A stretch of 64,000 nucleotides of DNA from Chiloscyllium plagiosum (Eukaryota): contig NC_057718.1 of NCBI RefSeq assembly GCF_004010195.1, positions 101,884,197 through 101,948,196 of the forward strand. The letters are read 5' to 3'. The notes under the pieces were generated by a model. The model was not told where the DNA came from. It worked only from the letters and a program-made list of their open reading frames with translations, and searched no databases. This document shows positions 1-64,000 of this stretch, in pieces. How positions within the stretch are numbered: the first letter of the stretch is position 1; every line of letters starts with the position of its first letter. Made by a program: the position numbers and the translations under genes.

Positions 1-86
1 CCCCTAAACCCCTCACCCCCACAACCCAGATCCCCCATTCCTGTCGCCTCCCTCCCGGCTTCTGGAAGGTTCTCTGGGACACCGAC

Positions 87-133
87 CTCAGGTTCATGGG
101 TCTCACTCTCACCGCCACCTTCACCGAGGCCAT
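87..133 (-). CDS. KIF16B: Kinesin-like protein KIF16B, coding exon 1 (gene continues left of the window)
   Basis: Minus strand reads ATG GCC TCG GTG AAG GTG GCG GTG AGA GTG AGA CCC ATG AAC CTG AG = MASVKVAVRVRPMNL(R), the KIF16B N-terminus; 47-nt phase-2 exon followed by donor GTCGGT; ACCATGG Kozak context; neighbour of OTOR as in other vertebrates. Confidence 0.93.
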
Positions 134-585
134 GGTTGCTTTTCCTGCTCCTCCCGGAGCCGCAGTTGTCTCCGTGTGTTTACACTGATGATGGGGGAGG
201 GGTGAGGGGTGTGGGTTCAGTTGCTCTGATCTCCCGGTCTCAGCAATGCCGCCGCCACCGGGCTGCCTCCTCCATGGAGCCCCCGGGGGAGTTTCGAGAA
301 CGCGGCGACAAACGCCTTTACCGCGTCCGCCGAGGATCAAAACACCAAAACACCACGTGCCCACCCCTTAACACCCGCCCTCCCCATTGGAACACGCCGT
401 GGACCGATTGATGTGGATTCTATCCAATCGGCGCTGCCGTCCTCTCCCGATGACGTTTAACGCCCCGCCCGTGCGTGTTGCTGGCGTGATGACGTTAGGT
501 AATGGGACACCAAGGCAACACGTCGGCCGGGCACAGAAACGCCCCTGCACGTTCCTATGGTGTCCACTTTGGTCATGCGAGTAGG
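134..585 (-). promoter_or_regulatory. CpG-rich 5' UTR/promoter of KIF16B
   Basis: High CpG density versus the rest of the window; ATTGG 386-390, CCAAT 424-428, two CRE/ATF-like TGACGT (451-456, 490-495), GC box GCCCCGCCC 462-470. Confidence 0.8.
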
Positions 586-1030
586 CCATTCAGCCCCTCA
601 AGTCTTGTCTACCATTCACTGAGATCATGTTTGACTTGTGGCCTAACTGCATTTTACTGCCCATGGCCCTGAATATCTGTGCTCAGCAAAAGTGTATCTA
701 TCCTAGATTTAGAATTAAAAATGCATGCAGCATCCACTGCCATTTGTGGGAAGAGAGTTCCAAAATGTCAATCAGCCTTTGTGCTTCCTAACTTCTCTTC
801 TGAATGGTCTGGCCCTAATTCTAATTCTATGGCCCCTAGTCCTAGAATCCCCAACCAGTGGAAATTGTGTGTCCTGTCTTTTCCTGTCAATATCTTGAAT
901 ATTTTGACAGGATCATCCCTTTACCTTCTAAATTTGTGTAATGTTTCCTCTTAAGTTAACTCATGAAGTCCAGGTATCATTCTTGTACACCTACTCACTC
1001 CAAGGTCAATATACCCTTTCTAAATGAGGG
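578..1030 (-). mobile_element. Decayed CR1/L2-group LINE 3' fragment
   Basis: Begins gagtaggccattcagcccctcaag, the reverse-complement 3' end shared with other CR1 fragments in the window. Confidence 0.6.
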
Positions 1031-1562
1031 TGGTCAACTGGATCTGGAAATGTGGCAGAGGCAGACTTAATTGAGACACTCAAAAGGACATCAGGTATGG
1101 ATGGTTATTTGGGTGAAAATAATGTATAACCATACAGGGGAAAGGTGGGAAGTTGGCAAGAGGCAATGATGTTTGCTTAATGAGCTGTTGAAGTCACCAT
1201 GTAACATTTCTGTGATCCCATGATTCTGTGAAAAGGTGACCTTGCTCTTTTTAATTTCTCATAAATTAAAATGAAATGAAGTTAAGCTTGTTTATTAAGT
1301 TTATATTAAAGTATTTCAGGTATAGGGATGATGTCCACCAGGGTCCCTGCCATGGTTACAGAAGGCCATCCCACTGCAATCATAGCACCTTACTTCTGCA
1401 TTACATATCCAATGATGCGCACAGGCCACAGCCTATAGGCATAATGTGTACCTTGCCTTCGAGTTGGAATGCCCCCATCCAACAGGGGAAGAAAGGCTAC
1501 AACCATTTATCATCCACATAGGCAAGGACACATGGTCTCCACTAGGCTGTACCTAGGCTACT

Positions 1563-1848
1563 TTCTGGATCAGTGGTGCTGGAAGAGCACAGCAATTCAG
1601 GCAGCATCCGAGGACAGGCAAAATCGACGTTTCGGACAAAAGCCCTTCATCAGGAATAAAGGCAGAGAGCCTGAAGCGTGGAGAGATTATCTCTCCACGC
1701 TTCAGGCTCTCTGCCTTTATTCCTGATGAAGGGCTTTTGCCCGAAACGTCGATTTTGCCTGTCCTCGGATGCTGCCTGAATTGCTGTGCTCTTCCAGCAC
1801 CACTGATCCAGAATCTGGTTTCCAGCATCTGCAGTCATTGTTTTTACC
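1563..1848. mobile_element. Penelope-derived palindromic non-autonomous element (family 1) with 16-bp TSD
   Basis: Near-perfect inverted repeat 1563-1813 centred on 1688; flanking direct repeat ctgtacctaggctact at 1547-1562 and 1849-1864. Confidence 0.85.
1719..1754 (+). ncRNA. Minimal type I hammerhead ribozyme motif (family 1)
   Basis: CTGATGA (1723-1729), A, stem II GGGC-tttt-GCCC, GAAA (1743-1746), C, GTC cleavage triplet; stem I only 2 bp (TC/GA); mirror copy on the minus strand at about 1622-1657. Confidence 0.7.
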
Positions 1849-2403
1849 CTGTACCTAGGCTACTGACCACCTGTTCTGTCTTCTGATTCCTATACACCCA
1901 AAATTCCTGCACTTTTTGACTCAAAATCCTGAAGGCACATCGAGTGTATTTCTGAGAGGTTTCCATGTGGCTGATATCTTTACTTAGCTCCTTGCTGCAG
2001 TTCAGCTCGATACACAGCAACCCAGATTTTAAGTTTTTAAAAAATTTCCAACACTAAATTGCTCTCTGCAGAAATGAGCCTCTAGATTCTTAAGTGTTTG
2101 CTTTTGGAAAAGTGAGCCAAATGACAACCATTAACAATTATCATGTCATTAAGCAGATGCTTTCACTATTAATTACTGGGTTTTCACTTACTACAGTGGG
2201 TTAATGTGAAATTAATGCAGAAACTTAATAATTTCATGCAAGTCAAGGAAATTTAAGAAATAAGATGATATTTACCGAAAGCTAATGGATCAATACCTCA
2301 GGTTCACATTTTGAAGGCAGTCATTTTTTTTAGTTTGTTGTCCACCAAGAAGAATCTGTCCCTTTACTCTATTCTTCATTGCAGTAATGTGTGAATATAT
2401 ACT

Positions 2404-3388
2404 TGTATGACAAAGCTGTGGCTTTAAGTGGTGTGTTTTGTCATGGTTTAATTTAGAAAGAAATTGGGGGACAGGAGGCAAGCAGTCAATGAGCAGATAA
2501 ACAACATGTGAAGTCTTGAGTGGTTTTTTAAATTTGTAACAATAGAAGCAGTCTGAATGGGTGTGGTCAAACTCTAACCAGGATCTTTAGTTTAGCTTTC
2601 AGCAGTTGCTGTTGAGGTCTTGAAGAAGTGAAAGTCATTTTTCCTATCTCTGTTACTGCCAAAATCTGAGGGTACTCTGCCTGCTAGTGGAGTTGCATGT
2701 GAGACAATCTGTTTGCTGAATTTGCCTTTTTCCAAGGGTATGTTTATGGGGATGTTACTATATTGGAACAGTTAATCAGTAATAGTTACTTTTTGTTAAT
2801 TCATTCACGGTGGCTCAGTGGTTAGCACTGCTGTCTCACAGCGGCAGGGATCCGGGTTCAATTCCCACCTTGGGCAACTGTCTATGTGGAGTGTGCACGT
2901 TCCCCCTGTGTCTGTGTGGGTTTCCTCCCACACTCCAACGATGTGCAGGTCAGGTGGATTGGCCATGCTAAATTGCCCATAGTGTTAGGTGCATTAGTCA
3001 GGGGTAAATGTAAGGGGGTGGAGTACTCTTCAGAGGGTCAGTGTGGGCTTGTTGGGCCAAATGGCTTGTAGGGAATCTAATCTAATCTAAACATTTCCTG
3101 GTCTCTGGATTAACAATCCAGCAATAATACCATTAGGCCAAAACATCTCTGTATCTATTATTCTGTTATGCTTTTCATTAGAGTTAAGTTAAATTATTTC
3201 AATTTATTCTTTTGTTTGTTGTATTTTAACTATAGTGGATGAATAAAGTGTGTTTTGCTTTAAATCCAGTAGTTTGACCAACTGAATTGCATTTGGAACA
3301 TAACACCTTACATTTATCTTTAAAATAAGAAAAGGTTAGGGTCTAGAAATCTTCTGAATATCTTAAGGCAGTTTGGCCTGGTCCATAA
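2404..3388 (+). mobile_element. Possible solo LTR interrupted by a SINE
   Basis: Starts TGTATGA, AT-rich body, AATAAA at 3242, ends near ccataa abutting a CR1 fragment; no TSD verified. Confidence 0.35.
2806..3090 (+). mobile_element. HE1-type tRNA-derived SINE
   Basis: A box TGGCTCAGTGG, B box GGTTCAATTCC, central gatgtgcaggt..gattggccatgctaaattgccc domain, (TCTAA)n tail. Confidence 0.9.
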
Positions 3389-3389
3389 A

Positions 3390-4935
3390 TCAAGAAGCAT
3401 AGTAGATAAGGTGGATGAACTGAGGGCTTGAATTAGTACCTGGGAGCATGATATTATTGCTATTACTGAGACTTGGTTGAGGGAAGGGCATGATTGGCAG
3501 CTAAACATCCCAGGATATAGGTGCTTCAGGTGAGGTAGAGTGGGCGGTCAAAGGGGTGGAGGAATTGCATTACTGGTCAAAGAAAATATCACAGCTGTGC
3601 TGAAGGACGGCAATATGGGCAGAGCTCAGAAATAGGAAGGATGCAGTAACAATATTGGGGCTGTACTACAAGCCTCCCAACAGCCAACATGAGATAGCAA
3701 AGCAAATATGTAAACAGATTATGGGAAGATGTAGGAATAACAGGGTCGTGGTGACAGGAGATTTTAATTTTCCCAATATTGACTGGGATTCACTTAGAGT
3801 TAGAGGTCTGGATGGAGCAGAAATTGTAAGGAGCATCCAGGAGGGTTTTCTAGAGCAGTAAGTAAATTGTCCAACTTGGGAAGGGGCCTTACTGGATTTG
3901 ATGTTGGGAAATGAGCCCGATAGGTGGTTGATGTTTCAGTAGAGGATTACTTTGGGAATAGTGATCACAATTCCATAAGTTTTAGAATACTCATGGACAA
4001 AGATGAGAGTGGTCCTAAAGGAAGAGTGCTAAATTGGGGGAAGGCCAACTATAGCAAAATTCGGCAGGAGCTGGGGAATGTAGATTGGGAGCAGCTGTTT
4101 GAAGGTAAATCCACATTCAGTATGTGAGAGGCTTTTAAAGGGAGGTTGATTAGAGTTCAGGAGAGGTATGTTCCTGTGAAAATGAGGATCGAAATGGCAA
4201 AGTTAGGAACCACAGATGACAGGTGAAATTGTGAGTCTAGCTTAGAGGAAAAAGGAAGCGTACATAAGGTCTAAGCGACTGAAGACAGACAAGGTTTGGA
4301 AGAATAGCGGGAATGTAAGACCAATCTGAAATGAAGAATTAAGAGGGCTAAAAGGGGTCATGAGATATCTTTAGCAGACAGGGTTAAGGAAAATCCCAAA
4401 GCCTTTTTTCTCATATATAAGGCACAAGATGATAACTGGAGAAAGGGTTGGCCCACTCAAGGACATAGGAGGGAAGTTATGCGTGGAGTCAGAGAAGATG
4501 GGTGTGATTCTTAACAAGTACTTTGCGTTGGTATTCACTGAGGAGAGGGACATGACGAATGTTGAGGTTAGGGATAGATCTTTGAGAGGTATAGACAGGG
4601 TGGATAGCAAGAAGCTTTTTTCCAGTGTGGAACTCAATTATGAAGGGTCATGAGTTCAAAATGAGAGGGGAAATGTTTAGGGGAGATATGCATGGAAAGT
4701 TCTTTACACAGAGGCTGGTGGGGGCTGGAACATGTTGCCAGCAGAGGTAGTAGAGGTGGGCACAATAGCGTCATTTAAGAGATGTGTCTAGACAGATACA
4801 TGAATGGGCAGGGAGTAGAGGGATACAGATCCTTGGAAAATTGAAAAATCCTTGGAAATTTAGAGAGACGATCTGGATTGGTGCAGGCTTGGAGGGCCGA
4901 AGGGCCTGTTCCTGTGCTGTAATTTTCTTTGTTCT
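3390..4935 (+). mobile_element. CR1-type LINE, decayed and internally deleted (APE endonuclease region joined to 3' end)
   Basis: ORF fragments GLYYKPPNS, VVVTGDFNFPNIDW, GNSDHNSISF; RT domain missing between about 4580 and the 3' terminal segment. Confidence 0.88.
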
Positions 4936-6188
4936 TAACAATTACCTTTTCTCTTTCAAAACTAGAGTCGTGGGCAGTTTTAATACGATTTCCACTGATC
5001 TAACTCTGTTTGGTTGATGCTACTCTGCAATGCTATTAATCAAATATTTGACTAGCTACTGATACTTCATTCACTACTTGTACAACTAAGTTGCTTTCTC
5101 TTGTCTCGTTTCTCACTATTCTTACCAAAATTCAGCTCTAAATGTGTCTGTCAGTCAAGGTTAACTGTGACTGAAGTAATTCAGCAGAGTTGAATTTGTA
5201 TCCTTAAGGCAACGCAAGTTTGACTGTAATTCCTACAGACTGGAATAACCAATTCCAATAAAGAGTGTAACACACAGATCTGATTATACACTGGAGGTGA
5301 GGACGTTGTCATGTATCATTAAGATTTGTCATGGATGGCTAAAGGCTCCAGAGGTGCATAATAATATCTCTCAATAGGTTGATTAGAAATATCCGCTAAA
5401 CTCATTGGAAAACATTCATTCATGTTCCAAACTTCACTCATTTAATCAAGAGAAATTAATTGGCAAGTCATGATGTTATTTATCAGGTACACTAACATTT
5501 TCTTGCTTTTGGCTCTGGTTTATTTGACTCTGGTTAATTTGACTCTGGAGCCACAGTTGTGTATTTGAATAATTGCTAATCTTAAACTTCCAAAATTCAG
5601 AACCTCCAGGCCCTCAACAATCCAGAGAAGTAAAGGGGAAAGTCCTTTTTGATCTGATACCAGAAATGACATGAGCATATAATTGAATGCTGAAGGACAA
5701 TCAGTGGAAGTAATTGTTAAGGTGCCTGTCCCTGCTTTGAATTTGCAGTTGATTACATTTGCATTTGGCAGCCTTAGGAAATGCAGTTGGCCATTTAACA
5801 GAGCTGCAATTATACGATAGCGATGGTGGTTATAAAAAGACTTTGCCAAGACATGTTTTGAGTTATGAAAGCAACACTTGATGCAGCGTCGAGAGGAATG
5901 TGTTTCTCTGCAGCTCTCATTTCAGTGGGAGTAACAGTGCAACTGTGTTAGCGTCTGGTTCTGCCTCAGGAATTTATAAACAAATATTTACCTGGGAATT
6001 TTACAGAAGCTTTTTTGAAATGAACTAAAGGGCAATAGAATTAAGATCCAACAGATTACTTCCAGCTTTGAGGAAATATCATAACTCTTTTACATATGCA
6101 TTACTATTTAATTTTCCAGATTTTTTTCCGAGATTTTAGATGGAGCAATTCCTGTACTACAACTCCTCCTTCCTTGACTTAGTCTAAG

Positions 6189-6570
6189 AACCTGAGAGTG
6201 TGGTGCTGGAAAAGCACAGCCAGTCAGACAGTATCTGAGGAGCAGGAGAATCGATGTTTCGGGCATAAGCTACTCATCAGGAATGAGGCTTGTGGGTTGT
6301 GGCGGGGGGAGGAGCTGAGAGATAAATGGGAGGGGGTGGGGTTGGCAGTAGAGGTACCTCTACTGAGCTACCTCTACTGAGAATGCGATAAGCCCTCCAC
6401 CACCCCACCCCCTCCCATTTATCTCTCAGCTCCTCCCAGCCCACAAGCCTAATTCCTGATGAAGGGCCCATGCCCGAAATGCCTGCTCCTCGGATGCTGC
6501 CTGACCTGTTGTGTTTTTCCAGCACCACATTCTCAACTCTGATCTCCAGCATCTGCACTCCTCACTTTCT
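6189..6570. mobile_element. Penelope-derived inverted element (family 1) with 11-bp TSD
   Basis: Two inverted arms of the gtgctggaaaagcacagc..catcaggaat sequence; cttagtctaag at 6178-6188 and 6571-6581; degenerate hammerhead core at about 6456-6480. Confidence 0.8.
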
Positions 6571-7139
6571 CTTAGTCTAAGCAGCTGTTCAGTTTGAAAT
6601 GCCACAGGATCAACTACTTGTGAGTCTTAACAAGAAGTGGCTCTTGTCATCATCGAGTTAGACATTGTTGCGAAGACGATGAAGAGTCCCTCATCTTTGA
6701 TGGTTTCCATTGCCCTTTGCATGTAGATTATTCAACTGGAAACATGGGTGGCTTACTGATGGTGGTTAATTGATAGAAAAAAAAGTACCATGGCTGATTT
6801 AGTGATGAGAAAAAAGGTGCTTACTTATGTGTAAGAGCATTTCTGGAAATTTTAAAAAAAGTAATAAGGAAAAAAAGAGAAAAGAAGATGAATTCACCTG
6901 TGAATATAGGTCTGTACTCTCAAGTTCCACCTGATCCAGACATGAGACATAATGCATCTGATTACTTTTTTGAAAATGTATAGGTCTGCACTCTTTGCGG
7001 TCCCAAAATGTTCTAAAAAGATCATTGGAAATTGGAACAGGAATAGGCTGTTCAGCCCCTCAAGCCTGCTTCATGACTGATCTGACACTACTCATGTCCA
7101 CTTTCCTGCCCTTTCTGCACTATCTCCACCCAGTGTGAC

Positions 7140-7740
7140 ATAGAATCATACAGCTCAGAAACAGACCCTTTGGTCCAACCACTCCATGCCGACCACTGTC
7201 CCCAACTGAAGTAGTCCCACCTGCCTGTGCTCGGCCCATATCCCTCCAAACATTTCTTATTCATGTATTTATCTAAGTCTTTTAAATGTTGTAACTATAC
7301 CTGCATTCATCATTTCCTCCAGCAGTTGATTCCATACAAGAACCAGTCTCTATATAAAAGAACTGTCCGCATGTCTTTTTAAAATCTTTCTCCTCACCTT
7401 AAAAACGTGCCCCCTAGTCTTGAAATTCCCCACCCTATTCATCTTATTTGTGCCCCTCATGATTTTATAAACCTCTACAAGGTCACCCCTCAACCTCTGA
7501 TCCTCCAATTACAAAGGTCCCAGTCTACCCAGCATCTCCTTATAAGGCAAAAACAAGGGCTGCAGATGCTGGAAACCAGAGTCTAGACTAGAGTGGTGCT
7601 GGAAAAGCACAGCAGTTCAGGCAGCATCTGAGGAGCAGGAAAATCGACGTTTCAGGCAAAAGCCCTTCATCAGCACTGCTGTGCTTTTCCAGCACCACTC
7701 TAGTCTAGCATTTCCTTATAACTCAAGCCCTCCATTCCTG
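7140..7740 (-). mobile_element. CR1 3' fragment with nested family 1 Penelope-derived insertion (about 7547-7706)
   Basis: CR1 3' sequence on both sides; agcat(c/t)tccttataa duplicated at about 7531-7545 and 7707-7721. Confidence 0.8.
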
Positions 7741-8413
7741 TTAAATATCATGTTAGATTTCTTCTGAAATAATCAAATTGGATGGAGCAATATGCAGTGC
7801 CCAACATTAATCCTTTCAGAACCATTACCTAATGCAACACCTCCCTGAATTATGAGTTAATTCCTTAGAAACATAAGCAAATAAGGATCATTTGTGGCTT
7901 ATTTAACTGCTTTCAAAGATGTACGTTTTCTTCAATTTAGAAATGCATTTTCATTTTTGAAATTGATGGGAGACACATTTGATCTTAACTCAGTAGACAC
8001 TCTGAACACTGTCAGAGAGGGAAAGGATTTTCAATAATTCAGGAGTGTTAAGATAATTATGGCACTCAATGTCTCCTACTTGTAAATGTTCTTTTAAATG
8101 TAACAAAGCTAAATGTTTGCATGGTTATAATTGAGATTTTACAGAAAGATGGACAAACTCTAAATGCGTCTCCAAAATTGAATTACACCTTTGAAGACAT
8201 TCCTTTCCACTTAATACTCTTTATACGACTTGTCACATGTTTTTAAGAATTACTTTTATAAGATTTACGAGTGTGAATCATATAAAATTCACACATATAA
8301 GATTTGACAAATCTTCTGCTGGTTAATGAAAATATGTACTTCCTCGTGGTGTTAGTAACTTGGACAGCAGCTCAAAAAATCCTGGTACTGAAAAATCTGA
8401 AATAGATTTTGTT

Positions 8414-9479
8414 TGTTACGACACAGCCGTGAATCCCTCTGTTAATTAAACCAAACACCCAGAAAAGCCTCATAATCCATTAAAGTATGAGTGACAGAGG
8501 ACTCCCTAAATTCCACTATCTAAAGAAAAAAAAATCAGTTTTATTCTTTAACTTTAAATGTGAACATTAAACAGCAATTGTTTACAACTCTAAGCCTCCT
8601 TTCTCTTAACGGTTTATTATCTACCTCCAATTCTATAACAATGTACTGATCCAATAAAAGCCCCTATTAAATTACTCATCTTAATTTTCAAAGCCACACA
8701 GCAGCTGTCTTCTTTCAGCTGAAGATCTTCTAGATCGTCTTTGGTCTTTTGATGCAAAGATGTTTCATATGAGAAAGGTACTTTTGTTAGTGTTTTTTCT
8801 GGCAGTTACTCTGTCAATGGCAGTTGGTCACTCTCTCTGGCTAACTCTCAAAATGCTGGCTTCTTTATACCCCAAACATTGGATCGTCTCATTGGTTCGA
8901 TGTCGTCCAAAACTGTAAATTCAAATTCAATTGGATTTTAGTATCCTGGGCCTAATTTAAACTGATGGGTTAAATTCGAACTGTTGTGAAGACAGAGCGG
9001 CATGGTGGCTCAGTGGTAAGCACTGCTGCCTCACAGCGCCAGGGACCCGGGTTCAATTCCTGCCTTGGGTGACTGTGCAAACTCCATGCAGACGTTCTCC
9101 CCGTTTCTGTATGGGTTTCCTCTGGGTGCTCCGGTTTCCTCCCACAATCCAAAGATGTGCAGGTCAGGTGAATTGACCATGCCAAATTGCCCCTTAGTGT
9201 CAAGTGCATTAGTTAGAGGTAAACATAGGGTAGGTGAAAGGGTCTAGATGGGATACTCTTCGGAGGGTCAGTGTGGACTTTTTGGGCCAAATGGCTTAAT
9301 TCAATACTGTAGGAAATCTAATCTAATCATAGCAATCGAAGCTCCGGTATTTGTTTCACAGCCAAATGTTACACTCTGAGACTGCTTGTCAGTCAAATGA
9401 CAGGTGCCTGCAAGCTCTCAATGCAAAACAGTTTTCACTCTCTCTTAAAGGTACAGTACACATTTTCAACTTCATGACA
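8414..9479 (-). mobile_element. Probable solo LTR interrupted by a SINE
   Basis: Imperfect terminal inverted repeats TGTTACGA ... TCATGACA, flanks ttgtt/gtgtt (4 of 5 match), minus-strand AATAAA near 8540. Confidence 0.45.
8997..9328 (+). mobile_element. HE1-type SINE
   Basis: A box, B box GGTTCAATTCC, conserved core, TCTAA tail. Confidence 0.9.
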
Positions 9480-9989
9480 GTGTTGCATTGTTTTTTAGAC
9501 TGAATAGTGCTGGAGATTTGGAACCTTTGTAAAAGGTCTACCTTGTTAACTAATTAATAGTAATAATAAAGTGACAAAGTAAATAATGGAGAAGGAAATA
9601 GATTTTAATTCTCATTCACTCTAATAAAAAAAAAGTAAAGAGCAGGAAAGAAGAATTTAATTAAGAAAGAAATAGAAAGGAAAGAGGAATTAGAAACAAA
9701 ATGATGGCAAGATAAACAACTCCAGGATAGATTTATTACTGTAGGAGAGAAGCTATTGCCTTTCAGCTCCTTTTTCAATTTGAGGTTTTGGTGGGATGTA
9801 GGCATCACTGGGAACACTGGCCTTTGCTGCACTTTGTTACTTACCTTCAAAATGACTGACTTTCTAGGCCATATCAGACACTCATTAAGAGTTACCCACT
9901 GTGTCATTGTGGGTCCAGAGTCACATGTCAGCCAGGCCAGAGAAGAATGACAGATTTATTTCCCTGAAGTCTCAGGGAAGTCTTACCCC

Positions 9990-10550
9990 AACTGTAAAAT
10001 TGGCTGGTGAGACCACATCTGGAGCACTGATGGCAGCTTTGGTCTACTTGTTTAAGGAAAGATATTATTTCATTGGCGGTAGTTCAGAGAAGGTTCACTA
10101 GGATGATCCCTGGTATGGAGGGATTGTCTTATGAGAGAAGGTTAAACAGGTTGGGACTTTACAAACAGGAGTTTAGAAGAATGAGGCGTCTCATTGAAAC
10201 ATACAGGATTCTTATGTGGCTTGACAGGGTCAATGCTGAGAGGATGTTTTCCCTAGGACCTGAGGGCAGAGTCTCAGAATAAAGGGGCACCAATTTCAGA
10301 CTGAGAGGGGGAGGAATTTCTTCTCTGAGGGTTAAGAGTCTTTGGAGCTCCTTGCCACAGAGAGAGCTGTTGGGGTAAAGTCCTTGTATATATATTTATG
10401 GCTGAGATAGATAGTTTATCGGTAGGGGAATCAAGGGTAACAGGGAAAGGATAGGAAAGTAGATGTGAGGTGTGCCAGATTATCTGTGATCTTATTGAGT
10501 GGTGGAAAAGGTTCAGGAGATGAATGATCTACTGCTGTTCCTTATGGTGT
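9990..10550 (+). mobile_element. CR1 3' fragment
   Basis: VQRRFTRMIPGMEGLSYERRLNRLGLY, typical CR1 ORF2 C-terminus. Confidence 0.85.
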
Positions 10551-10804
10551 TAAAGCACATTAGTGAGCCAGTTATGTCATTCTACAGCAGTCAACGACAG
10601 TTTACTCATACTTTATCTGCCAGATTTATGATTTGAATTGATGGATTTGAACCCAAGTTCTCAGAACATTCAGCTAATGATGTTAATCACTACAATACAG
10701 CTTCAGCCTCAAAGATTGTGTTTCATTTCTGGACCATAAAATCACATCATTAACTGTGTCCTTATGTCAGCAAATAGCAGCCATATACTCGACAGCAATC
10801 TGAA

Positions 10805-10998
10805 GTGTGATAATGGAAAAGCACAGCAGGTCAGGCAGCATCCGAGGAGCAGAAGATTCGATGTTTCAGGCATATGCTCTTCATCAGGAATGCCCGAAAT
10901 GTCGATTCTCCTACACCTTGGATGCTGCCTGACCTGCTGTGCTTTTCCAGCACTACATTCCCAACTCTGATCTCCAGCATCTGCAGTCCTCACTTTCT
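10805..10998. mobile_element. Penelope-derived inverted element (family 1)
   Basis: Inverted arms turning around at catcaggaa/tgcccgaaa (about 10890), inside the hammerhead motif. Confidence 0.8.
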
Positions 10999-11256
10999 CA
11001 GACAGTAGTCTGAACTCAAGTTCATGCCTAAAATCCAGACACTTTTTGAAAATGAAGAGGTTGATGAGGGGGTTCTATTCTCTGGAGGTGAACAGCAGAC
11101 AGAACAAATCAACCAGCAGCTTCTGGTGATTATTCTGCTTGTCGCAAGTTTCTCTTTTTTAAAAAGATAACGCAGTAATAGAAGCAGGCTTGGACACATA
11201 GTTATTTCTCGAGCAGTATTTGACCCCATGACAGCCAACAGGTAATTATTTGCGTA

Positions 11257-11760
11257 GTCATAGAATTTTACAGCATGGAGACTGACCCTTTGATCCAACT
11301 CATCCATGCTGACCACATATCCTAAATTAATCTAGTCCCATCTGCCAGCATTTGGCCCATTTTCCTCTAAACCTTTCCTATTCGTACACCCATCCAGATA
11401 CCATTTAAATGTTGTAATTGTACCAGCTTCCACCCTCTGGCAGTTCATTCCATACACACACCACCCTCTACATGAAAAAGTTACCCTCAGATCCCTTTTA
11501 AATCGTTCCCCTCTCAGCTTAAACCTATGCCCTCTAGTTCTGGACTCCCCCACCATCCCAGGGAAATGACCTTGTCTATTCACCCTATCCATGCCCCTCA
11601 TGATTTTATAAACCTCTATAAGGTCACCCCTCAGCCTCCGACGCCCCAGCCTATTCAGCCTCTCCCTATAGCTCAAAACCCTCTAACCCTGGCAACATCC
11701 TTGTAAATCTTTTCTGCACCCTTTCAAGTTTCACAACATCTTTCCTATAGCAGGGCGACC
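11257..11760 (-). mobile_element. CR1 3' fragment
   Basis: LSYRERLNRLG..RRLRGDLIEVYKIMRGMDRV..SRTRGHRFK. Confidence 0.88.
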
Positions 11761-12961
11761 ATCATTTTCTTGATGCTTTTAGTTTGTGAGGTATTTTTGT
11801 ATTTAGCTTCAGTGTTAGCACATGAAAGCAGTACATAGTGACATTCAAAGAATTTTTAAATGCAAGAATTGATGGATCTAATGTGATAATGTAAAATGCC
11901 TGACCTTCAGCATTTTAGGAGGTTTTAAAGCCCTTTTAAGAGAAAAAAATTTACCACTGGACTGCTTCAATGACATATGTTTTGGGGCCCAGAGACAAAA
12001 CCATTTTATTTTGAAGAAACTTAGTTCAATATGATGCTTTGATGGAACAGAAAGATATTCCTGCAGAAATTACAAGCTGTAATGAAGTAACAGCACAGAA
12101 TTTGCAGTACCAGAGCAAGACTCATAGCACTAACCATTACTTCTGATGAAATTGGACAGCAGCAGAGGAAATCCACACACGTACAGCTAAAAGCTGAAAC
12201 CCAGAAGGTGCTTTGTGTGATATACTTACAGGCTGCAGTGTTGCAATCTTCACCGGGACAATCTGCATGCAGAGATCACTGTGCTGTGTGAACGTAGACT
12301 AATTACCCACCACTTTCAGAATAAAGTCAGAGGTTAGACCATGTTGTGTCAGGAATAACTAAGTTTTTTGCCAGTGCAATAAGAGCTAATTATCACCGAG
12401 TAACATCTCTGGCCCTGGAAATGCTAACTTTGCCAAATTGGAGTCTCATTCATCCGAAGAAAATAATATCGCAGAATTTTAAAATAATTAAAATGTAAAT
12501 GATTTTTAAATAGCTTTTCTGTTTTTCTCATTCACATCTGTCCATTTAAGTCAATTTTAATGGTAATTTAAATGCCATTTATATTCCTTTTTTTTAAGCT
12601 TCCAGCATTCCAGCCTACATTCCTCAATGAGAATTCTTCAAAGTTGATGAGCCTATCTGCTACATCGCTTTAATCACAGAAACCACAGACCCTCTGGGTA
12701 AGGTGCCTTCTTCATACAGATGTTGGGAAGTGTCTCTTTGCAAATCCCAAAATAACCTGTCAGCATTGGTACATCACTTGGACTTTGACAACAGTTCACT
12801 GCAAAATCCAGATTTTCGTACTGTTAACAAAAGATTAGCTCAATTGTCAGAGATTTTAAACAAATTATTCACTTCTCATTATTTTCTGGCTTAAGTTGAA
12901 TTAAAAACAATGGAGATATATGTGCACGTGTGTTATACATAGGATAATACATGGGATAATG

Positions 12962-13308
12962 AGGTGGCACAGTGGCTCAGTGGTTAGCACTGCTTTCCCA
13001 CAGCACTCAGGCCCGCTGATAAATTCAGCCTTCGGACAACTGTCTGTATGGTGTTTGTACATTCTCATTGTGCCGATGTAGGTTTCCTCCAGGCGATGTA
13101 GTTTCCTCCCCCACTTCAAAGATGTGCAGGTTAGGTGGATTGGCCATGCTAAATTGACCACAGTGTCCAGGTAAATGCAGATTAGGTGAATTAGCCATGG
13201 GAAATGTAAGTTTACAGGGACGGGGTGGGCCTGGGTGAGATGCTGCTCGGAGAGTCAGTACGGAGTTGATGGGCTGAACTGCCTGCTTCCAAACTGTCGG
13301 GATTCTAA
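12962..13308 (+). mobile_element. HE1-type SINE
   Basis: A box and conserved core; B box degenerate. Confidence 0.85.
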
Positions 13309-13565
13309 AGATTCATAACTGTAATTGAACATAGAACAACTCCTGTTTAGTGAGGAAAAGCTGGAATTTCAACATTGGGTGTCAAATGTAAATATGTTTA
13401 ACGATACTGGTCAGGTACGTTGTACTGCAGGCCTGGAGTAGGTGGGATTCGAACCCAGACCTTCTCAACCATGAAAGTAGGGATGCCACCACTACACCAC
13501 TAGAAGAATACCTGATGTATTTTTCCAGAAATAAAAGTTCAAGGCAGGTCTTTAAAATTGGAATC

Positions 13566-13655
13566 AAAACAGAAATTGCTGCAGAAACTCAGCCAGATCT
13601 GGCAGCACCTGTGGTCAGAAAGCAGAGTTAATGTTTTGAGGCCTGTGACCCTTAG
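13566..13655 (-). mobile_element. Family 3 short element (cagatgctgccagacctgctgag type), degenerate
   Basis: Similar to copies near 28800, 34790, 45553, 49560, 57270 and 60725. Confidence 0.65.
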
Positions 13656-13884
13656 ATCTGTACTGCTGCTGCCCATGCATCAACTTCCAACATCTGACAC
13701 TACACTCTATGGTTGAGGTATAGAATCTAGCTAAGTAATTGTTCAGATTACTGAGTCTGCCCATGTCTGTATATCTGAAATGATGGGTAGTCCATTTTTA
13801 CTTATGAGATAATCTTACTTTCCTGCCTTATCATAGAATTATGGAATGATGCTGTACAAAAGGAGAGCATTCAGCCTCATTTTA

Positions 13885-14690
13885 TACTCATTCGTGGGAC
13901 ATGGGAATTGCTGGCTAAGCCCAGCATTTATTGCCCATCTCTGATTGCCCCTTGAGAAGGTGGTGGTGAGCTGCCTTCTTGAACCGCTGCAGTCCATGTG
14001 GTGGGGTAGGGATTTTGACCCAGTGACAGTGAAGGAACCGTGATATATTTCGAAGTCTTAGGTGGTTAGTAGTTTGGAGGGGAACTTGCATTCGGTGGTG
14101 ATCATAGAATCACAGAATATTACAGTACAAAAGGAGACCATTTGGTTCATCAAACATCTGGCAGCTATTTCAAAGACTAATCTGGTTAGTCCCGCTCTGT
14201 GGCTCATTCCCCATTTCCCTGTAACTTTCTTCTCCTGCAGGTATTCGTTCTAATTCCCTTTTGAAGGAGACTGTGGAGTCAGTAGCCACCACCCTATCAT
14301 TTCCCAAATCCTGACCACTCATTCCATAACAAACCGTTCTCCCACGTTCCCTTGGGTTCCTTTGTCAATCACCTTTAATCTGTATCGCTGCTTAGCGATG
14401 CGTCAGTCAGAGTCTGTATCGACTCTCACCGATCTATCCCCGGTGCAACTGAGCAGTTGAAGGTGCTGGTTTTAAGCTCCAGTCTCTATTGACTTGTGGT
14501 TTCAAATCCCACTGCTATCACAGTTACAGATAATGTACCCCATGAGGACACCTCAAGGGTGGAGTTGGTTAATTTTCTACCCACAACACAGGGACTGCAG
14601 CAGTTCAAAAAGGCAGCTCACCACCACCTTCTCAAGGGCAACTGGGGACAGGCAGTAAATACTCAGCCAGCCAGTGAATGAAAAATAAAC
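13885..14690. mobile_element. Cluster of LINE (L2/CR1-group) 3' end fragments
   Basis: gcatttattgccc..gagaaggtggtggtgagctgcc repeat on minus; LQQFKKAAHHHLLKGN on plus (about 14570-14690). Confidence 0.6.
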
Positions 14691-15029
14691 CTGTCATCTT
14701 CCAAGTCTGGCACTGTGTTATTATAATCACTGCATCAGTTACTAAGGGCCCTGAGCTCTGGGAATCTCCCTCTGAACCTCTCCAGCTTTCTCTACTCCTT
14801 TAAGATGCTCCTTAAAACCTACCTACATTTGATGACTGACATTGCAACTGTTCAAAAAGTATTGGTTGTGAAGTACTTTGAGTCATCTGGTGTTAATGCT
14901 AAATGCCATACAAACTGAATTTGTTTCTTTCCTTCTTTTGCCCATCCCTTCCTTCTTTCTGTCTTGCTGTCTTGATCATTTTTTGTGCAATTGGGTATTA
15001 TGCCCAAATTTTTGACAGTAGCAATGCAA

Positions 15030-15372
15030 TCACTGTTTACATATCACCACTAGTTTAGTTGCCTGAACCCCCCCCCCCTTCTGTAAACGTAGCTGTGCAG
15101 TCTCAAGACATTGTTGTAGTTCTTCCAAGCCGAGAAGGGACTAACCTCTACCGCTTTTAATTATCGTAAATATTTATTACAGAGGAGTGACTTGGGTAAA
15201 CACAACCGTTAGCGTTCCTTTCCCTCCCACTGTCTGAGACAAGTCTGTAAATTTCACCGTCTGAAAGAACATTGGCGGCAAATGTTTACCCAGATGTTTG
15301 ATGGTAAGGAAAAGTGATCGCAGCAAGGAGAGACTATTCCAAGCTGTTCTGAAGCCCGGAAGGAGAAAGAAA
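15030..15372 (+). promoter_or_regulatory. Putative OTOR proximal promoter/5' UTR
   Basis: Unique sequence directly upstream of exon 1 with four forkhead-type motifs (15034-15040, 15166-15172, 15196-15202, 15282-15288). Confidence 0.45.
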
Positions 15373-15517
15373 ATGTTTGCAATCAGTAAAATTAAATTGG
15401 CACGGTTTGCCTGTCATCTATTTCCATTTTTGCTGCTTGGATTAACACAAGATGTGAAAGCAGATTTCATGGACAAACTGGCAAAGAGGAAAGTCTGTGC
15501 TGACAAGGATTGTATTT
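15373..15517 (+). CDS. OTOR: Otoraplin (MIA family SH3-like secreted protein), exon 1
   Basis: MFAISKIKLARFACHLFPFLLLGLTQDVKADFMDKLAKRKVCADKDCI: signal peptide plus the FMD(K/R)LA..K.CAD..C motif; phase-1 donor GTAAGT at 15518; an alternative in-frame ATG exists at 15301. Confidence 0.9.
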
Positions 15518-15797
15518 GTAAGTAGATTTTCTACATTTTTCAGTAAAAAAAGGTTTCCCCGATATAAGCATGTCACTGTTCATATTCAGCAGTGATTGAA
15601 AAATAGGTATTATTTCATGATAGTCTCACATTGAAATCTAGCTGTTACTATCCTTGGAACAATAAAAACTCACTTCCCTGGGATAGCTGCAGTAGGTTTA
15701 ACTTAGTGCCTTCACCAATGCTGTTGGTCCTGCACAGTTAGGAGTGAACACATATTGAACCAAATCTTCTCAATGTCCTTGACCCTGAATCATCATG

Positions 15798-15942
15798 ATT
15801 TGGAGGTGCTGGTGTTGGACTGGGGTCTACAAGATTAAAAATCACACAACACCACCTCCTTCATCAGAACGGCGCTTTGAAAGCTAGTCCTTCCAGACAA
15901 ACCTGTTGGACTATTACCTGGTGCTGTGAGATTTTTAACTGA
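15798..15942. mobile_element. Penelope-derived inverted element (family 2), degenerate
   Basis: ggtgttggactggg..aaaaatcacacaac and gaaagctag..gttggactat..cctggtg arms as at 25021-25212. Confidence 0.7.
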
Positions 15943-16065
15943 ATCATCACAGTCACTCAGTGAGGCAAGTGGCAGTATGATTTCATCAGGTGAGCCCTTC
16001 ACATTCCCTGCTGGTCTTTCAGCATCGTTACCTCATGCCAAGCTTCAGAATAACCTTTTTTTTAA

Positions 16066-16381
16066 TAGAATCTCCACAGTGTGAAAGCAGGCCTTTAGGC
16101 CCATCAAGTCCACATCGATCCTCTGAAGGGCATCCCACCCAAACCCAACCCCTGCCCTGCACTTCCCATGGCTAACCCACCTAACATACACACCCCTGGA
16201 TACTATGGGGCAATTTAGAATGGCCAATCCTCCCTAACCTGCACATCTTTGGACAATGGGAGGAAATCCACAGAGACACGGAGAATGTGCGAAATCCACA
16301 CAGACAGTCACCCGAGTGTGGAATTGAATCCATTTCCCTGGCGCTGTGAGGCAGCAGAGCTAACCACTGAGCCACTGTGCA
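16066..16381 (-). mobile_element. HE1-type SINE
   Basis: Reverse-complement A/B boxes at 16320-16380 and conserved core. Confidence 0.88.
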
Positions 16382-16791
16382 GTTCTGGCTTCTGCAAAGC
16401 ACCAAAAGAAATGTGAACTTACCCAACAATTCTCTATGCAGATCTGAATCTCACTCTGGCCTCGCTTGCCAATGTTTGGAAATCAAAAAGTCAGGCTTGA
16501 GGGATTTGACTTTTCAATTGCTTTTGTTTTCTTATTTCAAAAACATACTTTATTCATAAAAATATCTTTATATACATATATAGTCTCAAAAGCAGTTTGG
16601 TTCTGTACAGTAATCTAAGAAGAAACAAACTAACATTGGAGTTTGACTCAAAGAAAATTCTGTTTGAAACAAACAAATCCAATTTTGTACATGTACAACT
16701 GTAGCAAAAACCACTGCATTTCTCTGTGTACGTCCCTTGCAAAGGCACATTCTTCACGTTGTCTTCATTAATGTTTTAAAAAGACAGTAGC

Positions 16792-19700
16792 GGGAGATTC
16801 AAGATGGCAGCAACCCAGCAAGTCTGAGTCTGTAGTGCTCTGAGTTGAAAATGTGTTGCTGGAAAAGCGCAGCAGGTCAGGCAGCATCCAAGGAACAGGA
16901 GAATCGACGTTTTGGGCATAAGCCCTTCTTCAGGAATCAGCAATCAGGGCCGTCGAAAAAATATTCCCGAACGGGAAGGGGAAGGCCAGCTGGCAGGTTT
17001 TTCTTGGAGCAATAGCTCCCTGAAATATTAAAGCTGGAGAACAGGATCAGGCCAGGTACGGGTAGAGTGTGCCCACCTGGAGAACAGGATCAGGCCAGGT
17101 ACGGGTAGAATGTGCCCACCTGATCGCTATATGCAGGCCCAGGTCGGACCAGCACCCCCAGCTGGTCCTGTTCCGGCTCCAATGCTACAGAGAGGAACAG
17201 ATGCTCCTGGAAGCCTCTAGAATCCTGGGGAAGGATCCCCAGGCCATGGTGTACAAGGGCTCTAGGATTATGCTGTTCCAGGATTTTTCTCCAGCCATGG
17301 TCCGCAAAAGGAGGGCATTTGATGAGGTGAAGAAATGTCTGAGAGACTTAAACATCCAATATTCCTTGCATTACCCAGCAACGCTGCGCTTCAGCCATGA
17401 AGGATACGTTTATAAATTTGGATCGCCGGAGAAGGCTAAAGAATTTTTGGACTCTCTTAAATAGACTGTAAGAATTAAACCGTATGGCTAATGATGCTAT
17501 TTTGCACCCCCCCCCCAGTTTACCTTTTCTTTCTCTTTTCATCATCTTTATTATTTAATATCGTCTCCCAGGGGGGCAGGGAGGGGGGGCTTATTTGTTA
17601 TCCACTATGTGATTTCATTTTTTTTTACAAGCTGGGCTGCTTAGTTGATTCATGTTGGGGGGGGGGGGGGGGTGGGTTGCATTTGCTTTGTCCTACCTCA
17701 ATTTCTTTTTAGACCAGGGGTTCTTTTTTGTTCTGTTATTATACTTATCTATTACTTGCTGGGATTGTAACTTTATAGTTTTATATGTTTATACTTTGTA
17801 ATATCTTTACTAAACGGATCTAAGTGTTGGTGTGGGTGGGGGGATGGGGCACTCACTTTTAACTTTGGTTTTATAATACACTTGAATTTGTTTATTATGG
17901 GGTGCCTGAGTTGAGGGCGGGGCACTGGCTGGGAGAGGATAAGGTGGGTTTACTGACAGGTAGTGATGCCCCCTGGGAGCAAGGAGGAAAATCTCCTTTT
18001 AAATATGTTTTATATTTTTCTTATTTAGAAATAGTTTTTAATTATATTGGCGTTAACGTATTAAAGAATTTCTACTTTTGTGAATTTTCTACGGTCTGTG
18101 CTTGGTGTTCTTCCTCCTGGGGGGGTCTCGGACTTGCCTGGTGCACCTGGAATGTCAAGGGGATTAATTCCCCAATCAAAAGAAAGAAAATACTGTCAAG
18201 CCTCAAAAAGAAAGGGTTGATATAGCTCTCTTACAGGAGACACACTTCTGGATAAAGAGCACTTAAAATTACAACAAGGAGGATTCGATCAGGCCTTCTT
18301 TTCATCTTTTAATTCAAAAAGTAGGGGAGTAGTCATTCTCATTCAGAAGAAGCTTCCTTTCAAAATCTTAAGTCAGATAAAAGATGAATCTGGATGGTAT
18401 ATACTGATCAAAGCCCTCATAAATGGAGAGGAGTATGGAATTTTGAATCTTTATTGTCCCCTGGCACACCCCTTCAAATTTATAACGGAAGTGTTCTCCA
18501 AACTGATGGCTTTTGAAGTTCGTCATACAATTATAGGAGGAGATTTTATTTGTACTATGGACCCAGAGATAGACAGGATACCCAAGAGTACTGCGGGTAT
18601 ATCTCTTAGATCCAGACAATTGGCAGATTTGAATAAGTAGGAAGTAGGGTTAGTAAATGTGTGGAGGTGCCTTCATCCGCAGAGCAGAGACTTTACTTTC
18701 TACTCTAATCCACATAAGTGTCATAATAGAATTGATATGTTTTTTGCTCCTTCAACATTTTTAAACTCCGTATTATCCTGCAAAATAGGTAATATAATAA
18801 TCTCTGATCATGCTGCAGTATATATGGAAGTTAAGACTAGGGACGATGAGACAAGCCACCGACATTGGTGTAAGGATTCCTTCTTAATGAAGGATAGCAA
18901 ATTCGTAAAATATTTCTCTCAAGAATTGGAAATTAACTCAGGCACGGCCAGTAACCCGTCGGTGATGTGGGAGACCATTAAGGCTTATGCGAGAGGTCTC
19001 ATTATTTCATAATCAGTGACACAGAAAAAACAAAAGGGAGAACAACAGCATCTGCTCGAGGCTCGCTTGAAGGCAGCTGGGACAGCATATGTTGACAGGC
19101 CCTCTATTACTAAGCTACAAAGGATCACAGCCCTTAGGGAGCCTTGAATACCGCACTTACCCAAACGGCAAAGAGGGAAATATTATTTGCAAAGCAAAGA
19201 CTATATGAATACGGCAATAAGCCTGTTAGATACCTAGCATATCTCGCAAGGAAAAAAAAGGCCCCTCATGCTATCACGTCCATTAGGGAAAGTGCTAGTA
19301 CTCTGACTCATGACCGCAAAAGGATCAATACGGCCTTCAGAAAGTTTTATTCTGATCTGTATAAATCACAGGATTGTGAAGAGAGATCTAAGAAGATGGA
19401 GTCCTTTTTTAAAAGCCTGGCCTTTCCAGACTTAACCCCGGAACAGGTGTCGATCCTGAATGCTCCCCTGACAACCCAGGAAGTACTTGATGCAATCAGG
19501 CAGCTTCAGAGCGGTAAAGCACCTGGCCCAGATGGATTCCAGGCTGAATTCTACAAAGAGTTTATAGGGGTACTGGCTGGCCCACTCATAGACATGTACA
19601 ATGATTCATATAGTCAGGGCTGCCTCCCGCCTTTGATGAGAGAAGCAAATATTTCTCTCATTCTTAAAAAAGGAAAGGCCCCAGAAAATTGCACATCATA

Positions 19701-22261
19701 CAGACCAATATCTTTGCTAAATGTAGATTTTAAAATTCTTTCTAAAACATTAGCATTTAGGCTGGAGAGGGTTTTACCATACATCATAAAAGAGGATCAG
19801 ATGGGATTTATCAAGGGCTGTAGATCATCTAATAATATTAGAAGGGTTTTAAATGTGATTCAAGTCTGTCATCAGGAAAGAATACCGGGAATAGTAGTCT
19901 CTTTAGTTGCGAAGAAGGCATTCGATCGGGTTGAATGGTCATATCTGATTTACACACTGGAAAAGTTCGGTGTCGGACAGGTATTCGCTAAATGGGTCTC
20001 AATATTGTACAATGACCCCAAAGCAGTCGTGATTACTAATGGTTTAGGCTCAGATAGCTTCAGTGTAGGTAGGCGCTGTCGTCAGGGATGTCCTCTCTCA
20101 CCGTTATTATTCACACTAATAATTGAATCACTAGTGGAAGCTATACGGGCCGATTCTAATATAATGGCTCCGAGGGTTGGTTCGGGTAAACATAAAATTA
20201 CCCTTTATGCAGACGATGTTCTCCTTTTTCTTAGTGATCCTTTGATATCCGTGCCCCGCCTGATCCAAATAATCAATTTATTTAGTGCGTTCTCAGGTTA
20301 CAAAATCGGAGGCCATGCCGATGGGTGGTCTCGCTAGTATGTCCAATTTATTGGAAGGGTCTTGCTTACCCTTACTGTGGTCTCTGGAAGGTTTTTTATA
20401 TTTAGGTATTTTTATCACCTCAGTATTTGCTCAGCTGTATAAAGCCAATTTTGTGCACCGATGAGAGAGGATAAGGCAGGACCTTCAACGCTGGGGGAGA
20501 TCTCCCGATATCTTGGTTAGGCAGAATAGCTCTAATTAAAATGAATATTTTGCCTTGTCTCCTATACCCTATGAGAATGCTCCCTGTAATGTTGCAGAGG
20601 CCGGCATTGCATAAACTATACAGTTGGCTTGGTTCTTTTATTTGGAATCATAGACGGCCCCTTATTAAATTAAAGAAGCTGCAGCTTCCACAAGCAAGGG
20701 GAGGGCTGAATTTTCCAGACTTTAGGAAGTACCAGCTGAATTCTCTATTAAGCTACGTAGCCGACTGGGTCTCGTCTGACCCACAATAAATTTGGCTGGA
20801 CATTGAGGATTCTCAAGCAAAGTGTCCTCTCATTAATCTCTTATTTTTAGATAAGATGAAAGTTATTATGGACCATTGTAAAAACCCTATTGTATTAAAT
20901 ACAATTAAAGCTTGGAAGATAATGCAGCAGACAAGGGCAATTCACAAGAAATCTCTCCTTATACTCTTATAGTGAGAGCATGGAATTTTCAACCGGGATA
21001 CACAGACGCTACATTTAAAACCTGGAGGTCCAGGGGTATTTCTTGCTTAGGGGATCTGTTCGATGTTGTCTTTTGAACAGCTGCACCAGAAGTTTGGACT
21101 GCCTAATGGAGACCTTTTTCGATATTTCCAAATTCGAGATTATATACAGAAGAAGACCACATTATTGGATAGCTCTTATAAATCGGATAGGGAAAGAAGA
21201 GTGTTATGGCCAATGGGTCCACCCTCGGTCAGCTGAATTATTCTATAAAATATGACAACCCTTCCTGAACTATCACTCATTACAGAACGAAGTTTAGGAA
21301 GACATGGAACAATTGTTTAAAACATAGAATCAGGAATTGGGGTTGGAAATCCCTTCAGAAATGTGGGACGACATCTGGGAAAATGCCAGAAAGATCTCCA
21401 TTTGTAATAGAACCCAAGCTATTCAATTAAAGATACTCCATAGGACTCACATAGCACCGGAGCGATTGGCAAAATTTAGGGCAGGAGCATCTCCAATGTG
21501 TCCTAAATGTAAAATAGAAGTGGACACTCTCACACACTGCTTATGGACATGTCATAAGATCCACAAATACTGGATGAGAGTAGCAAATGCTCTGACAGAA
21601 ATCTTGGGAGCGGAAATTGGAGTAGATCCAGTATCTCTTCTCCTGGGCTTTTTGAGCCTGCCCTCCCTAGATGTGCACGGGAGGAAATTATTCTCCAATC
21701 TCTCCTTTTTGTGCAAGGAAAAATATCTTAGTAAACTGGGTAGCTGAGGGCTCTCCAGGACTTTCGAATTGGCACAGGTTAATCATGGGATGTATTCCCC
21801 TCGACTTCCTTACAAATATGGTGCACCAAAAAAACTGAATTATTCTATAAAATATGACAACCCTTCCTGAACTATATAGATATTTTGGCCATATTGTCAA
21901 GGGCTTTTATCTAGTTGTGGTAGTGGTTCTGGCTGGCCTGGGGGCTCCCAGGGGGAGGAACCCCGTATGAATACAGGTTTTATTATGACTTGATGTTAAT
22001 TCATTCTGAGCATGTACTTCATTATTTAATTACTATGTTATCTTGTTTTTGAGTAATGTAAGATATTTTATCATATGCTTTGGTTATTTGTAGGTTAGAT
22101 TAGTACTTGAGTCTTTTTTTTCTTTTGTTGTGTTTTGGTTATTATTTATTTAATATTTAATTGTATATTAGTGTTTATATTTGTTTGTGTTATTTTGTAA
22201 GTTTGTAAAAAAAAGTTTTAAAAAATTTCCTTTTTCTTCAATAAAAATATCTATTAAAAAT
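16792..22261 (+). mobile_element. Near full-length decayed LINE-1 (L1 clade) element in OTOR intron 1
   Basis: 5' ggagattcaagatggc; ORF1 C-terminus (RIMLFQDFS..RKRRAF..YPATLR); ORF2 APE (TWNVKGINSPIKRKK, GGDF, SDH), RT (KAPGPDGF, YRPISLLN, RQGCPLSP, YADD), CCHC knuckle CPKC..HCLWTC; AATAAA and A-rich end; TSD agaca(g/a)tagc at 16782-16791 and 22262-22271 at a TT/AAAA site; many stops and frameshifts. Confidence 0.93.
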
Positions 22262-22371
22262 AGACAATAGCCATCCAACCCTGCTTTACCTCTACCCACA
22301 GAGTGACTGTGACAGGAACACAGCACATATTTATACCGACACAAAGACAGTGATAGTTACTCAGCACATAT

Positions 22372-23065
22372 TTATAAGAACATAAGAACTAGGAGCAGGA
22401 GTGGGCCGTCTGGCCCCTCGAGCCTGCTGCGCCATTCAATAAGATCATGGTTGATCTTTCTGTGGACTGAGCTCCACTTACCCGCACACTCACCATAACA
22501 CTTAATTCCTTCACTGTTCAAAGATCTATCGATCTTTGCCTTAAAAGCATTCAACAAGGTAGTCTCAACTGCTTCCCTGGGTGGGGAATTGTACAGATTC
22601 ACAACCCTCTGGGTGAAGAAGTTCCTCCTTAACTCAGCCCTAAATCCGCTGCTCCTTATTTTGACTCTTTGTCCTCTAGTTCTACTTTCACCTGCCAGTG
22701 GAGATGACCTCCCTCCTCCTATCTTATCTCCTCCCTTCATAATTTTATATGTTTCTATAAGGTCCCCCCTCATTCTTCTAAATTCCAGTGATTTTAGTCC
22801 CAGTCTACCCAATCTCTCCTCATAAGCCAACCCTCTCAATTTCAGAACGAACCGAGTGAACCTCCTCTGCACTCCCTCCAGTGCCTGTACATCCTTTCTC
22901 AGGTAGGGGGACTAAACCTGTACACAGTACTCCAGGTGTGGCCTCACCAGCACCCTACACAGCTGCAACATAACCTCTCTGCTTTAAACTCAATCCCTTT
23001 AGCAATGAAGGACAAAATTCCATTTGCCTTCCTAATAACCTGCTGCACCTGCAAACTAACCTTTT
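22372..23065 (-). mobile_element. CR1 3' fragment
   Basis: VQRRFTR..LAYEERLGRLGL..MRGDLIETYKIMKG; (TTCTTATG)n tail on minus. Confidence 0.9.
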
Positions 23066-25017
23066 GTCTAAAAGTTGAAATTGGAGGAAGGGTCATTTTG
23101 ATGGTATTAGGCAAGAACGTTCAAAAGCTGACTGGGGGCAGGTGTTCGCAGGTAAAGGGACGGCTAGAAAATGGGAAGCCTTCAGAAATGAGATGAGTCC
23201 AGAGACAGTATACTCCTGTTAAGGTGAAAGGAAAAGCTGGTAGGTATCGGGAATGCTGGATGACTAGAGAAACGGAGGTTTTGGTTAAAAAAAAAGGAAG
23301 CATATGTCATGTATAGACAGGAGAGATCGAGTGAATCCTTAGAGTATAAAGGCAGTAGGAGTATATTTAAGAAGGAAATCAGGAGGACAAAAAGAAGTAA
23401 GATAGCTTTTGCAAATAGGGTTAAGGAGAATGCAAAGAGTTTTTACAAATACATTAAGGACAAAAGGGTAACTAGGCAGAGAATAGGGCCCTTCAAAGAT
23501 CAGCAAGGTGGCCTTTGTGTGGAGCCTCAAGAGATGGGGGTGTTACTAAACAAATATTTTGCTTAGTGTTTACTGTGGAAAAGGACATAGAAGATATAGA
23601 ATGTAGGGAAATAGATGGTGACACCTTGAAAACTGTCCATATTACAGAGGAGGAAGTGCTGGATGTCTTGAAACTCATTAAGATGGATAAATCACCAGGA
23701 CCTGATCAGGTGTACCCTAGAACTCTGTGGGAAGCTAGGGAAGTGATTGTTGGGCCCCTTGCTGAGATATTTGTATCATCGATAGTCACAGGTGAGGTGC
23801 CGGAAGACTGGTGGTTGGCTAATGTGGTGCCACTATTTAAGAAGAGTGGTAAGGACAAGCCAGGGAACTATAGACCAGTGAGCCTAACTTCGGTGGTGGG
23901 CAAGTTGTTGGAGGGAATCCTGAAGGACAGAGTTTACACATATTTAGAAAGGCAAGGATTGATTAGGGATAGTCAGCATGACTTTGTGTGTGGGAAATCA
24001 TGTCTCACGAACCTGTTTTGTGTTTTTTGAAAAAGTAACAAAGAGGATTAATGAGGGCAGAGCGATGAACGTGATCCATATGGAGTCGAGAGTATGGTGC
24101 TGGAAAAGCACAGTAGGTCAGACAATGTCCGAGGAGCAGGAGAATCGATGTTTTGGGCAAAAGCCCTTAATCAGGAATGTCATGATCTATATGGACTTCA
24201 GTAATATGTTCAACAAGGTTCTCCATGGGAGACTGGTTAGTAAGGTTAGATCTCATGGAAAACAGGGAGAACTGTCCATTTGGATACAGAACTGGCTCGA
24301 GGGTGGTGGTGGAGGGTTGTTTTTCAGACTGGAGGCCTGTGTCCACTACTTTTTGTCATTTATATAAATGATTTGGATGTGAGCATAAGAGGTACAGTTA
24401 GTAAGTTTGCAGGTGACACCAAAATTGGACGTGTAGTGGACAGCAAAGAAGGTTACCTCAGATTACAACAGGATCTTGATCAGATGGGCCAATGGGCTGA
24501 GACAAGTCCAGATGGAGTTTTATTTAGATAAATGCAAGGTGCTGCATTTTCAAAAAAAAGAAATCAGAGTAGGATCTATACACTTAATGGTAAGGTCCGA
24601 GGGAGTGTTGCTGAACAAAGAGACCTAGGAGTGTAGGTTCATAGCTCTTTGAAAGTGGAGTCACAGGTAGATAGGATAGTGAAGAAGGCGTTTGGTATGA
24701 TTTCCTTTATTGGTCAGAGTATTGAGTACAGGAGTTGGGAGGTCATGTTGCGGCTGAACAGGACACTGGTTAGGCCACTGTTGGAATATTGCGTGCAATT
24801 CTGGTTTCCTTCCTATCGGAAGGATGTTGTGAAACTTGAAAGGATTTAGAAAAGATTTACAAGGATGTTGCCAAGGTTGGAGGATTTGAGCTACAGGGAG
24901 GGGCTGAAGAATCTGGGGCTGTTTTCCCTGGAACGTCGGAGGCTGAGGGGTGTTATTTAGGGTGTTATTGTAGAGGTTTATGAAATCATGAGGGATATGG
25001 ATAGAATAAATAGACAA

Positions 25018-25213
25018 GATTTGGAGATGCCGCTGTTGGACTGGAGTGTACAAAGTTAAAAATCACACAACACCAGGTTATAGTCCAACAGGTTTAATTT
25101 GAAGCACACTAGCTTTCAGAGCGACGCTACACTATCACCTGATGAAGGAGCGTCGCTCCGAAAGCTAGTGTGCTTCCAATTAAACCCGTTGGACTATAAC
25201 CTGGTGTTGTGTA
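25018..25213. mobile_element. Penelope-derived inverted element (family 2) with 13-bp TSD
   Basis: AATAAATAGACAA at 25005-25017 and 25214-25226; inverted arms cacaacaccaggttatagtccaac / gttggactataacctggtgttgtg. Confidence 0.85.
25136..25170 (+). ncRNA. Minimal type I hammerhead ribozyme motif (family 2)
   Basis: CAC-CTGATGA-A-GGAGC gtc GCTCC-GAAA-G-CTA-GTG: stem I CAC/GTG, 5-bp stem II, CUA triplet, palindromic AGCT at stem III. Confidence 0.8.
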
Positions 25214-25820
25214 AATAAATAGACAAAGTCTCTTTCCTGAGGTGGGGGAGTCCAGAATTAGAGGGCACAGATTTAGGGTGAGAGGGGAAAGATATAAAAG
25301 GGACCCAAGGGGCAACTTTTTCACACAGATGGTGGTGTGTGTATAGATTGAGCTACCAGACGACGTGGTGGAGGCTAGTACGATTGCAACATTTAAACGG
25401 CATCTGGATGGGTATATGAATAGGAAGGGTTTGGAGGAATATGGGCCAAGTGTTGGCAAATGGGGCTAGATTTGGTTGGGTTATCTGTTCAGCATGGATG
25501 AGTTGGACCAAGGGGTCTGTTTCCATGCTGTACATCTCTGTCTATGACTCTATGGTTCATGCACAAGGGCGCCCAGGTAACTCTGCACAGCAGCATGCTG
25601 CAATTTTTCACCATTTAAGTAATACCTCCAGTGTGTCTGTGATGGTAACGCAGCACATATTTATACCTACACAGTGACTGACTGTGTTTGCTGACATGGA
25701 GGATAAATCAGGGCAAAGTTTCTCACATTGTCATCACATTGATTTTGAGTGACCTGGAAAATAAATCTTTTTTTCGGTGCTTTGGGGGAGTTGAAGTGGA
25801 ATGTATGTTTTGTCTTTCAG

Positions 25821-25960
25821 ATGCGATCTCAACTGGCCGTGTAGTTGATGACTACATTGCACCCGACTGCAGGTTTCTCAACCTGAAGGAGGGACAGCTG
25901 ATCTACATCTATTCCAAGCTGGTTCGGGAACGTAAAGGAGGCGAATTCTGGTCAGGAAGT
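25821..25960 (+). CDS. OTOR: Otoraplin exon 2
   Basis: tgtctttcag acceptor; (Y)AISTGRVVDDYIAPDCRFLNLKEGQLIYIYSKLVRERKGGEFWSGS; 140 nt; donor GTAAGT. Confidence 0.96.
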
Positions 25961-26068
25961 GTAAGTCCGTGCATTTTACGCAGAAAGCAATCATTCTGAA
26001 AATCACTAACCACCTCTTTGCCATGTATTTGTCTACTGCATGTTCACATTTTGACTCTCCCTTGACAG

Positions 26069-26179
26069 ATTTACAGCGAGGAGCCTGTCGATGAGATGGG
26101 TGTTGTCGGTTATTTCCCCAGCACTATAATCGATGAGCAGTATGTGTTCCAGAACACAACAGTGCGACTTCCCACCACC
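26069..26179 (+). CDS. OTOR: Otoraplin exon 3
   Basis: cttgacag acceptor; IYSEEPVDEMGVVGYFPSTIIDEQYVFQNTTVRLPTT; donor GTGAGT. Confidence 0.96.
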
Positions 26180-27100
26180 GTGAGTATTTGACTGAGTCTT
26201 TCAGAAGCATCCACAGAGTCAGAATTAATCTTTTAGCCACTTTCCAACTGCATTAAGAATGTGTCTTTCTCTCTTTGCTGTCTTCTCTCCCTGAATACTC
26301 TCCTCTCACCCTTCCCTAGCCTCTCTCCTGGGCCTGATCCTGTTAAACTCTTATGTTAGTTGTAAATAGTTAAGTAAGTCCAGCTTAATTTTATCTATGA
26401 CTTTTCCCTTTGTAAAGCACACCCCTGCTTCTGGAGCTGAGAGAGTTGATCAGTTCTGATGGGTTGTAAGTCATTGAGGTCTACAGCACAGACTGTCCCT
26501 GAGTCTGTGTCAGCAAAAAAAAACTATTCAAATCCCATTCTCCAGCACTTGGATCATAGCCTTGTTTATCTTGGGCATCCCAAGTGCGCATCTAAATACT
26601 TTCTAAATGTTCTCAGGCTTTCTGCCTGAACCTCACAGGCAGTCAGTTCCAGATTCCCACCACTCAACGGGTGAAAAGGTTTCTCCTCACGCTCCCTCGA
26701 AACCCCCTGCCCCTTAAATCTAACTCCCCCCATTATCGATCCTTCCGGTTGAGCCCCCACCAGATTCCCGAGGGTTCTTGATGGTGGAAACCAGCCTCGG
26801 AGAAGGGAGGGGGTGATGGAGGAGCTGGAAATTGGAGGAGGACCCTTTCCCGGTGGATCCTGCTTGGAGGCTCATCAAAATCGGATCAGTCTCGGGGTGG
26901 GGGTGGGGATTTTGGAAGGGGGCGGGGTGGTGATGACTGGACCCGCTCTGGAAATTGTCACAGGAATTCATTGCCTGTCAGGGTGGGAGAGGCAGAAACC
27001 CCCATCAATTTTACTAAGTATTTTGATGCATTTAGACGTTGCAGTACCGAGACATAAAAGGCTTTAGGCCAAGAGGTGGAACATGGGATTGAATAGTTAG

Positions 27101-27385
27101 AGTGGCATGGTGGCTCAGTGGTTAGCACTGCTGCCTTGCAGCACCAGTGTCCTGGGTTTGATTCTACCCTTGGAAGTCTGTCTGCATAGAGTTTTCACGT
27201 TCTCCTTGGTTTTGCTCTAGTTTCCTCCCACACTCCAAAGATGTGCAGGTTAGGGTGGATTGGCCATGTTAAATTGTCCCATAGTGTCCTGCGTTATGCA
27301 GGCTAGGTGGATTAGCCATGGGAAATGCAGATATAGGGTAGGAGGGTCAGGGTGGGCCGAATGGCCTGCCTCCACGCGATAAGGA
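27101..27385 (+). mobile_element. HE1-type SINE
   Basis: A/B boxes and conserved core. Confidence 0.85.
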
Positions 27386-27485
27386 TTATATGGTTGTCTT
27401 TAACTAGCATCACATGATGGGCTGAGGGGTATTTTACTGTGCTGTAGACCCCCATGAATCTATGCTCAGGGTTAGTTATAACAAC

Positions 27486-27671
27486 NNNNNNNNNNNNNNN
27501 NNNNNNNNNNNNNNNNNNNNNNNNNNNNNNNNNNNNNNNNNNNNNNNNNNNNNNNNNNNNNNNNNNNNNNNNNNNNNNNNNNNNNNNNNNNNNNNNNNNN
27601 NNNNNNNNNNNNNNNNNNNNNNNNNNNNNNNNNNNNNNNNNNNNNNNNNNNNNNNNNNNNNNNNNNNNNNN
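27486..27671. other. Assembly gap (N run) in OTOR intron 3
   Basis: Run of N. Confidence 1.
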
Positions 27672-28289
27672 TGTGGACACTCCTCCAATCTCCCCACCTG
27701 TACCATGAGGAGGTGTGCCTTTGACTGTTGGCTTGGGGCCTGGTGTTCCCTCTCCTCCTCCTCTCTACCATCCTTAAAATCCTGCTGTTAAACCGAGATC
27801 CTGGCCACTAGCCCATTAACTCACGAGCAAAGGTCGTGCCAATGCTCACTGCTGCTTTAAAGAATGAGCGGTGATTTCATTGAAACATATCAAAGAGAAT
27901 TGGACAGGGGGGATGAGAGGTGGTCCCCCTTTGTAGCAGAGACAAGAACTGGGGAGAGACACTGTCTCATATTAAAGCTGCCCAGATGGACATCAGAGAC
28001 TGTGTGCATTAGCAACAATACTCTTATCAACGTAGTCATAAATACCAGTGAATGAGCCTGTACAAAGTGTGTTGTATGTTCTATGTACACGACATGCGTG
28101 AAAACACGCAGGGCCCCACTTCTTGCTCATCTATTCATGAACTCTTCAAGTTAATAGCTCTGTTAACTTTATCATTACTGGAAAGTTGTCTTCCATGTGT
28201 TGTCCTGGTAGGAAAAGCCTTATGGACGTTGTAACACTAAATAAATTAAAGGAGCAGACAGACAGGTTTTAATTAACAGTAGGTTCAGA

Positions 28290-28625
28290 GAATCTCTACA
28301 GTGTAGAAACAGGCCCTTCGGCCCAACAAGTCCACAATGACACTCCAAAGAGTAACCCACCCAGACCCATTCCCCGTACATTTATCCCTGACTAATGCAC
28401 CTAACATACACATCCCTGAACACTATGGACAATGTAGCCTGGCCAATCCACCCTGACCTGCACATCTTTGGACTGTTGGAGGAAACCAGAGCACTTGGAG
28501 GAAACCCAAGCAGACACGGGGAGAATGTGCAAACTCCATGCAGACAGTCAGCCGAGGCTGGAATCGAACCTGGGTCCCTGGCGTTGTAAAACAGCAGTGC
28601 TAACCCCCGAGTCACCATGCCGTCC
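28290..28625 (-). mobile_element. HE1-type SINE
   Basis: Reverse-complement B box ggaatcgaacc and conserved core. Confidence 0.88.
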
Positions 28626-29085
28626 ATTGAAGGATTCCGGGGAGTGGGCAGGAAAGTGGGGTTGAGGCTATGATGAGATCAGCCATGATCATATCCAGCA
28701 GCAGTGCAGATTTGAAGGGCTGAATGGTCTCCTCCTGCTCCCAGTGCTTATGTTCTTCTCGAATCTGATCACAATAAACTTACAATAAAAGGACAATATT
28801 GTTGATGCTGGAAATCTGAAACAAACTCAAAGTGCTGGAGAAACTCAGCAGGCCTCGCACCATCTGTGGAGAGAGAGAAACTGAGTTAATGTTTTGAGTT
28901 TGGTGAAACTTCTTCAGAACAGAGCATGGTCAAGTTATACTGCCTGATGAGGGAAATGGTTTAACTCACCCTTTCAATATGTTCTTAATGACTGACGGAT
29001 GTTTCTAAATGACAGAGTTTAAGGAAGTGGTGATTAATTGGTTTTAGAATCTGCTCTTCCCATTTTGTTTCAAATTTCCCCTCAG

Positions 29086-29109
29086 GCTATTGACTTCTAC
29101 TGTGACTGA
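29086..29109 (+). CDS. OTOR: Otoraplin exon 4 (last coding exon)
   Basis: tttcccctcag acceptor; AIDFYCD-TGA matches the conserved DIDFFCE-type C-terminus; AATAAA at 29126-29131. Confidence 0.93.
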   Translation, partial: AIDFYCD

Positions 29110-29424
29110 TGTTAACGACCAGCTCAATAAACAGTGTCATCAAAGAAAAATGTGGAGCTAATTACGACGTCAATGAGAAGATCATTTGTGTTCCCTGTTG
29201 CCGGGAGCTTTAATGGAAGTTCTGTCCCATTCCATGTACTGCAAGTGGAAATCTGATCTAAGTCACCTGTTTTGTACCTTTCTGTTGTTAGATTTGTTTG
29301 GAAAGTCCATTTATTTTTCATTGATGGGAGATAGCTGGCTATAAAACTTTAATTGCTCTATTTAATATGAATTCTACTGTTTAGGAGCAACTGATTGATT
29401 AATTCTCCAAGGACACTCACCACA

Positions 29425-30100
29425 GAATTGCTGTATCGCTAAAAGAGGCCATTCGAGCCATTGTGCCTGTACTAACACTATTAACCAGTCACTGGATTAT
29501 CTAGTAACAATCTCCTGCCTTTTCCCCATATCCTTGCACCACACTTCTATCTAAATAACCATCCAATGTCCCTCTTGAATGCCTAAATTGAACCTGCCTC
29601 CACCACATTTCCAGGCAGTGTAGTCCACACCCTAACCACTCGCTGGGTGAAAATGCCTTTTCTCACTTCATTTTTGCTTCATCGCTTCAAATCACTTTTA
29701 TGTCCTGCTCATTCTTGTTTCTTTTATGATTGGGGAACAGCTTCTCCCTGTCTGCTCTATCTAATCCATTCATGAGTTTGAAAACCTCTGCCAATTCTCC
29801 TCCCAGTCTTCTCCTGTCCAAGGAGAACAGTCCCAAATTCTTCAGTCTACCCTCACTGCTGAAGTTCCTCATCCCAGGAACCATTCTTGTGAATCACTTC
29901 TGCTCCCTCTCTCCAATGTATTTACTTCTTTCTGATAATGTCAAGCCCACAACTGTACACTGTACTCCAGCTGAGGTCTAACAAATGTCTTGTACAAGTT
30001 CAACATCACTCCTTGCTCTTGTACCCTATGCCCCTGTTAATAAAGCTGAGAGCACTCTATACTTTATTAACCGCTCTCTCAAGCGCTGTCCCTCCACCTT
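29425..30100 (-). mobile_element. CR1 3' fragment
   Basis: MVPGMRNFSSEGRLKNLGLFSLDRRRLGGELAEVFKLM. Confidence 0.85.
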
Positions 30101-30361
30101 CAATGTTTAGATGTTATGTTCAGCTTCAGTGTGTATATGAACCATGGGTTATCCATAGTGTACCAGTAACCATACACTCTACAGCTCTTGAAAGATACAT
30201 ACAAGCAATATTAAAGCATTTTAATTTGATTCATTCATTCATGTTTGTTCTGTGATTTGTGTGTGGTTAACAGCATCAGGATAGCAGGTTTTAAGAAATA
30301 GAAGGCTGTTGTATAAAGCATTAGATAAAGTCACCATAGCATCACTCCCTCATTAGAGAGA

Positions 30362-30632
30362 CCACTGCTGCTCACAGCACCAGGGACCCGGGTTCGATTC
30401 CACCCTTGGACAACTGTCTGTCTAGAGATTACACATTCTCCCCGTGTGTGCATGGATTTCCTCCGGGTGCTCCGGTTTCCTCCCACAGTCCAAAGCTTAG
30501 GTGGACTAGCTTTGGGAAGTGCAAGATTACAGGGATGGGGTAGAGGGGTTGGATCTGGGTGAGATGTGCTTTGGAGGGTCGTTGTGGACTTGATGGGCCG
30601 AATGGCCTGATTCCACACTGTAGGGATTCTAT
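30362..30632 (+). mobile_element. HE1-type SINE, partly deleted
   Basis: B box GGTTCGATTCC and 3' half. Confidence 0.8.
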
Positions 30633-30989
30633 GAAACTGAGGGTCACCATGTCTCAGGAGAGGTTGAGAACGAGAATCCTTCATAGCAACCGTATCTGGT
30701 GTGGGAATTGAACCCTCGCTGCTGGCGCCACTCTGAAAACTAACTGACCCCCCCCCCCCCCCCCGTCTGATCGCATTAATCATTAACCACTATCCATTGT
30801 CCCTACTTAACAGGCAACAATTGTAACTATGCAAGGAGTTTGCTGTTAGTTGCACCAACACATGATGCAAGGATCAAGAAATAATCAGCAGTCTTTTATT
30901 TCCCTTCCTCTTTGACCTTTAATGATATTTGTCTTCAGGCAAATGAGTTAATTATAAAAAATGATCAAAGCATCTCCGACTGAAACCTG

Positions 30990-31320
30990 ACTTGGAGGTG
31001 CCGTTGTTGGACTGGTGTGTACAAAGTTAAAAATCACACAACACCAGGTTATAGTCCAACAGGTATAAAGGCAGAGAGCCTGAAGCGTGGAGAGATAAGC
31101 TCGAGTAGGGTGGGGGTGGGGATAGAGTAGAAAGTGAGGTCTGCAGATGCTGGAGATCAGAGATGGAAATGTGTTGCTGGTGAGGCGTTCTTCCTCCAGG
31201 CATCTGGTGGTGAGGGAGCGGCGGTGAAGGAGGCCCAGGACCTCCATGTCCTCGGCAGAGTGGGAGGGGGAGTTGAAATGTTGGGCCACGGGGCGGTTTG
31301 GTTGATTGGTGCGGGTCTCC
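30990..31320 (-). mobile_element. Penelope-like element fragment (GIY-YIG endonuclease C-terminal region) joined to family 1 and family 2 terminal sequences
   Basis: PVAQHFNSPSHSAEDMEVLGLLHRRSLTTRCLEEERL resembles the PLE endonuclease C-terminus; adjacent ctccagcatctgcag, ctctccacgcttcaggctctctgccttta and gttggactataacctggtg segments. Confidence 0.8.
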
Positions 31321-31769
31321 CATAACTACTGAAACCTGTTTGTCTGCTTTCTGATGGCAGTGATACAATGCCACCCTCTGCTGGAAGATGGACAGTACTG
31401 CACAAGCATCATCAGACAGGAGACAGGAGGGGAGCGAATTCGTACGTCTTTGTTTCTCTGAAGTATACTTCATTCATAAAAAGTTATAGGAGTATATTAC
31501 GTCCTATTATTGAAAACTGAGATTGCAGAAGATGCAAACAAAAACAATTACCTCAAGTATTGGATGTCACTCACTACATTCCCAAACATTAATAGAGCAA
31601 GTTGTTGCTTATTAGAGACTTGCTTAACTCTGAAAGTATAAACATCCCAGGGTCTCAATAATGGTGAGAAATCTGGCAGAGTCACTTGAGAAGTCAAGTG
31701 AAACTTATCTCAACATTGGGAACAACAATTCACATTTTCCTCACGATTCATAAGGATTGCCTTATGGGG

Positions 31770-32150
31770 AAATGTTAGAAGGTTAGATCTTCGCAGTTTC
31801 GAAGAGTTAGAGGTGACTTTATTGAAACATACCAGACTTGCTGGGGTGGATGTGGAAATGATATTTCCACCTGTGGGAGAATCTAAAACTGGGGTCACTG
31901 TTTTAAAGCAAGGGGCACCCATTGAAAACAGCCACAAGGAAACATTTTCTCTCTGAGGGTTGAGAATATTTGGAATTCTCTTCCTCAAAAGGCAGTGGAT
32001 GCAGAATCTTTAAATATTTTTAAGGCAGTGATTCTTGATTCCCAAGTTTATCGGGATATGGAGGAGGGCAGATTCAGGTTAAAATCAGATCTTATTGAAT
32101 GGTGGAGCAGGCGCGAAGGGCTGAGTGGTTTACTCCTGTTCCTTGTTTAT
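31770..32150 (+). mobile_element. CR1 3' fragment, decayed
   Basis: gaagagttagaggtgactttattgaaacata..atggtggagcagg..tactcctgttcct. Confidence 0.7.
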
Positions 32151-33524
32151 CTGTTTCACTCAGTCCCAGAGTGAAGACAGGATTCTCGCTCGGGGAGGAC
32201 TGCTGCTCCTTATCGCCTTCCTTCCAACCTGACGTTACCTCATTAATCTGCAGCTTTCTCCTCTCTCTTCCCCCCCCTTCCACTGGAGAGAAACCACACA
32301 TCAAGAATTTCCAGCATGAAAGTCTGAGCGGCTACTGGCCATTTCCCCTCATCTTCCGACACCCAGCACCGACATCTCAGCCCCAGGGTCTCCGTACACC
32401 CCCATCTATATTAATGATGGCATCTGACACATGCCAGACTCTCTACCCTCATTGGCACATCTCTGAGAGTGTCATTGTGAAAGGGTCAGCGATTGACCAG
32501 GGATGGGCAGTATTGCAGTTGCACAGGGGTCAAACCTTGGGTAACTATTGGCTTAAGTGAGTCGGAACCCTCCGATTTCTCCACCTTTAATGGATTCTTT
32601 TGAAATGTTCCAGAAGACTGGAGAGATGTTCCAATCTCCAAATTCCCAGGATGTTACCAGGGAGTCAGCTACATTTGGGATTTCACAGGGTCCTGAGTGT
32701 TCACCTTCACTTTGTGTTGCTTCGAGCACACTCTGACCCTTGGAATATCTAGGATATTTAAAACCTCTCTCTTCGCTCTCCATTATCCTCCCCGACGTGT
32801 ATTTGTCCATTGACCTGTATTTACTCACTGACCTATACATTCTCCTGTGCTCCCACCTCTCACACGTTCACTGATGACAGTGCATCAGTTAAAGTGCTTC
32901 AAATTATTTCCCCTCGAGGCCGGCCTACTCTACTCTAACATTGGCCACCTCCTGCATATTGTTTTTCGCCATTGGCTGATGGTGCAAGGTCTGGAGGGGT
33001 CAGTTTAATCAAGAGGGGCAGAAGGTTGCACTTGTTAATGTTGAAACACACAAAATAGCAGCAGTAGTAGGCCATTCAGCCCTGCAAGTCTGCTGCCCCA
33101 TTCAATAAGATGATGGCTGATCATCCAACTCAGTCCCCTGTACCCACTTTCTCCCCCATACCCTTTTTTGCCCTAAGAACTGAGTTTTGTATTAGTGAAT
33201 TTGTACTGCTTTGGTTTACACTTTCCGCGATATGAACTTTCATTATCAGGGCCATAATGTACTTTTATAAATTATCATGAACGAGCTCTCTGACAGAGAA
33301 GCACATGACATGCCTCCTGGCAAACTCTGATGGTTTCCCCTCTGCTTTGCAGCACTGACCGGACTCCAGCAGAGGGTGGCATTGTATCACTTTCAGAGGT
33401 GGGGGGATTCTTGGTAAGCAAATGGAGGTGAGAGGTGAGATTAGGGGTCGGAGGCAAAGTGGAGTAATCCAATCAGTCATGTTCTTATGGAATGATGCAG
33501 CATGGCTCAAGGGGCAGAGCGGCT

Positions 33525-34425
33525 GACTATAAGACATAGGAGCAGCAATTAGGCCATTCAGTCCATCGAGTCTGCTCTGCCATTCAATCGTGGCTGATAT
33601 GTTCCTCAACCCCATTCTCCCCATAACCCTCGATCCCCTTGATCCTCAAGAACCTAGCCATCTCAGTCTTAAATATACTCGATGACCCGGCCTCCACAGC
33701 CTTCTGTGGCAATGAATCACAGATTCACCACTCTCTGGCTGAAGACGTTTCTCCTTATCTCCATTCTAAAAGATCTTCCCTTTACTCTAAGGCTGTGCCC
33801 TTGGATCTTAGTCTCTCCTGCCAATGGCAACACCTTCTGTCCAGGCCATTCAGTATTCTGTATGTTTCAAATAGATTCCCCGTCATCCTTCTAAACTCCA
33901 TTGTGTATAAACCCAGACTCCTCAAACCTTCCTCATATGTTAAGCTTTTCATTCCCTGGACAATTCTCGCTAACCTCCTCTGAACATGTTCCAAGGACAG
34001 TAAATCCTTCCTGAGATATGGTGCCCAAAACTGTGCACAATACTCCAAGTGTGGTCGGACCAGGCCCTGATAGAGCATAATAAGTATATCCCTACTTTTA
34101 TATTCAAGTCCTCTCAAAATAAATGCCATCATTGCATTTGCCTTCCTAAGTACTGAGTCAACCTGCAAGTTTACCGTGAGAGAATCCTGGACCAGAACTC
34201 TCAAGTCTCTTTGCACTTCAGACTTATGAATGTTCTCCCCATTTAGAAAATAGTCCAGGCGCCTATTCCTTCCAATGTGCACGACCTCACACTTTCCCAC
34301 GTTGTACTCCATCTGCCACTTGCTTGCCCACTCTCCTAAACTGTCCAAATCCTTCTGCAGCCTCCCTGCCACCTCAGTACTATCTGTCCCTCTACCTATC
34401 TTTGTATCATCTGCAAACGTAGCCT
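33525..34425 (-). mobile_element. CR1 3' fragment (RT C-terminal half)
   Basis: RLQKDLDSLGEWASKWQMEYNVGKCEVVH, LVRPHLEYCAQFWAPY. Confidence 0.92.
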
Positions 34426-36043
34426 ACTCCTGTTTCTAACCCGAATGTTTGTAACTATTCTGATGTGGAAACATGTTTTTTAAGGCTTGTGTCAGATAGG
34501 CGCTTTATCCACATCTCCAAACTGATTCAAGACGTCCTCAGCATTTTCAAAAATATTTTAATGTGATTTAAAAAGAGTAACTGAAGGTGGCAGCAAAACT
34601 GAAGTAATTTCATCTTGTCTCCCCTTCTCACTCACTCTCCTTTATTATTTACAACTCACTTAGAAATATAAATAACAAGAACATGGATATTCAAGCTTTA
34701 ATGTGTGAGCATTCGTTAGCCCTCGTTTAATCTGGTGGAGAACTTCCCCATCAAACAAAACAAAATAACACAAACAAAATCCTGCGGTTGCCAGAAATCG
34801 AAAACACTGAGACCGCTGGAGAAACTGAGCAGGTCTGGCAGAACCTGTGGAGAGAGAGAGAGAGAGAGAGAAAAAAACAAAGTGAATGATTCTGGACTGG
34901 AGACCCTTCTTTAGAACTGAGCCCTCCCGCCCAAGAAATGAAACTATCAGAAAGTGTAGATGTGGATGAAAGGCTTTTCTGAGCTGCCAATTAAAGCCTT
35001 TAATTGTTCCATTTGATATCCGCTTGGACAAGGGCTTCCCAAAGATTGTGGGACCAGGACCCCAAGGGCGGGGGGGAGGGGACTGAAATTTCAGGGTCGT
35101 GAGCCCTGAAACAGCAATGACCATCACGGAGCTGGATCTGAGCCTCCCCCTCCCACCGGGTGTAACAGAGTCATCGTCTCCAGAGCCTTCACTAGCACCT
35201 AGCACCTCCCCCCCTCACCCCCACAGCCCACTCCCACACTGTTCCTTCCTGCTGTTGTGGACTTGGTACTGCTTCTGAAAGGGTTAAGGTTTGGAGTCTG
35301 TATTAGACTCCTCCCAATCCGATGATACACGCAATCTGAGGTAGGGAACAGGGATCAGACATGCTCCCCCACCCTGCCCCGACCCCTGAGAGTCTGAAGG
35401 ACTTTGTCTCATTGGCCTCTGGAATGTCTATCTATTTTTGTTGGGCAGTAAACTGCCTCCTGCTGCTAAGACTCATTACTGGAGAATCCCCATCCACCTT
35501 TACCAGGCAGAAGGATCGGAGAACTCCTGTGGTAGTGTCCCCACCTCTGAGCCAAAGGTGGGTTCAAGTCCCACCTGCACCAGAGGTGGGGTCATAACAT
35601 CCCTGAGCGGGTTGATCAGAAAGATGGAGGAAGGAAGGGTTGGTGCCAGCACTCTGTCCTCAATCAGCAGCTGCTAATCCCCCAGCACACGTGACCGACA
35701 ATTTGACAATTTCTGAGCCTCAACAAGGGGTCCCTGGAGGGTAATGATTGGCTGACCTGGGGCCTTGCAGTCACATGAGGTCAGCTGCACGAATGCAGCC
35801 TGGGAGTGTTTCCCTCTGTCAGCTTCCGTCTGCATAAAGCTGAGGGACTGGACTGGGCTGGGCTGGGCTTGGAGGTGGGGGGGACGGCAGGAACTTTAAT
35901 TCCAAGTGTATCTCAATGAGGCTTGAACCCACGTGCATTAACCCATCAGCCCCCAGTGATATTACCACCAGTAACCCTTCCCCCAGAGCAACACAAAGGG
36001 GGTAGCAGAGGATTCAGGAGGGAAATCCAGAGCTCAGGGCACA

Positions 36044-37497
36044 GTGCAGCACGGCCACCAACAGTGGAGCAATGGAAATTTGGGAATGTGCAGCATGGTC
36101 ACCAACGGTAGAGCGATGGGAATTTGGGAATGTGCAGCACGGATACCAACGGTGGAACAATGGGAATTTGGGAATGTACAGCATGGTCACCAACAGTGGA
36201 GCGAATGGAATTTGGGAATGTACAGCACGGTCACCAACAGTGGAGCGAATGGAATTTGGGAATGTACAGCACGGTCACCAACAGTGGAGCAATGGGAATT
36301 TGGGAATGTGCAGCATTGCCAACAGCGGTGGAGCAATGGGAATTTGGGAATGTACAGCACGGTCACCAACGGTGGAGCAATGGGAATTTGGGAATGTGCA
36401 GCACGGTCACCAACGGTGGAGCAATGGGAATTTGGGAATGTGTAGCACGGTCACCAACGGTGGAGCAATGGGAATTTGGGAATGTGCAGCATGGTCACCA
36501 ACGGTGGAGCGATGGGAATTTGGGAATGTGCAGCATTGCCAACAGCGGTGGAGCAATGGGAATTTGGGAATGTGCAGCATGGTCACCAACGGTGGAGCAA
36601 TGGGAATTTGGGAATGTGCAGCCCAGTGATATTACCACCAGTAACCCTTCCCCCAGAGCAATACAAAGGGGGTAGCAGAGGATTCAGGAGGGAAATCCAG
36701 AGCTCAGGGCACAGTGCAGCATGGTCACCAACGGTGGAGCGATGGGAATTTGGGAATGTACAGCACGGATACCAACGGTGGAACAATGGGAATTTGGGAA
36801 TGTGCAGCACGGTCACCAACAGTGGAGCAATGGGAATTTGGGAATGTACAGCATGGTCACCAACAGTGGAGCGATGGGAATTTGGGAATGTACAGCACGG
36901 TCACCAACAGTGGAGCAATGGGAATTTGGGAATGTACAGCATGGTCACCAACGGGTGGAGCAATGTGAATTTGGGAATGTGCAGCACGGTCACCAACGGT
37001 GGAGCGATGGGAATTTGGGAATGTGCAGCACGGTCACCAATGGTGGAGCAATGGGAATTTGGGAATGTGCAGCATGGTCACCAACGGTGGAGCGATGGGA
37101 ATTTGGGAATGTGCAGCATTGCCAACAGCGGTGGAGCGAATGGAATTTGGGAATGTACAGCACGGTCACCAACAGTGGAGCAATGGGAATTTGGGAATGT
37201 GCAGCACGGTCACCAACGGTGGAGCGATGTGAATTTGGGAATGTGCAGCACGGTCACCAACGGTAGAGCAATGGGAATTTGGGAATGTGCAGCACGGTCA
37301 CCAACGGTGGAGCGATGGGAATTTTGGAATGTGCAGCACGGTCACCAACGGTGGAACCATGTGAATTTGGGAATGTGCAGCACGGTCACCAACGGTGGAG
37401 CGATGGGAATTTGGGAATGTGCAGCACAGTCACCAACAGTGGAGCGATGGGAATTTGGGAATGTGCAGCATGGACGCCAACGGTGGAGCAATGGGAA
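36044..37497 (+). repeat. 44-bp minisatellite, about 31 units in two blocks
   Basis: Unit gtgcagcacggtcaccaacggtggagcaatgggaatttgggaat; blocks separated by a copy of about 100 bp (36620-36720) of the left flank (35947-36050). Confidence 0.97.
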
Positions 37498-37679
37498 TCA
37501 GGAACATGCAAAAAGGCTGAATGAGAGACCTTGGAACGCCACACCTTAAGGTCTCGTGCCATTTGGCCTTTGATCATCTCCCCCCTCCCAGTGTTCTCCC
37601 CCTCATCCGAGCCCCTTTGACACCATCCTGTCACATGAATGTTTCCTGTTGACCCACCCAGCCTCCTCCCCCAGAGCAC

Positions 37680-37965
37680 AGGACAATGATTCAGTTGATC
37701 CCATGTTTACAGAAATTTGCTTCTGAAATGTCAGCACGAGGTGCTGTGTCAGCAACTGTGTTGAAAACAAACAGATTAAGCGCCGTTTGCAAGTTTGAGC
37801 CGTTTGAGCTGACTCTGTGTGTGTGCCCTGGAATATTCTACACAAATCATTATGGAGCATCACTGATTGTCAAAGGGCCTGACCAGGCAGAATTAATGCA
37901 CTGACAATGTCACTGTAAAATGCTCGAAGTGAGGACAATAACAAGCAAATGGACATTGTATGGAA
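37680..37965 (+). promoter_or_regulatory. Putative lens-type promoter/enhancer (MARE plus Sox motifs) of the filensin-like gene
   Basis: TGCTGTGTCAGCA 37742-37754 (1 mismatch to T-MARE), GTCAGCA half-site 37730-37736, five ACAAT/ATTGT motifs. Confidence 0.6.
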
Positions 37966-38059
37966 TTCTGTGTTGTTCTGAACTCAATTTATTCTCATTG
38001 GAAGGTATTTTCCAGCCCTTCATATACTGTGAGGGGTGCTGTGCAGTAGGGATATGCAG

Positions 38060-38283
38060 CCCAGTCTAGGGCACACTGTCTGCTCTAGGGGAGATTACCC
38101 AGTCTCGGGAAGATTAGTCAGTCTAGGAGAGGTCACCCAGTCTAGGGAAAGTCACCCTCAGGGAGGTTTCCCAGTCTCGGGGAGGTTACCCAGTCTAAGG
38201 GAGGTTACCCAGTCTAGAGGAGATTACCCAGTCTAGGGGAGGTTACCCAGTCTTGGGTAGATTACCTAGTCTAGGGGAGGTAC
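38060..38283 (+). repeat. 19-bp minisatellite (cccagtctaggggaggtta), about 11-12 degenerate units, overlapping the probable 5' coding region
   Basis: Units start at 38098, 38117, 38136, 38155 (15 nt), 38170, 38189, 38208, 38227, 38246, 38265. Confidence 0.95.
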
Positions 38284-38369
38284 GCAATTCTCTCTCCTGT
38301 GATGTGAAGCATTCTAAGTTTTTCCAAGGGAGTTTACTGAGAAAGCCGTTTCCCTGTCACAGTGCTGGG

Positions 38370-38683
38370 ATGTCTGGAATGTGCTCCCTGCATGGACTGG
38401 GGAGAGAGAGCGAGGGGAGTGAGGAGCTGGGGAATTTCCAGAGGTTTACAGAGCAGTTTCAACGCTACATGCTGCGTGCCCGGGCCCTGGAGAGGAGCAG
38501 TGTCACGCTGGAGAAACAGCTGGAGAGCCTGCAGCAGATCGAGGAGCTTTCAACTCTGGAGGGAGTCTTCACTGAACAGATCGGGCAGCAGCAGCAGAGC
38601 CTGTGGCAGCTGCTCAGGGACCTGAATGTCCTAGAGAAGGAGCTAAAGGAAATGCAGCAAGTCTTGGAGCGATTCCACACCAA
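38370..38683 (+). CDS. BFSP1: Filensin-like (BFSP1 family) beaded filament protein, exon 1; start uncertain (ATG 38370, or ATG 38054 if the repeat frameshift is absent)
   Basis: LGNFQRFTEQFQRYMLRARALERSSVTLEKQLESLQQIEELSTLEGVFTEQI aligns with filensin coil 1A/1B (RARALE..L.+QL+.FQ.+.EL); phase-2 donor AA/GTAAGG. Confidence 0.85.
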
Positions 38684-38796
38684 GTAAGGTGTCTTTCTGT
38701 CCTTCACTCACTCACACTGCTACTTTACCTGTTGGCCACTGTCTCCCTCAGCGGTGAATGTACTGAGCAGTGAGTAAGACCTTCAAAGTTATTCTT

Positions 38797-39900
38797 AGAA
38801 TCAGGGAATTGTTACAGAGCAGAAGGAGGCCGTTCAGCCCACACTGCCTGCACCTGTTCTATCCCCTCTTGCCAATCTCCTCCCTTTGCCCCATATCCCT
38901 GTATGCTATTTCTATCCGAATAGTCATCCAATGCCCTTCTTGAATGTCTCAATTCAACCGGCCTCCATCACTTTTCCGGGCAATGCGTTCCTAGTCTCTG
39001 GGTGAAAAAGATTTTTCTCATATCACCCTAACCCCAATCCCTTTAAATCTACTTCCACTTTTTCTTGTTCCTTTTACAAATGGGAACAGTTTCTCCCATC
39101 GACTCCGTCCAGCCCCCTTATGATTTTGAAAACCTCTATCTCATCTCCTCTCAGCCTTCTCGTGTCCAGGAAGAACCGTCCCAACTTCCTCAATCTCCCT
39201 CCGTCACTGAAGTTTCTCATTCCTGGAAGCTTTCATGTAAATCGCTCTGCACTCTCTCCAATACATTGACATCTCCCCTATAGTGTGGTGCCCACAACCA
39301 TCCACAATAATCCAGCTGAGGTCTAACCATGACCTTGCACAAGTTCAGCATCACCTCCTTGCACTTGTACCCTATGCCCCCTATTAATAAAGCTGAGGAC
39401 AGTGAGTGCTTTCTTAACTGTTCTCTCCTGCTGCCCTTCAGTGATCTGTATCCATACACCTCCAGCTTCCTCTGCTCCTGCACCCCCTTTAGAATCGTTG
39501 CCCCATGTTATTTTGCCTTTCAATGTTTTTCTGATCAAAACGCATCACCTTACACTTCTCCCCACGCAATCTGATTTACCTCCCATCCGCCCACTCCCTC
39601 GACCTGTCAAAATCCCTGCGGAGTTCCACACTGTCCCCCTCACAGTTCACAATTCTTCCAAGCTTCGTGTCATCTGCAGAATGTGAAGCTGTCCCCTGCA
39701 CAGCAAGATCCAGGTCATTAATGTGAATCAGGAAAAGCACGGGTCCCGATACCCAAACCCCCTCCAGCAACCACACAACAAACCTTCCTGCGGTCCCAAA
39801 CATACCCATTGCCCGTGACTCTCTGCTTCCGACTGTGATCAGTTTGGTTTCCACATTGTGACTGTCCTTTTATTTCATAACCTGTAACGTTGCTCAGAAG
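38797..39900 (-). mobile_element. CR1 3' fragment
   Basis: GPVLFLIHINDLD..SADDTKLG, VRPQLDYC..WAPHYR. Confidence 0.88.
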
Positions 39901-40974
39901 TGTGATTCTCACTAATTGTGAACCTTGTACAATAATGGAATGATTTAATTAGAAGGAATTAACAGCACAGACAGAAGGCAGGCACCTGAAATCGGATGGA
40001 CGTGCACCCATTTTCTAGTCAGATCATATGGGCATCGTGGTGGGAGTGGCTTTAATTTAAGGGTGAAGCCTCCAGCAGTCAAATAGCATTGGAACCCTGA
40101 CAGTGCCACTCAGCTTTGAGCTTGTTGGTCCCACGAACAATTTGAAATGATTTCCTTTCTTGCCACTGGATATCCCTCCCTCTCTCACCGTCTGATCCTA
40201 CTCATTCACATTCCTCCTCTGTCTTTCCTCTGCCTCTTTCCCAGTTGTGTATCTCCCCCCGAGGCAGAGTTTCACCCCTTGGGTAAGGGCCAGGAAGGTC
40301 CCCCCTAGACCTCAATCTAGTTGATGGTGAGCTGCAGGGAAATGGCTGGTCCCAAACCCGGCGCTACATCAACGTTTAGGAATAAAATATGAAAGGTCAC
40401 CATACTTCACCCTCGACAATGCATCGTCTCCACCCACCTTCTGTGCTGTCACTCTCCCCTATATCAAGCCATGCCCCTTTACCCACCTCCATCATCCTAT
40501 GTTGCCCACATACCACTTTAGTCTTCATTCACACCAGCTCATGCCCTCCACCCACCATCCTTTGCCCTTATATCTAACAGCCAACTCACCCAGACTCCAC
40601 CATGAGTAGATCTCAGGACCCTAGCAAAGATGGGCAAGACTTAAGCACCTTAAAGTAAAGTTCTGTGTGTATGTTGCAGACATTATGGTATTGAGAAAAA
40701 AAATCACTCTTCTATAAAAACCTATGTTTGCATTTCCACCCCTCCAACAAGAGAAAACCTCACAACAACAATCGTTTCATTCACCTACAGCAAGCCTTAT
40801 AATTTATAGCCCCATATCACAAAGTCTGAATCCAATTGCTGCTGGCTAATCTGGGAGATGGAAGGCAACTGATTGTGACAATGCATGGTTGTGAAATCAG
40901 CCATACTACACAAATCCAGGAATGCTTCACAATACACTGAGTGAAGCAACAAGCAATCATGTTTAGAATTGAAC

Positions 40975-41285
40975 CATAGAATCCCTACAGTGTGAAAGGA
41001 GGCCATTCAGCCAATTATGACCCTTTGAAGAGCATCCCACCCAGATCCACCCTATCCCTGTAACCCTGCATTTCCCATGGCTAACCCACCTATCCTGTAC
41101 ATCCCTGGACACTGTGAGCAACTTAGCCTGGCCAATCCACCTAACCTGTACATCCTTGGACTGTGGGAAGAAACCAGAGCACACAGAATGCACAAACCCA
41201 ACACAGACAGTTGCCAGAGGGTGGAATTGAACTCAGGTCACTGGCGCTGTGAGGCAGCAGTGCTAACCACTAAGCCACTGTGTTG
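40975..41285 (-). mobile_element. HE1-type SINE
   Basis: Reverse-complement A/B boxes and core. Confidence 0.85.
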
Positions 41286-41654
41286 GCCTACTCCAGTGTT
41301 TTCAAAGGTTTAAAGTGCATGACTTTTAAATGCTTTGACTGCTGCCTTTGGCGGGTGTTTCTGACATATTGACAATACATCTATCTGGATGACAGATCCA
41401 ATGAATTACAGAACTGTTGTTGCACAAAAGGTGGCCATTCAGCCAATCATGGCAATGCCAGTTCTGTTCCCTTGTGCCAATCTCCTGCCATTGCCCTGTT
41501 TCCCTGCATAGCGTTTCCATCCAAATAATCATCCAATATGCTTTTTGATAGTCAGGAGTTTATGCCCCTTGTCCTTTGTGCCTACTTTTAATCATGGCAA
41601 AGGAAGCGGACCTCTCCCAACCATGACCTCGATCTAAGTCAGTACTCGGGCAAT

Positions 41655-41741
41655 GTTGAAACTTTATTGCTGGAACAGCACAGCAGGTCAGGCAGCATCC
41701 AGGGAACAGGAGATTCGACGTTTCGGGCACAGGCCCTTCCT
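41655..41741 (-). mobile_element. 87-bp truncated family 1 insertion with 12-bp TSD
   Basis: tactcgggcaat at 41643-41654 and 41742-41753; insert ends within the hammerhead core. Confidence 0.8.
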
Positions 41742-41934
41742 TACTCGGGCAATTCCAAAGATTCCCCAAATTCCCTGTTGGGTCCAATCTGCAGCCACCA
41801 GCTTTCACACTCCATCTTGGTTTAGAGATGGCCGGTGATTTAAATACTGACCTCCGCACAGCCAGCACGGCTGGAAATTGTGTCACTCTCCCAACCCCAC
41901 TCCCAACCCCCATCCCCCACACCCCAAAACCCAC

Positions 41935-42725
41935 NNNNNNNNNNNNNNNNNNNNNNNNNNNNNNNNNNNNNNNNNNNNNNNNNNNNNNNNNNNNNNNNNN
42001 NNNNNNNNNNNNNNNNNNNNNNNNNNNNNNNNNNNNNNNNNNNNNNNNNNNNNNNNNNNNNNNNNNNNNNNNNNNNNNNNNNNNNNNNNNNNNNNNNNNN
42101 NNNNNNNNNNNNNNNNNNNNNNNNNNNNNNNNNNNNNNNNNNNNNNNNNNNNNNNNNNNNNNNNNNNNNNNNNNNNNNNNNNNNNNNNNNNNNNNNNNNN
42201 NNNNNNNNNNNNNNNNNNNNNNNNNNNNNNNNNNNNNNNNNNNNNNNNNNNNNNNNNNNNNNNNNNNNNNNNNNNNNNNNNNNNNNNNNNNNNNNNNNNN
42301 NNNNNNNNNNNNNNNNNNNNNNNNNNNNNNNNNNNNNNNNNNNNNNNNNNNNNNNNNNNNNNNNNNNNNNNNNNNNNNNNNNNNNNNNNNNNNNNNNNNN
42401 NNNNNNNNNNNNNNNNNNNNNNNNNNNNNNNNNNNNNNNNNNNNNNNNNNNNNNNNNNNNNNNNNNNNNNNNNNNNNNNNNNNNNNNNNNNNNNNNNNNN
42501 NNNNNNNNNNNNNNNNNNNNNNNNNNNNNNNNNNNNNNNNNNNNNNNNNNNNNNNNNNNNNNNNNNNNNNNNNNNNNNNNNNNNNNNNNNNNNNNNNNNN
42601 NNNNNNNNNNNNNNNNNNNNNNNNNNNNNNNNNNNNNNNNNNNNNNNNNNNNNNNNNNNNNNNNNNNNNNNNNNNNNNNNNNNNNNNNNNNNNNNNNNNN
42701 NNNNNNNNNNNNNNNNNNNNNNNNN
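41935..42725. other. Assembly gap (N run) flanked by C-rich repeats
   Basis: Run of N; both flanks contain acaccccaaaaccc. Confidence 1.
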
Positions 42726-43719
42726 ACACCCCAAAACCCCACCCCATTACCCAACTACCAACACCTTGCCCTATCCCCAACATCCCAAAACCCCAGCCCC
42801 CCATGCACTCACCAACACCTCCCCACACCAGACCCTAAACCCGTTCCTTACTCATTCTCTCTCCACAGATGCTGCCAGACCTGCTGAGTTTCTCCAGCAA
42901 TTCTCTGGGCCAGGATCCATTGTGGGGTTTAAGAGGGGATGCTGGTGTAATTAAAGGCAGAGATTGTGATTCCGATGTAATTTCAATTGAATCCCCGATG
43001 ACTGGGAATTGTTCACGGCTGAAAGACATTGTCTCCTTAGCAACTGCTACAATTTCATGTTATCCTTTTAATTCCATCGGTTAAACTAGTGTAACCATTA
43101 ACAGGCGGTTAATCGGAAATGTTATAAAGGACAGTGAGATCAGAAATAAACAACTTGGCCAGGACAGATGAGCTTCAGCTATGGTCCACCACCAGGGGTC
43201 CTCGATGTATCACTTTCACTTGCTCCTTGCTCCTCAGGAGATGTGGGTGTCACTGAGCAGGCCAGTATTTGTCATCCATCCCTAATTGCCCTCGAGAGGC
43301 TCGCTTGGCCACTTCGGAGGGCAGTTAGGAGTCAACCCTGTTGCTGTGGGTCTGGAGTCACATGTAGGCCAGACCGGGTAAGGACGCCAGATTTCCTTCC
43401 CTAAAGGGCAGTAGTGAACTGAATGGGTTTATACAACAATTGATGACCAGCTTTCAATTCTGGACTTTATTAAATGAGTCTTAATTCTGCCTGGTTGCTG
43501 GGTGAGAATTAGCCCTGGCCTCTGGATTATGAGCCTAATGGTGTAATTACCATTAGCTCCCAGATGGTTTGATGTCAGCTGTAAGTGTGAATGCCATCCT
43601 GGGGGTAGACTCTATCCAATATCGCAGCATGGATACAGAGATCAAGAGCAACTTATAATCAACAGAGTGGATCATCACAGTGCCCTCTCGATGGGGAAGG
43701 ACAGCTAACAAAACTACCA

Positions 43720-44085
43720 GCATTTATGAAGCTCCTTTAACATGCAACAATGTGCATTTATATAGCTCCTTTAATATGCAGCTACATACATTTATATAGC
43801 TCCTTTAACATGCAACAATGTGTATTTATATATTTCCTTTAACATGCAACTACATGCATTATCTAGTAATTAATAACATGCAACTATGTGCATTTATATA
43901 ACTCCTTTAACATATAACTATGTGCATTTACGTAGCTCCTTTAGCATACAACTATGTGCATTTACGTAGCTCCTTTATATGCAACTATGTGCATTTATAT
44001 AGCTCCTTTAACATGCAACTATGTGTATTTATATAGCTCCTTAATATGCAACTACATGCATTTATTTAGCTCCTTTGACATCCAA
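43720..44085 (+). repeat. 34-bp AT-rich minisatellite, about 10 units
   Basis: Unit atgcaactatgtgcatttatatagctcctttaac. Confidence 0.92.
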
Positions 44086-44559
44086 CACAAAAACAAGGCA
44101 AGGTAATTCACAAGACCATCACCAAACAAAACAGGAGGCCGAACCACCGTGGGAGATATTGGAGCAGGGAGCCTAAGAGAATGCATCCTAATAAGCAGAA
44201 GAGAAAGTGAGGCAGAGAGATCTAAGAAGGAAAAGGAAGGGACAAAATGATGCTGGGATTCAGTGAAAAGTAGGAGGGGTCTGAGCAGAAGGAGTTGTCA
44301 TTTGGTTGCAGATAAAATATTTCAGTCACTTTCTCAAATGCAATCCCTCACTATTTTTTGGTTTAACTTCCTGTCTGTTTAAAGCAGTGTTTATAGATCC
44401 ACATAAGATCTAGTCTCTCATCTTCCCGGATACAGAATACTGAGCATATAGCTTCTGTTTTGATAATTGTTGTTCCTTCTGGAAAAATGCCAATTGCACT
44501 GTAGCAGCATCACTACATCGTGCTGCCTCAGTACAACCAGCAGAATGTACCCGCATTCT

Positions 44560-44865
44560 TCCCAACACAGAAACAGGCCATTCGGCCCAACTACTCCATG
44601 CTGCATTGAGCCACACAAGCTCCCTTCCTTGATTTTCCGTACCTTTTGCAACAAGTTCTGGACTAAAGTGCAAATGGCTCTATGCCAGCTTACCTGCAAT
44701 CTTACACATGTAGAATTTCCAGCACAAAAACAGGCCATTCGGTCCAACTACTCCATGTTGTAATTAAGCCACACAAGCTCCCTTTCCTTACTGGAGTTCT
44801 CACTGACTTTCTGTACTTTTTGCAACAAGTTCTGGTCTAAACTGAAAGTGGCTCTATGTCAACTA
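44560..44865 (+). repeat. Tandem duplication of about 160 bp
   Basis: aaacaggccattcgg.ccaactactccatg..ttgcaacaagttctgg..tggctctatg occurs twice. Confidence 0.85.
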
Positions 44866-45084
44866 CTCTCGGAACCTTTCACAGTCCTAAGAACATGTCA
44901 ATCCTCAGGGTTCTTTTTGAGAGAAAGAAGCCTCAGTTTATTCAGTCCTTCCTGATACAGTAACCTCTTTCTCAGCACAAGCTGCCATTTATGTTGCTTT
45001 TACCAGTAAATGGCCCCGATCACATAAAACCAAAAAGAATGATGCACTAAAAGAACACCACTTGAGGAGGAGATGAAAGAGAAG

Positions 45085-45410
45085 CTCATCAAAGATCCTC
45101 AGGCAGCACCTTCCAAACCCATGGCCGCTACCATCCAGAAGAACAAGGACAGCGGATGCATGGGAACACCACCCTCTGCAAGTTCCCCTCCAGGCCACTC
45201 ATCACCCTGACTTGGGAATATATCGCCATTCCTTCACTACCACTGGGTCAAAATCCTGGAATTCCCTTCCCAACAATATTTTAGGTGTTCCTGTACCGCG
45301 TGGTCGGCAGTGGTTCAAGGAGACAGCTCAACACCACTTTCTCAAGGGGCAATTAGGCAATAAATGATAAATATTGGCCTGACCAGTGATACCCACAACC
45401 TGCAAGTGAA
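45085..45410 (+). mobile_element. LINE (L2/CR1-group) 3' end fragment
   Basis: gcaccttccaaaccc..gggtcaaaatcctggaattccc..caccactttctcaaggg; related copies near 54530-54790, 58175-58510 and 60810-61020. Confidence 0.7.
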
Positions 45411-45568
45411 TCAAAATAACATTTGTGGAAATCAGTCTGGTAAGGGAGTGCGGAATGACCTTAAGTGATGCTGATTTTTACTTATGTTTGTGTATTATTG
45501 CTGGACCTTGGTTTTGACCGGGCAACTTTGGAAAAGGCTTAGAAAATAACATCAGAAATTGCTGGGAA

Positions 45569-45606
45569 AGTTCTGAGGAAGGGTCACTGTGCCCGAAACG
45601 TTAACT
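45569..45606 (+). ncRNA. Minimal type I hammerhead ribozyme motif (family 3) within a short element at about 45553-45698
   Basis: AGTT-CTGAGGA-A-GGGTCA ctg TGCCC-GAAA-C-GTT-AACT: 4-bp stem I AGTT/AACT, GUU triplet, palindromic AACGTT. Confidence 0.72.
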
Positions 45607-45719
45607 CTGATTTCTCCCCACTGCCAGACCTGCTGAGCTTTTCCAGCAGTTTCTGTTTGTGTTTCTGATTTCCAGCATCCACGGTTCTTTCAGTTTTTAT
45701 GAGTAGAAATAAATTTCTC

Positions 45720-46272
45720 CGCACCTGGAGTATTGTGTGCAGTTCTGGTCTCCAAATTAGAGGAAGGACATTCTGGTTATTGAGGGAGTGCAGCGTAGGT
45801 TCACAAGGTCAATTCCCGGAATGGTGGGACTATCGTATGTTGAAAGATTGGAGCGGCTGGGCTTGTATACACCTGAGTTTTGAAGGCTGAGAGGGGATCT
45901 GATTGAGAGTATTAGATTATTAAAGGATTGGACACTCTGGACGCAGGAAGCACGTTTCCGCTGATGGGTGAGTCCCGAACCAGAGGACATAGTTTAAAAA
46001 TAAGGGGTAGGCCATTTAGAACAGAGTTGAGGAGAAACTTCTTCACCCAGAGAGTGGTGGATATATGGACTGCTCTGCCCCAGAAGGCAGTGGAGGCCAA
46101 GTCTCTGGATACTTTCAAGAAAGAGAGCTTTTAAAGATAGTGGAATCAAAGGTTATGGGGATGGCAGGAGCAGGATACTGATTGTGGATGATCAGCCATG
46201 ATCATAATGAATGGTGGTGCTGGCTCGAAGGGTCAGATGGCCTACTCCTGCACCTATTGTCTATTGTCTATT
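45720..46272 (+). mobile_element. CR1 3' fragment with (CTATTGT)n tail
   Basis: ESRTRGHSLKIRGRPFRTELRRNFFTQRVV; tail ends about 30 nt upstream of filensin-like exon 2. Confidence 0.9.
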
Positions 46273-46301
46273 CATTTTGCTTGTCTTGCTTTCACCCATA
46301 G

Positions 46302-46356
46302 AACAGAATATGAGAACAACCAACAACTTCAGGACACCTTTGAAAACCTGAATAAG
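46302..46356 (+). CDS. BFSP1: Filensin-like exon 2
   Basis: ttcacccatag acceptor; (K)TEYENNQQLQDTFENLNK versus filensin ..L.E.LERLNK; phase 2 to 0; donor GTGAGA. Confidence 0.85.
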
Positions 46357-46984
46357 GTGAGATGCTTACCATTGACTATTCACAGTCATTGTCATAGAGT
46401 CACACAGTACAGAAAAGACCCTTCGGCCCATCAAGTCCACCCAGAACTATCCACGCTAATCCCACTTCCCACACTTGGCCCATAGCCTTGACTGTAATGA
46501 CATTTCAAGTGCTTATCAATTGCACAGCATCCCAGGGGAGAACTGGTCAAAAGATTGAGGCTTGTGGTCGTGTAGTGGCTCTTTAGATGTCCGGCCAACA
46601 CCATTGATTATCGAATACCTCGCAACAACACATTCCCAAATTTGCTCAGCCCCCAGTTTTACTACTCCATAAATGAATGGGTTTTGAATGATTTAAAATT
46701 GGGCTTTGTACTTGAAACAAATGTTAATATCAATGTACGAACAAAACCCAGATACAAACAGTTAACTTAATTGAAGTCACAATTCTTGGGTGGTGTAAGA
46801 ATGAAATAAACAAAAGTCCTAAGGCTTCACTTTGGTTTCCTTGTCATCATGTCTCTCTTTTATCTCATGTCCTCAACTTGAGGTCTTAGGAATATCACGT
46901 GTTGCTTTCGTTAACTGTGAATGACATTTCAAATCTTAAATTTTCCAAAGTGAACACTAAGTTCATCCATTTCCAAAGTCTTAT

Positions 46985-47300
46985 CATAGAATCCCTACAG
47001 CGTAAAAGCAGGCAATTCGGCCCTTCAAGTCCACACTGACCCTCCACAAAGCGGCCTGATTCCTCCCCGCTGGCCTTGCATTCCCCATTGCTAAACCACC
47101 TAGCTTGCACATCCCTGGAGACTGTGGGGCAATTTACCATGGTCAATCCACCCTAAACTGTACATCTTTGGACTATGGGAGGAAACCCATGCAGATACAG
47201 GGAGAATATGCAAACGCTACACAGCCAGCTGCCCAAGGATGGAATTGAACCTGGGTTCCTAGTGCCAAGAGGCAGCAGTGCTAACCACTGAGCCACTATT
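46985..47300 (-). mobile_element. HE1-type SINE
   Basis: Reverse-complement A/B boxes and core. Confidence 0.85.
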
Positions 47301-48311
47301 CCACTCACAGGTGGAAACCATTCAGCCCCTTGAACTCATTCAGATACTCAGTGAAATTATGGTTTATGTATATGGCATCTCTAATCACCCACCTCGATTC
47401 CATATCTCATAATGCCCTGGGCCTGCAAGTGTAACTTATCTAAGATTAAGCTGAAGGGAAGTGAGTAGATCACCCTTCCCACCTTTGCTGGTGCCACTGT
47501 GGACCTCTTACAAAGCAATAGATAGTATTTCTGGGCTAGGTGTTCTGAGTTTATGGGTCCATCAGGAATTCTGTCTTATGGCAGAAGTGTCCATAATGCA
47601 GTTCAGCAGGTTGGTCAGCTTGTGGATCTTCCCACCACCTCCCTGCTATTCTCCAGAGGGTGTGTGAGTGAAGGTGTGTAAATCAGATACTTCCCAAACA
47701 AGGTGCAGTACTGACTGGGGCTCAGGAGATGAGAAGATGACTCCACTGATGTGTCAGTGAGTGAGTGTAGGACATGGTGCAGTGGTGAGTTGGGAAGAAT
47801 ATTGGGTAGCTGGAGTGAGCCAGTGTTGATTGTTTGGTGGGCTAGGAATAGATGGGTGCAACTAACATCATTGGGGTAGGAAGGAGGTCAGGACAGGTCA
47901 TGAAACAGTCAGTTGTATTAGCACCAAATGTCTTCATGGTGCTCATACCCTGTGTAGTTGTTAATTGTATATTAAATAAGGTTTTAATTTCATTGAAGTA
48001 GTGGCGTAAACTGGAGAGACTGAATAGGCTTTTCCCTGGAGCATCAGAGGCTGAGGGGTAACCTTGTAGAAATTTATAAAATCATGAGGGGCATGAATAG
48101 GGTGAGTAGACAAAGTCTTTTCCATGGGTAGGGGAGTCCAAAACTAGAGCGCATAGGTTTAAATTGAGAGGGGACAGATTTAAAAGCAACCTATGGGGCA
48201 ACTTTTTCATGCAGAGGGTGGTGTGTGTATGGAATGAGCTGCCAGAGGAAGTGGTGGAGGCTGGTACAATTACAACAGTTAAAAGACATCTATTGGGTAC
48301 ATGAATAGGCA

Positions 48312-48468
48312 TAATAGCAGCACCATTTAAACTAATGGGGCCAGAATCGAGTTATAACCAATAGACTCTTTAAAAATGTGTCCTTTAGAAACAGTGTCCC
48401 CAATTCGTGAGTCGTGTTATAGCAGATTTGCAGTAACACAATGCGCATTATAGCAGACTGGCCTGTAT
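48312..48468. mobile_element. Possible Tc1/pogo-type MITE fragment abutting a CR1 fragment (about 48015-48310)
   Basis: Repeated gttata/attatagcaga subterminal motifs, ends cctgTA. Confidence 0.4.
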
Positions 48469-49197
48469 TTATGAAGGAGAACACAAACAGGGGTGTAATG
48501 TTAAAGGTCTGACGCATGAATAGCTACTTTATACTGTCCTACATAGCTGGTTCACAGGAGGGAGTGCTGCCTACTGTGGTTGAAAAGCCAGGCAACTGAA
48601 CTATTGCAGGACACATATCCTGGGGTTTTTCCCGACTGCGTGATAACAAGGTCACAGAGTCACCAGTTGAAACAGAGAGAGATCAAAAAGTACAGATAAG
48701 AAAGTTCAAGTGGAATTAGCAGAGACCCTGTTTGATCAAATAGTACAAACTGACCTGTAAATGAACAGACCCATTCATAACCAGGGAACTACTTGTATAG
48801 AATCACAGAATCCCTATAGTATGGAAGCAGACCATTCAGCCCATTGAGTCCACACCGACCCTCCAAAGAACATTCCACCCAGACCCACCAATCCTATCCC
48901 TCGAACCCTGCATATCCTATAGCTAATCCACTGGAACTGCTGGTCAATGTTGGAAATGAATACCTGTGTCATACATCTCTCTAAATAAATGCTTACGGAA
49001 TTTGTACCAATTAGGGTCCAGTTGTATCCTTCCCTGCCTAGTTATTTGGTGTAGAGTATGGCTGTAAGTATGACAGCACGGTGCTCTCCCCATGCTAAGA
49101 GAGGATATTGCAGCCTACAGTCAGTCAGTACAAGAGCTTGATCATTAGAAGGGAGAGTTTTGGAAATCTCATTTGTATGTCATCTTCTTCACCTCAG

Positions 49198-49293
49198 AAT
49201 GCAAATGAAGCTTTATTAAAGAATTTGGAATTGCAGATCCGTACGCAATTCCTCCAGGAAGATATAAACTCCACCAAAGAGAGAAACAGGAAG
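49198..49293 (+). CDS. BFSP1: Filensin-like exon 3
   Basis: NANEALLKNLELQIRTQFLQEDINSTKERNRK versus filensin [32 protein letters not shown]; 96 nt, canonical AG/GT. Confidence 0.95.
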
Positions 49294-50284
49294 GTATGTG
49301 CTGTCAATTATTTAACCATTCGGTGTAATGATGAGCTAAGTGAGTCATTCCCGCCTGTCAATAATAAATAGCCCGTGCCACCCTTTGTCCTGGAATTTAC
49401 TTTAATTTAAAGCTGTGCATAGTTTTGTAAAGACTGAACGATGTAGTGTTTGTCTGAGGCTTCAGAATGTGTGATTGTTTTCCGGACAGCTGCTTAAACA
49501 AATTAATAAAAGCTCTTTGAAATGCACAAGTGCAAAAATATTTAATAAAACCTCAAAGAACGTCGGATGCTGGAAATCAGAAACAAAAACACAAATGGCT
49601 GGAAAAGTTCAGCAGGTCTGACAGCACCTATGAGCAGAAATCAGAGTTAATGTTTCAGATCCAGTACTGACCAAGGGTATTGCTGTAATGTAACTTTTTT
49701 TCTTCACTTCTCTAATCTGTACCAAAGGATTGTAGCTAGGTACCTTAATGGAACGTGTGGTGCTGGAAAAGCACAGCAGGTCAGGCAGCACCTGAAGAGC
49801 AGGAGAATCAATGTTTAGGCCAAGAGCCCTTCATCAGGATGGTGCTGGAAGTGGCGATGTATGAACTTTTCACTGTAGCCATTTGAGTACGTGTGACAAT
49901 AAAGCTAATTCAATTCAATTCACTGGACCAAAAATGTTGACTCTGGTTTCTTTCCACAGATGCTGCCAGACCTGCTGAGCTTTTCCAGCAATCTCTGTTT
50001 TCATTTGTGCAAAGTATTGATCCAATTTCAGGCATAGAGAGAACTTTGAAGCTGTCATTGAGAGCAGCAGTTTCTGTTTTTCCCACTACTTTGTCCTTGC
50101 CCGAGATTAATGGTTACTTTTTACTTGCTCCTTGAATAATTTCTTCATAACAGTCTTAAGATTGTTGCAAGTACAATTAAATCATGGTCCACTTCAGGAT
50201 ATCATTGAGGGGGAAGCCCTGGTGTGCCTTTGAGTGATATCAGTGATGGAATCTAATCGTCAGGAGTTTCATCAGTCTCTGTAT

Positions 50285-50603
50285 TAGATTAGATTAGATT
50301 ACTTACAGTGTGGAAACAGGCCCTTCGGCCCAACAAGTCCACACCGACCCGCCGAAGCGCAACCCACTCATACCCCTACATTTACCCCTTTAACCTAACA
50401 CTATGGGCAATTTAGCATGGCCAATTCACCTGACCCGCACATATTTGGACTGTGGGAGGAAACTGGAGCACCCGGAGGAAACCCACGCAGACATGGGGAG
50501 AATGTGCAAACTCCACACAGTCAGTCACCTGAGTCGGGAATTGAACCCGGGTCTCTGGCGCTGTGAGGCAGCAGTGCTAACCACTGTGCCACCGTGCCGC
50601 CCA
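50285..50603 (-). mobile_element. HE1-type SINE, young
   Basis: Intact A/B boxes, (TTAGA)n tail, gtatt/gtatc flanks. Confidence 0.92.
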
Positions 50604-50674
50604 CCGTATCTGTTGCTATTGATCGAAAATGATGTAAAGTGATCATTGTTTGATTTTCTGACATGTTTCTGCAG

Positions 50675-50764
50675 AATCTCACAGAAATCCAGGACTACCT
50701 GAATGTTGTGAGGGATGTGCGGCAGTCGATAAGCTGTGAACCCACAACCACGTTAAGCTGGGAG
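50675..50764 (+). CDS. BFSP1: Filensin-like exon 4
   Basis: tttctgcag acceptor; NLTEIQDYLNVVRDVRQSISCEPTTTLSWE versus NLLEVQTYISILQQI; donor GTAACC. Confidence 0.9.
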
Positions 50765-51332
50765 GTAACCTAAGTGCAGAAAGTTGTTGATCTCCAGGAT
50801 GTGGTCTAAGTCTGGGTACACTAGGTTACAGAACAAGTGAGGTTTAATCAAGGTTCTGTGTATATATACTAGACCAACACTTGTACATCGTGCACATAAG
50901 ACTCCGTGCTCGGCAATAGTTGAACCACTAGAATGAGGCCACTTTATTGATGTTAGTGATTCATAGAATCATAGAATTCCTACAGTGTGCAAAGAAGCCA
51001 TTCAGCCCATCAAGTTTACACTGACCTCTGAAGAGCATCCCACTCAGACCCACCCCACCTACACTATCCCTGTAAGCCTGCATTTCCCATGGTGAGAGCA
51101 GTTTAGTTTGGGATTATGCTCAGCATAGACTGGTTGGACCAAAGAGTCAGTTTCTGTGCTGCATGACTCTATGATCCTATGACGATCAAAAGGTTAAATA
51201 TCGGAAATGGGTTAATCTTACAACATTAGGGAGATACATTTCTTCTTTTTGGAATTTCTAAAACTTTAAATTTGAGGTAAGCCACATTTGGGAACATTTA
51301 TAGCCTCTTGTCTGTTCTTGTCCTTCTTACAG

Positions 51333-51437
51333 GGAGAAGAGAAGGAGCTGGTGGTGGACAGGGGCTCAGAAAAGGTATCTGGGTTAGACAACGGCGAGAG
51401 TGACCCCAGTCCATTAACGAGCCAGAAAGGGAATGAG
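51333..51437 (+). CDS. BFSP1: Filensin-like exon 5 (highly diverged)
   Basis: Strong acceptor cttgtccttcttacag; GEEKELVVDRGSEKVSGLDNGESDPSPLTSQKGNE; 105 nt, phase 0-0; donor GTCAGT; position and size fit exon 5. Confidence 0.72.
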
Positions 51438-53034
51438 GTCAGTTGGTGTATAAAAACATGACCAGGCAACCTAGACGATAGATCAATTGACCATCTTGAG
51501 GGGAACCCTGCGACGTTCTGCCTAGCTTCCTTTTCAGGTGGTTGTGCGTGTGTCTGTGCTCCGTCAGTTCTTAGTGTGTCTCCATCATCTCGGACCTTTC
51601 ACCATTGGAGGTCGTGTTGAAGTAATATGAGTTATGGAATTCGAACAGAGTATTTCAGGAAGTGCATTTTACATAGAAATCCTCCTTTCTCCCCACCTCT
51701 CAATATTTCTATCTCTTTAACTCTCATGGATTTGTCCTTTTACAGGAATAAATCACTTACGTCCATCACGTCCCGTGTTAGTGAGCCCTCCCTCCCATTC
51801 TAACCACTCTCCGAGTCCACCTTTTCTCCCTATTGAATTTAACAGCAACTATCCTGTACTTCAGACCTCCGGGCTTGGGATTCTGTCGCATGTAGAAGCA
51901 TTCTCTCAGTATCTATTCTGTCTGATCCATTCAGAATTTTACCAAACTCTGTTGGACCTCCTCAAAATCTGCATTTTTATAAAGGAAACTGTTCCACCCT
52001 CTTAATCACTGTAGCATCTTTGAGACGTCTTTGTATTTCTTTCTGGCGTTTTGATGGGGTTTTTTTTGTTACTGTTTGGGAATCCAAGTGCTCCATCAGA
52101 CTGAACATAAGTTTTGAGACAGCACTTGCATGATTTTAAGCCACTTTTTCAATGTTACAATCTCGGAAGTAAATCCCAGTGGATTTGTTTTCTTTGCAAA
52201 TAGGCAAGGAGAGAGATGAAAGATAAAATGTCGCACTTAGCAAATGCCAAGGATTAGACAATGGTCTGATTGGCAGTGAATGAGGGTAGGCTGACTCTGA
52301 AAGAGAGCTGCGGTATGTTGCTAGGCGATGTGGTGAGAGAGTTGTTACAAAAGCTGCCAAATTGCGGTGTTGGCCAAAACAGTGAAATGCAAGTAACACC
52401 CAGGTTATCCTATCATCAAAGGTTCAAGCAGCAGTAAAACGAGATTGTAACAATGTTGGAAAATTGGAATCTGAAGGACACTGGGCACCGGAACTTTAGG
52501 TTTATAAATTGTTTTATAAAGTTAAAGCTTTGGCTCCAATTTGCCATAGAAGTTAAGAATTTAAAGGACACTCTCACCTCTATTCAAGTGCAAACAGGAG
52601 AGGGAGTGGGCCATTCGACCCCTCAATCTGTTCAATAAGCTCATGGCTCAGCCTCACGTTCCCAATTAATCCCAATAACATAGACAGGAGCAGGATACCT
52701 GTCCAAGACCTTTAATCCGTTGAGTTGCACTGGGGGATTTCTGTGTGAGTCCAGTCAGGTGCTGGCCATTGCAGGCTTGCCCAGGGGGTAATTGTGGCAC
52801 TGCTTTGGGGCACGTTCACACAACCAATTCTCAGGTGCCACACCTGCCTGGCAAAGGTGCCAGTTCCCAACTTGTGGTACCCGATCTCTATTAAACAGCA
52901 GCGACATCAGTCCTGAAAGGCTTCATTGGCTGATGAAGCAGATCCTGAGGTCATAAAAGGTGCTACACAAATGTGGCTGGCATTGGAACGGTTGCTGGAT
53001 GTACATCATGAGGGCATCTCTGAACAGCCTGGTT

Positions 53035-53512
53035 TGATTTACAAGGATGTTACCAGGGTTGGAGGGTTTGAGCTTTAGGGAGAGGCTGAATGGGCAAAAG
53101 CTATTTTCCCTGGACCATTAGAAGCTGAGAGGTGACCTTATAGAGATTTATAAAATCATGAGGGACAATGTCTTCCCCGGGCTGGGGAGTTCAAACTAGA
53201 GGGCAAAGATTAATATGGGAGAGGAATGAGCGCCAGGGACCCAGGTTCGATTCCACCCTCGGGCGACTGTCTGTGTGGAGTTTGCACATTCTCCCCGTGT
53301 CTCCCCCGTTTCCTCTGGGTGCTCCAGTTTCCTCCCACAGTCCAAAGATGTGCAGGTTGGGTGAATTGGCCATGCTAAATTGCAAATAGTGTTCAGGGAT
53401 ATGTAGCTTAGGTGTATTAGTCAGGGGTAATGTAATATGGTAGGGGAATAGGTCTGGGTGGGTTACTCTTTGGAGGGTCGGTGTGGACTTGTTGGGCTCT
53501 TAGGGATTCTAT
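53035..53512 (+). mobile_element. CR1 3' fragment joined to a 5'-truncated HE1-type SINE
   Basis: CR1 sequence to about 53225, then B box GGTTCGATTCC and SINE core. Confidence 0.8.
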
Positions 53513-54234
53513 GGTTTAACTGCCTGTGTGCCATTGGCCTGGGGCAGCGAGGGGCTGGAGAGGTTAATGAAGGTTGGTTTGATATTTGCTGCTATACTCC
53601 TTGGCCTGTGTTCACATGAAATGCTTCTGCCTCCTTCCTAGCTCATAGCCAGTTCTATTTAACCATCAGTGCCCTCTGTGCTCTCTGACCTACATTAGCT
53701 CCTGATTTTAACACCCAGCCTTTACGCATTGCAATCCAACCACCGCCTACCCGCCTCTGCCAAACCTCTGTAATCTCTCTGCTAATTCCCATCTCTTGAG
53801 CTGCCCCAGTTTCAATTTCTTCACCATCAATGTACATGTCTTCAACGGCCTGAGGGCCTCAAGCTCTAGAATCTACTGAAGGCTGAGGGAGTTAGATTTT
53901 CGATAGGCAAGAGAGGTAAAGGCAGTGGGTCATTAGAGAGTGGGTGGGGGGAGGTGGAGCAGGTCAGGGGTGGAGCTAAGGTACATCTGGATCAACCAGG
54001 ATTTTATTAAATGGTAGAACAGCTTGGAAGAACAATCCCATGATTTTAATTCCCTACATCGCTCTGATTCAGCCTATCTCTTTCCTTCTTTAAGACACTT
54101 CTTAAAACCTACCTTTGTTATCAAGTCACCTGTCCCTCGGAGCTCAGTGATTTGGTGTTAAATTCTGTTGGACAATCTTCTCATTTTCTTTTTATTCATT
54201 CATGGGACGTGGGCACTGCTGGCTCCATACCTAG

Positions 54235-54520
54235 AATCATAGAATTCCTACAGTGCGGAAGCAGGCCATTCGGCCCATCGAGACCACACCAATCCCTCTA
54301 GGATCATCCCACCCAGATCCACCCCCCCCCCTACCCTAACCCTGTAACCCTGCATTTCCCATGGCTGATCCACCTAACCTGCACATCCCGGGACACCATA
54401 GGCAATTCCCGTGGCCAATCCAAATTAATCTGCACATCTTTGGATTGTGGGAGGAAACTGGAGCACCCGGAGGAAACCCACGCAGACACGGGGAGAATGT
54501 GCAAACTCCACACAGACAGT
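54235..54520 (-). mobile_element. HE1-type SINE fragment inserted in a LINE 3' fragment
   Basis: SINE core and tail; host repeat resumes at about 54521. Confidence 0.8.
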
Positions 54521-56106
54521 GGCTGGTCCAGCATTTATTGTCTATTCCTAATTGTCTACTTTGAGAAGGTGGGGGTGAGCTGCCTTCTTGAACCGCTGCA
54601 GTCCCTGTGCTCTAGGTAGATCCACAATGCACTTAGGCAGGGAATTCCCAAATTTTGATCCAATGCCAAAGAAAGAACGGCGATATATTTCCAAGTCTGG
54701 ATGGTGAATGCCTTGAGTGGAACTTGTAGGGGTGTGTTTTCCCATGTACCTGCTGCCCTTCTGAATGTTAGAGGTCATTAATTTGGAAGCATTTTATTGT
54801 GCTAAAGGTACTATCTAAATGCAAATTGCTTTTGTGACGAATTTTGTAGTAGATGGCATCATGCAACATTGGACCCATACAGCATGATCTCAAATTGCCT
54901 TTATCCCATCTAATTTCTCATTGTTGCAAATACCTTGAGAGCTTCTATTTGTCTGTTTTGCATGTGTACGTAACTCCTGATTCAGGACCTACTAAAGACT
55001 GTTAAAATGATTATTGTTTTCATAATGTTTCATAGAAGCATTGCAGTTATTAAAAATGGCATTGGCAAACTATATCAGCTTATCGCCTGTGGGTGGAGTG
55101 TTAGCTCTTGGATGGTCAGGCAGCATTAATGTATCAACTGGCAACTGTTCTTTCAATCTCTGGGCCACCAGGCAGCAGCATCATCCCACAATGTGGGCTC
55201 CAGTCCAGTTCTCATTATTATGAGAGGGGCATAATAATTCTGCTTTTGTTCTACAATGAAAGATTAAATACATCTTCTGTCAGATAATGCCACCTGGAGT
55301 TTGTTTTATGATCGTGTAAAGGTCAGCGCTACACGGTTTTAGCCCTTGTGGATCAACATCAGGCTCCCTGTGGGAGCAACTTGTGCTGTGAACAGCTGAG
55401 ATTAGGGCCACACAATGACTGGTTTCTGGCGATGGATTAGGATATTTCATGGACTCGTCAAAGAAACAATGGGTTGATTTTCCTTCGGGTGAACTACCAC
55501 AGGATTTAAAAAGAACCAAGGAGTATTTTTTTTGAATGAGCTGGTCGGGTCCTAAGGTACATTGCTGCTGGACTGGTAAGTAAAAAAACCACAGGTTCCT
55601 GGGATGGGAGTGCGTGCTCAGTTACCTTAAGAGGTAAGACTTGACCCTGTATTCATTGGAGTTTAAAAGGACGAGAGATGATCTTAACAAAATAAGTAAG
55701 AAGATCCTGAGGGGATTGGATAGGATTAATACTGAGAGAATATGTGAGAGACTGGAACTAGGAGGCACTGTTTAATAAACAGGAGCCTTTTTCTGGTTCT
55801 GACAGAGATAAAGAGGTCTCTGCTCTCCCAGGATTGTGATTCTTTGTAACTCTCTTCCTCAGTGAGCAGTGGTCATCAAATATTTTTAAATTAGAGGTCG
55901 ATAGATTCTGGGCTAAAGGGGGAGTTAAACATTTTTAGGAGTAGGAGAAACAGTAGAGTTTAGGCCGCAATGTGATCAGCCATGAATTTATTGAATGGTG
56001 GAGCATGCTCGAGGGGCCGAATGGCCTCCACCTGCTCCAAACTTGTATTTTTACACATATGTGATGATAAATACTTAATATTACTTCAATCTCATTGCAT
56101 GAAAAG

Positions 56107-56327
56107 ACAACAACAGTGGAGCAGCCAACTGCCAACATGCATGGAGGTGAGCTAGATCAGATGCAATCACACAGGGAGCAAATTGAGGTCTTGAAGAAAA
56201 AGTTGGGAGAAGTTGAGAGGAATTTGGAACAATGTGTCAACGAGTGTCGATGTGTTGTCATGTATCAGCAGTCGCTGGATGATGAACTGGAGAGTTACAA
56301 GAGATTTATAGCAAATGAAGATTCCAG
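56107..56327 (+). CDS. BFSP1: Filensin-like exon 6 (coil 2 and rod end)
   Basis: TTTVEQ..EQIEVLKKKLGEVERNLEQCVNECRCVVMYQQSLDDELESYKRFIANEDSR; 221 nt, phase 0-2; weak aag acceptor; donor GTGCGT. Confidence 0.93.
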
Positions 56328-56454
56328 GTGCGTAATGGGACTTTTCAGTACCTTTACAATTGTCCAGAAAAAATTACCTAAAAGTAGGAATCCAATATAA
56401 AGTGGATCTTGGGGTCCAAAAAGTGAAACTGTGTTATCATTTAATAAGACTGAT

Positions 56455-56733
56455 TAGAATCCCTACAGTGTGGAAACAGGCCATTCAGCCCACACTAGCA
56501 TCCCACCCAATCCCTATTTTTCCCATGGCTAACCCACCTAGCCTGCACGTCAGGGGCAATATAGCATTACTAATTCACCTAACCTGCACATCTTTGTGTG
56601 GGAGGAAACTGGAGCACTCAGAGGAAACCCATGCAGACACAGGGAGAATGTGCAAACTCCACACAGACTCAAGGGTGGAATCGAACCTGGGTCGCTGATG
56701 CTGTTAGGTAGCAGTGCTAACCACTGAGCCACC
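56455..56733 (-). mobile_element. HE1-type SINE
   Basis: Reverse-complement A/B boxes and core. Confidence 0.85.
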
Positions 56734-57539
56734 CAGCTTCTTTTTTTTAAAATCAGCAAAATGTAGAATTAAATTAATATTTGCCTCTTTTGTGACCCCT
56801 GTGGTATAAATGAATTTGCTGTATATTGAATAGTGATTACAATAGACATCCAGGTATTAGTTTTGCCTTACAGCATCAATGTATAATGCTTAGTTTTCAT
56901 TGCATATGAACTTCTTGAGATTATTTCTGAAGTAGTGGAGACTTTATTCTACTGTGAAATGTAACTGTTTAATCAATTTTGTTTTCATCAAAAGCGGGAA
57001 GATACTGTCGAATGATCCCTTGTAAGGGGTCTGCATGATATTGTTAAATAGCTTGTCAGCTCCAATTATATTTATATAGCACTTTTAATTGATAAATTGC
57101 CCCAAGGTTCTTCACAGGAAGATTGTAGAAGAAAGTATGGCACTGCTGCAGTTAAGCAGAGATTAGGTCAGAACACCAAGTGCTTGAGATAGATTTTAAG
57201 AGGGGAATCTTTAAGGAGGAAGAGAAGATGGTGAGGCAGAGAGATTTAGAAAGGGAATCCCAGAGATAAGAAGGGTCACTGGACCTGAAAAGTTAATTCT
57301 GACTTCTCTCCATAGTTGCCACCTGAATGGCTGAGATTTTCCAGCAATTTCTGTTTTTGATTCAGATTTCCAGCATTCACAGTTCATCCAGCTTTTTTTT
57401 TTGCCCAGAGATTCAATGGCGCAGTGATGACATTCAGGGAGACCCAACAGGCCAGAGGCCTCCTTCCAGAAGGACAAGAGTAAGGTTTTAATTAGCACTC
57501 CATCCATACCTTCTACATTCGCACCTTCCACAACATCGA

Positions 57540-58140
57540 ACATAGAACATTACAGCACAATGCACACCCTTTGGCTGTTGATGCTGTACCAATCTGTGGA
57601 AACAATCTGAAGCCTACTTATCCTGCCCAATGACCATTTAAATGCCCTTAAAGTTGGCGAGTCTCCTACTGTTGCAGGCAGAGTGTTCCATGCCTTTATT
57701 ACCCTCGGAGTAAAGAAACTACCTCTGACATCTGTCCTATATCTATCACTCCTCAATTTAAAGCCGTGTCCCCTCGTGCTCGCCGTCACCATCCAAGGAA
57801 AAAGACTCTCACTGTCCACCCTATCGAACCCTGTGATTATCTTATATGTATTGAAAATGTGTTGCTGGAAAAGCGCAGCAGGTCAGGCAACATACAAGGA
57901 GCAGGAGAATCGACGTTTCGGGCATGAGCCCTTCTTCAGCGTCCTGAAGAAGGGCTCATGCCCAAAATGTCGATTCTCCTGCTCCTTGGATGCTGCCTGA
58001 CCTGCTGCGCTTTTCCAGCAACACATTTTCAGCTCTGATCTCCAGCATCTGCAGTCCTCACTTTCTCCTAGAAGACATTATCGTATATGTCTCAATTAAG
58101 TCACCTCTCAACCTTCTTCTCTTTAGTGAAAACAGCCTCA
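57540..58140 (-). mobile_element. CR1 3' fragment with nested palindromic family 1 insertion (about 57850-58076)
   Basis: TSD attatc(t/g)tatatgt at 57836-57849 and 58077-58090; intact minus-strand hammerhead core CTGAAGA..GGGC tcat GCCC GAAAC GTC at about 57907-57941. Confidence 0.85.
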
Positions 58141-58789
58141 TGTCCTCATAACCTGGCACACATTGGCAGCAGTGTGCACCATCTACAAGATGCATTGCAA
58201 TATCTCACCCAGGCTCCTTTGAACATCCCAAACCAGTAATCTCAACCACCTAGAAGGACAACAGCAGCAGATATATGGGAACACCACCCCCTGCAAATTC
58301 CCTCAAAGCCACTCCTCATCCTGACTTGGAAATATGTTGCCATTTCTTCACTGTCGCTGGGTCAAAATCCTGGAATTCCCTCCCTAAGATCAGCACATGG
58401 ACTACAGTGGTTCAGGAAGGCAGCTCACCCCCACCTTCTCAAGGGCCAGCGAAGGATGGGTAATAAATGCTGGGCCCAGCCAGGAAAATCCACATCCTGT
58501 GAATAAAAAGGGAAAACAAATCTTGGAGGGTTTCCAGTCAGAACTAAGAGAACCCTGGCCATGAAGGGTATTTGAGAGAATTTTAATATCAAAACATTGC
58601 TCAAGCAGAACCCAATGTATTTGCAGATGCATTCTATTTTGTTCAAAACACACACAATTTGTAGTCACAGTCAGTCAGCGTCTTATAAATTCCAGCTTTC
58701 AGAATAAAACCAGCCTGATTCCAGGTTAAAACTCTTGAGACAGATTCTGAACAAAGCCTCACACCCACAATACAGTGTCTGACCGATAT

Positions 58790-59115
58790 GTCACTTTTTG
58801 TATATTGCTATCGCTCTGCTTGATTGTCATAATAGCACAGCACTGACATTGACTTTATAAACACTTTACACACCATCGAATGCTCTGGGTCACCTGCAGA
58901 CACTCGACTCATACCAGTTGTATGATCTTCTGATCTCTCTGCCCTTGATGTCTCTGCGTATGAACCCAGTGACTGTGTCTCTGTGTCTCTCCGCACCTGA
59001 CGAAGGGGCAACACTCTGAAAGCTTGTGATTTCAAATCAACCTGTTGGACTATAACCTGGTGTTGTGTGACCTCTGCCTCTGTCCACCCCAGTCCAACAC
59101 TGGCACCTCCACATC
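58790..59115 (+). mobile_element. Family 2 Penelope-derived 3' region with degenerate hammerhead
   Basis: CAC CTGACGA ... GAAAGCTT GTG at about 58994-59028 followed by gttggactataacctggtgttgtg. Confidence 0.6.
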
Positions 59116-59604
59116 AGAACCCAGTGTAGGTCAGCAGCACAGGGTGTGATGGGTGAAAGGTTCTTGTTGTGAGTTAAGAAACCAGTGACAGAATTCTGAG
59201 AAATAGTTAAACAGTTTATAACGAAGCCTGTAAAAAGCTATAACATCTTCCAAGGTCTGTTAGGTAGATTTCTGATATAAAATGAAACCTGAGCGCCTCT
59301 CACTCTCTGCAGGAATGTGTGTTGTTTAAATTTTCAGGAGTCACATTCAGGTAACAGTCTCCTATTTACTTTACATTGCCTCTTTCCTGTTCACTGGACT
59401 GACCCCAAGCTGTGAGAATGGGATCATTTGGTCATTAATTAAAATGCTACCCTTGCCTTGCGATATTAGTTCTGCAGGGATTGTCCACTCAGCCATGGCT
59501 TGACCTTCCAAACACACTTGGCCCATTCGGCTGCTACGTGTTGCAGGCTCTGACTCAGTTGACACATGGAGCTGAGAGAACAAGCTCAATAGTTGGAGAT
59601 TCTC

Positions 59605-60065
59605 ACTCTGGCCGATCGTCCAACTCAATGGCCTAATCCTGCTTTCTCCCCATAACCTTTGATCCCATTCGCCCCAGGTTCTGCATTTGGCCACCTCTTG
59701 AATACACTCAATGTTTTGGCATCAGTTACTTCCTGGGGTAATGAATCCCACAGACTCCCCACTCTCTGGGTGAAGAAATATCTCCATCCTAAATGGCCCA
59801 ACCTGAATCCTGACTGTGACCCCTTGTTCTGGGTGCATCCACAATCGGGATTATCCTCCCTGCATCTACCCTGTCTAGTCCTGTTGAATTTTATAAGTCT
59901 CTATGAGATTCCCCCTCTCACTTGTCTGAACTCCAGTGAAAACAATCCTAACTGAGTCAATCTCTCATCATACCTCAGTTCCACCATCCCCGGAATCAGC
60001 CTGGGAAACTTTCACTGCTGTCCCTTGAGAGCAAGAGCATCCTTCCTCAGAAAAGGAGACCAAAA
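59605..60065 (-). mobile_element. CR1 3' fragment
   Basis: WSPFLRKDALAL and CR1 3' region sequence. Confidence 0.8.
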
Positions 60066-60356
60066 CCCTTCTTCTACAACAGCACCTGAACACAATGTAA
60101 CAACAGCCACCATGCATAAGACCTGGAATATTGTGGAAAAAAGCCCAAGGTGTTTGCAGACTGAATGGTTGTGGGCACTGGGTATTGGCAGTAAGGGAGT
60201 AAAATTATCTGGCACTGTCACCCCTCTGAGGGTTTGCAAATTATTGAGGAAGTTGATGGAACATGATTTTCCTAGACCTCTCCTGCTGCATGTTAAAGAG
60301 ACCTGCCAATAATTAATTCTTATTCAACCATTAATCTGATATATCTCACTTTTCAG

Positions 60357-60439
60357 ATCACAACCCACTCCAACTAAGGCAACCGCAATGTCAGCGAGCA
60401 GTCGTTATGACAACACAGAGGTCTCACCTGTGGGCAAAG
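60357..60439 (+). CDS. BFSP1: Filensin-like exon 7
   Basis: ctcacttttcag acceptor; (R)SQPTPTKATAMSASSRYDNTEVSPVGK(D); 83 nt phase 2-1 restores frame into exon 8 and ends GK-D as in filensin; donor GTCAGA. Confidence 0.78.
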
Positions 60440-61375
60440 GTCAGATGCAAATTTGCATGTAATCAAAAGTTAAAGTTTTTAACGTATCAGGAGACTCTGC
60501 AGTCACTTTTGTTTCATCCTGATGGTGACGGAATCTGGAATTATTCTGTTATACTTTTTGAAAGAGGAGGCAGCTTTCAACACTTTGAAAAGAATCCAAA
60601 GCCATTATGTTTGGGTGATTTTATAAACGGGTTTGACTTTTGAGAGATTCAGCAAGAGGAAAAACATTTCTTCATTCATACACATGGCATAGATATCCCT
60701 GACTGTAATTTTGAAGGACATTCAATGGACCCAAATTGTGAACTCTGCTTTCTCTCCACAGATGCTGCCTGACCTGCTGAGTTTCTCCAGCAATTTGTGT
60801 TTTAGCTTTAGCATTTATTGCCTGCCCCTAATTGTCCTTGAGAAGGTGGTGATGAGCTGCCCTCTTGAGCTGCTGCAGTCTGTGTGCTGTAGGTAGTGCT
60901 ATTAGAGTGGGAATTCTCGGACGTTTGAACCAGTAACACTGAAGGAACAACGATACGTTCCAAGTCAGAATGGTATGTAACTTGGAGGGGAGCTTGCAGG
61001 GGCTGCTGGTACCATGGATGACCAGGCAGCAAAGGGGCAACTTTAAAAAAAAGATCCTTGACACTTTACGACATACAAAAGCAATGAATAGATTTGTAAC
61101 TTTACGGAACTGCATTGAGATTCCTTGAGGGTGGAGGATGGGGAAGCAGTGGATCAGACGAGGGGTAGAGGTTTTGACCTCCATTATGAAAGTACTGGGG
61201 ACAGGATACTTTTCACCTTTGGCCATGCCCAGCTTGACCAGGTTGGGGTTTGTGAGTGGGGGTGAGGGAACCGGGGGAAAGGTGAGTAGAAGTGGAGACC
61301 CTATCCCAGGATCAGATATTGAAAATAATGCTAACCTGGTCTTGCCCTTCTCTCTCCCTGTTGACAACCAAGTAG

Positions 61376-61730
61376 GGCAGCATGATGGCTTAGTGGTTAG
61401 CATTGCTGCCTCACAGAACCAGGGACCCGGGTTCAATTCCAGCCTCGGGCAATTGCCTATGTGGAATTTGCATGTTCTCCCCGTGATGGCATGAGTTTCG
61501 TCTGGTTGCTCTGGTTTCCTCCCACAGTCCAAAGATATGCAGATTAGGGTGGATTGGCCATGCTAAATTACCCATAGTGTCCAGAGGTATATAGGTTAGG
61601 TGTGTTAGCCATGGGAAGTGTAGGGTTACAGGGAAAAGAGTAGGGAGATGGGTCTAGGTAGGATGTTCTTCGGAGGGTCAGTGTGGTCTTATGTGACTTA
61701 ATGGTCTGTTTCCACACTGTGGGGATTCCA
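61376..61730 (+). mobile_element. HE1-type SINE
   Basis: A/B boxes and core. Confidence 0.88.
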
Positions 61731-62108
61731 TGGAAGTAAGTACAGATACCTGTCACTCTTCAGTGAATTCTATAACAAAATAGATTCTCAAAACTCCTGA
61801 AATGCCTCCAGTTCCCTGCTGCTGGGTGCCAGTGTTGAGTATAAATGTATATTGAGAAAATGTTAGGTATTTTCCTCACTGCTATGACATGACTAACTCT
61901 TGATGTGTTATAGGAGAGGGTTTATCACAAGAATCATAAAGGTTTTCACTGATGCCATTTTAGGATAAAGATATGTGCCTGACTGATTCAGTAATGGTCG
62001 TCCTACCAATATGTTCGCTTTAAGTTTGCTTAGATTTAACTGAAGATTTGTTGAACAGCACTCTCAGCTAATAAGTCAGTTAAAAAAATGGCATTCTATT
62101 TTTGTTAG

Positions 62109-63151
62109 ACATCACTGTGGCTGCACTATACAGTGTACCTCTTCAGGCCAGTGAAATAATGCACTCCAGAAAAGCATCAAAGAAAAAGGACATCACTTCG
62201 TCAGGTGACAAATGCAGTAATGGAGCGGAACAGGAATGTGCAAAGAAACCTTCTGAAGTGAGTGAAGACTGTAAAATCAGTGCCAAGGAAGATGAGGAAG
62301 AAGATGAGGATGTTGAGTTTTATTCTGATGAGGGAGAAGAGGCCACAAAACCAGATGATGTACCAGATGGAGCACAGATCAGTCGGCTTTATAACGCCCT
62401 GTGTAATATAGTCCGGGACAGAATGGGAAGACATAAGAAATCTGAACCACCTGTAGCAACGTTCTATACCAAAGGGCACTATGTGTTAGTCACAGGTGAA
62501 GCCAGTTATATGGACCCTTTCTTCTGTACAACAGTTCCTACGAGGAGTCAAGTGATAGTTACGTTTGAGGACCAACCTTTCCCTGCTGATATAGACACTC
62601 TACCACAGCCTGACCTCCCCACCCCTTTAAAATATAATGGAGATGGTGATGGCAAGAAAGACTTTGACTCCACTAAAGAGAATGGCAAAGACCGTGAGGG
62701 TGAAAAAAAGGATGAAAAGGCAGATGATGGAAAATCCGGTGGTAATGGAGAACTGAAAAGACCGATAATATCGGCATCAATTTTACCCCCAACCCCATCA
62801 CTGCCAGATCCTTCTCAAGCCTCCGATTTCAAACCCACACCTTTCAGTGGCCCATCTACACCACAGTCGGATGCAACCAGTCCTGATAACCTGGCATCAA
62901 GAGGTGGTCCTCCTGGACAGCAGCAGAAAGAGGACAAAGATAGAGCAACCATTATCACTCCAACCCAGCCACTATCACCTGACCAGAGAACCCCAGAGGA
63001 GCCGAAGTATAGGTACTATGAGAAGATAGAAATGACTGAAGCAGTTGAGACATTTAGAGACAATAAGCTGGAGGGTTACTCAGAGACCTCCACCATTGTA
63101 GAGACCACGGTGGAAAAGACAAGCCAGGAACAGAAGGCAAAAAGATCCTGA
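62109..63151 (+). CDS. BFSP1: Filensin-like exon 8 (tail domain, stop)
   Basis: tttgttag acceptor; PDDVPDGAQIS, FYTKGHYVLVTGEASYMDP and YEKIEMTEAVE..YSETSTIVETTVEKT match the conserved filensin tail blocks. Confidence 0.96.
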
Positions 63152-64000
63152 GGTTAAAGACTCAAACGTTTGTGTACAATATTTACAAATGTAATTTTGC
63201 ATCTCAGAGTTAAAGTTTCACCACAGTGTGTGCTGACAGTGAACTGCAAATCATTTTCTTCCAGGGAATTTAATTAATGCCAGGGTCAGACTGCAGATGA
63301 GCGTTTAATAGTTTGCGTGTGTTATTCATAAATGAGCCTTTTTGAAAGCTTAAGCATCAGATTTATGGAGAAGGTACGGGTCACACTGCTTAAGTTCAGC
63401 TAAAAGCTTTGCTTCATGTCATCAATCAAGTTGAACTAGGGTTGACGACAAGAATCTAAAAGAAGAGCTTGACAGTATTTTACTGGGGTATTGTTAGTCA
63501 TAATTAAATAAGGGCTTTACTCCTATTGACACAATGCACAATGGATAAGTAGAACATTTTAAGCAAGATCAATATGTAATTAGATTTATATACTCTGATT
63601 GAATTGTCTTCCAATTGATCAACAAATTTGCTTTGTAAAGAAAACTGCAATAAAACCAACTGGTTTAGACTATCAACCCACTGTTTGTAGTATTCATGTG
63701 TTGTAAAGCAGCTCAAATTGCCCATGGTCGCAATTTTCAGGTTTTTTTTTAATAAATGCTGAATAATTTGTATTCTGAAACCAGAGCTCACATAAAACCT
63801 ATTGCTGTAGTCATTTTATGATCAAAGTTCTCATTATTCAGTAGGTTCAGCTATTAATGTTAATTAAGAACACAAGTGTTTGTCATGCATAATTTATAAT
63901 CAAATGAAGGGATAATTTGAATTAAGTGACTTCAAAGTAAGAGTCATATTTTTTAATATGGAATATACTTTTGGGATGATTAGTGCAATCCTAAAATTAT

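Follow-up and report, generated by a model that had tools for sequence, protein, structure and literature searches.

The hammerhead-bearing repeats of the window, a 64,000-nt stretch of the Chiloscyllium plagiosum genome, are very probably 5′-truncated and often 5′-inverted pLTR copies of three endonuclease-bearing Penelope-like families, with Neptune/Nematis as their probable type. That Penelope-like elements carry terminal minimal hammerheads has been known since 2014, and this shark adds scale to the class. Exact-pattern matching with one 32-mer probe per family returned 15,500 genomic matches for family 1, 6,791 for family 2 and 97 for family 3. Their total of 22,388 is a minimum for the number of motifs, and extrapolation gives roughly 3x10^5 motifs genome-wide that would pass our hammerhead descriptor, in line with the high copy number proposed by a preliminary description of this DNA.

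The descriptor consisted of CUGANGA, a stem II of at least 4 bp, GAAA, a paired 15.2/16.2, UH and a stem I of at least 2 bp. It matched the window at 1653 (−), 1723 (+), 25139 (+), 45573 (+) and 58997 (+), and had no match in any of 100 first-order Markov controls, which supports the minimal-hammerhead reading. A sequence check found the three motifs first described at 1719-1754, 25136-25170 and 45569-45606, all on the + strand and of minimal type I. Each has the core CUGANGA...GAAA with an NUH triplet (GUC in family 1, CUA in family 2, GUU in family 3), an extra base before stem II and a G10.1-C11.1 pair in that stem. As had been proposed, the stems differ yet stay paired while the core is fixed. 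Stem II is GGGC/GCCC in family 1, GGAGC/GCUCC in family 2 and, in the genomic form of family 3, GGGUC/GACCC; the last replaces the GGGTCA/TGCCC initially given, the copy at 45573 being mutated and pairing over 4 bp. Stem II loops vary freely among recurrent variants, and stem III is a self-complementary palindrome (ACGU, AGCU and ACGU in families 1 to 3). The flanks forming stem I are complementary as claimed, over 3 bp in family 2 and 4 bp in family 3, but in young family-1 copies this stem is weak, with merely 2 bp. Similarly, the three repeats are distinct in their stems, but families 1 and 3 share a stretch behind the motif with 76-93% identity over 25-76 nt.

No canonical type I hammerhead, with a 6-bp stem I and loop-loop contacts, was found: stem I spans 2-4 bp, and an Rfam scan of the window at E up to 1 gave 22 matches, none to a hammerhead family. 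These matches were mostly to miRNA-hairpin models; they fall on fold-backs of inverted copies, and we rejected them as miRNAs. The two best copies of the window sit within long fold-back hairpins, and hammerheads 1723, 1653 and 25139 are sequestered in the predicted folds. Energy folding of monomers and homodimers did not yield the active hammerhead form, a kind of folding that says little on activity.

BLAST with four references taken from genomic loci resolved 31 pieces in 23 clusters, or 22 insertions when 6193-6571 is taken as one. This agrees with the approximately 20 copies or fragments first counted in 64 kb, but only 5 of the 31 pieces carry a complete motif according to the descriptor. 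The target duplications of 11-16 bp previously noted flank 6 of the 22 insertions, and duplications of at least 9 bp flank 9. The young-subfamily family-1 insertion at 1563..1848 comprises an inverted arm (1563-1687, −), a forward pLTR (1691-1813, +) and a 35-nt tail (1814-1848), bounded by a 16-bp target duplication (1547-1562 and 1849-1864). Its forward hammerhead (1719..1754, +) combines GGGC/GCCC, the ACGU palindrome, GUC and a 2-bp stem I, with a predicted cut at 1750/1751, and the second hammerhead, in the inverted arm (1622..1657, −), has a C-to-T change resulting in a G-U pair in stem II. The whole insertion is predicted to fold into a single duplex of ~124 bp (−265.6 kcal/mol, z −37.8). 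Other family-1 copies are more damaged. The older inverted pair at 6193..6571 has two damaged motifs and an 11-bp target duplication; the copy at 7550..7698 (−) begins at the core, lacks the 5′ strand of stem I and carries a tail, a short inverted arm and a 9-bp duplication. A further older pair (10806..10999) has one decayed and one cut core, and another (57852..58068) retains core and stem II without stem I in its − arm and has a mutated GAAA in its + arm. The older single copies are at 16842..16937 (−, GAAA mutated) and 24088..24178 (−, core mutated), both antisense in intron 1 of the first host gene described below, and at 41668..41741 (−, cut inside the core, 12-bp duplication).

Family 2 is represented by inverted fragments lacking a complete core in the same intron (15796..15940, 11-bp duplication) and by the intron-1 insertion at 25018..25212, made of a tailed arm on the − strand and a tail-less arm on the + strand between 13-bp target duplications, with a predicted fold-back of −116.2 kcal/mol (z −17.1). 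Its minimal hammerhead (25136..25170, +) has GGAGC/GCUCC, the AGCU palindrome, CUA and stem I CAC/GUG, and its predicted cut is at 25167/25168. A diverged single copy with a tail (58994..59116, +) shows the core CUGACGA..GAAA, a CUU triplet and a 10-bp duplication. Family 3 includes a single tailed copy (45569..45699, +) whose hammerhead (45569-45606) has a mutated 4-bp stem II, the ACGU palindrome, the GUU triplet and an AGUU/AACU stem I, with a predicted cut at 45602/45603, as well as a tailed copy cut inside the core (57270..57396, +, 9-bp duplication). The remaining family-3 copies are decayed: two that lost the core (13555..13653, −; 60722..60803, +), a tailed one antisense in intron 3 (28798..28920, −) and short 3′ fragments at 34815..34855 (−) and 42858..42904 (+). 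Three separate decayed copies lie at 49546-49665 (−, family 3), 49756-49839 (−, older family 1) and 49920-50009 (+, family 3). Finally, a composite insertion at 30988..31322 (−) has an 11-bp duplication and no hammerhead, and joins a family-1 endonuclease fragment (87.5% amino acid identity over 32 residues), family-1 3′ pieces and a tailed family-2 3′ end. The 32-mer across the family-1/family-2 junction occurs once in the genome, so we rejected the idea that this composite had been amplified into a family.

The Penelope origin put forward in the preliminary description is supported by the fact that each family's motif adjoins the 3′ end of its own RT and/or GIY-YIG sequence. These loci were the first genomic places listed, mostly from one chromosome. 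In family 1, RT words lie 5′ of the motif on the same strand in five loci (L001, L013, L016, L023, L025), and Pfam GIY-YIG is detected in three others (L017, E 1.6e-5; L024; L018); continuity from RT to motif is inferred from order and strand in loci many of which are partly N. In family 2, one locus (L098) runs from RVT_1 (E 1.9e-8) through a YIGET frame and a 3′ UTR to the motif. Of 30 family-3 loci, two (L075, L082) have endonuclease-like frames ahead of the motif (tblastn E to 3e-14), a link to Penelope through the endonuclease alone, without RT. The order RT then C-terminal GIY-YIG, with both domains, occurs in families 1 and 2. A C-x4-C-x2-C linker is found in families 1 and 3, and the family-2 copy L098 has G for the first cysteine. 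According to the parts of Craig 2021 (PMC8557442) consulted, a CX2-5CxxC linker between RT and endonuclease marks Neptune and Nematis, and our assignment to this clade, as probable, is from the linker motif alone. Among 12 longer stretches, several of them partly N, none was an intact full-length element with one ORF between two pLTRs; the longest coding copy examined, L098, is frameshifted. Candidates rejected as elements were a pair of family-3 motifs 2,369 nt apart without a Penelope frame (L097) and two pairs of family-1 motifs ~2 kb apart that are not intact (L031, L032).

The architecture of the copies is compatible with copying from the pLTR. All three families have two 3′ ends ~35 nt apart; the 35-nt tail is present in 27 of 54 family-1 and 29 of 53 family-2 copies, and 19 of the 54 and 22 of the 53, respectively, have an inverted arm no more than 420 nt away. 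The same arrangement of tail and inverted copy is described for Penelope-like elements in the sections of Craig 2021 (PMC8557442) available to us. We surveyed the 5′ ends of these 54 family-1 and 53 family-2 copies, chosen by a downstream anchor and likewise drawn from the leading entries of the genomic listing, mostly on one chromosome. In family 1, 26 ends cut the core and 12 lie up to 20 nt upstream of it; a further 5 lie at 21-74 nt and 11 beyond. The corresponding numbers in family 2 are 11, 27, 3 and 12. We propose that the element's own RT/endonuclease would nick the target and begin copying at either of two internal sites, ~60-100 nt past the hammerhead, which would account for the short end and the tail. 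The RT would usually stop prematurely, with the 5′ edge of the hammerhead as the most frequent stopping point, and it may fold back or restart to give the inverted arm. Repair would leave duplications of 7-16 bp. In active masters the ribozyme fold would be maintained, consistent with stems that differ between families around a fixed core, and the hammerhead would cut only as a dimer via its 4-nt palindrome, possibly with protein help. Copies would decay after insertion, and those of the window are most likely inert passengers.

The preliminary description regarded the repeats as non-autonomous and retrozyme-like. Accordingly worded, the short copies would be a separate retrozyme- or SINE-like family, with a ~100-140 nt unit (hammerhead and tail), its own transcription and Penelope enzymes supplied in trans. 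Most copies are indeed short, their 5′ ends crowd the 5′ edge of the hammerhead (27/53 and 12/54 within 20 nt, as above), 270 RNA reads lose their match at 1719, and Li et al. 2026 (bioRxiv 10.64898/2026.07.22.740005), in the part seen, report pLTR-related retrozymes in the sole chondrichthyan genome they sampled. We nevertheless consider this very unlikely, since the 5′ ends are spread and about a fifth extend into the 3′ UTR or beyond, and since short copies have exactly the 32-mers of those continuous with RT or endonuclease sequence, so that no non-coding unit stands apart from the autonomous element. Fixed-length units arranged head to tail were also absent from the window, where motifs are spaced 1.4-17.6 kb apart and have no nearby partner of the same family and strand, and from 219 distinct core contexts sampled from the genome. 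Among the latter, 19 adjacent pairs were inverted and only 11 were on the same strand within 1 kb, all with different spacings (155-938 nt). In addition, the motifs are minimal, versus the canonical type I of tandem-repeat retrozymes (PMC7229834, in the part consulted). The retrozyme-like label is therefore not supported, each family being continuous with its own endonuclease and/or RT, with variable 5′ ends and no repeated tandem unit.

Copying from the pLTR of coding elements may have an additional feature. Young family-1 matches number 319; we tallied the first 100 by hand and dropped 10 of them (6 indel or duplication variants and 4 second listings). Of the remaining 90 5′ junctions, 21 (plus 3 CpG-ambiguous) fell on the predicted cleavage bond, compared with ~8 per neighbouring position. 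From −7 to +6 the counts were 5, 0, 2, 2, 2, 2, 3, 21 (+3), 8, 4, 5, 9, 11 and 13, and the excess has a Poisson P of 1.6e-4 against the mean of +1 to +6. For junctions to non-element DNA, ~11 were at the bond versus 4.7 (P 0.009), and some inverted arms turn precisely there (L218, L305/L306, L122). Counted over the whole genome, 273 copies have a purine at −1; inspection of 30 confirmed 13 as true junctions, which puts the total at an estimated 118 (range 70-171). One base further upstream, 12 of 20 were confirmed in this way, and one base downstream ~27 of 39. One explanation is that a few percent of templates were cut by the hammerhead in the germline, RT run-off leaving junctions right after GUC, which we view as a doubtful addition to the main reading. 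The more specific proposal that ~3% of the youngest family-1 copies were copied from GUC-cut RNA, and that short copies are the run-off of internal priming on a 5′ leader starting a few bases before the hammerhead, is likewise rather unlikely. The excess was sought in four sets and is present in one. In the older family-1 subfamily (hand tally, first 100 of 2,469 matches), the bond had 8 junctions (plus 3 ambiguous), whereas downstream positions averaged 6.8 (P 0.38); in family 2 (first 100 of 1,074 matches), 3 sure and ~4 ambiguous junctions fell on the bond, compared with 13 on the base immediately upstream; and family 3 is too decayed for scoring. Many junctions also show G, GA or GATT microhomology to the target or arm, and half of the 30 inspected copies with a purine (15) have a 17-nt duplication beginning at the same base, which makes slippage at GAT a credible cause. 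A non-templated G is not favoured, as by hand count G precedes 14 of 40 junctions at +2 to +6, which is near chance.

RNA data do not favour cleavage either. Of four runs examined among 24 listed, X20 was the single informative one, and its organism may differ from that of the window. It has 1,180 of 12,955,460 records on the repeat, in both orientations and from many diverged copies; the unique flank 1859-2100 drew no record, and molecules did not begin or end in numbers at any position. Run X21 had 0 records on the repeat, X2 and X15 consist of contigs, and none of the listed holders of the sequence is annotated as RNA. Circle-type joints were not listed in one poly(A) run, a library type unsuited to circles. 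The sections of Frangieh et al. 2024 (PMC11167929) consulted likewise report that cleavage is dispensable for insertion in vitro, with no RNA ends at the site. Our search of open-access texts, including the part of PMC6765202 available, retrieved no report of 5′ junctions at a hammerhead cut site. If the proposal were true, the genome would record in vivo hammerhead activity as 5′ junctions on the scissile bond, and junction mapping over some 10^5 copies would show directly when Penelope hammerheads are active in vivo. The data set is big enough to ask whether they cut in vivo and whether the cut RNA is copied, and the excess in one young subfamily, unreplicated so far, makes this question computationally testable.

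The window contains two host genes. The first, on the + strand (15373..29109; coding exons 15373-15517, 25821-25960, 26069-26179 and 29086-29109), belongs to the MIA/otoraplin family and is presumably OTOR; its exon 2 matches MIA structures (E 1.8e-9) and its exon edges are GT-AG. The second (38370..63151, +; first coding exon from 38370, last long frame 62084-63151) encodes an intermediate-filament protein that we take to be filensin-like, with a Pfam Filament match (E 2.6e-4) below the curated cut-off. Fifteen of the 22 insertions lie within these genes, so that the suggested seeding of ribozymes in introns stands as far as DNA motifs are concerned; only 3 of them pass the descriptor, however, one locked in a hairpin and the other two, separated by 13.4 kb, being single copies from different families whose stem III palindromes do not match. 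These three sense-strand motifs (25139, 45573, 58997) could in principle be host devices cutting OTOR or filensin-like pre-mRNA. We find this extremely improbable: 25139 is buried in its fold-back, 45573 and 58997 alone are not predicted to fold as hammerheads, their stem III palindromes differ and neither has a same-family sense partner passing the descriptor. Moreover, motifs are no denser in the window (5 per 63 kb) than in the sampled flanks (40 per 462 kb), where the density is equal, and minimal motifs showed no monomer cleavage in the sections of Cervera and de la Pena 2014 (PMC4209133) covered.

Our literature search retrieved no paper joining ribozyme, cartilaginous fish and Penelope, and in PMC6155905 the word shark refers to a shape; Repbase or Dfam may list shark families. 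The closest known motifs are the min-HHRs of Cervera and de la Pena, which, in the sections of PMC4209133 covered, have the same core, extra base, G10.1-C11.1 pair, palindromic 15.2/16.2 and short stem I, occur as several families per genome, mostly as single copies from truncated elements, and form opposite-strand pairs 100-700 bp apart. They differ in host group, no shark being named in those sections or the supplement searched, and in number, with about 4,000 in coelacanth and 9,000 in Xenopus, well below the shark's exact matches to three probes; the shark stem II, at 4-5 bp, is shorter than that of Schistosoma min-HHRs (7-8 bp). EN+ Neptune/Nematis elements, in the parts of PMC8557442 and Arkhipova et al. 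2013 (PMC3846280) consulted, share RT, C-terminal GIY-YIG and Cys linker, heavy 5′ truncation, an inverted 5′ copy, a 30-40 bp tail and target duplications near 8-10 bp or longer; the shark elements recovered are all broken. As far as the consulted text of PMC11167929 goes, the green anole Poseidon element PAc has a pLTR hammerhead and two downstream reverse-transcription starts that account for the tail. Its ORF begins inside the hammerhead, whereas the first long frame of family 1 would begin past the tail, and it shows no RNA ends at the cut, compared with a junction excess in one shark subfamily only. Non-LTR retrozymes, in the portions of PMC7229834 and Li et al. 2026 available, resemble the shark copies in their type I hammerhead, relation to pLTRs and long target duplications. 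However, they form fixed-size head-to-tail tandems with mostly canonical motifs and circular RNAs, whereas the shark copies are dispersed or inverted, variable in length and continuous with coding sequence.

The three hammerhead motifs that the preliminary description had placed at 1719-1754, 25136-25170 and 45569-45606 (+), one for each of families 1, 2 and 3, were found as stated. A descriptor that combined the core, UH and a 15.2/16.2 pair with minimum lengths of 4 bp for stem II and 2 bp for stem I returned five matches in the window (1653, 1723, 25139, 45573 and 58997) vs none in each of 100 Markov controls, while an Rfam scan of the window gave no hammerhead match. Stem I measures 2 bp in the family-1 copy, 3 bp in the family-2 copy and 4 bp in the family-3 copy. 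For family 3, the position claimed held, whereas the stem II did not: the genomic form is GGGUC/GACCC, and the window copy is mutated. Families 1 and 3 are related, since they have common sequence behind the motif and endonuclease frames of 36-53% identity; family 2 is separate from both. In the flanks of the fetched loci, we also observed hammerhead variants that belong to none of these three families; they differ in stem II, each occurred twice, and they indicate that additional families exist.

The Penelope origin proposed for these repeats was borne out, as reverse transcriptase (RT) and/or GIY-YIG sequence adjoins the motif in loci of all three families. Family-1 loci contain RT words that lie 5′ to the motif and in its orientation (L001, L013, L016, L023, L025) or GIY-YIG frames next to it, direct or inverted (L007, L017, L018, L024, L034). 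The order in family-2 locus L098 is RT (E 1.9e-8), linker, YIGET frame, 3′ UTR and motif, and in 2 of 30 family-3 loci an endonuclease-like frame lies on the 5′ side of the motif. Of 11 pieces searched against Pfam, 3 matched GIY-YIG (one of them exceeding the curated cut-off) and 2 matched RVT_1. No intact Penelope element was recovered among the loci fetched. The window itself holds a family-1 endonuclease fragment (31227-31322), which is part of a composite at 30988-31322 (-) with an 11-bp duplication. Besides the endonuclease fragment, the composite comprises two family-1 pieces, an older 3′ one and a young one, plus a 3′ end of family 2; its last switch, across a short CCTG match at the hammerhead start, removed the motif. 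Its junction occurs once in the genome, and it looks like the product of template switching between two Penelope families.

Exact matches in the 3.56-Gb genome numbered 15,500 for a family-1 32-mer, 6,791 for a family-2 probe and 97 for a family-3 motif of 34 letters, one of them N, and 0 for reversed control probes; anchors 3′ of the motif gave 8,035 and 25,509. Flanks of the fetched loci yielded 40 descriptor matches per 462,106 bases (87 per Mb) and the window 5 per 63 kb. Extrapolation gives about 3×10^5 descriptor-passing motifs genome-wide, a figure that partner arms and repeat-rich regions inflate.

BLAST searches of the window that used sequences from the fetched loci as references revealed 31 pieces in 22 insertions, only five pieces passing the descriptor. 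Target duplications reach 11-16 bp at six insertions and at least 9 bp at nine. In all three families the 3′ end takes two alternative positions about 35 nt apart, and the available text of PMC11167929 attributes this tail to priming at two internal sites. In copies chosen by a downstream anchor (54 of family 1, 53 of family 2), the tail is present in 27 and 29, and an inverted arm, an opposite-strand 5′ copy, in 19 and 22, respectively. Family-1 5′ ends fall inside the core (26), up to 20 nt before it (12), at 21-74 nt (5), or further or into N (11); the corresponding family-2 counts are 11, 27, 3 and 12. We infer that the crowding just before the core reflects either a transcript start there or RT drop-off at structure. 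The insertion at 1563-1848 displays the complete pattern of duplication, inverted arm, forward pLTR (terminal repeat), tail and duplication, a layout also described for Penelope-like elements in the parts seen of PMC8557442 and PMC3846280. Short internal deletions have removed the core or stem II from several family-2 copies (L039-L049 and listed matches), and the CUA triplet is CUC in some copies of this family.

In the youngest family-1 subfamily, we scored the position of each 5′ junction by hand to the single base for the first 100 of 319 matches and set 10 aside, leaving 90 junctions. Twenty-one lie at the first base after GUC, the predicted cut site (P 1.6e-4), vs 2-5 at each neighbouring upstream position (0 at one) and 4-13 at each downstream; whole-genome counts agree, with an estimated 118 (70-171) at the bond vs 12 and about 27 at adjacent bases. 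Although this excess could record hammerhead cleavage, we consider that unlikely: a 17-nt duplication begins at the same base in 15 of 30 purine cases inspected, many junctions show G, GA or GATT microhomology, an older family-1 subfamily has no significant excess (8 vs 6.8, P 0.38), and family 2 has 3 sure junctions at the bond and 13 one base upstream. Family 3 was too decayed for such scoring. Our search found no report of 5′ junctions at a hammerhead cut site within the literature covered. The tandem 17-nt duplication recurs in family 1 (L205-L230) as independent events or a subfamily. In family-1 copies L127, L176 and L290, sequence from beyond the tail (the element body start) has been rejoined to the pLTR, and two of these joints fall at the cut site; template jumps or circles are possible.

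Five insertions lie inside the MIA/otoraplin-family gene (15373-29109), ten inside the filament gene (38370-63151) and seven outside both. Intron 1 of the former also holds a LINE-1-like element of about 5 kb (17066-21747, +; ORF1, endonuclease and RT, Pfam RVT_1 E 3.5e-31) split into several frames, with an older family-1 copy (16842-16937) on its 5′ side. A short frame at 8330-8446 (+) contains EIDFVCYD, like the last exon of this gene, possibly by chance. Minisatellites occupy 35932-37606 (44 nt), 43704-44078 (34 nt) and 38060-38304 (19 nt), the last immediately preceding the filament gene start. A second, more abundant dispersed repeat of 300-350 nt (2806-2975, 9001-9330, 12968-13317, 16053-16380, 28275-28626 and others) is presumably tRNA-SINE-like, of HE1 type.

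The hammerhead copies in the window are most likely inert. The fold-backs enclosing 1653 and 1723 (-265.6 kcal/mol) and 25139 (-116.2 kcal/mol) would bury those motifs, and 45573 and 58997 are sense, single and 13.4 kb apart, with unlike palindromes. This interpretation rests also on published requirements: no cleavage of single minimal motifs and weak cleavage of dimers in the portion seen of PMC4209133, and dependence on an element protein in that of PMC11167929. In one poly(A) RNA run, reads cover the repeat in both orientations and are absent from unique flank; that single run has no pile of RNA ends.

The proposal that these insertions form a non-autonomous, retrozyme-like class is probably wrong. 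Animal retrozymes are defined as tandem units, as far as PMC7229834 and bioRxiv 10.64898/2026.07.22.740005 were available, whereas among 219 distinct core contexts we found only 11 same-strand pairs within 1 kb, every spacing different, and 19 inverted pairs. This variable spacing, together with identical words common to short and coding copies, argues against a retrozyme identity for the three families. A retrozyme family may exist elsewhere in the same genome. The bioRxiv study reports retrozymes in the sole chondrichthyan that it sampled. At L097:2801-5330, two family-3 motifs stand 2,369 nt apart in a direct repeat that takes in upstream sequence, with non-Penelope DNA between them. Families 1 and 3 have a C-x4-C-x2-C linker, a type attributed to Neptune and Nematis in the text seen of PMC8557442, a likeness in the linker motif. 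The window copies likewise resemble the minimal motifs from truncated elements, single and opposite-strand and in thousands, described in the portion seen of PMC4209133. These repeats are additional members of an already described class, the minimal hammerheads of Penelope-like elements.

Follow-up and report, generated by a model that had tools for sequence, protein, structure and literature searches.

Filensin of the shark Chiloscyllium plagiosum: a single orthologue with a fast-evolving rod, a conserved tail core and an orientation relative to OTOR unlike that in mammals

The window analysed here (64,000 nucleotides of Chiloscyllium plagiosum DNA) carries the shark's single, ordinary filensin (BFSP1) orthologue, a gene already annotated as filensin. 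The proposal, made from the sequence alone, that it is a second BFSP1 paralog is rejected. The gene lies tail to tail with PCSK2, and the pair is flipped relative to OTOR when set against the mammalian order. In sharks and rays the filensin rod has changed at several times the usual pace, the tail core at a normal one. We lean towards a role based on the tail, with little or a different contribution to phakinin-type beaded filaments. This bears on a question of lens biology, namely how far the filament role of filensin is separable from its role at the membrane and AQP0. For this, chimaera, shark and ray filensins form a graded series in nature: coil 2 is intact in chimaera, apparently unfolding in sharks and missing from ray records, while the tail core stays constant. 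What remains after rejection of the paralog is a modest lead in lens evolution.

Gene model and pattern of divergence

The model comprises 8 exons with AG/GT borders and intron phases 2,0,0,0,0,2,1 (Table 1). The intact reading frame of 2007 nt that had been proposed was borne out by these borders and by a sole stop, the terminal one. The 668-aa product is identical at every letter to record P0001, named filensin. The intron positions are probably of the filensin type, judging by known exon sizes and by isoform and indel boundaries in protein alignments. AATAAA/ATTAAA hexamers are found 3′ of the stop at 63503, 63649 and 63751.

Table 1. Features of the window, in window coordinates
Feature	Position	Strand	Remarks
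Kinesin gene, presumably KIF16B, first coding exon (MASVKVAVRVRP)	1..367	-	within CpG island
OTOR-type gene (MIA/SH3 family), 4 coding exons	15373..29109	+	upstream of BFSP1
BFSP1 exon 1: short head without RKEKYE, coil 1A (FTEQF 38445-38459), start of coil 1B	38370..38683	+	splice model; weak Pfam Filament match (E 1.8e-4), below cut-off
BFSP1 exon 2, 55 nt	46302..46356	+	2 codons shorter than in the two nearest relatives, acceptor displaced 6 nt 3′
BFSP1 exon 3, 96 nt, coil 1B	49198..49293	+	most conserved rod exon, 72% to chimaera protein
BFSP1 exon 4, end of coil 1B and linker	50675..50764	+	omitted from annotated isoform P0147
BFSP1 exon 5, residues 186-220, Gly/Pro-rich, predicted disordered	51333..51437	+	coil 2 first half in other vertebrates; missing from ray/skate records
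BFSP1 exon 6, 221 nt, end of coil 2, termination motif SYKRFIANEDS (56293-56325)	56107..56327	+	
BFSP1 exon 7, proximal tail (tail A)	60357..60439	+	highly diverged
BFSP1 exon 8, tail, TGA stop at its end	62109..63151	+	
DVPD caspase site, cryptic myristoylation glycine (G409) and amphipathic helix, conserved	62357..62422	+	predicted; function per PMC6713518, PMC10297038

The protein shares with its counterparts in chimaera, ray-finned fishes and amphibians (P0011, P0012, P0051, P0031, P0039) presumably the eight-exon intermediate-filament layout, and in its sequence the coil 1B core, a modified RYKRIIENED-type motif, DVPD-G, a TKG.YVLV block and a C-terminal YEK.E block. It differs from them in the missing head motif, FTEQF for LN.RF, the Gly/Pro-rich exon-5 segment and an eroded proximal tail (26% identity vs 57–71% among bony vertebrates). 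Rod identity to these filensins is 39–49%, compared with 63–85% among them. Together with other shark, ray and skate filensins (P0002-P0010, P0145, P0146, P0304-P0309) it forms one orthology group, whose members share rod acceleration and a conserved tail core. Within this group the rod branch is longest in carpet sharks, and the exon-5 segment is wholly absent from batoid (ray and skate) records, 8/8 of which lack about 38 residues at this position in the first half of coil 2.

As had been stated, a head motif of the RKEKYE type is absent, and FTEQF (residues 26-30) and SYKRFIANEDSR (283-294) occupy the rod-end positions. The claim of altered rod ends stands, but the comparison with TYRKLLEGEE on which it was based exaggerates the change in the termination motif, which is near its normal filensin form. 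In our alignment, most rows from fish and amphibians read RYKRIIENED there. A modified RY.RIIE.E-type motif is present, SYKRFIANEDSR aligning with RYKRIIENEDNR; this form is common to other sharks, and SYKRFIANED is common to 4/11 chondrichthyan rows. The initiation motif, LN.RF in fish and LGER in mammals, is not matched by FTEQF. Its Asn was lost in carpet sharks only (among 11 rows aligned): two further carpet sharks have FAELF and FAERF, and the remaining elasmobranchs retain FN..F/L. Since this motif is variable within the filensin family, FTEQF represents a derived state and not a reason for exclusion. Mammalian (human, rat) filensin is described as likewise having altered rod-end motifs (LGER, RYHRIIE(I/N)EG), a long tail and a caspase/myristoylation module (PMC10626283, PMC6713518, PMC10297038). 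The loss of RKEKYE carries little weight because, according to PMC10626283, the rat filensin head is dispensable for assembly.

The description 'strongly diverged' stands, but what it describes is one orthologue throughout the sharks and rays: the rod branch is 0.75 here vs 0.08 in chimaera. Relative rates against chimaera were 78:12 for the rod (p 3.5e-12), 8:12 for the tail core and 7:6 for the C-terminus; against white shark, the rod gave 49:15. A rod excess was observed in 7/7 elasmobranchs tested (p at most 1.7e-4) and a tail excess in 0/7. Rod root-to-tip distances were 0.73–0.83 in 5 carpet sharks, 0.32–0.55 in 8 other elasmobranchs, 0.08 in chimaera and 0.14–0.23 in 8 fishes and amphibians. 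The orthologue proteins compared are annotation models. As read from the sequences, divergence is confined to the head and rod.

Rod, tail and the beaded filament

Coil 1A/1B is predicted as one confident helix (17-173). In AlphaFold models, which are monomers with a pTM of about 0.2, coil 2 of the shark protein is a helix of 64 residues (232-295) preceded by a disordered stretch (175-232), compared with a helix of 120 residues (206-325) in sturgeon filensin modelled from the same 19 input sequences. A continuous coil 2 of ~120 residues is thus not predicted for shark filensin.

The tail, in turn, appears to have kept a caspase site, a cryptic myristoylation glycine and an amphipathic helix. 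DVPD-GAQISR is found at residues 405-414 and a helix is predicted at 409-428; its discrimination score is 1.12 vs the threshold of 0.68 cited in PMC10297038. DVPD-G occurs in 10/11 chondrichthyan rows and DMPD-G in the remaining one, and a Rhinoraja (skate) record has DVTD instead of DVPD. In mammalian filensin, the caspase site is followed by the cryptic myristoylation site and the amphipathic helix, and whale shark was previously cited for this motif (PMC6713518 and PMC10297038).

Since the rod has evolved fast and the tail core has not, the protein likely works mainly via its tail, and shark filensin is likely more a membrane partner than a full filament subunit. By analogy with mammalian work, it would be expressed in lens fibres, where a caspase would cut after DVPD and G409 would then be myristoylated. 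The amphipathic helix after G409 could bind the membrane, and AQP0 might be modulated. Selection on the rod may have been relaxed and co-assembly with phakinin weakened.

An alternative of lower but appreciable probability accepts the same orthologue and rearrangement and proposes that the protein has kept the ability to form functional beaded filaments. The rod would then have co-diverged with a phakinin that was missed or unassembled, and the short coil 2 would be tolerated or adaptive. It is consistent with the predicted helices of coil 1 and the coil 2 end, and with a frame that is intact in every chondrichthyan record aligned. Filensin is also known to cope with changed end motifs and with a coil 2 shortened by 29 residues (PMC10626283). 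The LGER-type record P0160, mammal-like by motif, has a comparably long branch in the rod-only tree (0.67 vs 0.73 here). Given that mammalian filensin builds filaments, the rate alone is no proof of lost assembly. P0160, however, keeps its exon-5 segment intact and with it the first half of coil 2. Against working filaments, roughly one half of coil 2 in the shark protein is predicted not to form a helix; ray records lack this half, and erosion extends to the proximal tail.

The search for phakinin (BFSP2) may also count against working filaments, with no phakinin-like exon among 22 keratin-exon matches and none in 790 kb at CDV3/TMEM108. It consisted of five indirect tests, all blank, run with neither a genuine BFSP2 sequence as query nor BFSP2 as a positive control. 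A Pfam Filament scan yielded 101 matches (127/195 candidates scored), none of them phakinin, and it missed the present BFSP1 as well. A termination-motif pattern gave 1 match vs 2 control matches; it lay in a stop-closed frame and was judged to be chance. A query with the end-of-rod exon of a type I keratin returned 22 matches of 36 scored, and none of the 20 that were read was phakinin-like. Five first exons that were checked were of the ordinary keratin type, as were two more. A pattern of phakinin-type motifs had 0 matches with 2 mismatches allowed. Finally, home-made keratin profiles found no phakinin-like exon in 200 kb around CDV3, 590 kb around TMEM108 and one small contig; the profile applied to the 790 kb did detect the diverged BFSP1 exon 6 of the window. 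The TMEM108 region, the expected place of BFSP2 by synteny, is fragmented in this assembly, its matches being split between the two strands and an unplaced contig and its N content being 2.5–13%, a point in favour of a missed phakinin. One candidate, an exon with LLDREE at C33:1,527,086, was rejected: its gene, which we take to be KRT222, starts mid-rod, lies at the end of a type I keratin cluster and has a FDLHLAATDE tail. The supplements of PMC8733776 contain no phakinin/BFSP2 rows.

A bolder version of the tail-based reading, which we consider unlikely, is that sharks and rays dismantled the beaded filament: BFSP2 would have been lost, the rod would be in stepwise decay, with one half of coil 2 unfolding in sharks and gone altogether in rays, and the gene would survive only as the precursor of a caspase-released, myristoylated tail that binds lens membranes/AQP0. 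If true, this would be a natural separation of the two functions of filensin in an entire vertebrate subclass. No paper on rod erosion in elasmobranch filensin was found in the literature searched, in which coverage of subscription journals was sparse. It is very improbable that we are looking at a non-functional gene in decay, its frame as yet unhit: rod acceleration and the acceptor shift at exon 2 would fit, but the 668-codon frame is open, identity to two relatives is 94–95%, and rates are normal in both the tail core and the C-terminal block.

Copy number and orthology

The sequence-only reading offered a choice between an inversion and an inverted duplicate, with the duplicate in its headline; the latter would have given sharks an extra beaded-filament subunit, the third. 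The rearrangement is supported, the BFSP1–PCSK2 pair being flipped relative to OTOR, while no second locus was found and the position in the tree is orthologous. A second, more conserved BFSP1, for which a search had been suggested, surfaced neither in three genome-wide searches nor in a profile scan beyond the window. The first search gave one match among 8 scored, the present locus. In the second, 3/13 matches fell at this locus and the remaining 10 had 26–36% identity; in the third the figures were 2/7 and 5 at 24–30%. Eight of the off-locus matches were neurofilament-type long first exons with LNDRF. The filensin profile had 0 matches in the 320 kb past the window, 216 kb of which lie beyond PCSK2 exon 1. 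It is worth stressing that chimaera and sturgeon filensins were among the queries. A conserved second copy would be expected to outscore the present locus with these, and none appeared, so the duplicate is unsupported.

Nor was a separate paralog branch seen. In a quick tree with SH-aLRT the protein nests among carpet-shark filensins (support 100 for this clade and 100 for the chondrichthyan clade), the topology tracks the species tree, and a rod-only tree agrees. Among 46 matches, nearly all that bear a name are filensin or filensin-like (2 are unnamed, 2 hypothetical/uncharacterised), and the best Atlas clusters are 'filensin' (0.96). The paralog idea had been set against a sole BFSP1 grouping as the ordinary orthologue with a normal branch length; we found a sole, ordinarily grouping copy on an abnormally long branch.

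One filensin gene record was present in 20/21 chondrichthyan species seen. The exception is a catshark with a second 'filensin-like' record (P0152), near-identical to the filensin of its own species from exon 2 onward (569/594 aligned residues), which points to a recent duplicate or a false duplication. This record, the 101,977 contigs and gaps of the assembly and the stricter first look used in the second search leave the inverted duplicate, a second diverged subunit beside a conserved BFSP1 past PCSK2, a very small probability. Apart from the searches, the tree and the record counts, the tail-to-tail relation with PCSK2, as in the mammalian pair, stands against it.

Gene order

The upstream neighbour is, we assume from its sequence and position, OTOR. 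As claimed, BFSP1 lies on the same strand about 9 kb downstream (9.26 kb from the OTOR end to the ATG). The reported absence of PCSK2 between the two was also upheld, since a convertase motif scan revealed no credible exon; the lone match in the window (RDVQH at 25539) has a non-convertase context and resembles RDVQH in downstream repeat frames. PCSK2 was found just beyond the window, 11.4 kb downstream of BFSP1; its minus-strand exons include GDGG and lie at C9:101,958,789-102,052,096. Past it, no gene was recognised among 121 frames scanned, picked from 790 non-repeat frames.

The mammalian order is OTOR(+), PCSK2(+), BFSP1(-), whereas that of the shark is OTOR(+), BFSP1(+), PCSK2(-). Both arrangements keep the two genes BFSP1 and PCSK2 tail to tail, only the orientation of the pair relative to OTOR differs, and the rearrangement reading is supported. 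A scaffolding artefact is hardly credible: several N runs do occur in the region, and OTOR and the first BFSP1 intron each contain one, but both junctions, from the OTOR end to the BFSP1 ATG and from the BFSP1 stop to the PCSK2 end, are free of N runs, and the exons flanking each N run are collinear on a single strand.

Copy number and orthology of the window gene

The filensin gene (BFSP1) of the window, which maps to G000:C9:101,884,197-101,948,196 on contig C9, reads as had been claimed: 8 exons with AG/GT borders, 2007 nt and 668 residues with a single terminal stop, and intron phases of 2,0,0,0,0,2,1 in the spliced model. Its product shows no difference from P0001, a bamboo shark protein record named by its source filensin isoform X1. 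The altered rod ends (FTEQF and SYKRFIANEDSR) and the absence of RKEKYE were likewise found, which confirms the sequence-only reading's observation on this gene. Exon 2 (boundary at window 46290-46302) has 6 nt less than its counterparts in the two closest relatives. The dropped codons persist as intronic sequence, and no AG stands at the acceptor position expected upstream.

The same reading suggested either an inversion or an inverted duplicate, the latter making this gene a possible second paralog, with a more conserved BFSP1 elsewhere. We reject the paralog proposal, since no other filensin locus was found in three genome searches or in a profile scan downstream, and the tree places the window protein as an orthologue. 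With a tail-core query, the only match among 8 scored candidates was the window locus. In a search with full-length sturgeon filensin, whose initial step was more stringent, 67 of 75 candidates yielded 13 matches: three at the window gene (41-46%) and ten elsewhere at 26-36%, the eight of these ten that we inspected being neurofilament-type long first exons with LNDRF. The N-terminal 188 residues of the chimaera protein gave 7 matches of 33 scored, two at the window gene (47% and 72%) and five at 24-30%. An unfiltered filensin profile gave no match at E<1 in the 320 kb after the window.

In protein collections, one filensin gene was seen in 20 of the 21 chondrichthyan species with a filensin record, among the matches listed (in one search, 120 of 538 hits). 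The exception is a catshark "filensin-like" protein, P0152, which equals the species' own filensin P0150 at 569 of 594 aligned residues. It has an unrelated N-terminus, is without exon 1 and lies on a contig of the same length; such near-identity points to a recent or false duplication.

For the phylogeny, 25 of about 144 retrieved filensins were used (11 chondrichthyans, 9 ray-finned fish rows, 5 amphibians and no amniotes). In a quick IQ-TREE run with SH-aLRT support only, the window protein grouped with whale and zebra shark (100), within galeomorph sharks (99) and within chondrichthyans (100), among which the chimaera was basal. A rod-only tree with bootstraps gave the same placement. These trees show an orthologue of chondrichthyan filensins, and the window gene is very probably the single BFSP1 orthologue.

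Divergence of rod and tail

The gene is strongly diverged, as had been claimed, but only in its head and rod. Counts of unshared changes, with gar as outgroup, were 78:12 in the rod for the window protein against the chimaera (p 3.5e-12); the tail core gave 8:12 and the C-terminal block 7:6. With white shark as the partner the rod count was 49:15, and the asymmetry was absent in two bony-vertebrate control pairs (14:14 and 21:18). Of the seven elasmobranchs tested, all had an excess in the rod and none had one in the tail.

Root-to-tip distances for the rod, measured along a fixed species tree, were 0.73-0.83 in five carpet sharks, 0.32-0.55 in eight other elasmobranchs, 0.08 in the chimaera and 0.14-0.23 in eight fishes and amphibians. 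For the tail block they were 0.17-0.37 in elasmobranchs, 0.38 in the chimaera and 0.05-0.40 in fishes and amphibians. RKEKYE is kept in 2 of 11 chondrichthyan rows.

The segment encoded by exon 5, the first half of coil 2 in other vertebrates, has 7 Gly/Pro in 35 residues, versus 1-2 in 37-39 in bony vertebrates. AlphaFold monomer models (pTM about 0.2, the same 19 sequences each) put coil 2 at 232-295 in the window protein, with 175-232 disordered, and at 206-325 in sturgeon. The exon-5-spanning interval is 41-44 residues in all eight ray and skate records (7 species; annotation models) versus 79-82 in three comparison proteins. An LGER-type filensin, with a rod branch of 0.67 yet an intact exon-5 segment, warns against over-reading the rod rate.

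Judged from these protein comparisons, rod erosion in elasmobranch filensins is real. It is apparently undescribed; our literature search found no published account of shark filensin evolution or of the gene order reported here. A further filensin-like protein, P0176 (760 aa), has a rod about 30% identical to all others and may come from a jawless vertebrate.

Phakinin and the functions of filensin

According to PMC10626283, filensin rod-end motifs are already non-canonical and the head is dispensable, while filaments need the proximal tail and neither subunit assembles alone. Beaded filaments are abolished when either subunit is lost, and a deletion in Bfsp2 occurs in some wild-type mouse strains (PMC7479064). 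Human filensin, as described in PMC6713518 and PMC10297038, is cut by caspases after DVPD, a motif whose noted conservation reaches from whale shark to human. The glycine that this cut exposes becomes myristoylated, and the residues after it fold into an amphipathic helix that binds membranes; the fragments change how calcium regulates AQP0. DVPD-GAQISR is intact in the window protein, with a helix predicted at 409-428 (amphipathic score 1.12). By analogy, the shark tail would undergo DVPD cleavage and glycine myristoylation, bind membrane through this helix and affect AQP0. We infer that tail function is normally constrained and filament function weakened or altered.

What the rod erosion means hinges on the fate of BFSP2 (phakinin). 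If BFSP2 is gone, the rod-versus-tail pattern would be explained: elasmobranchs would have lost it, and filensin would be kept, its rod decaying, as precursor of a myristoylated membrane-binding tail. We regard this scenario as rather unlikely. BFSP2 was not found in five indirect genome tests with surrogate queries (Pfam Filament scan, termination-motif pattern, type I keratin exon query, a further motif pattern, and keratin profiles at the CDV3/TMEM108 regions). The Pfam scan also missed the window BFSP1; a keratin profile did pick up its diverged exon 6 (E 0.009). Around TMEM108 the assembly is fragmented: the matches fall on opposite strands and in part on an unplaced contig, which suggests a local mis-assembly at the possible site of BFSP2.

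The sole LLDREE gene was rejected as phakinin and is KRT222-like in its features instead. It lies where the type I keratin cluster ends and starts mid-rod; its LLDREE mimics phakinin.

Gene order around BFSP1

Positions of BFSP1, its neighbours and other features (C33 and C88886 are other contigs of the same genome)
Feature	Position	Strand	Basis or remark
KIF16B-type first exon	window 1-367	-	sequence; name presumed
LINE-1-like element	window 17066-21747		OTOR intron 1
OTOR-type gene	window, ends 29109	+	SH3 match; name presumed; 9.26 kb before BFSP1 ATG
Tandem-repeat array	window 35975-37550		OTOR-BFSP1 interval
Tandem-repeat array	window 38060-38290		shortly before BFSP1 ATG
BFSP1	window 38370..63151	+	8 exons
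BFSP1 exon 5	window 51333..51437	+	residues 186-220
BFSP1 exon 6	window 56107..56327	+	
PCSK2	C9:101,958,789-102,052,096 (~93 kb)	-	signal + pro-domain exon at ~102,052,096; convertase exon motifs
Convertase P-domain	C9:101,958,933-101,959,193	-	
LLDREE gene	G000:C33:1,499,400-1,535,400		KRT222-like
TMEM108 matches	G000:C33:43.40-43.48 Mb; C88886	opposite strands on C33	fragmented

BFSP1 does lie about 9 kb downstream of OTOR on the same strand, as had been claimed. The convertase exons downstream carry HGTRC, WASGDGG, GTSAA and RDMQH, and we take the Asp in GDGG to mark PCSK2. This gene ends 11.4 kb past the BFSP1 stop, tail to tail with it, so that the order on C9 is KIF16B(-) OTOR(+) BFSP1(+) PCSK2(-). 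In mammals the order is OTOR(+) PCSK2(+) BFSP1(-). The pair is tail to tail in both, so one inversion of the pair would relate the two orders. N runs are absent from both junctions (OTOR-BFSP1 and BFSP1-PCSK2).

The wider neighbourhood also differs: in genome searches the best RRBP1-type match was 19 Mb away on C9, and none of four cofilin/ADF matches was on C9. Mammals have SNRPB2 between KIF16B and OTOR; a motif scan of window 367-15373 found no SNRPB2-like exon there. In the 216 kb past the first exon of PCSK2, a scan of 121 frames chosen from 790 non-repeat frames identified no further gene.

The two tandem-repeat arrays lie near where one inversion breakpoint would fall. The LINE-1-like element, read by eye, has broken ORF1, endonuclease and reverse-transcriptase frames.
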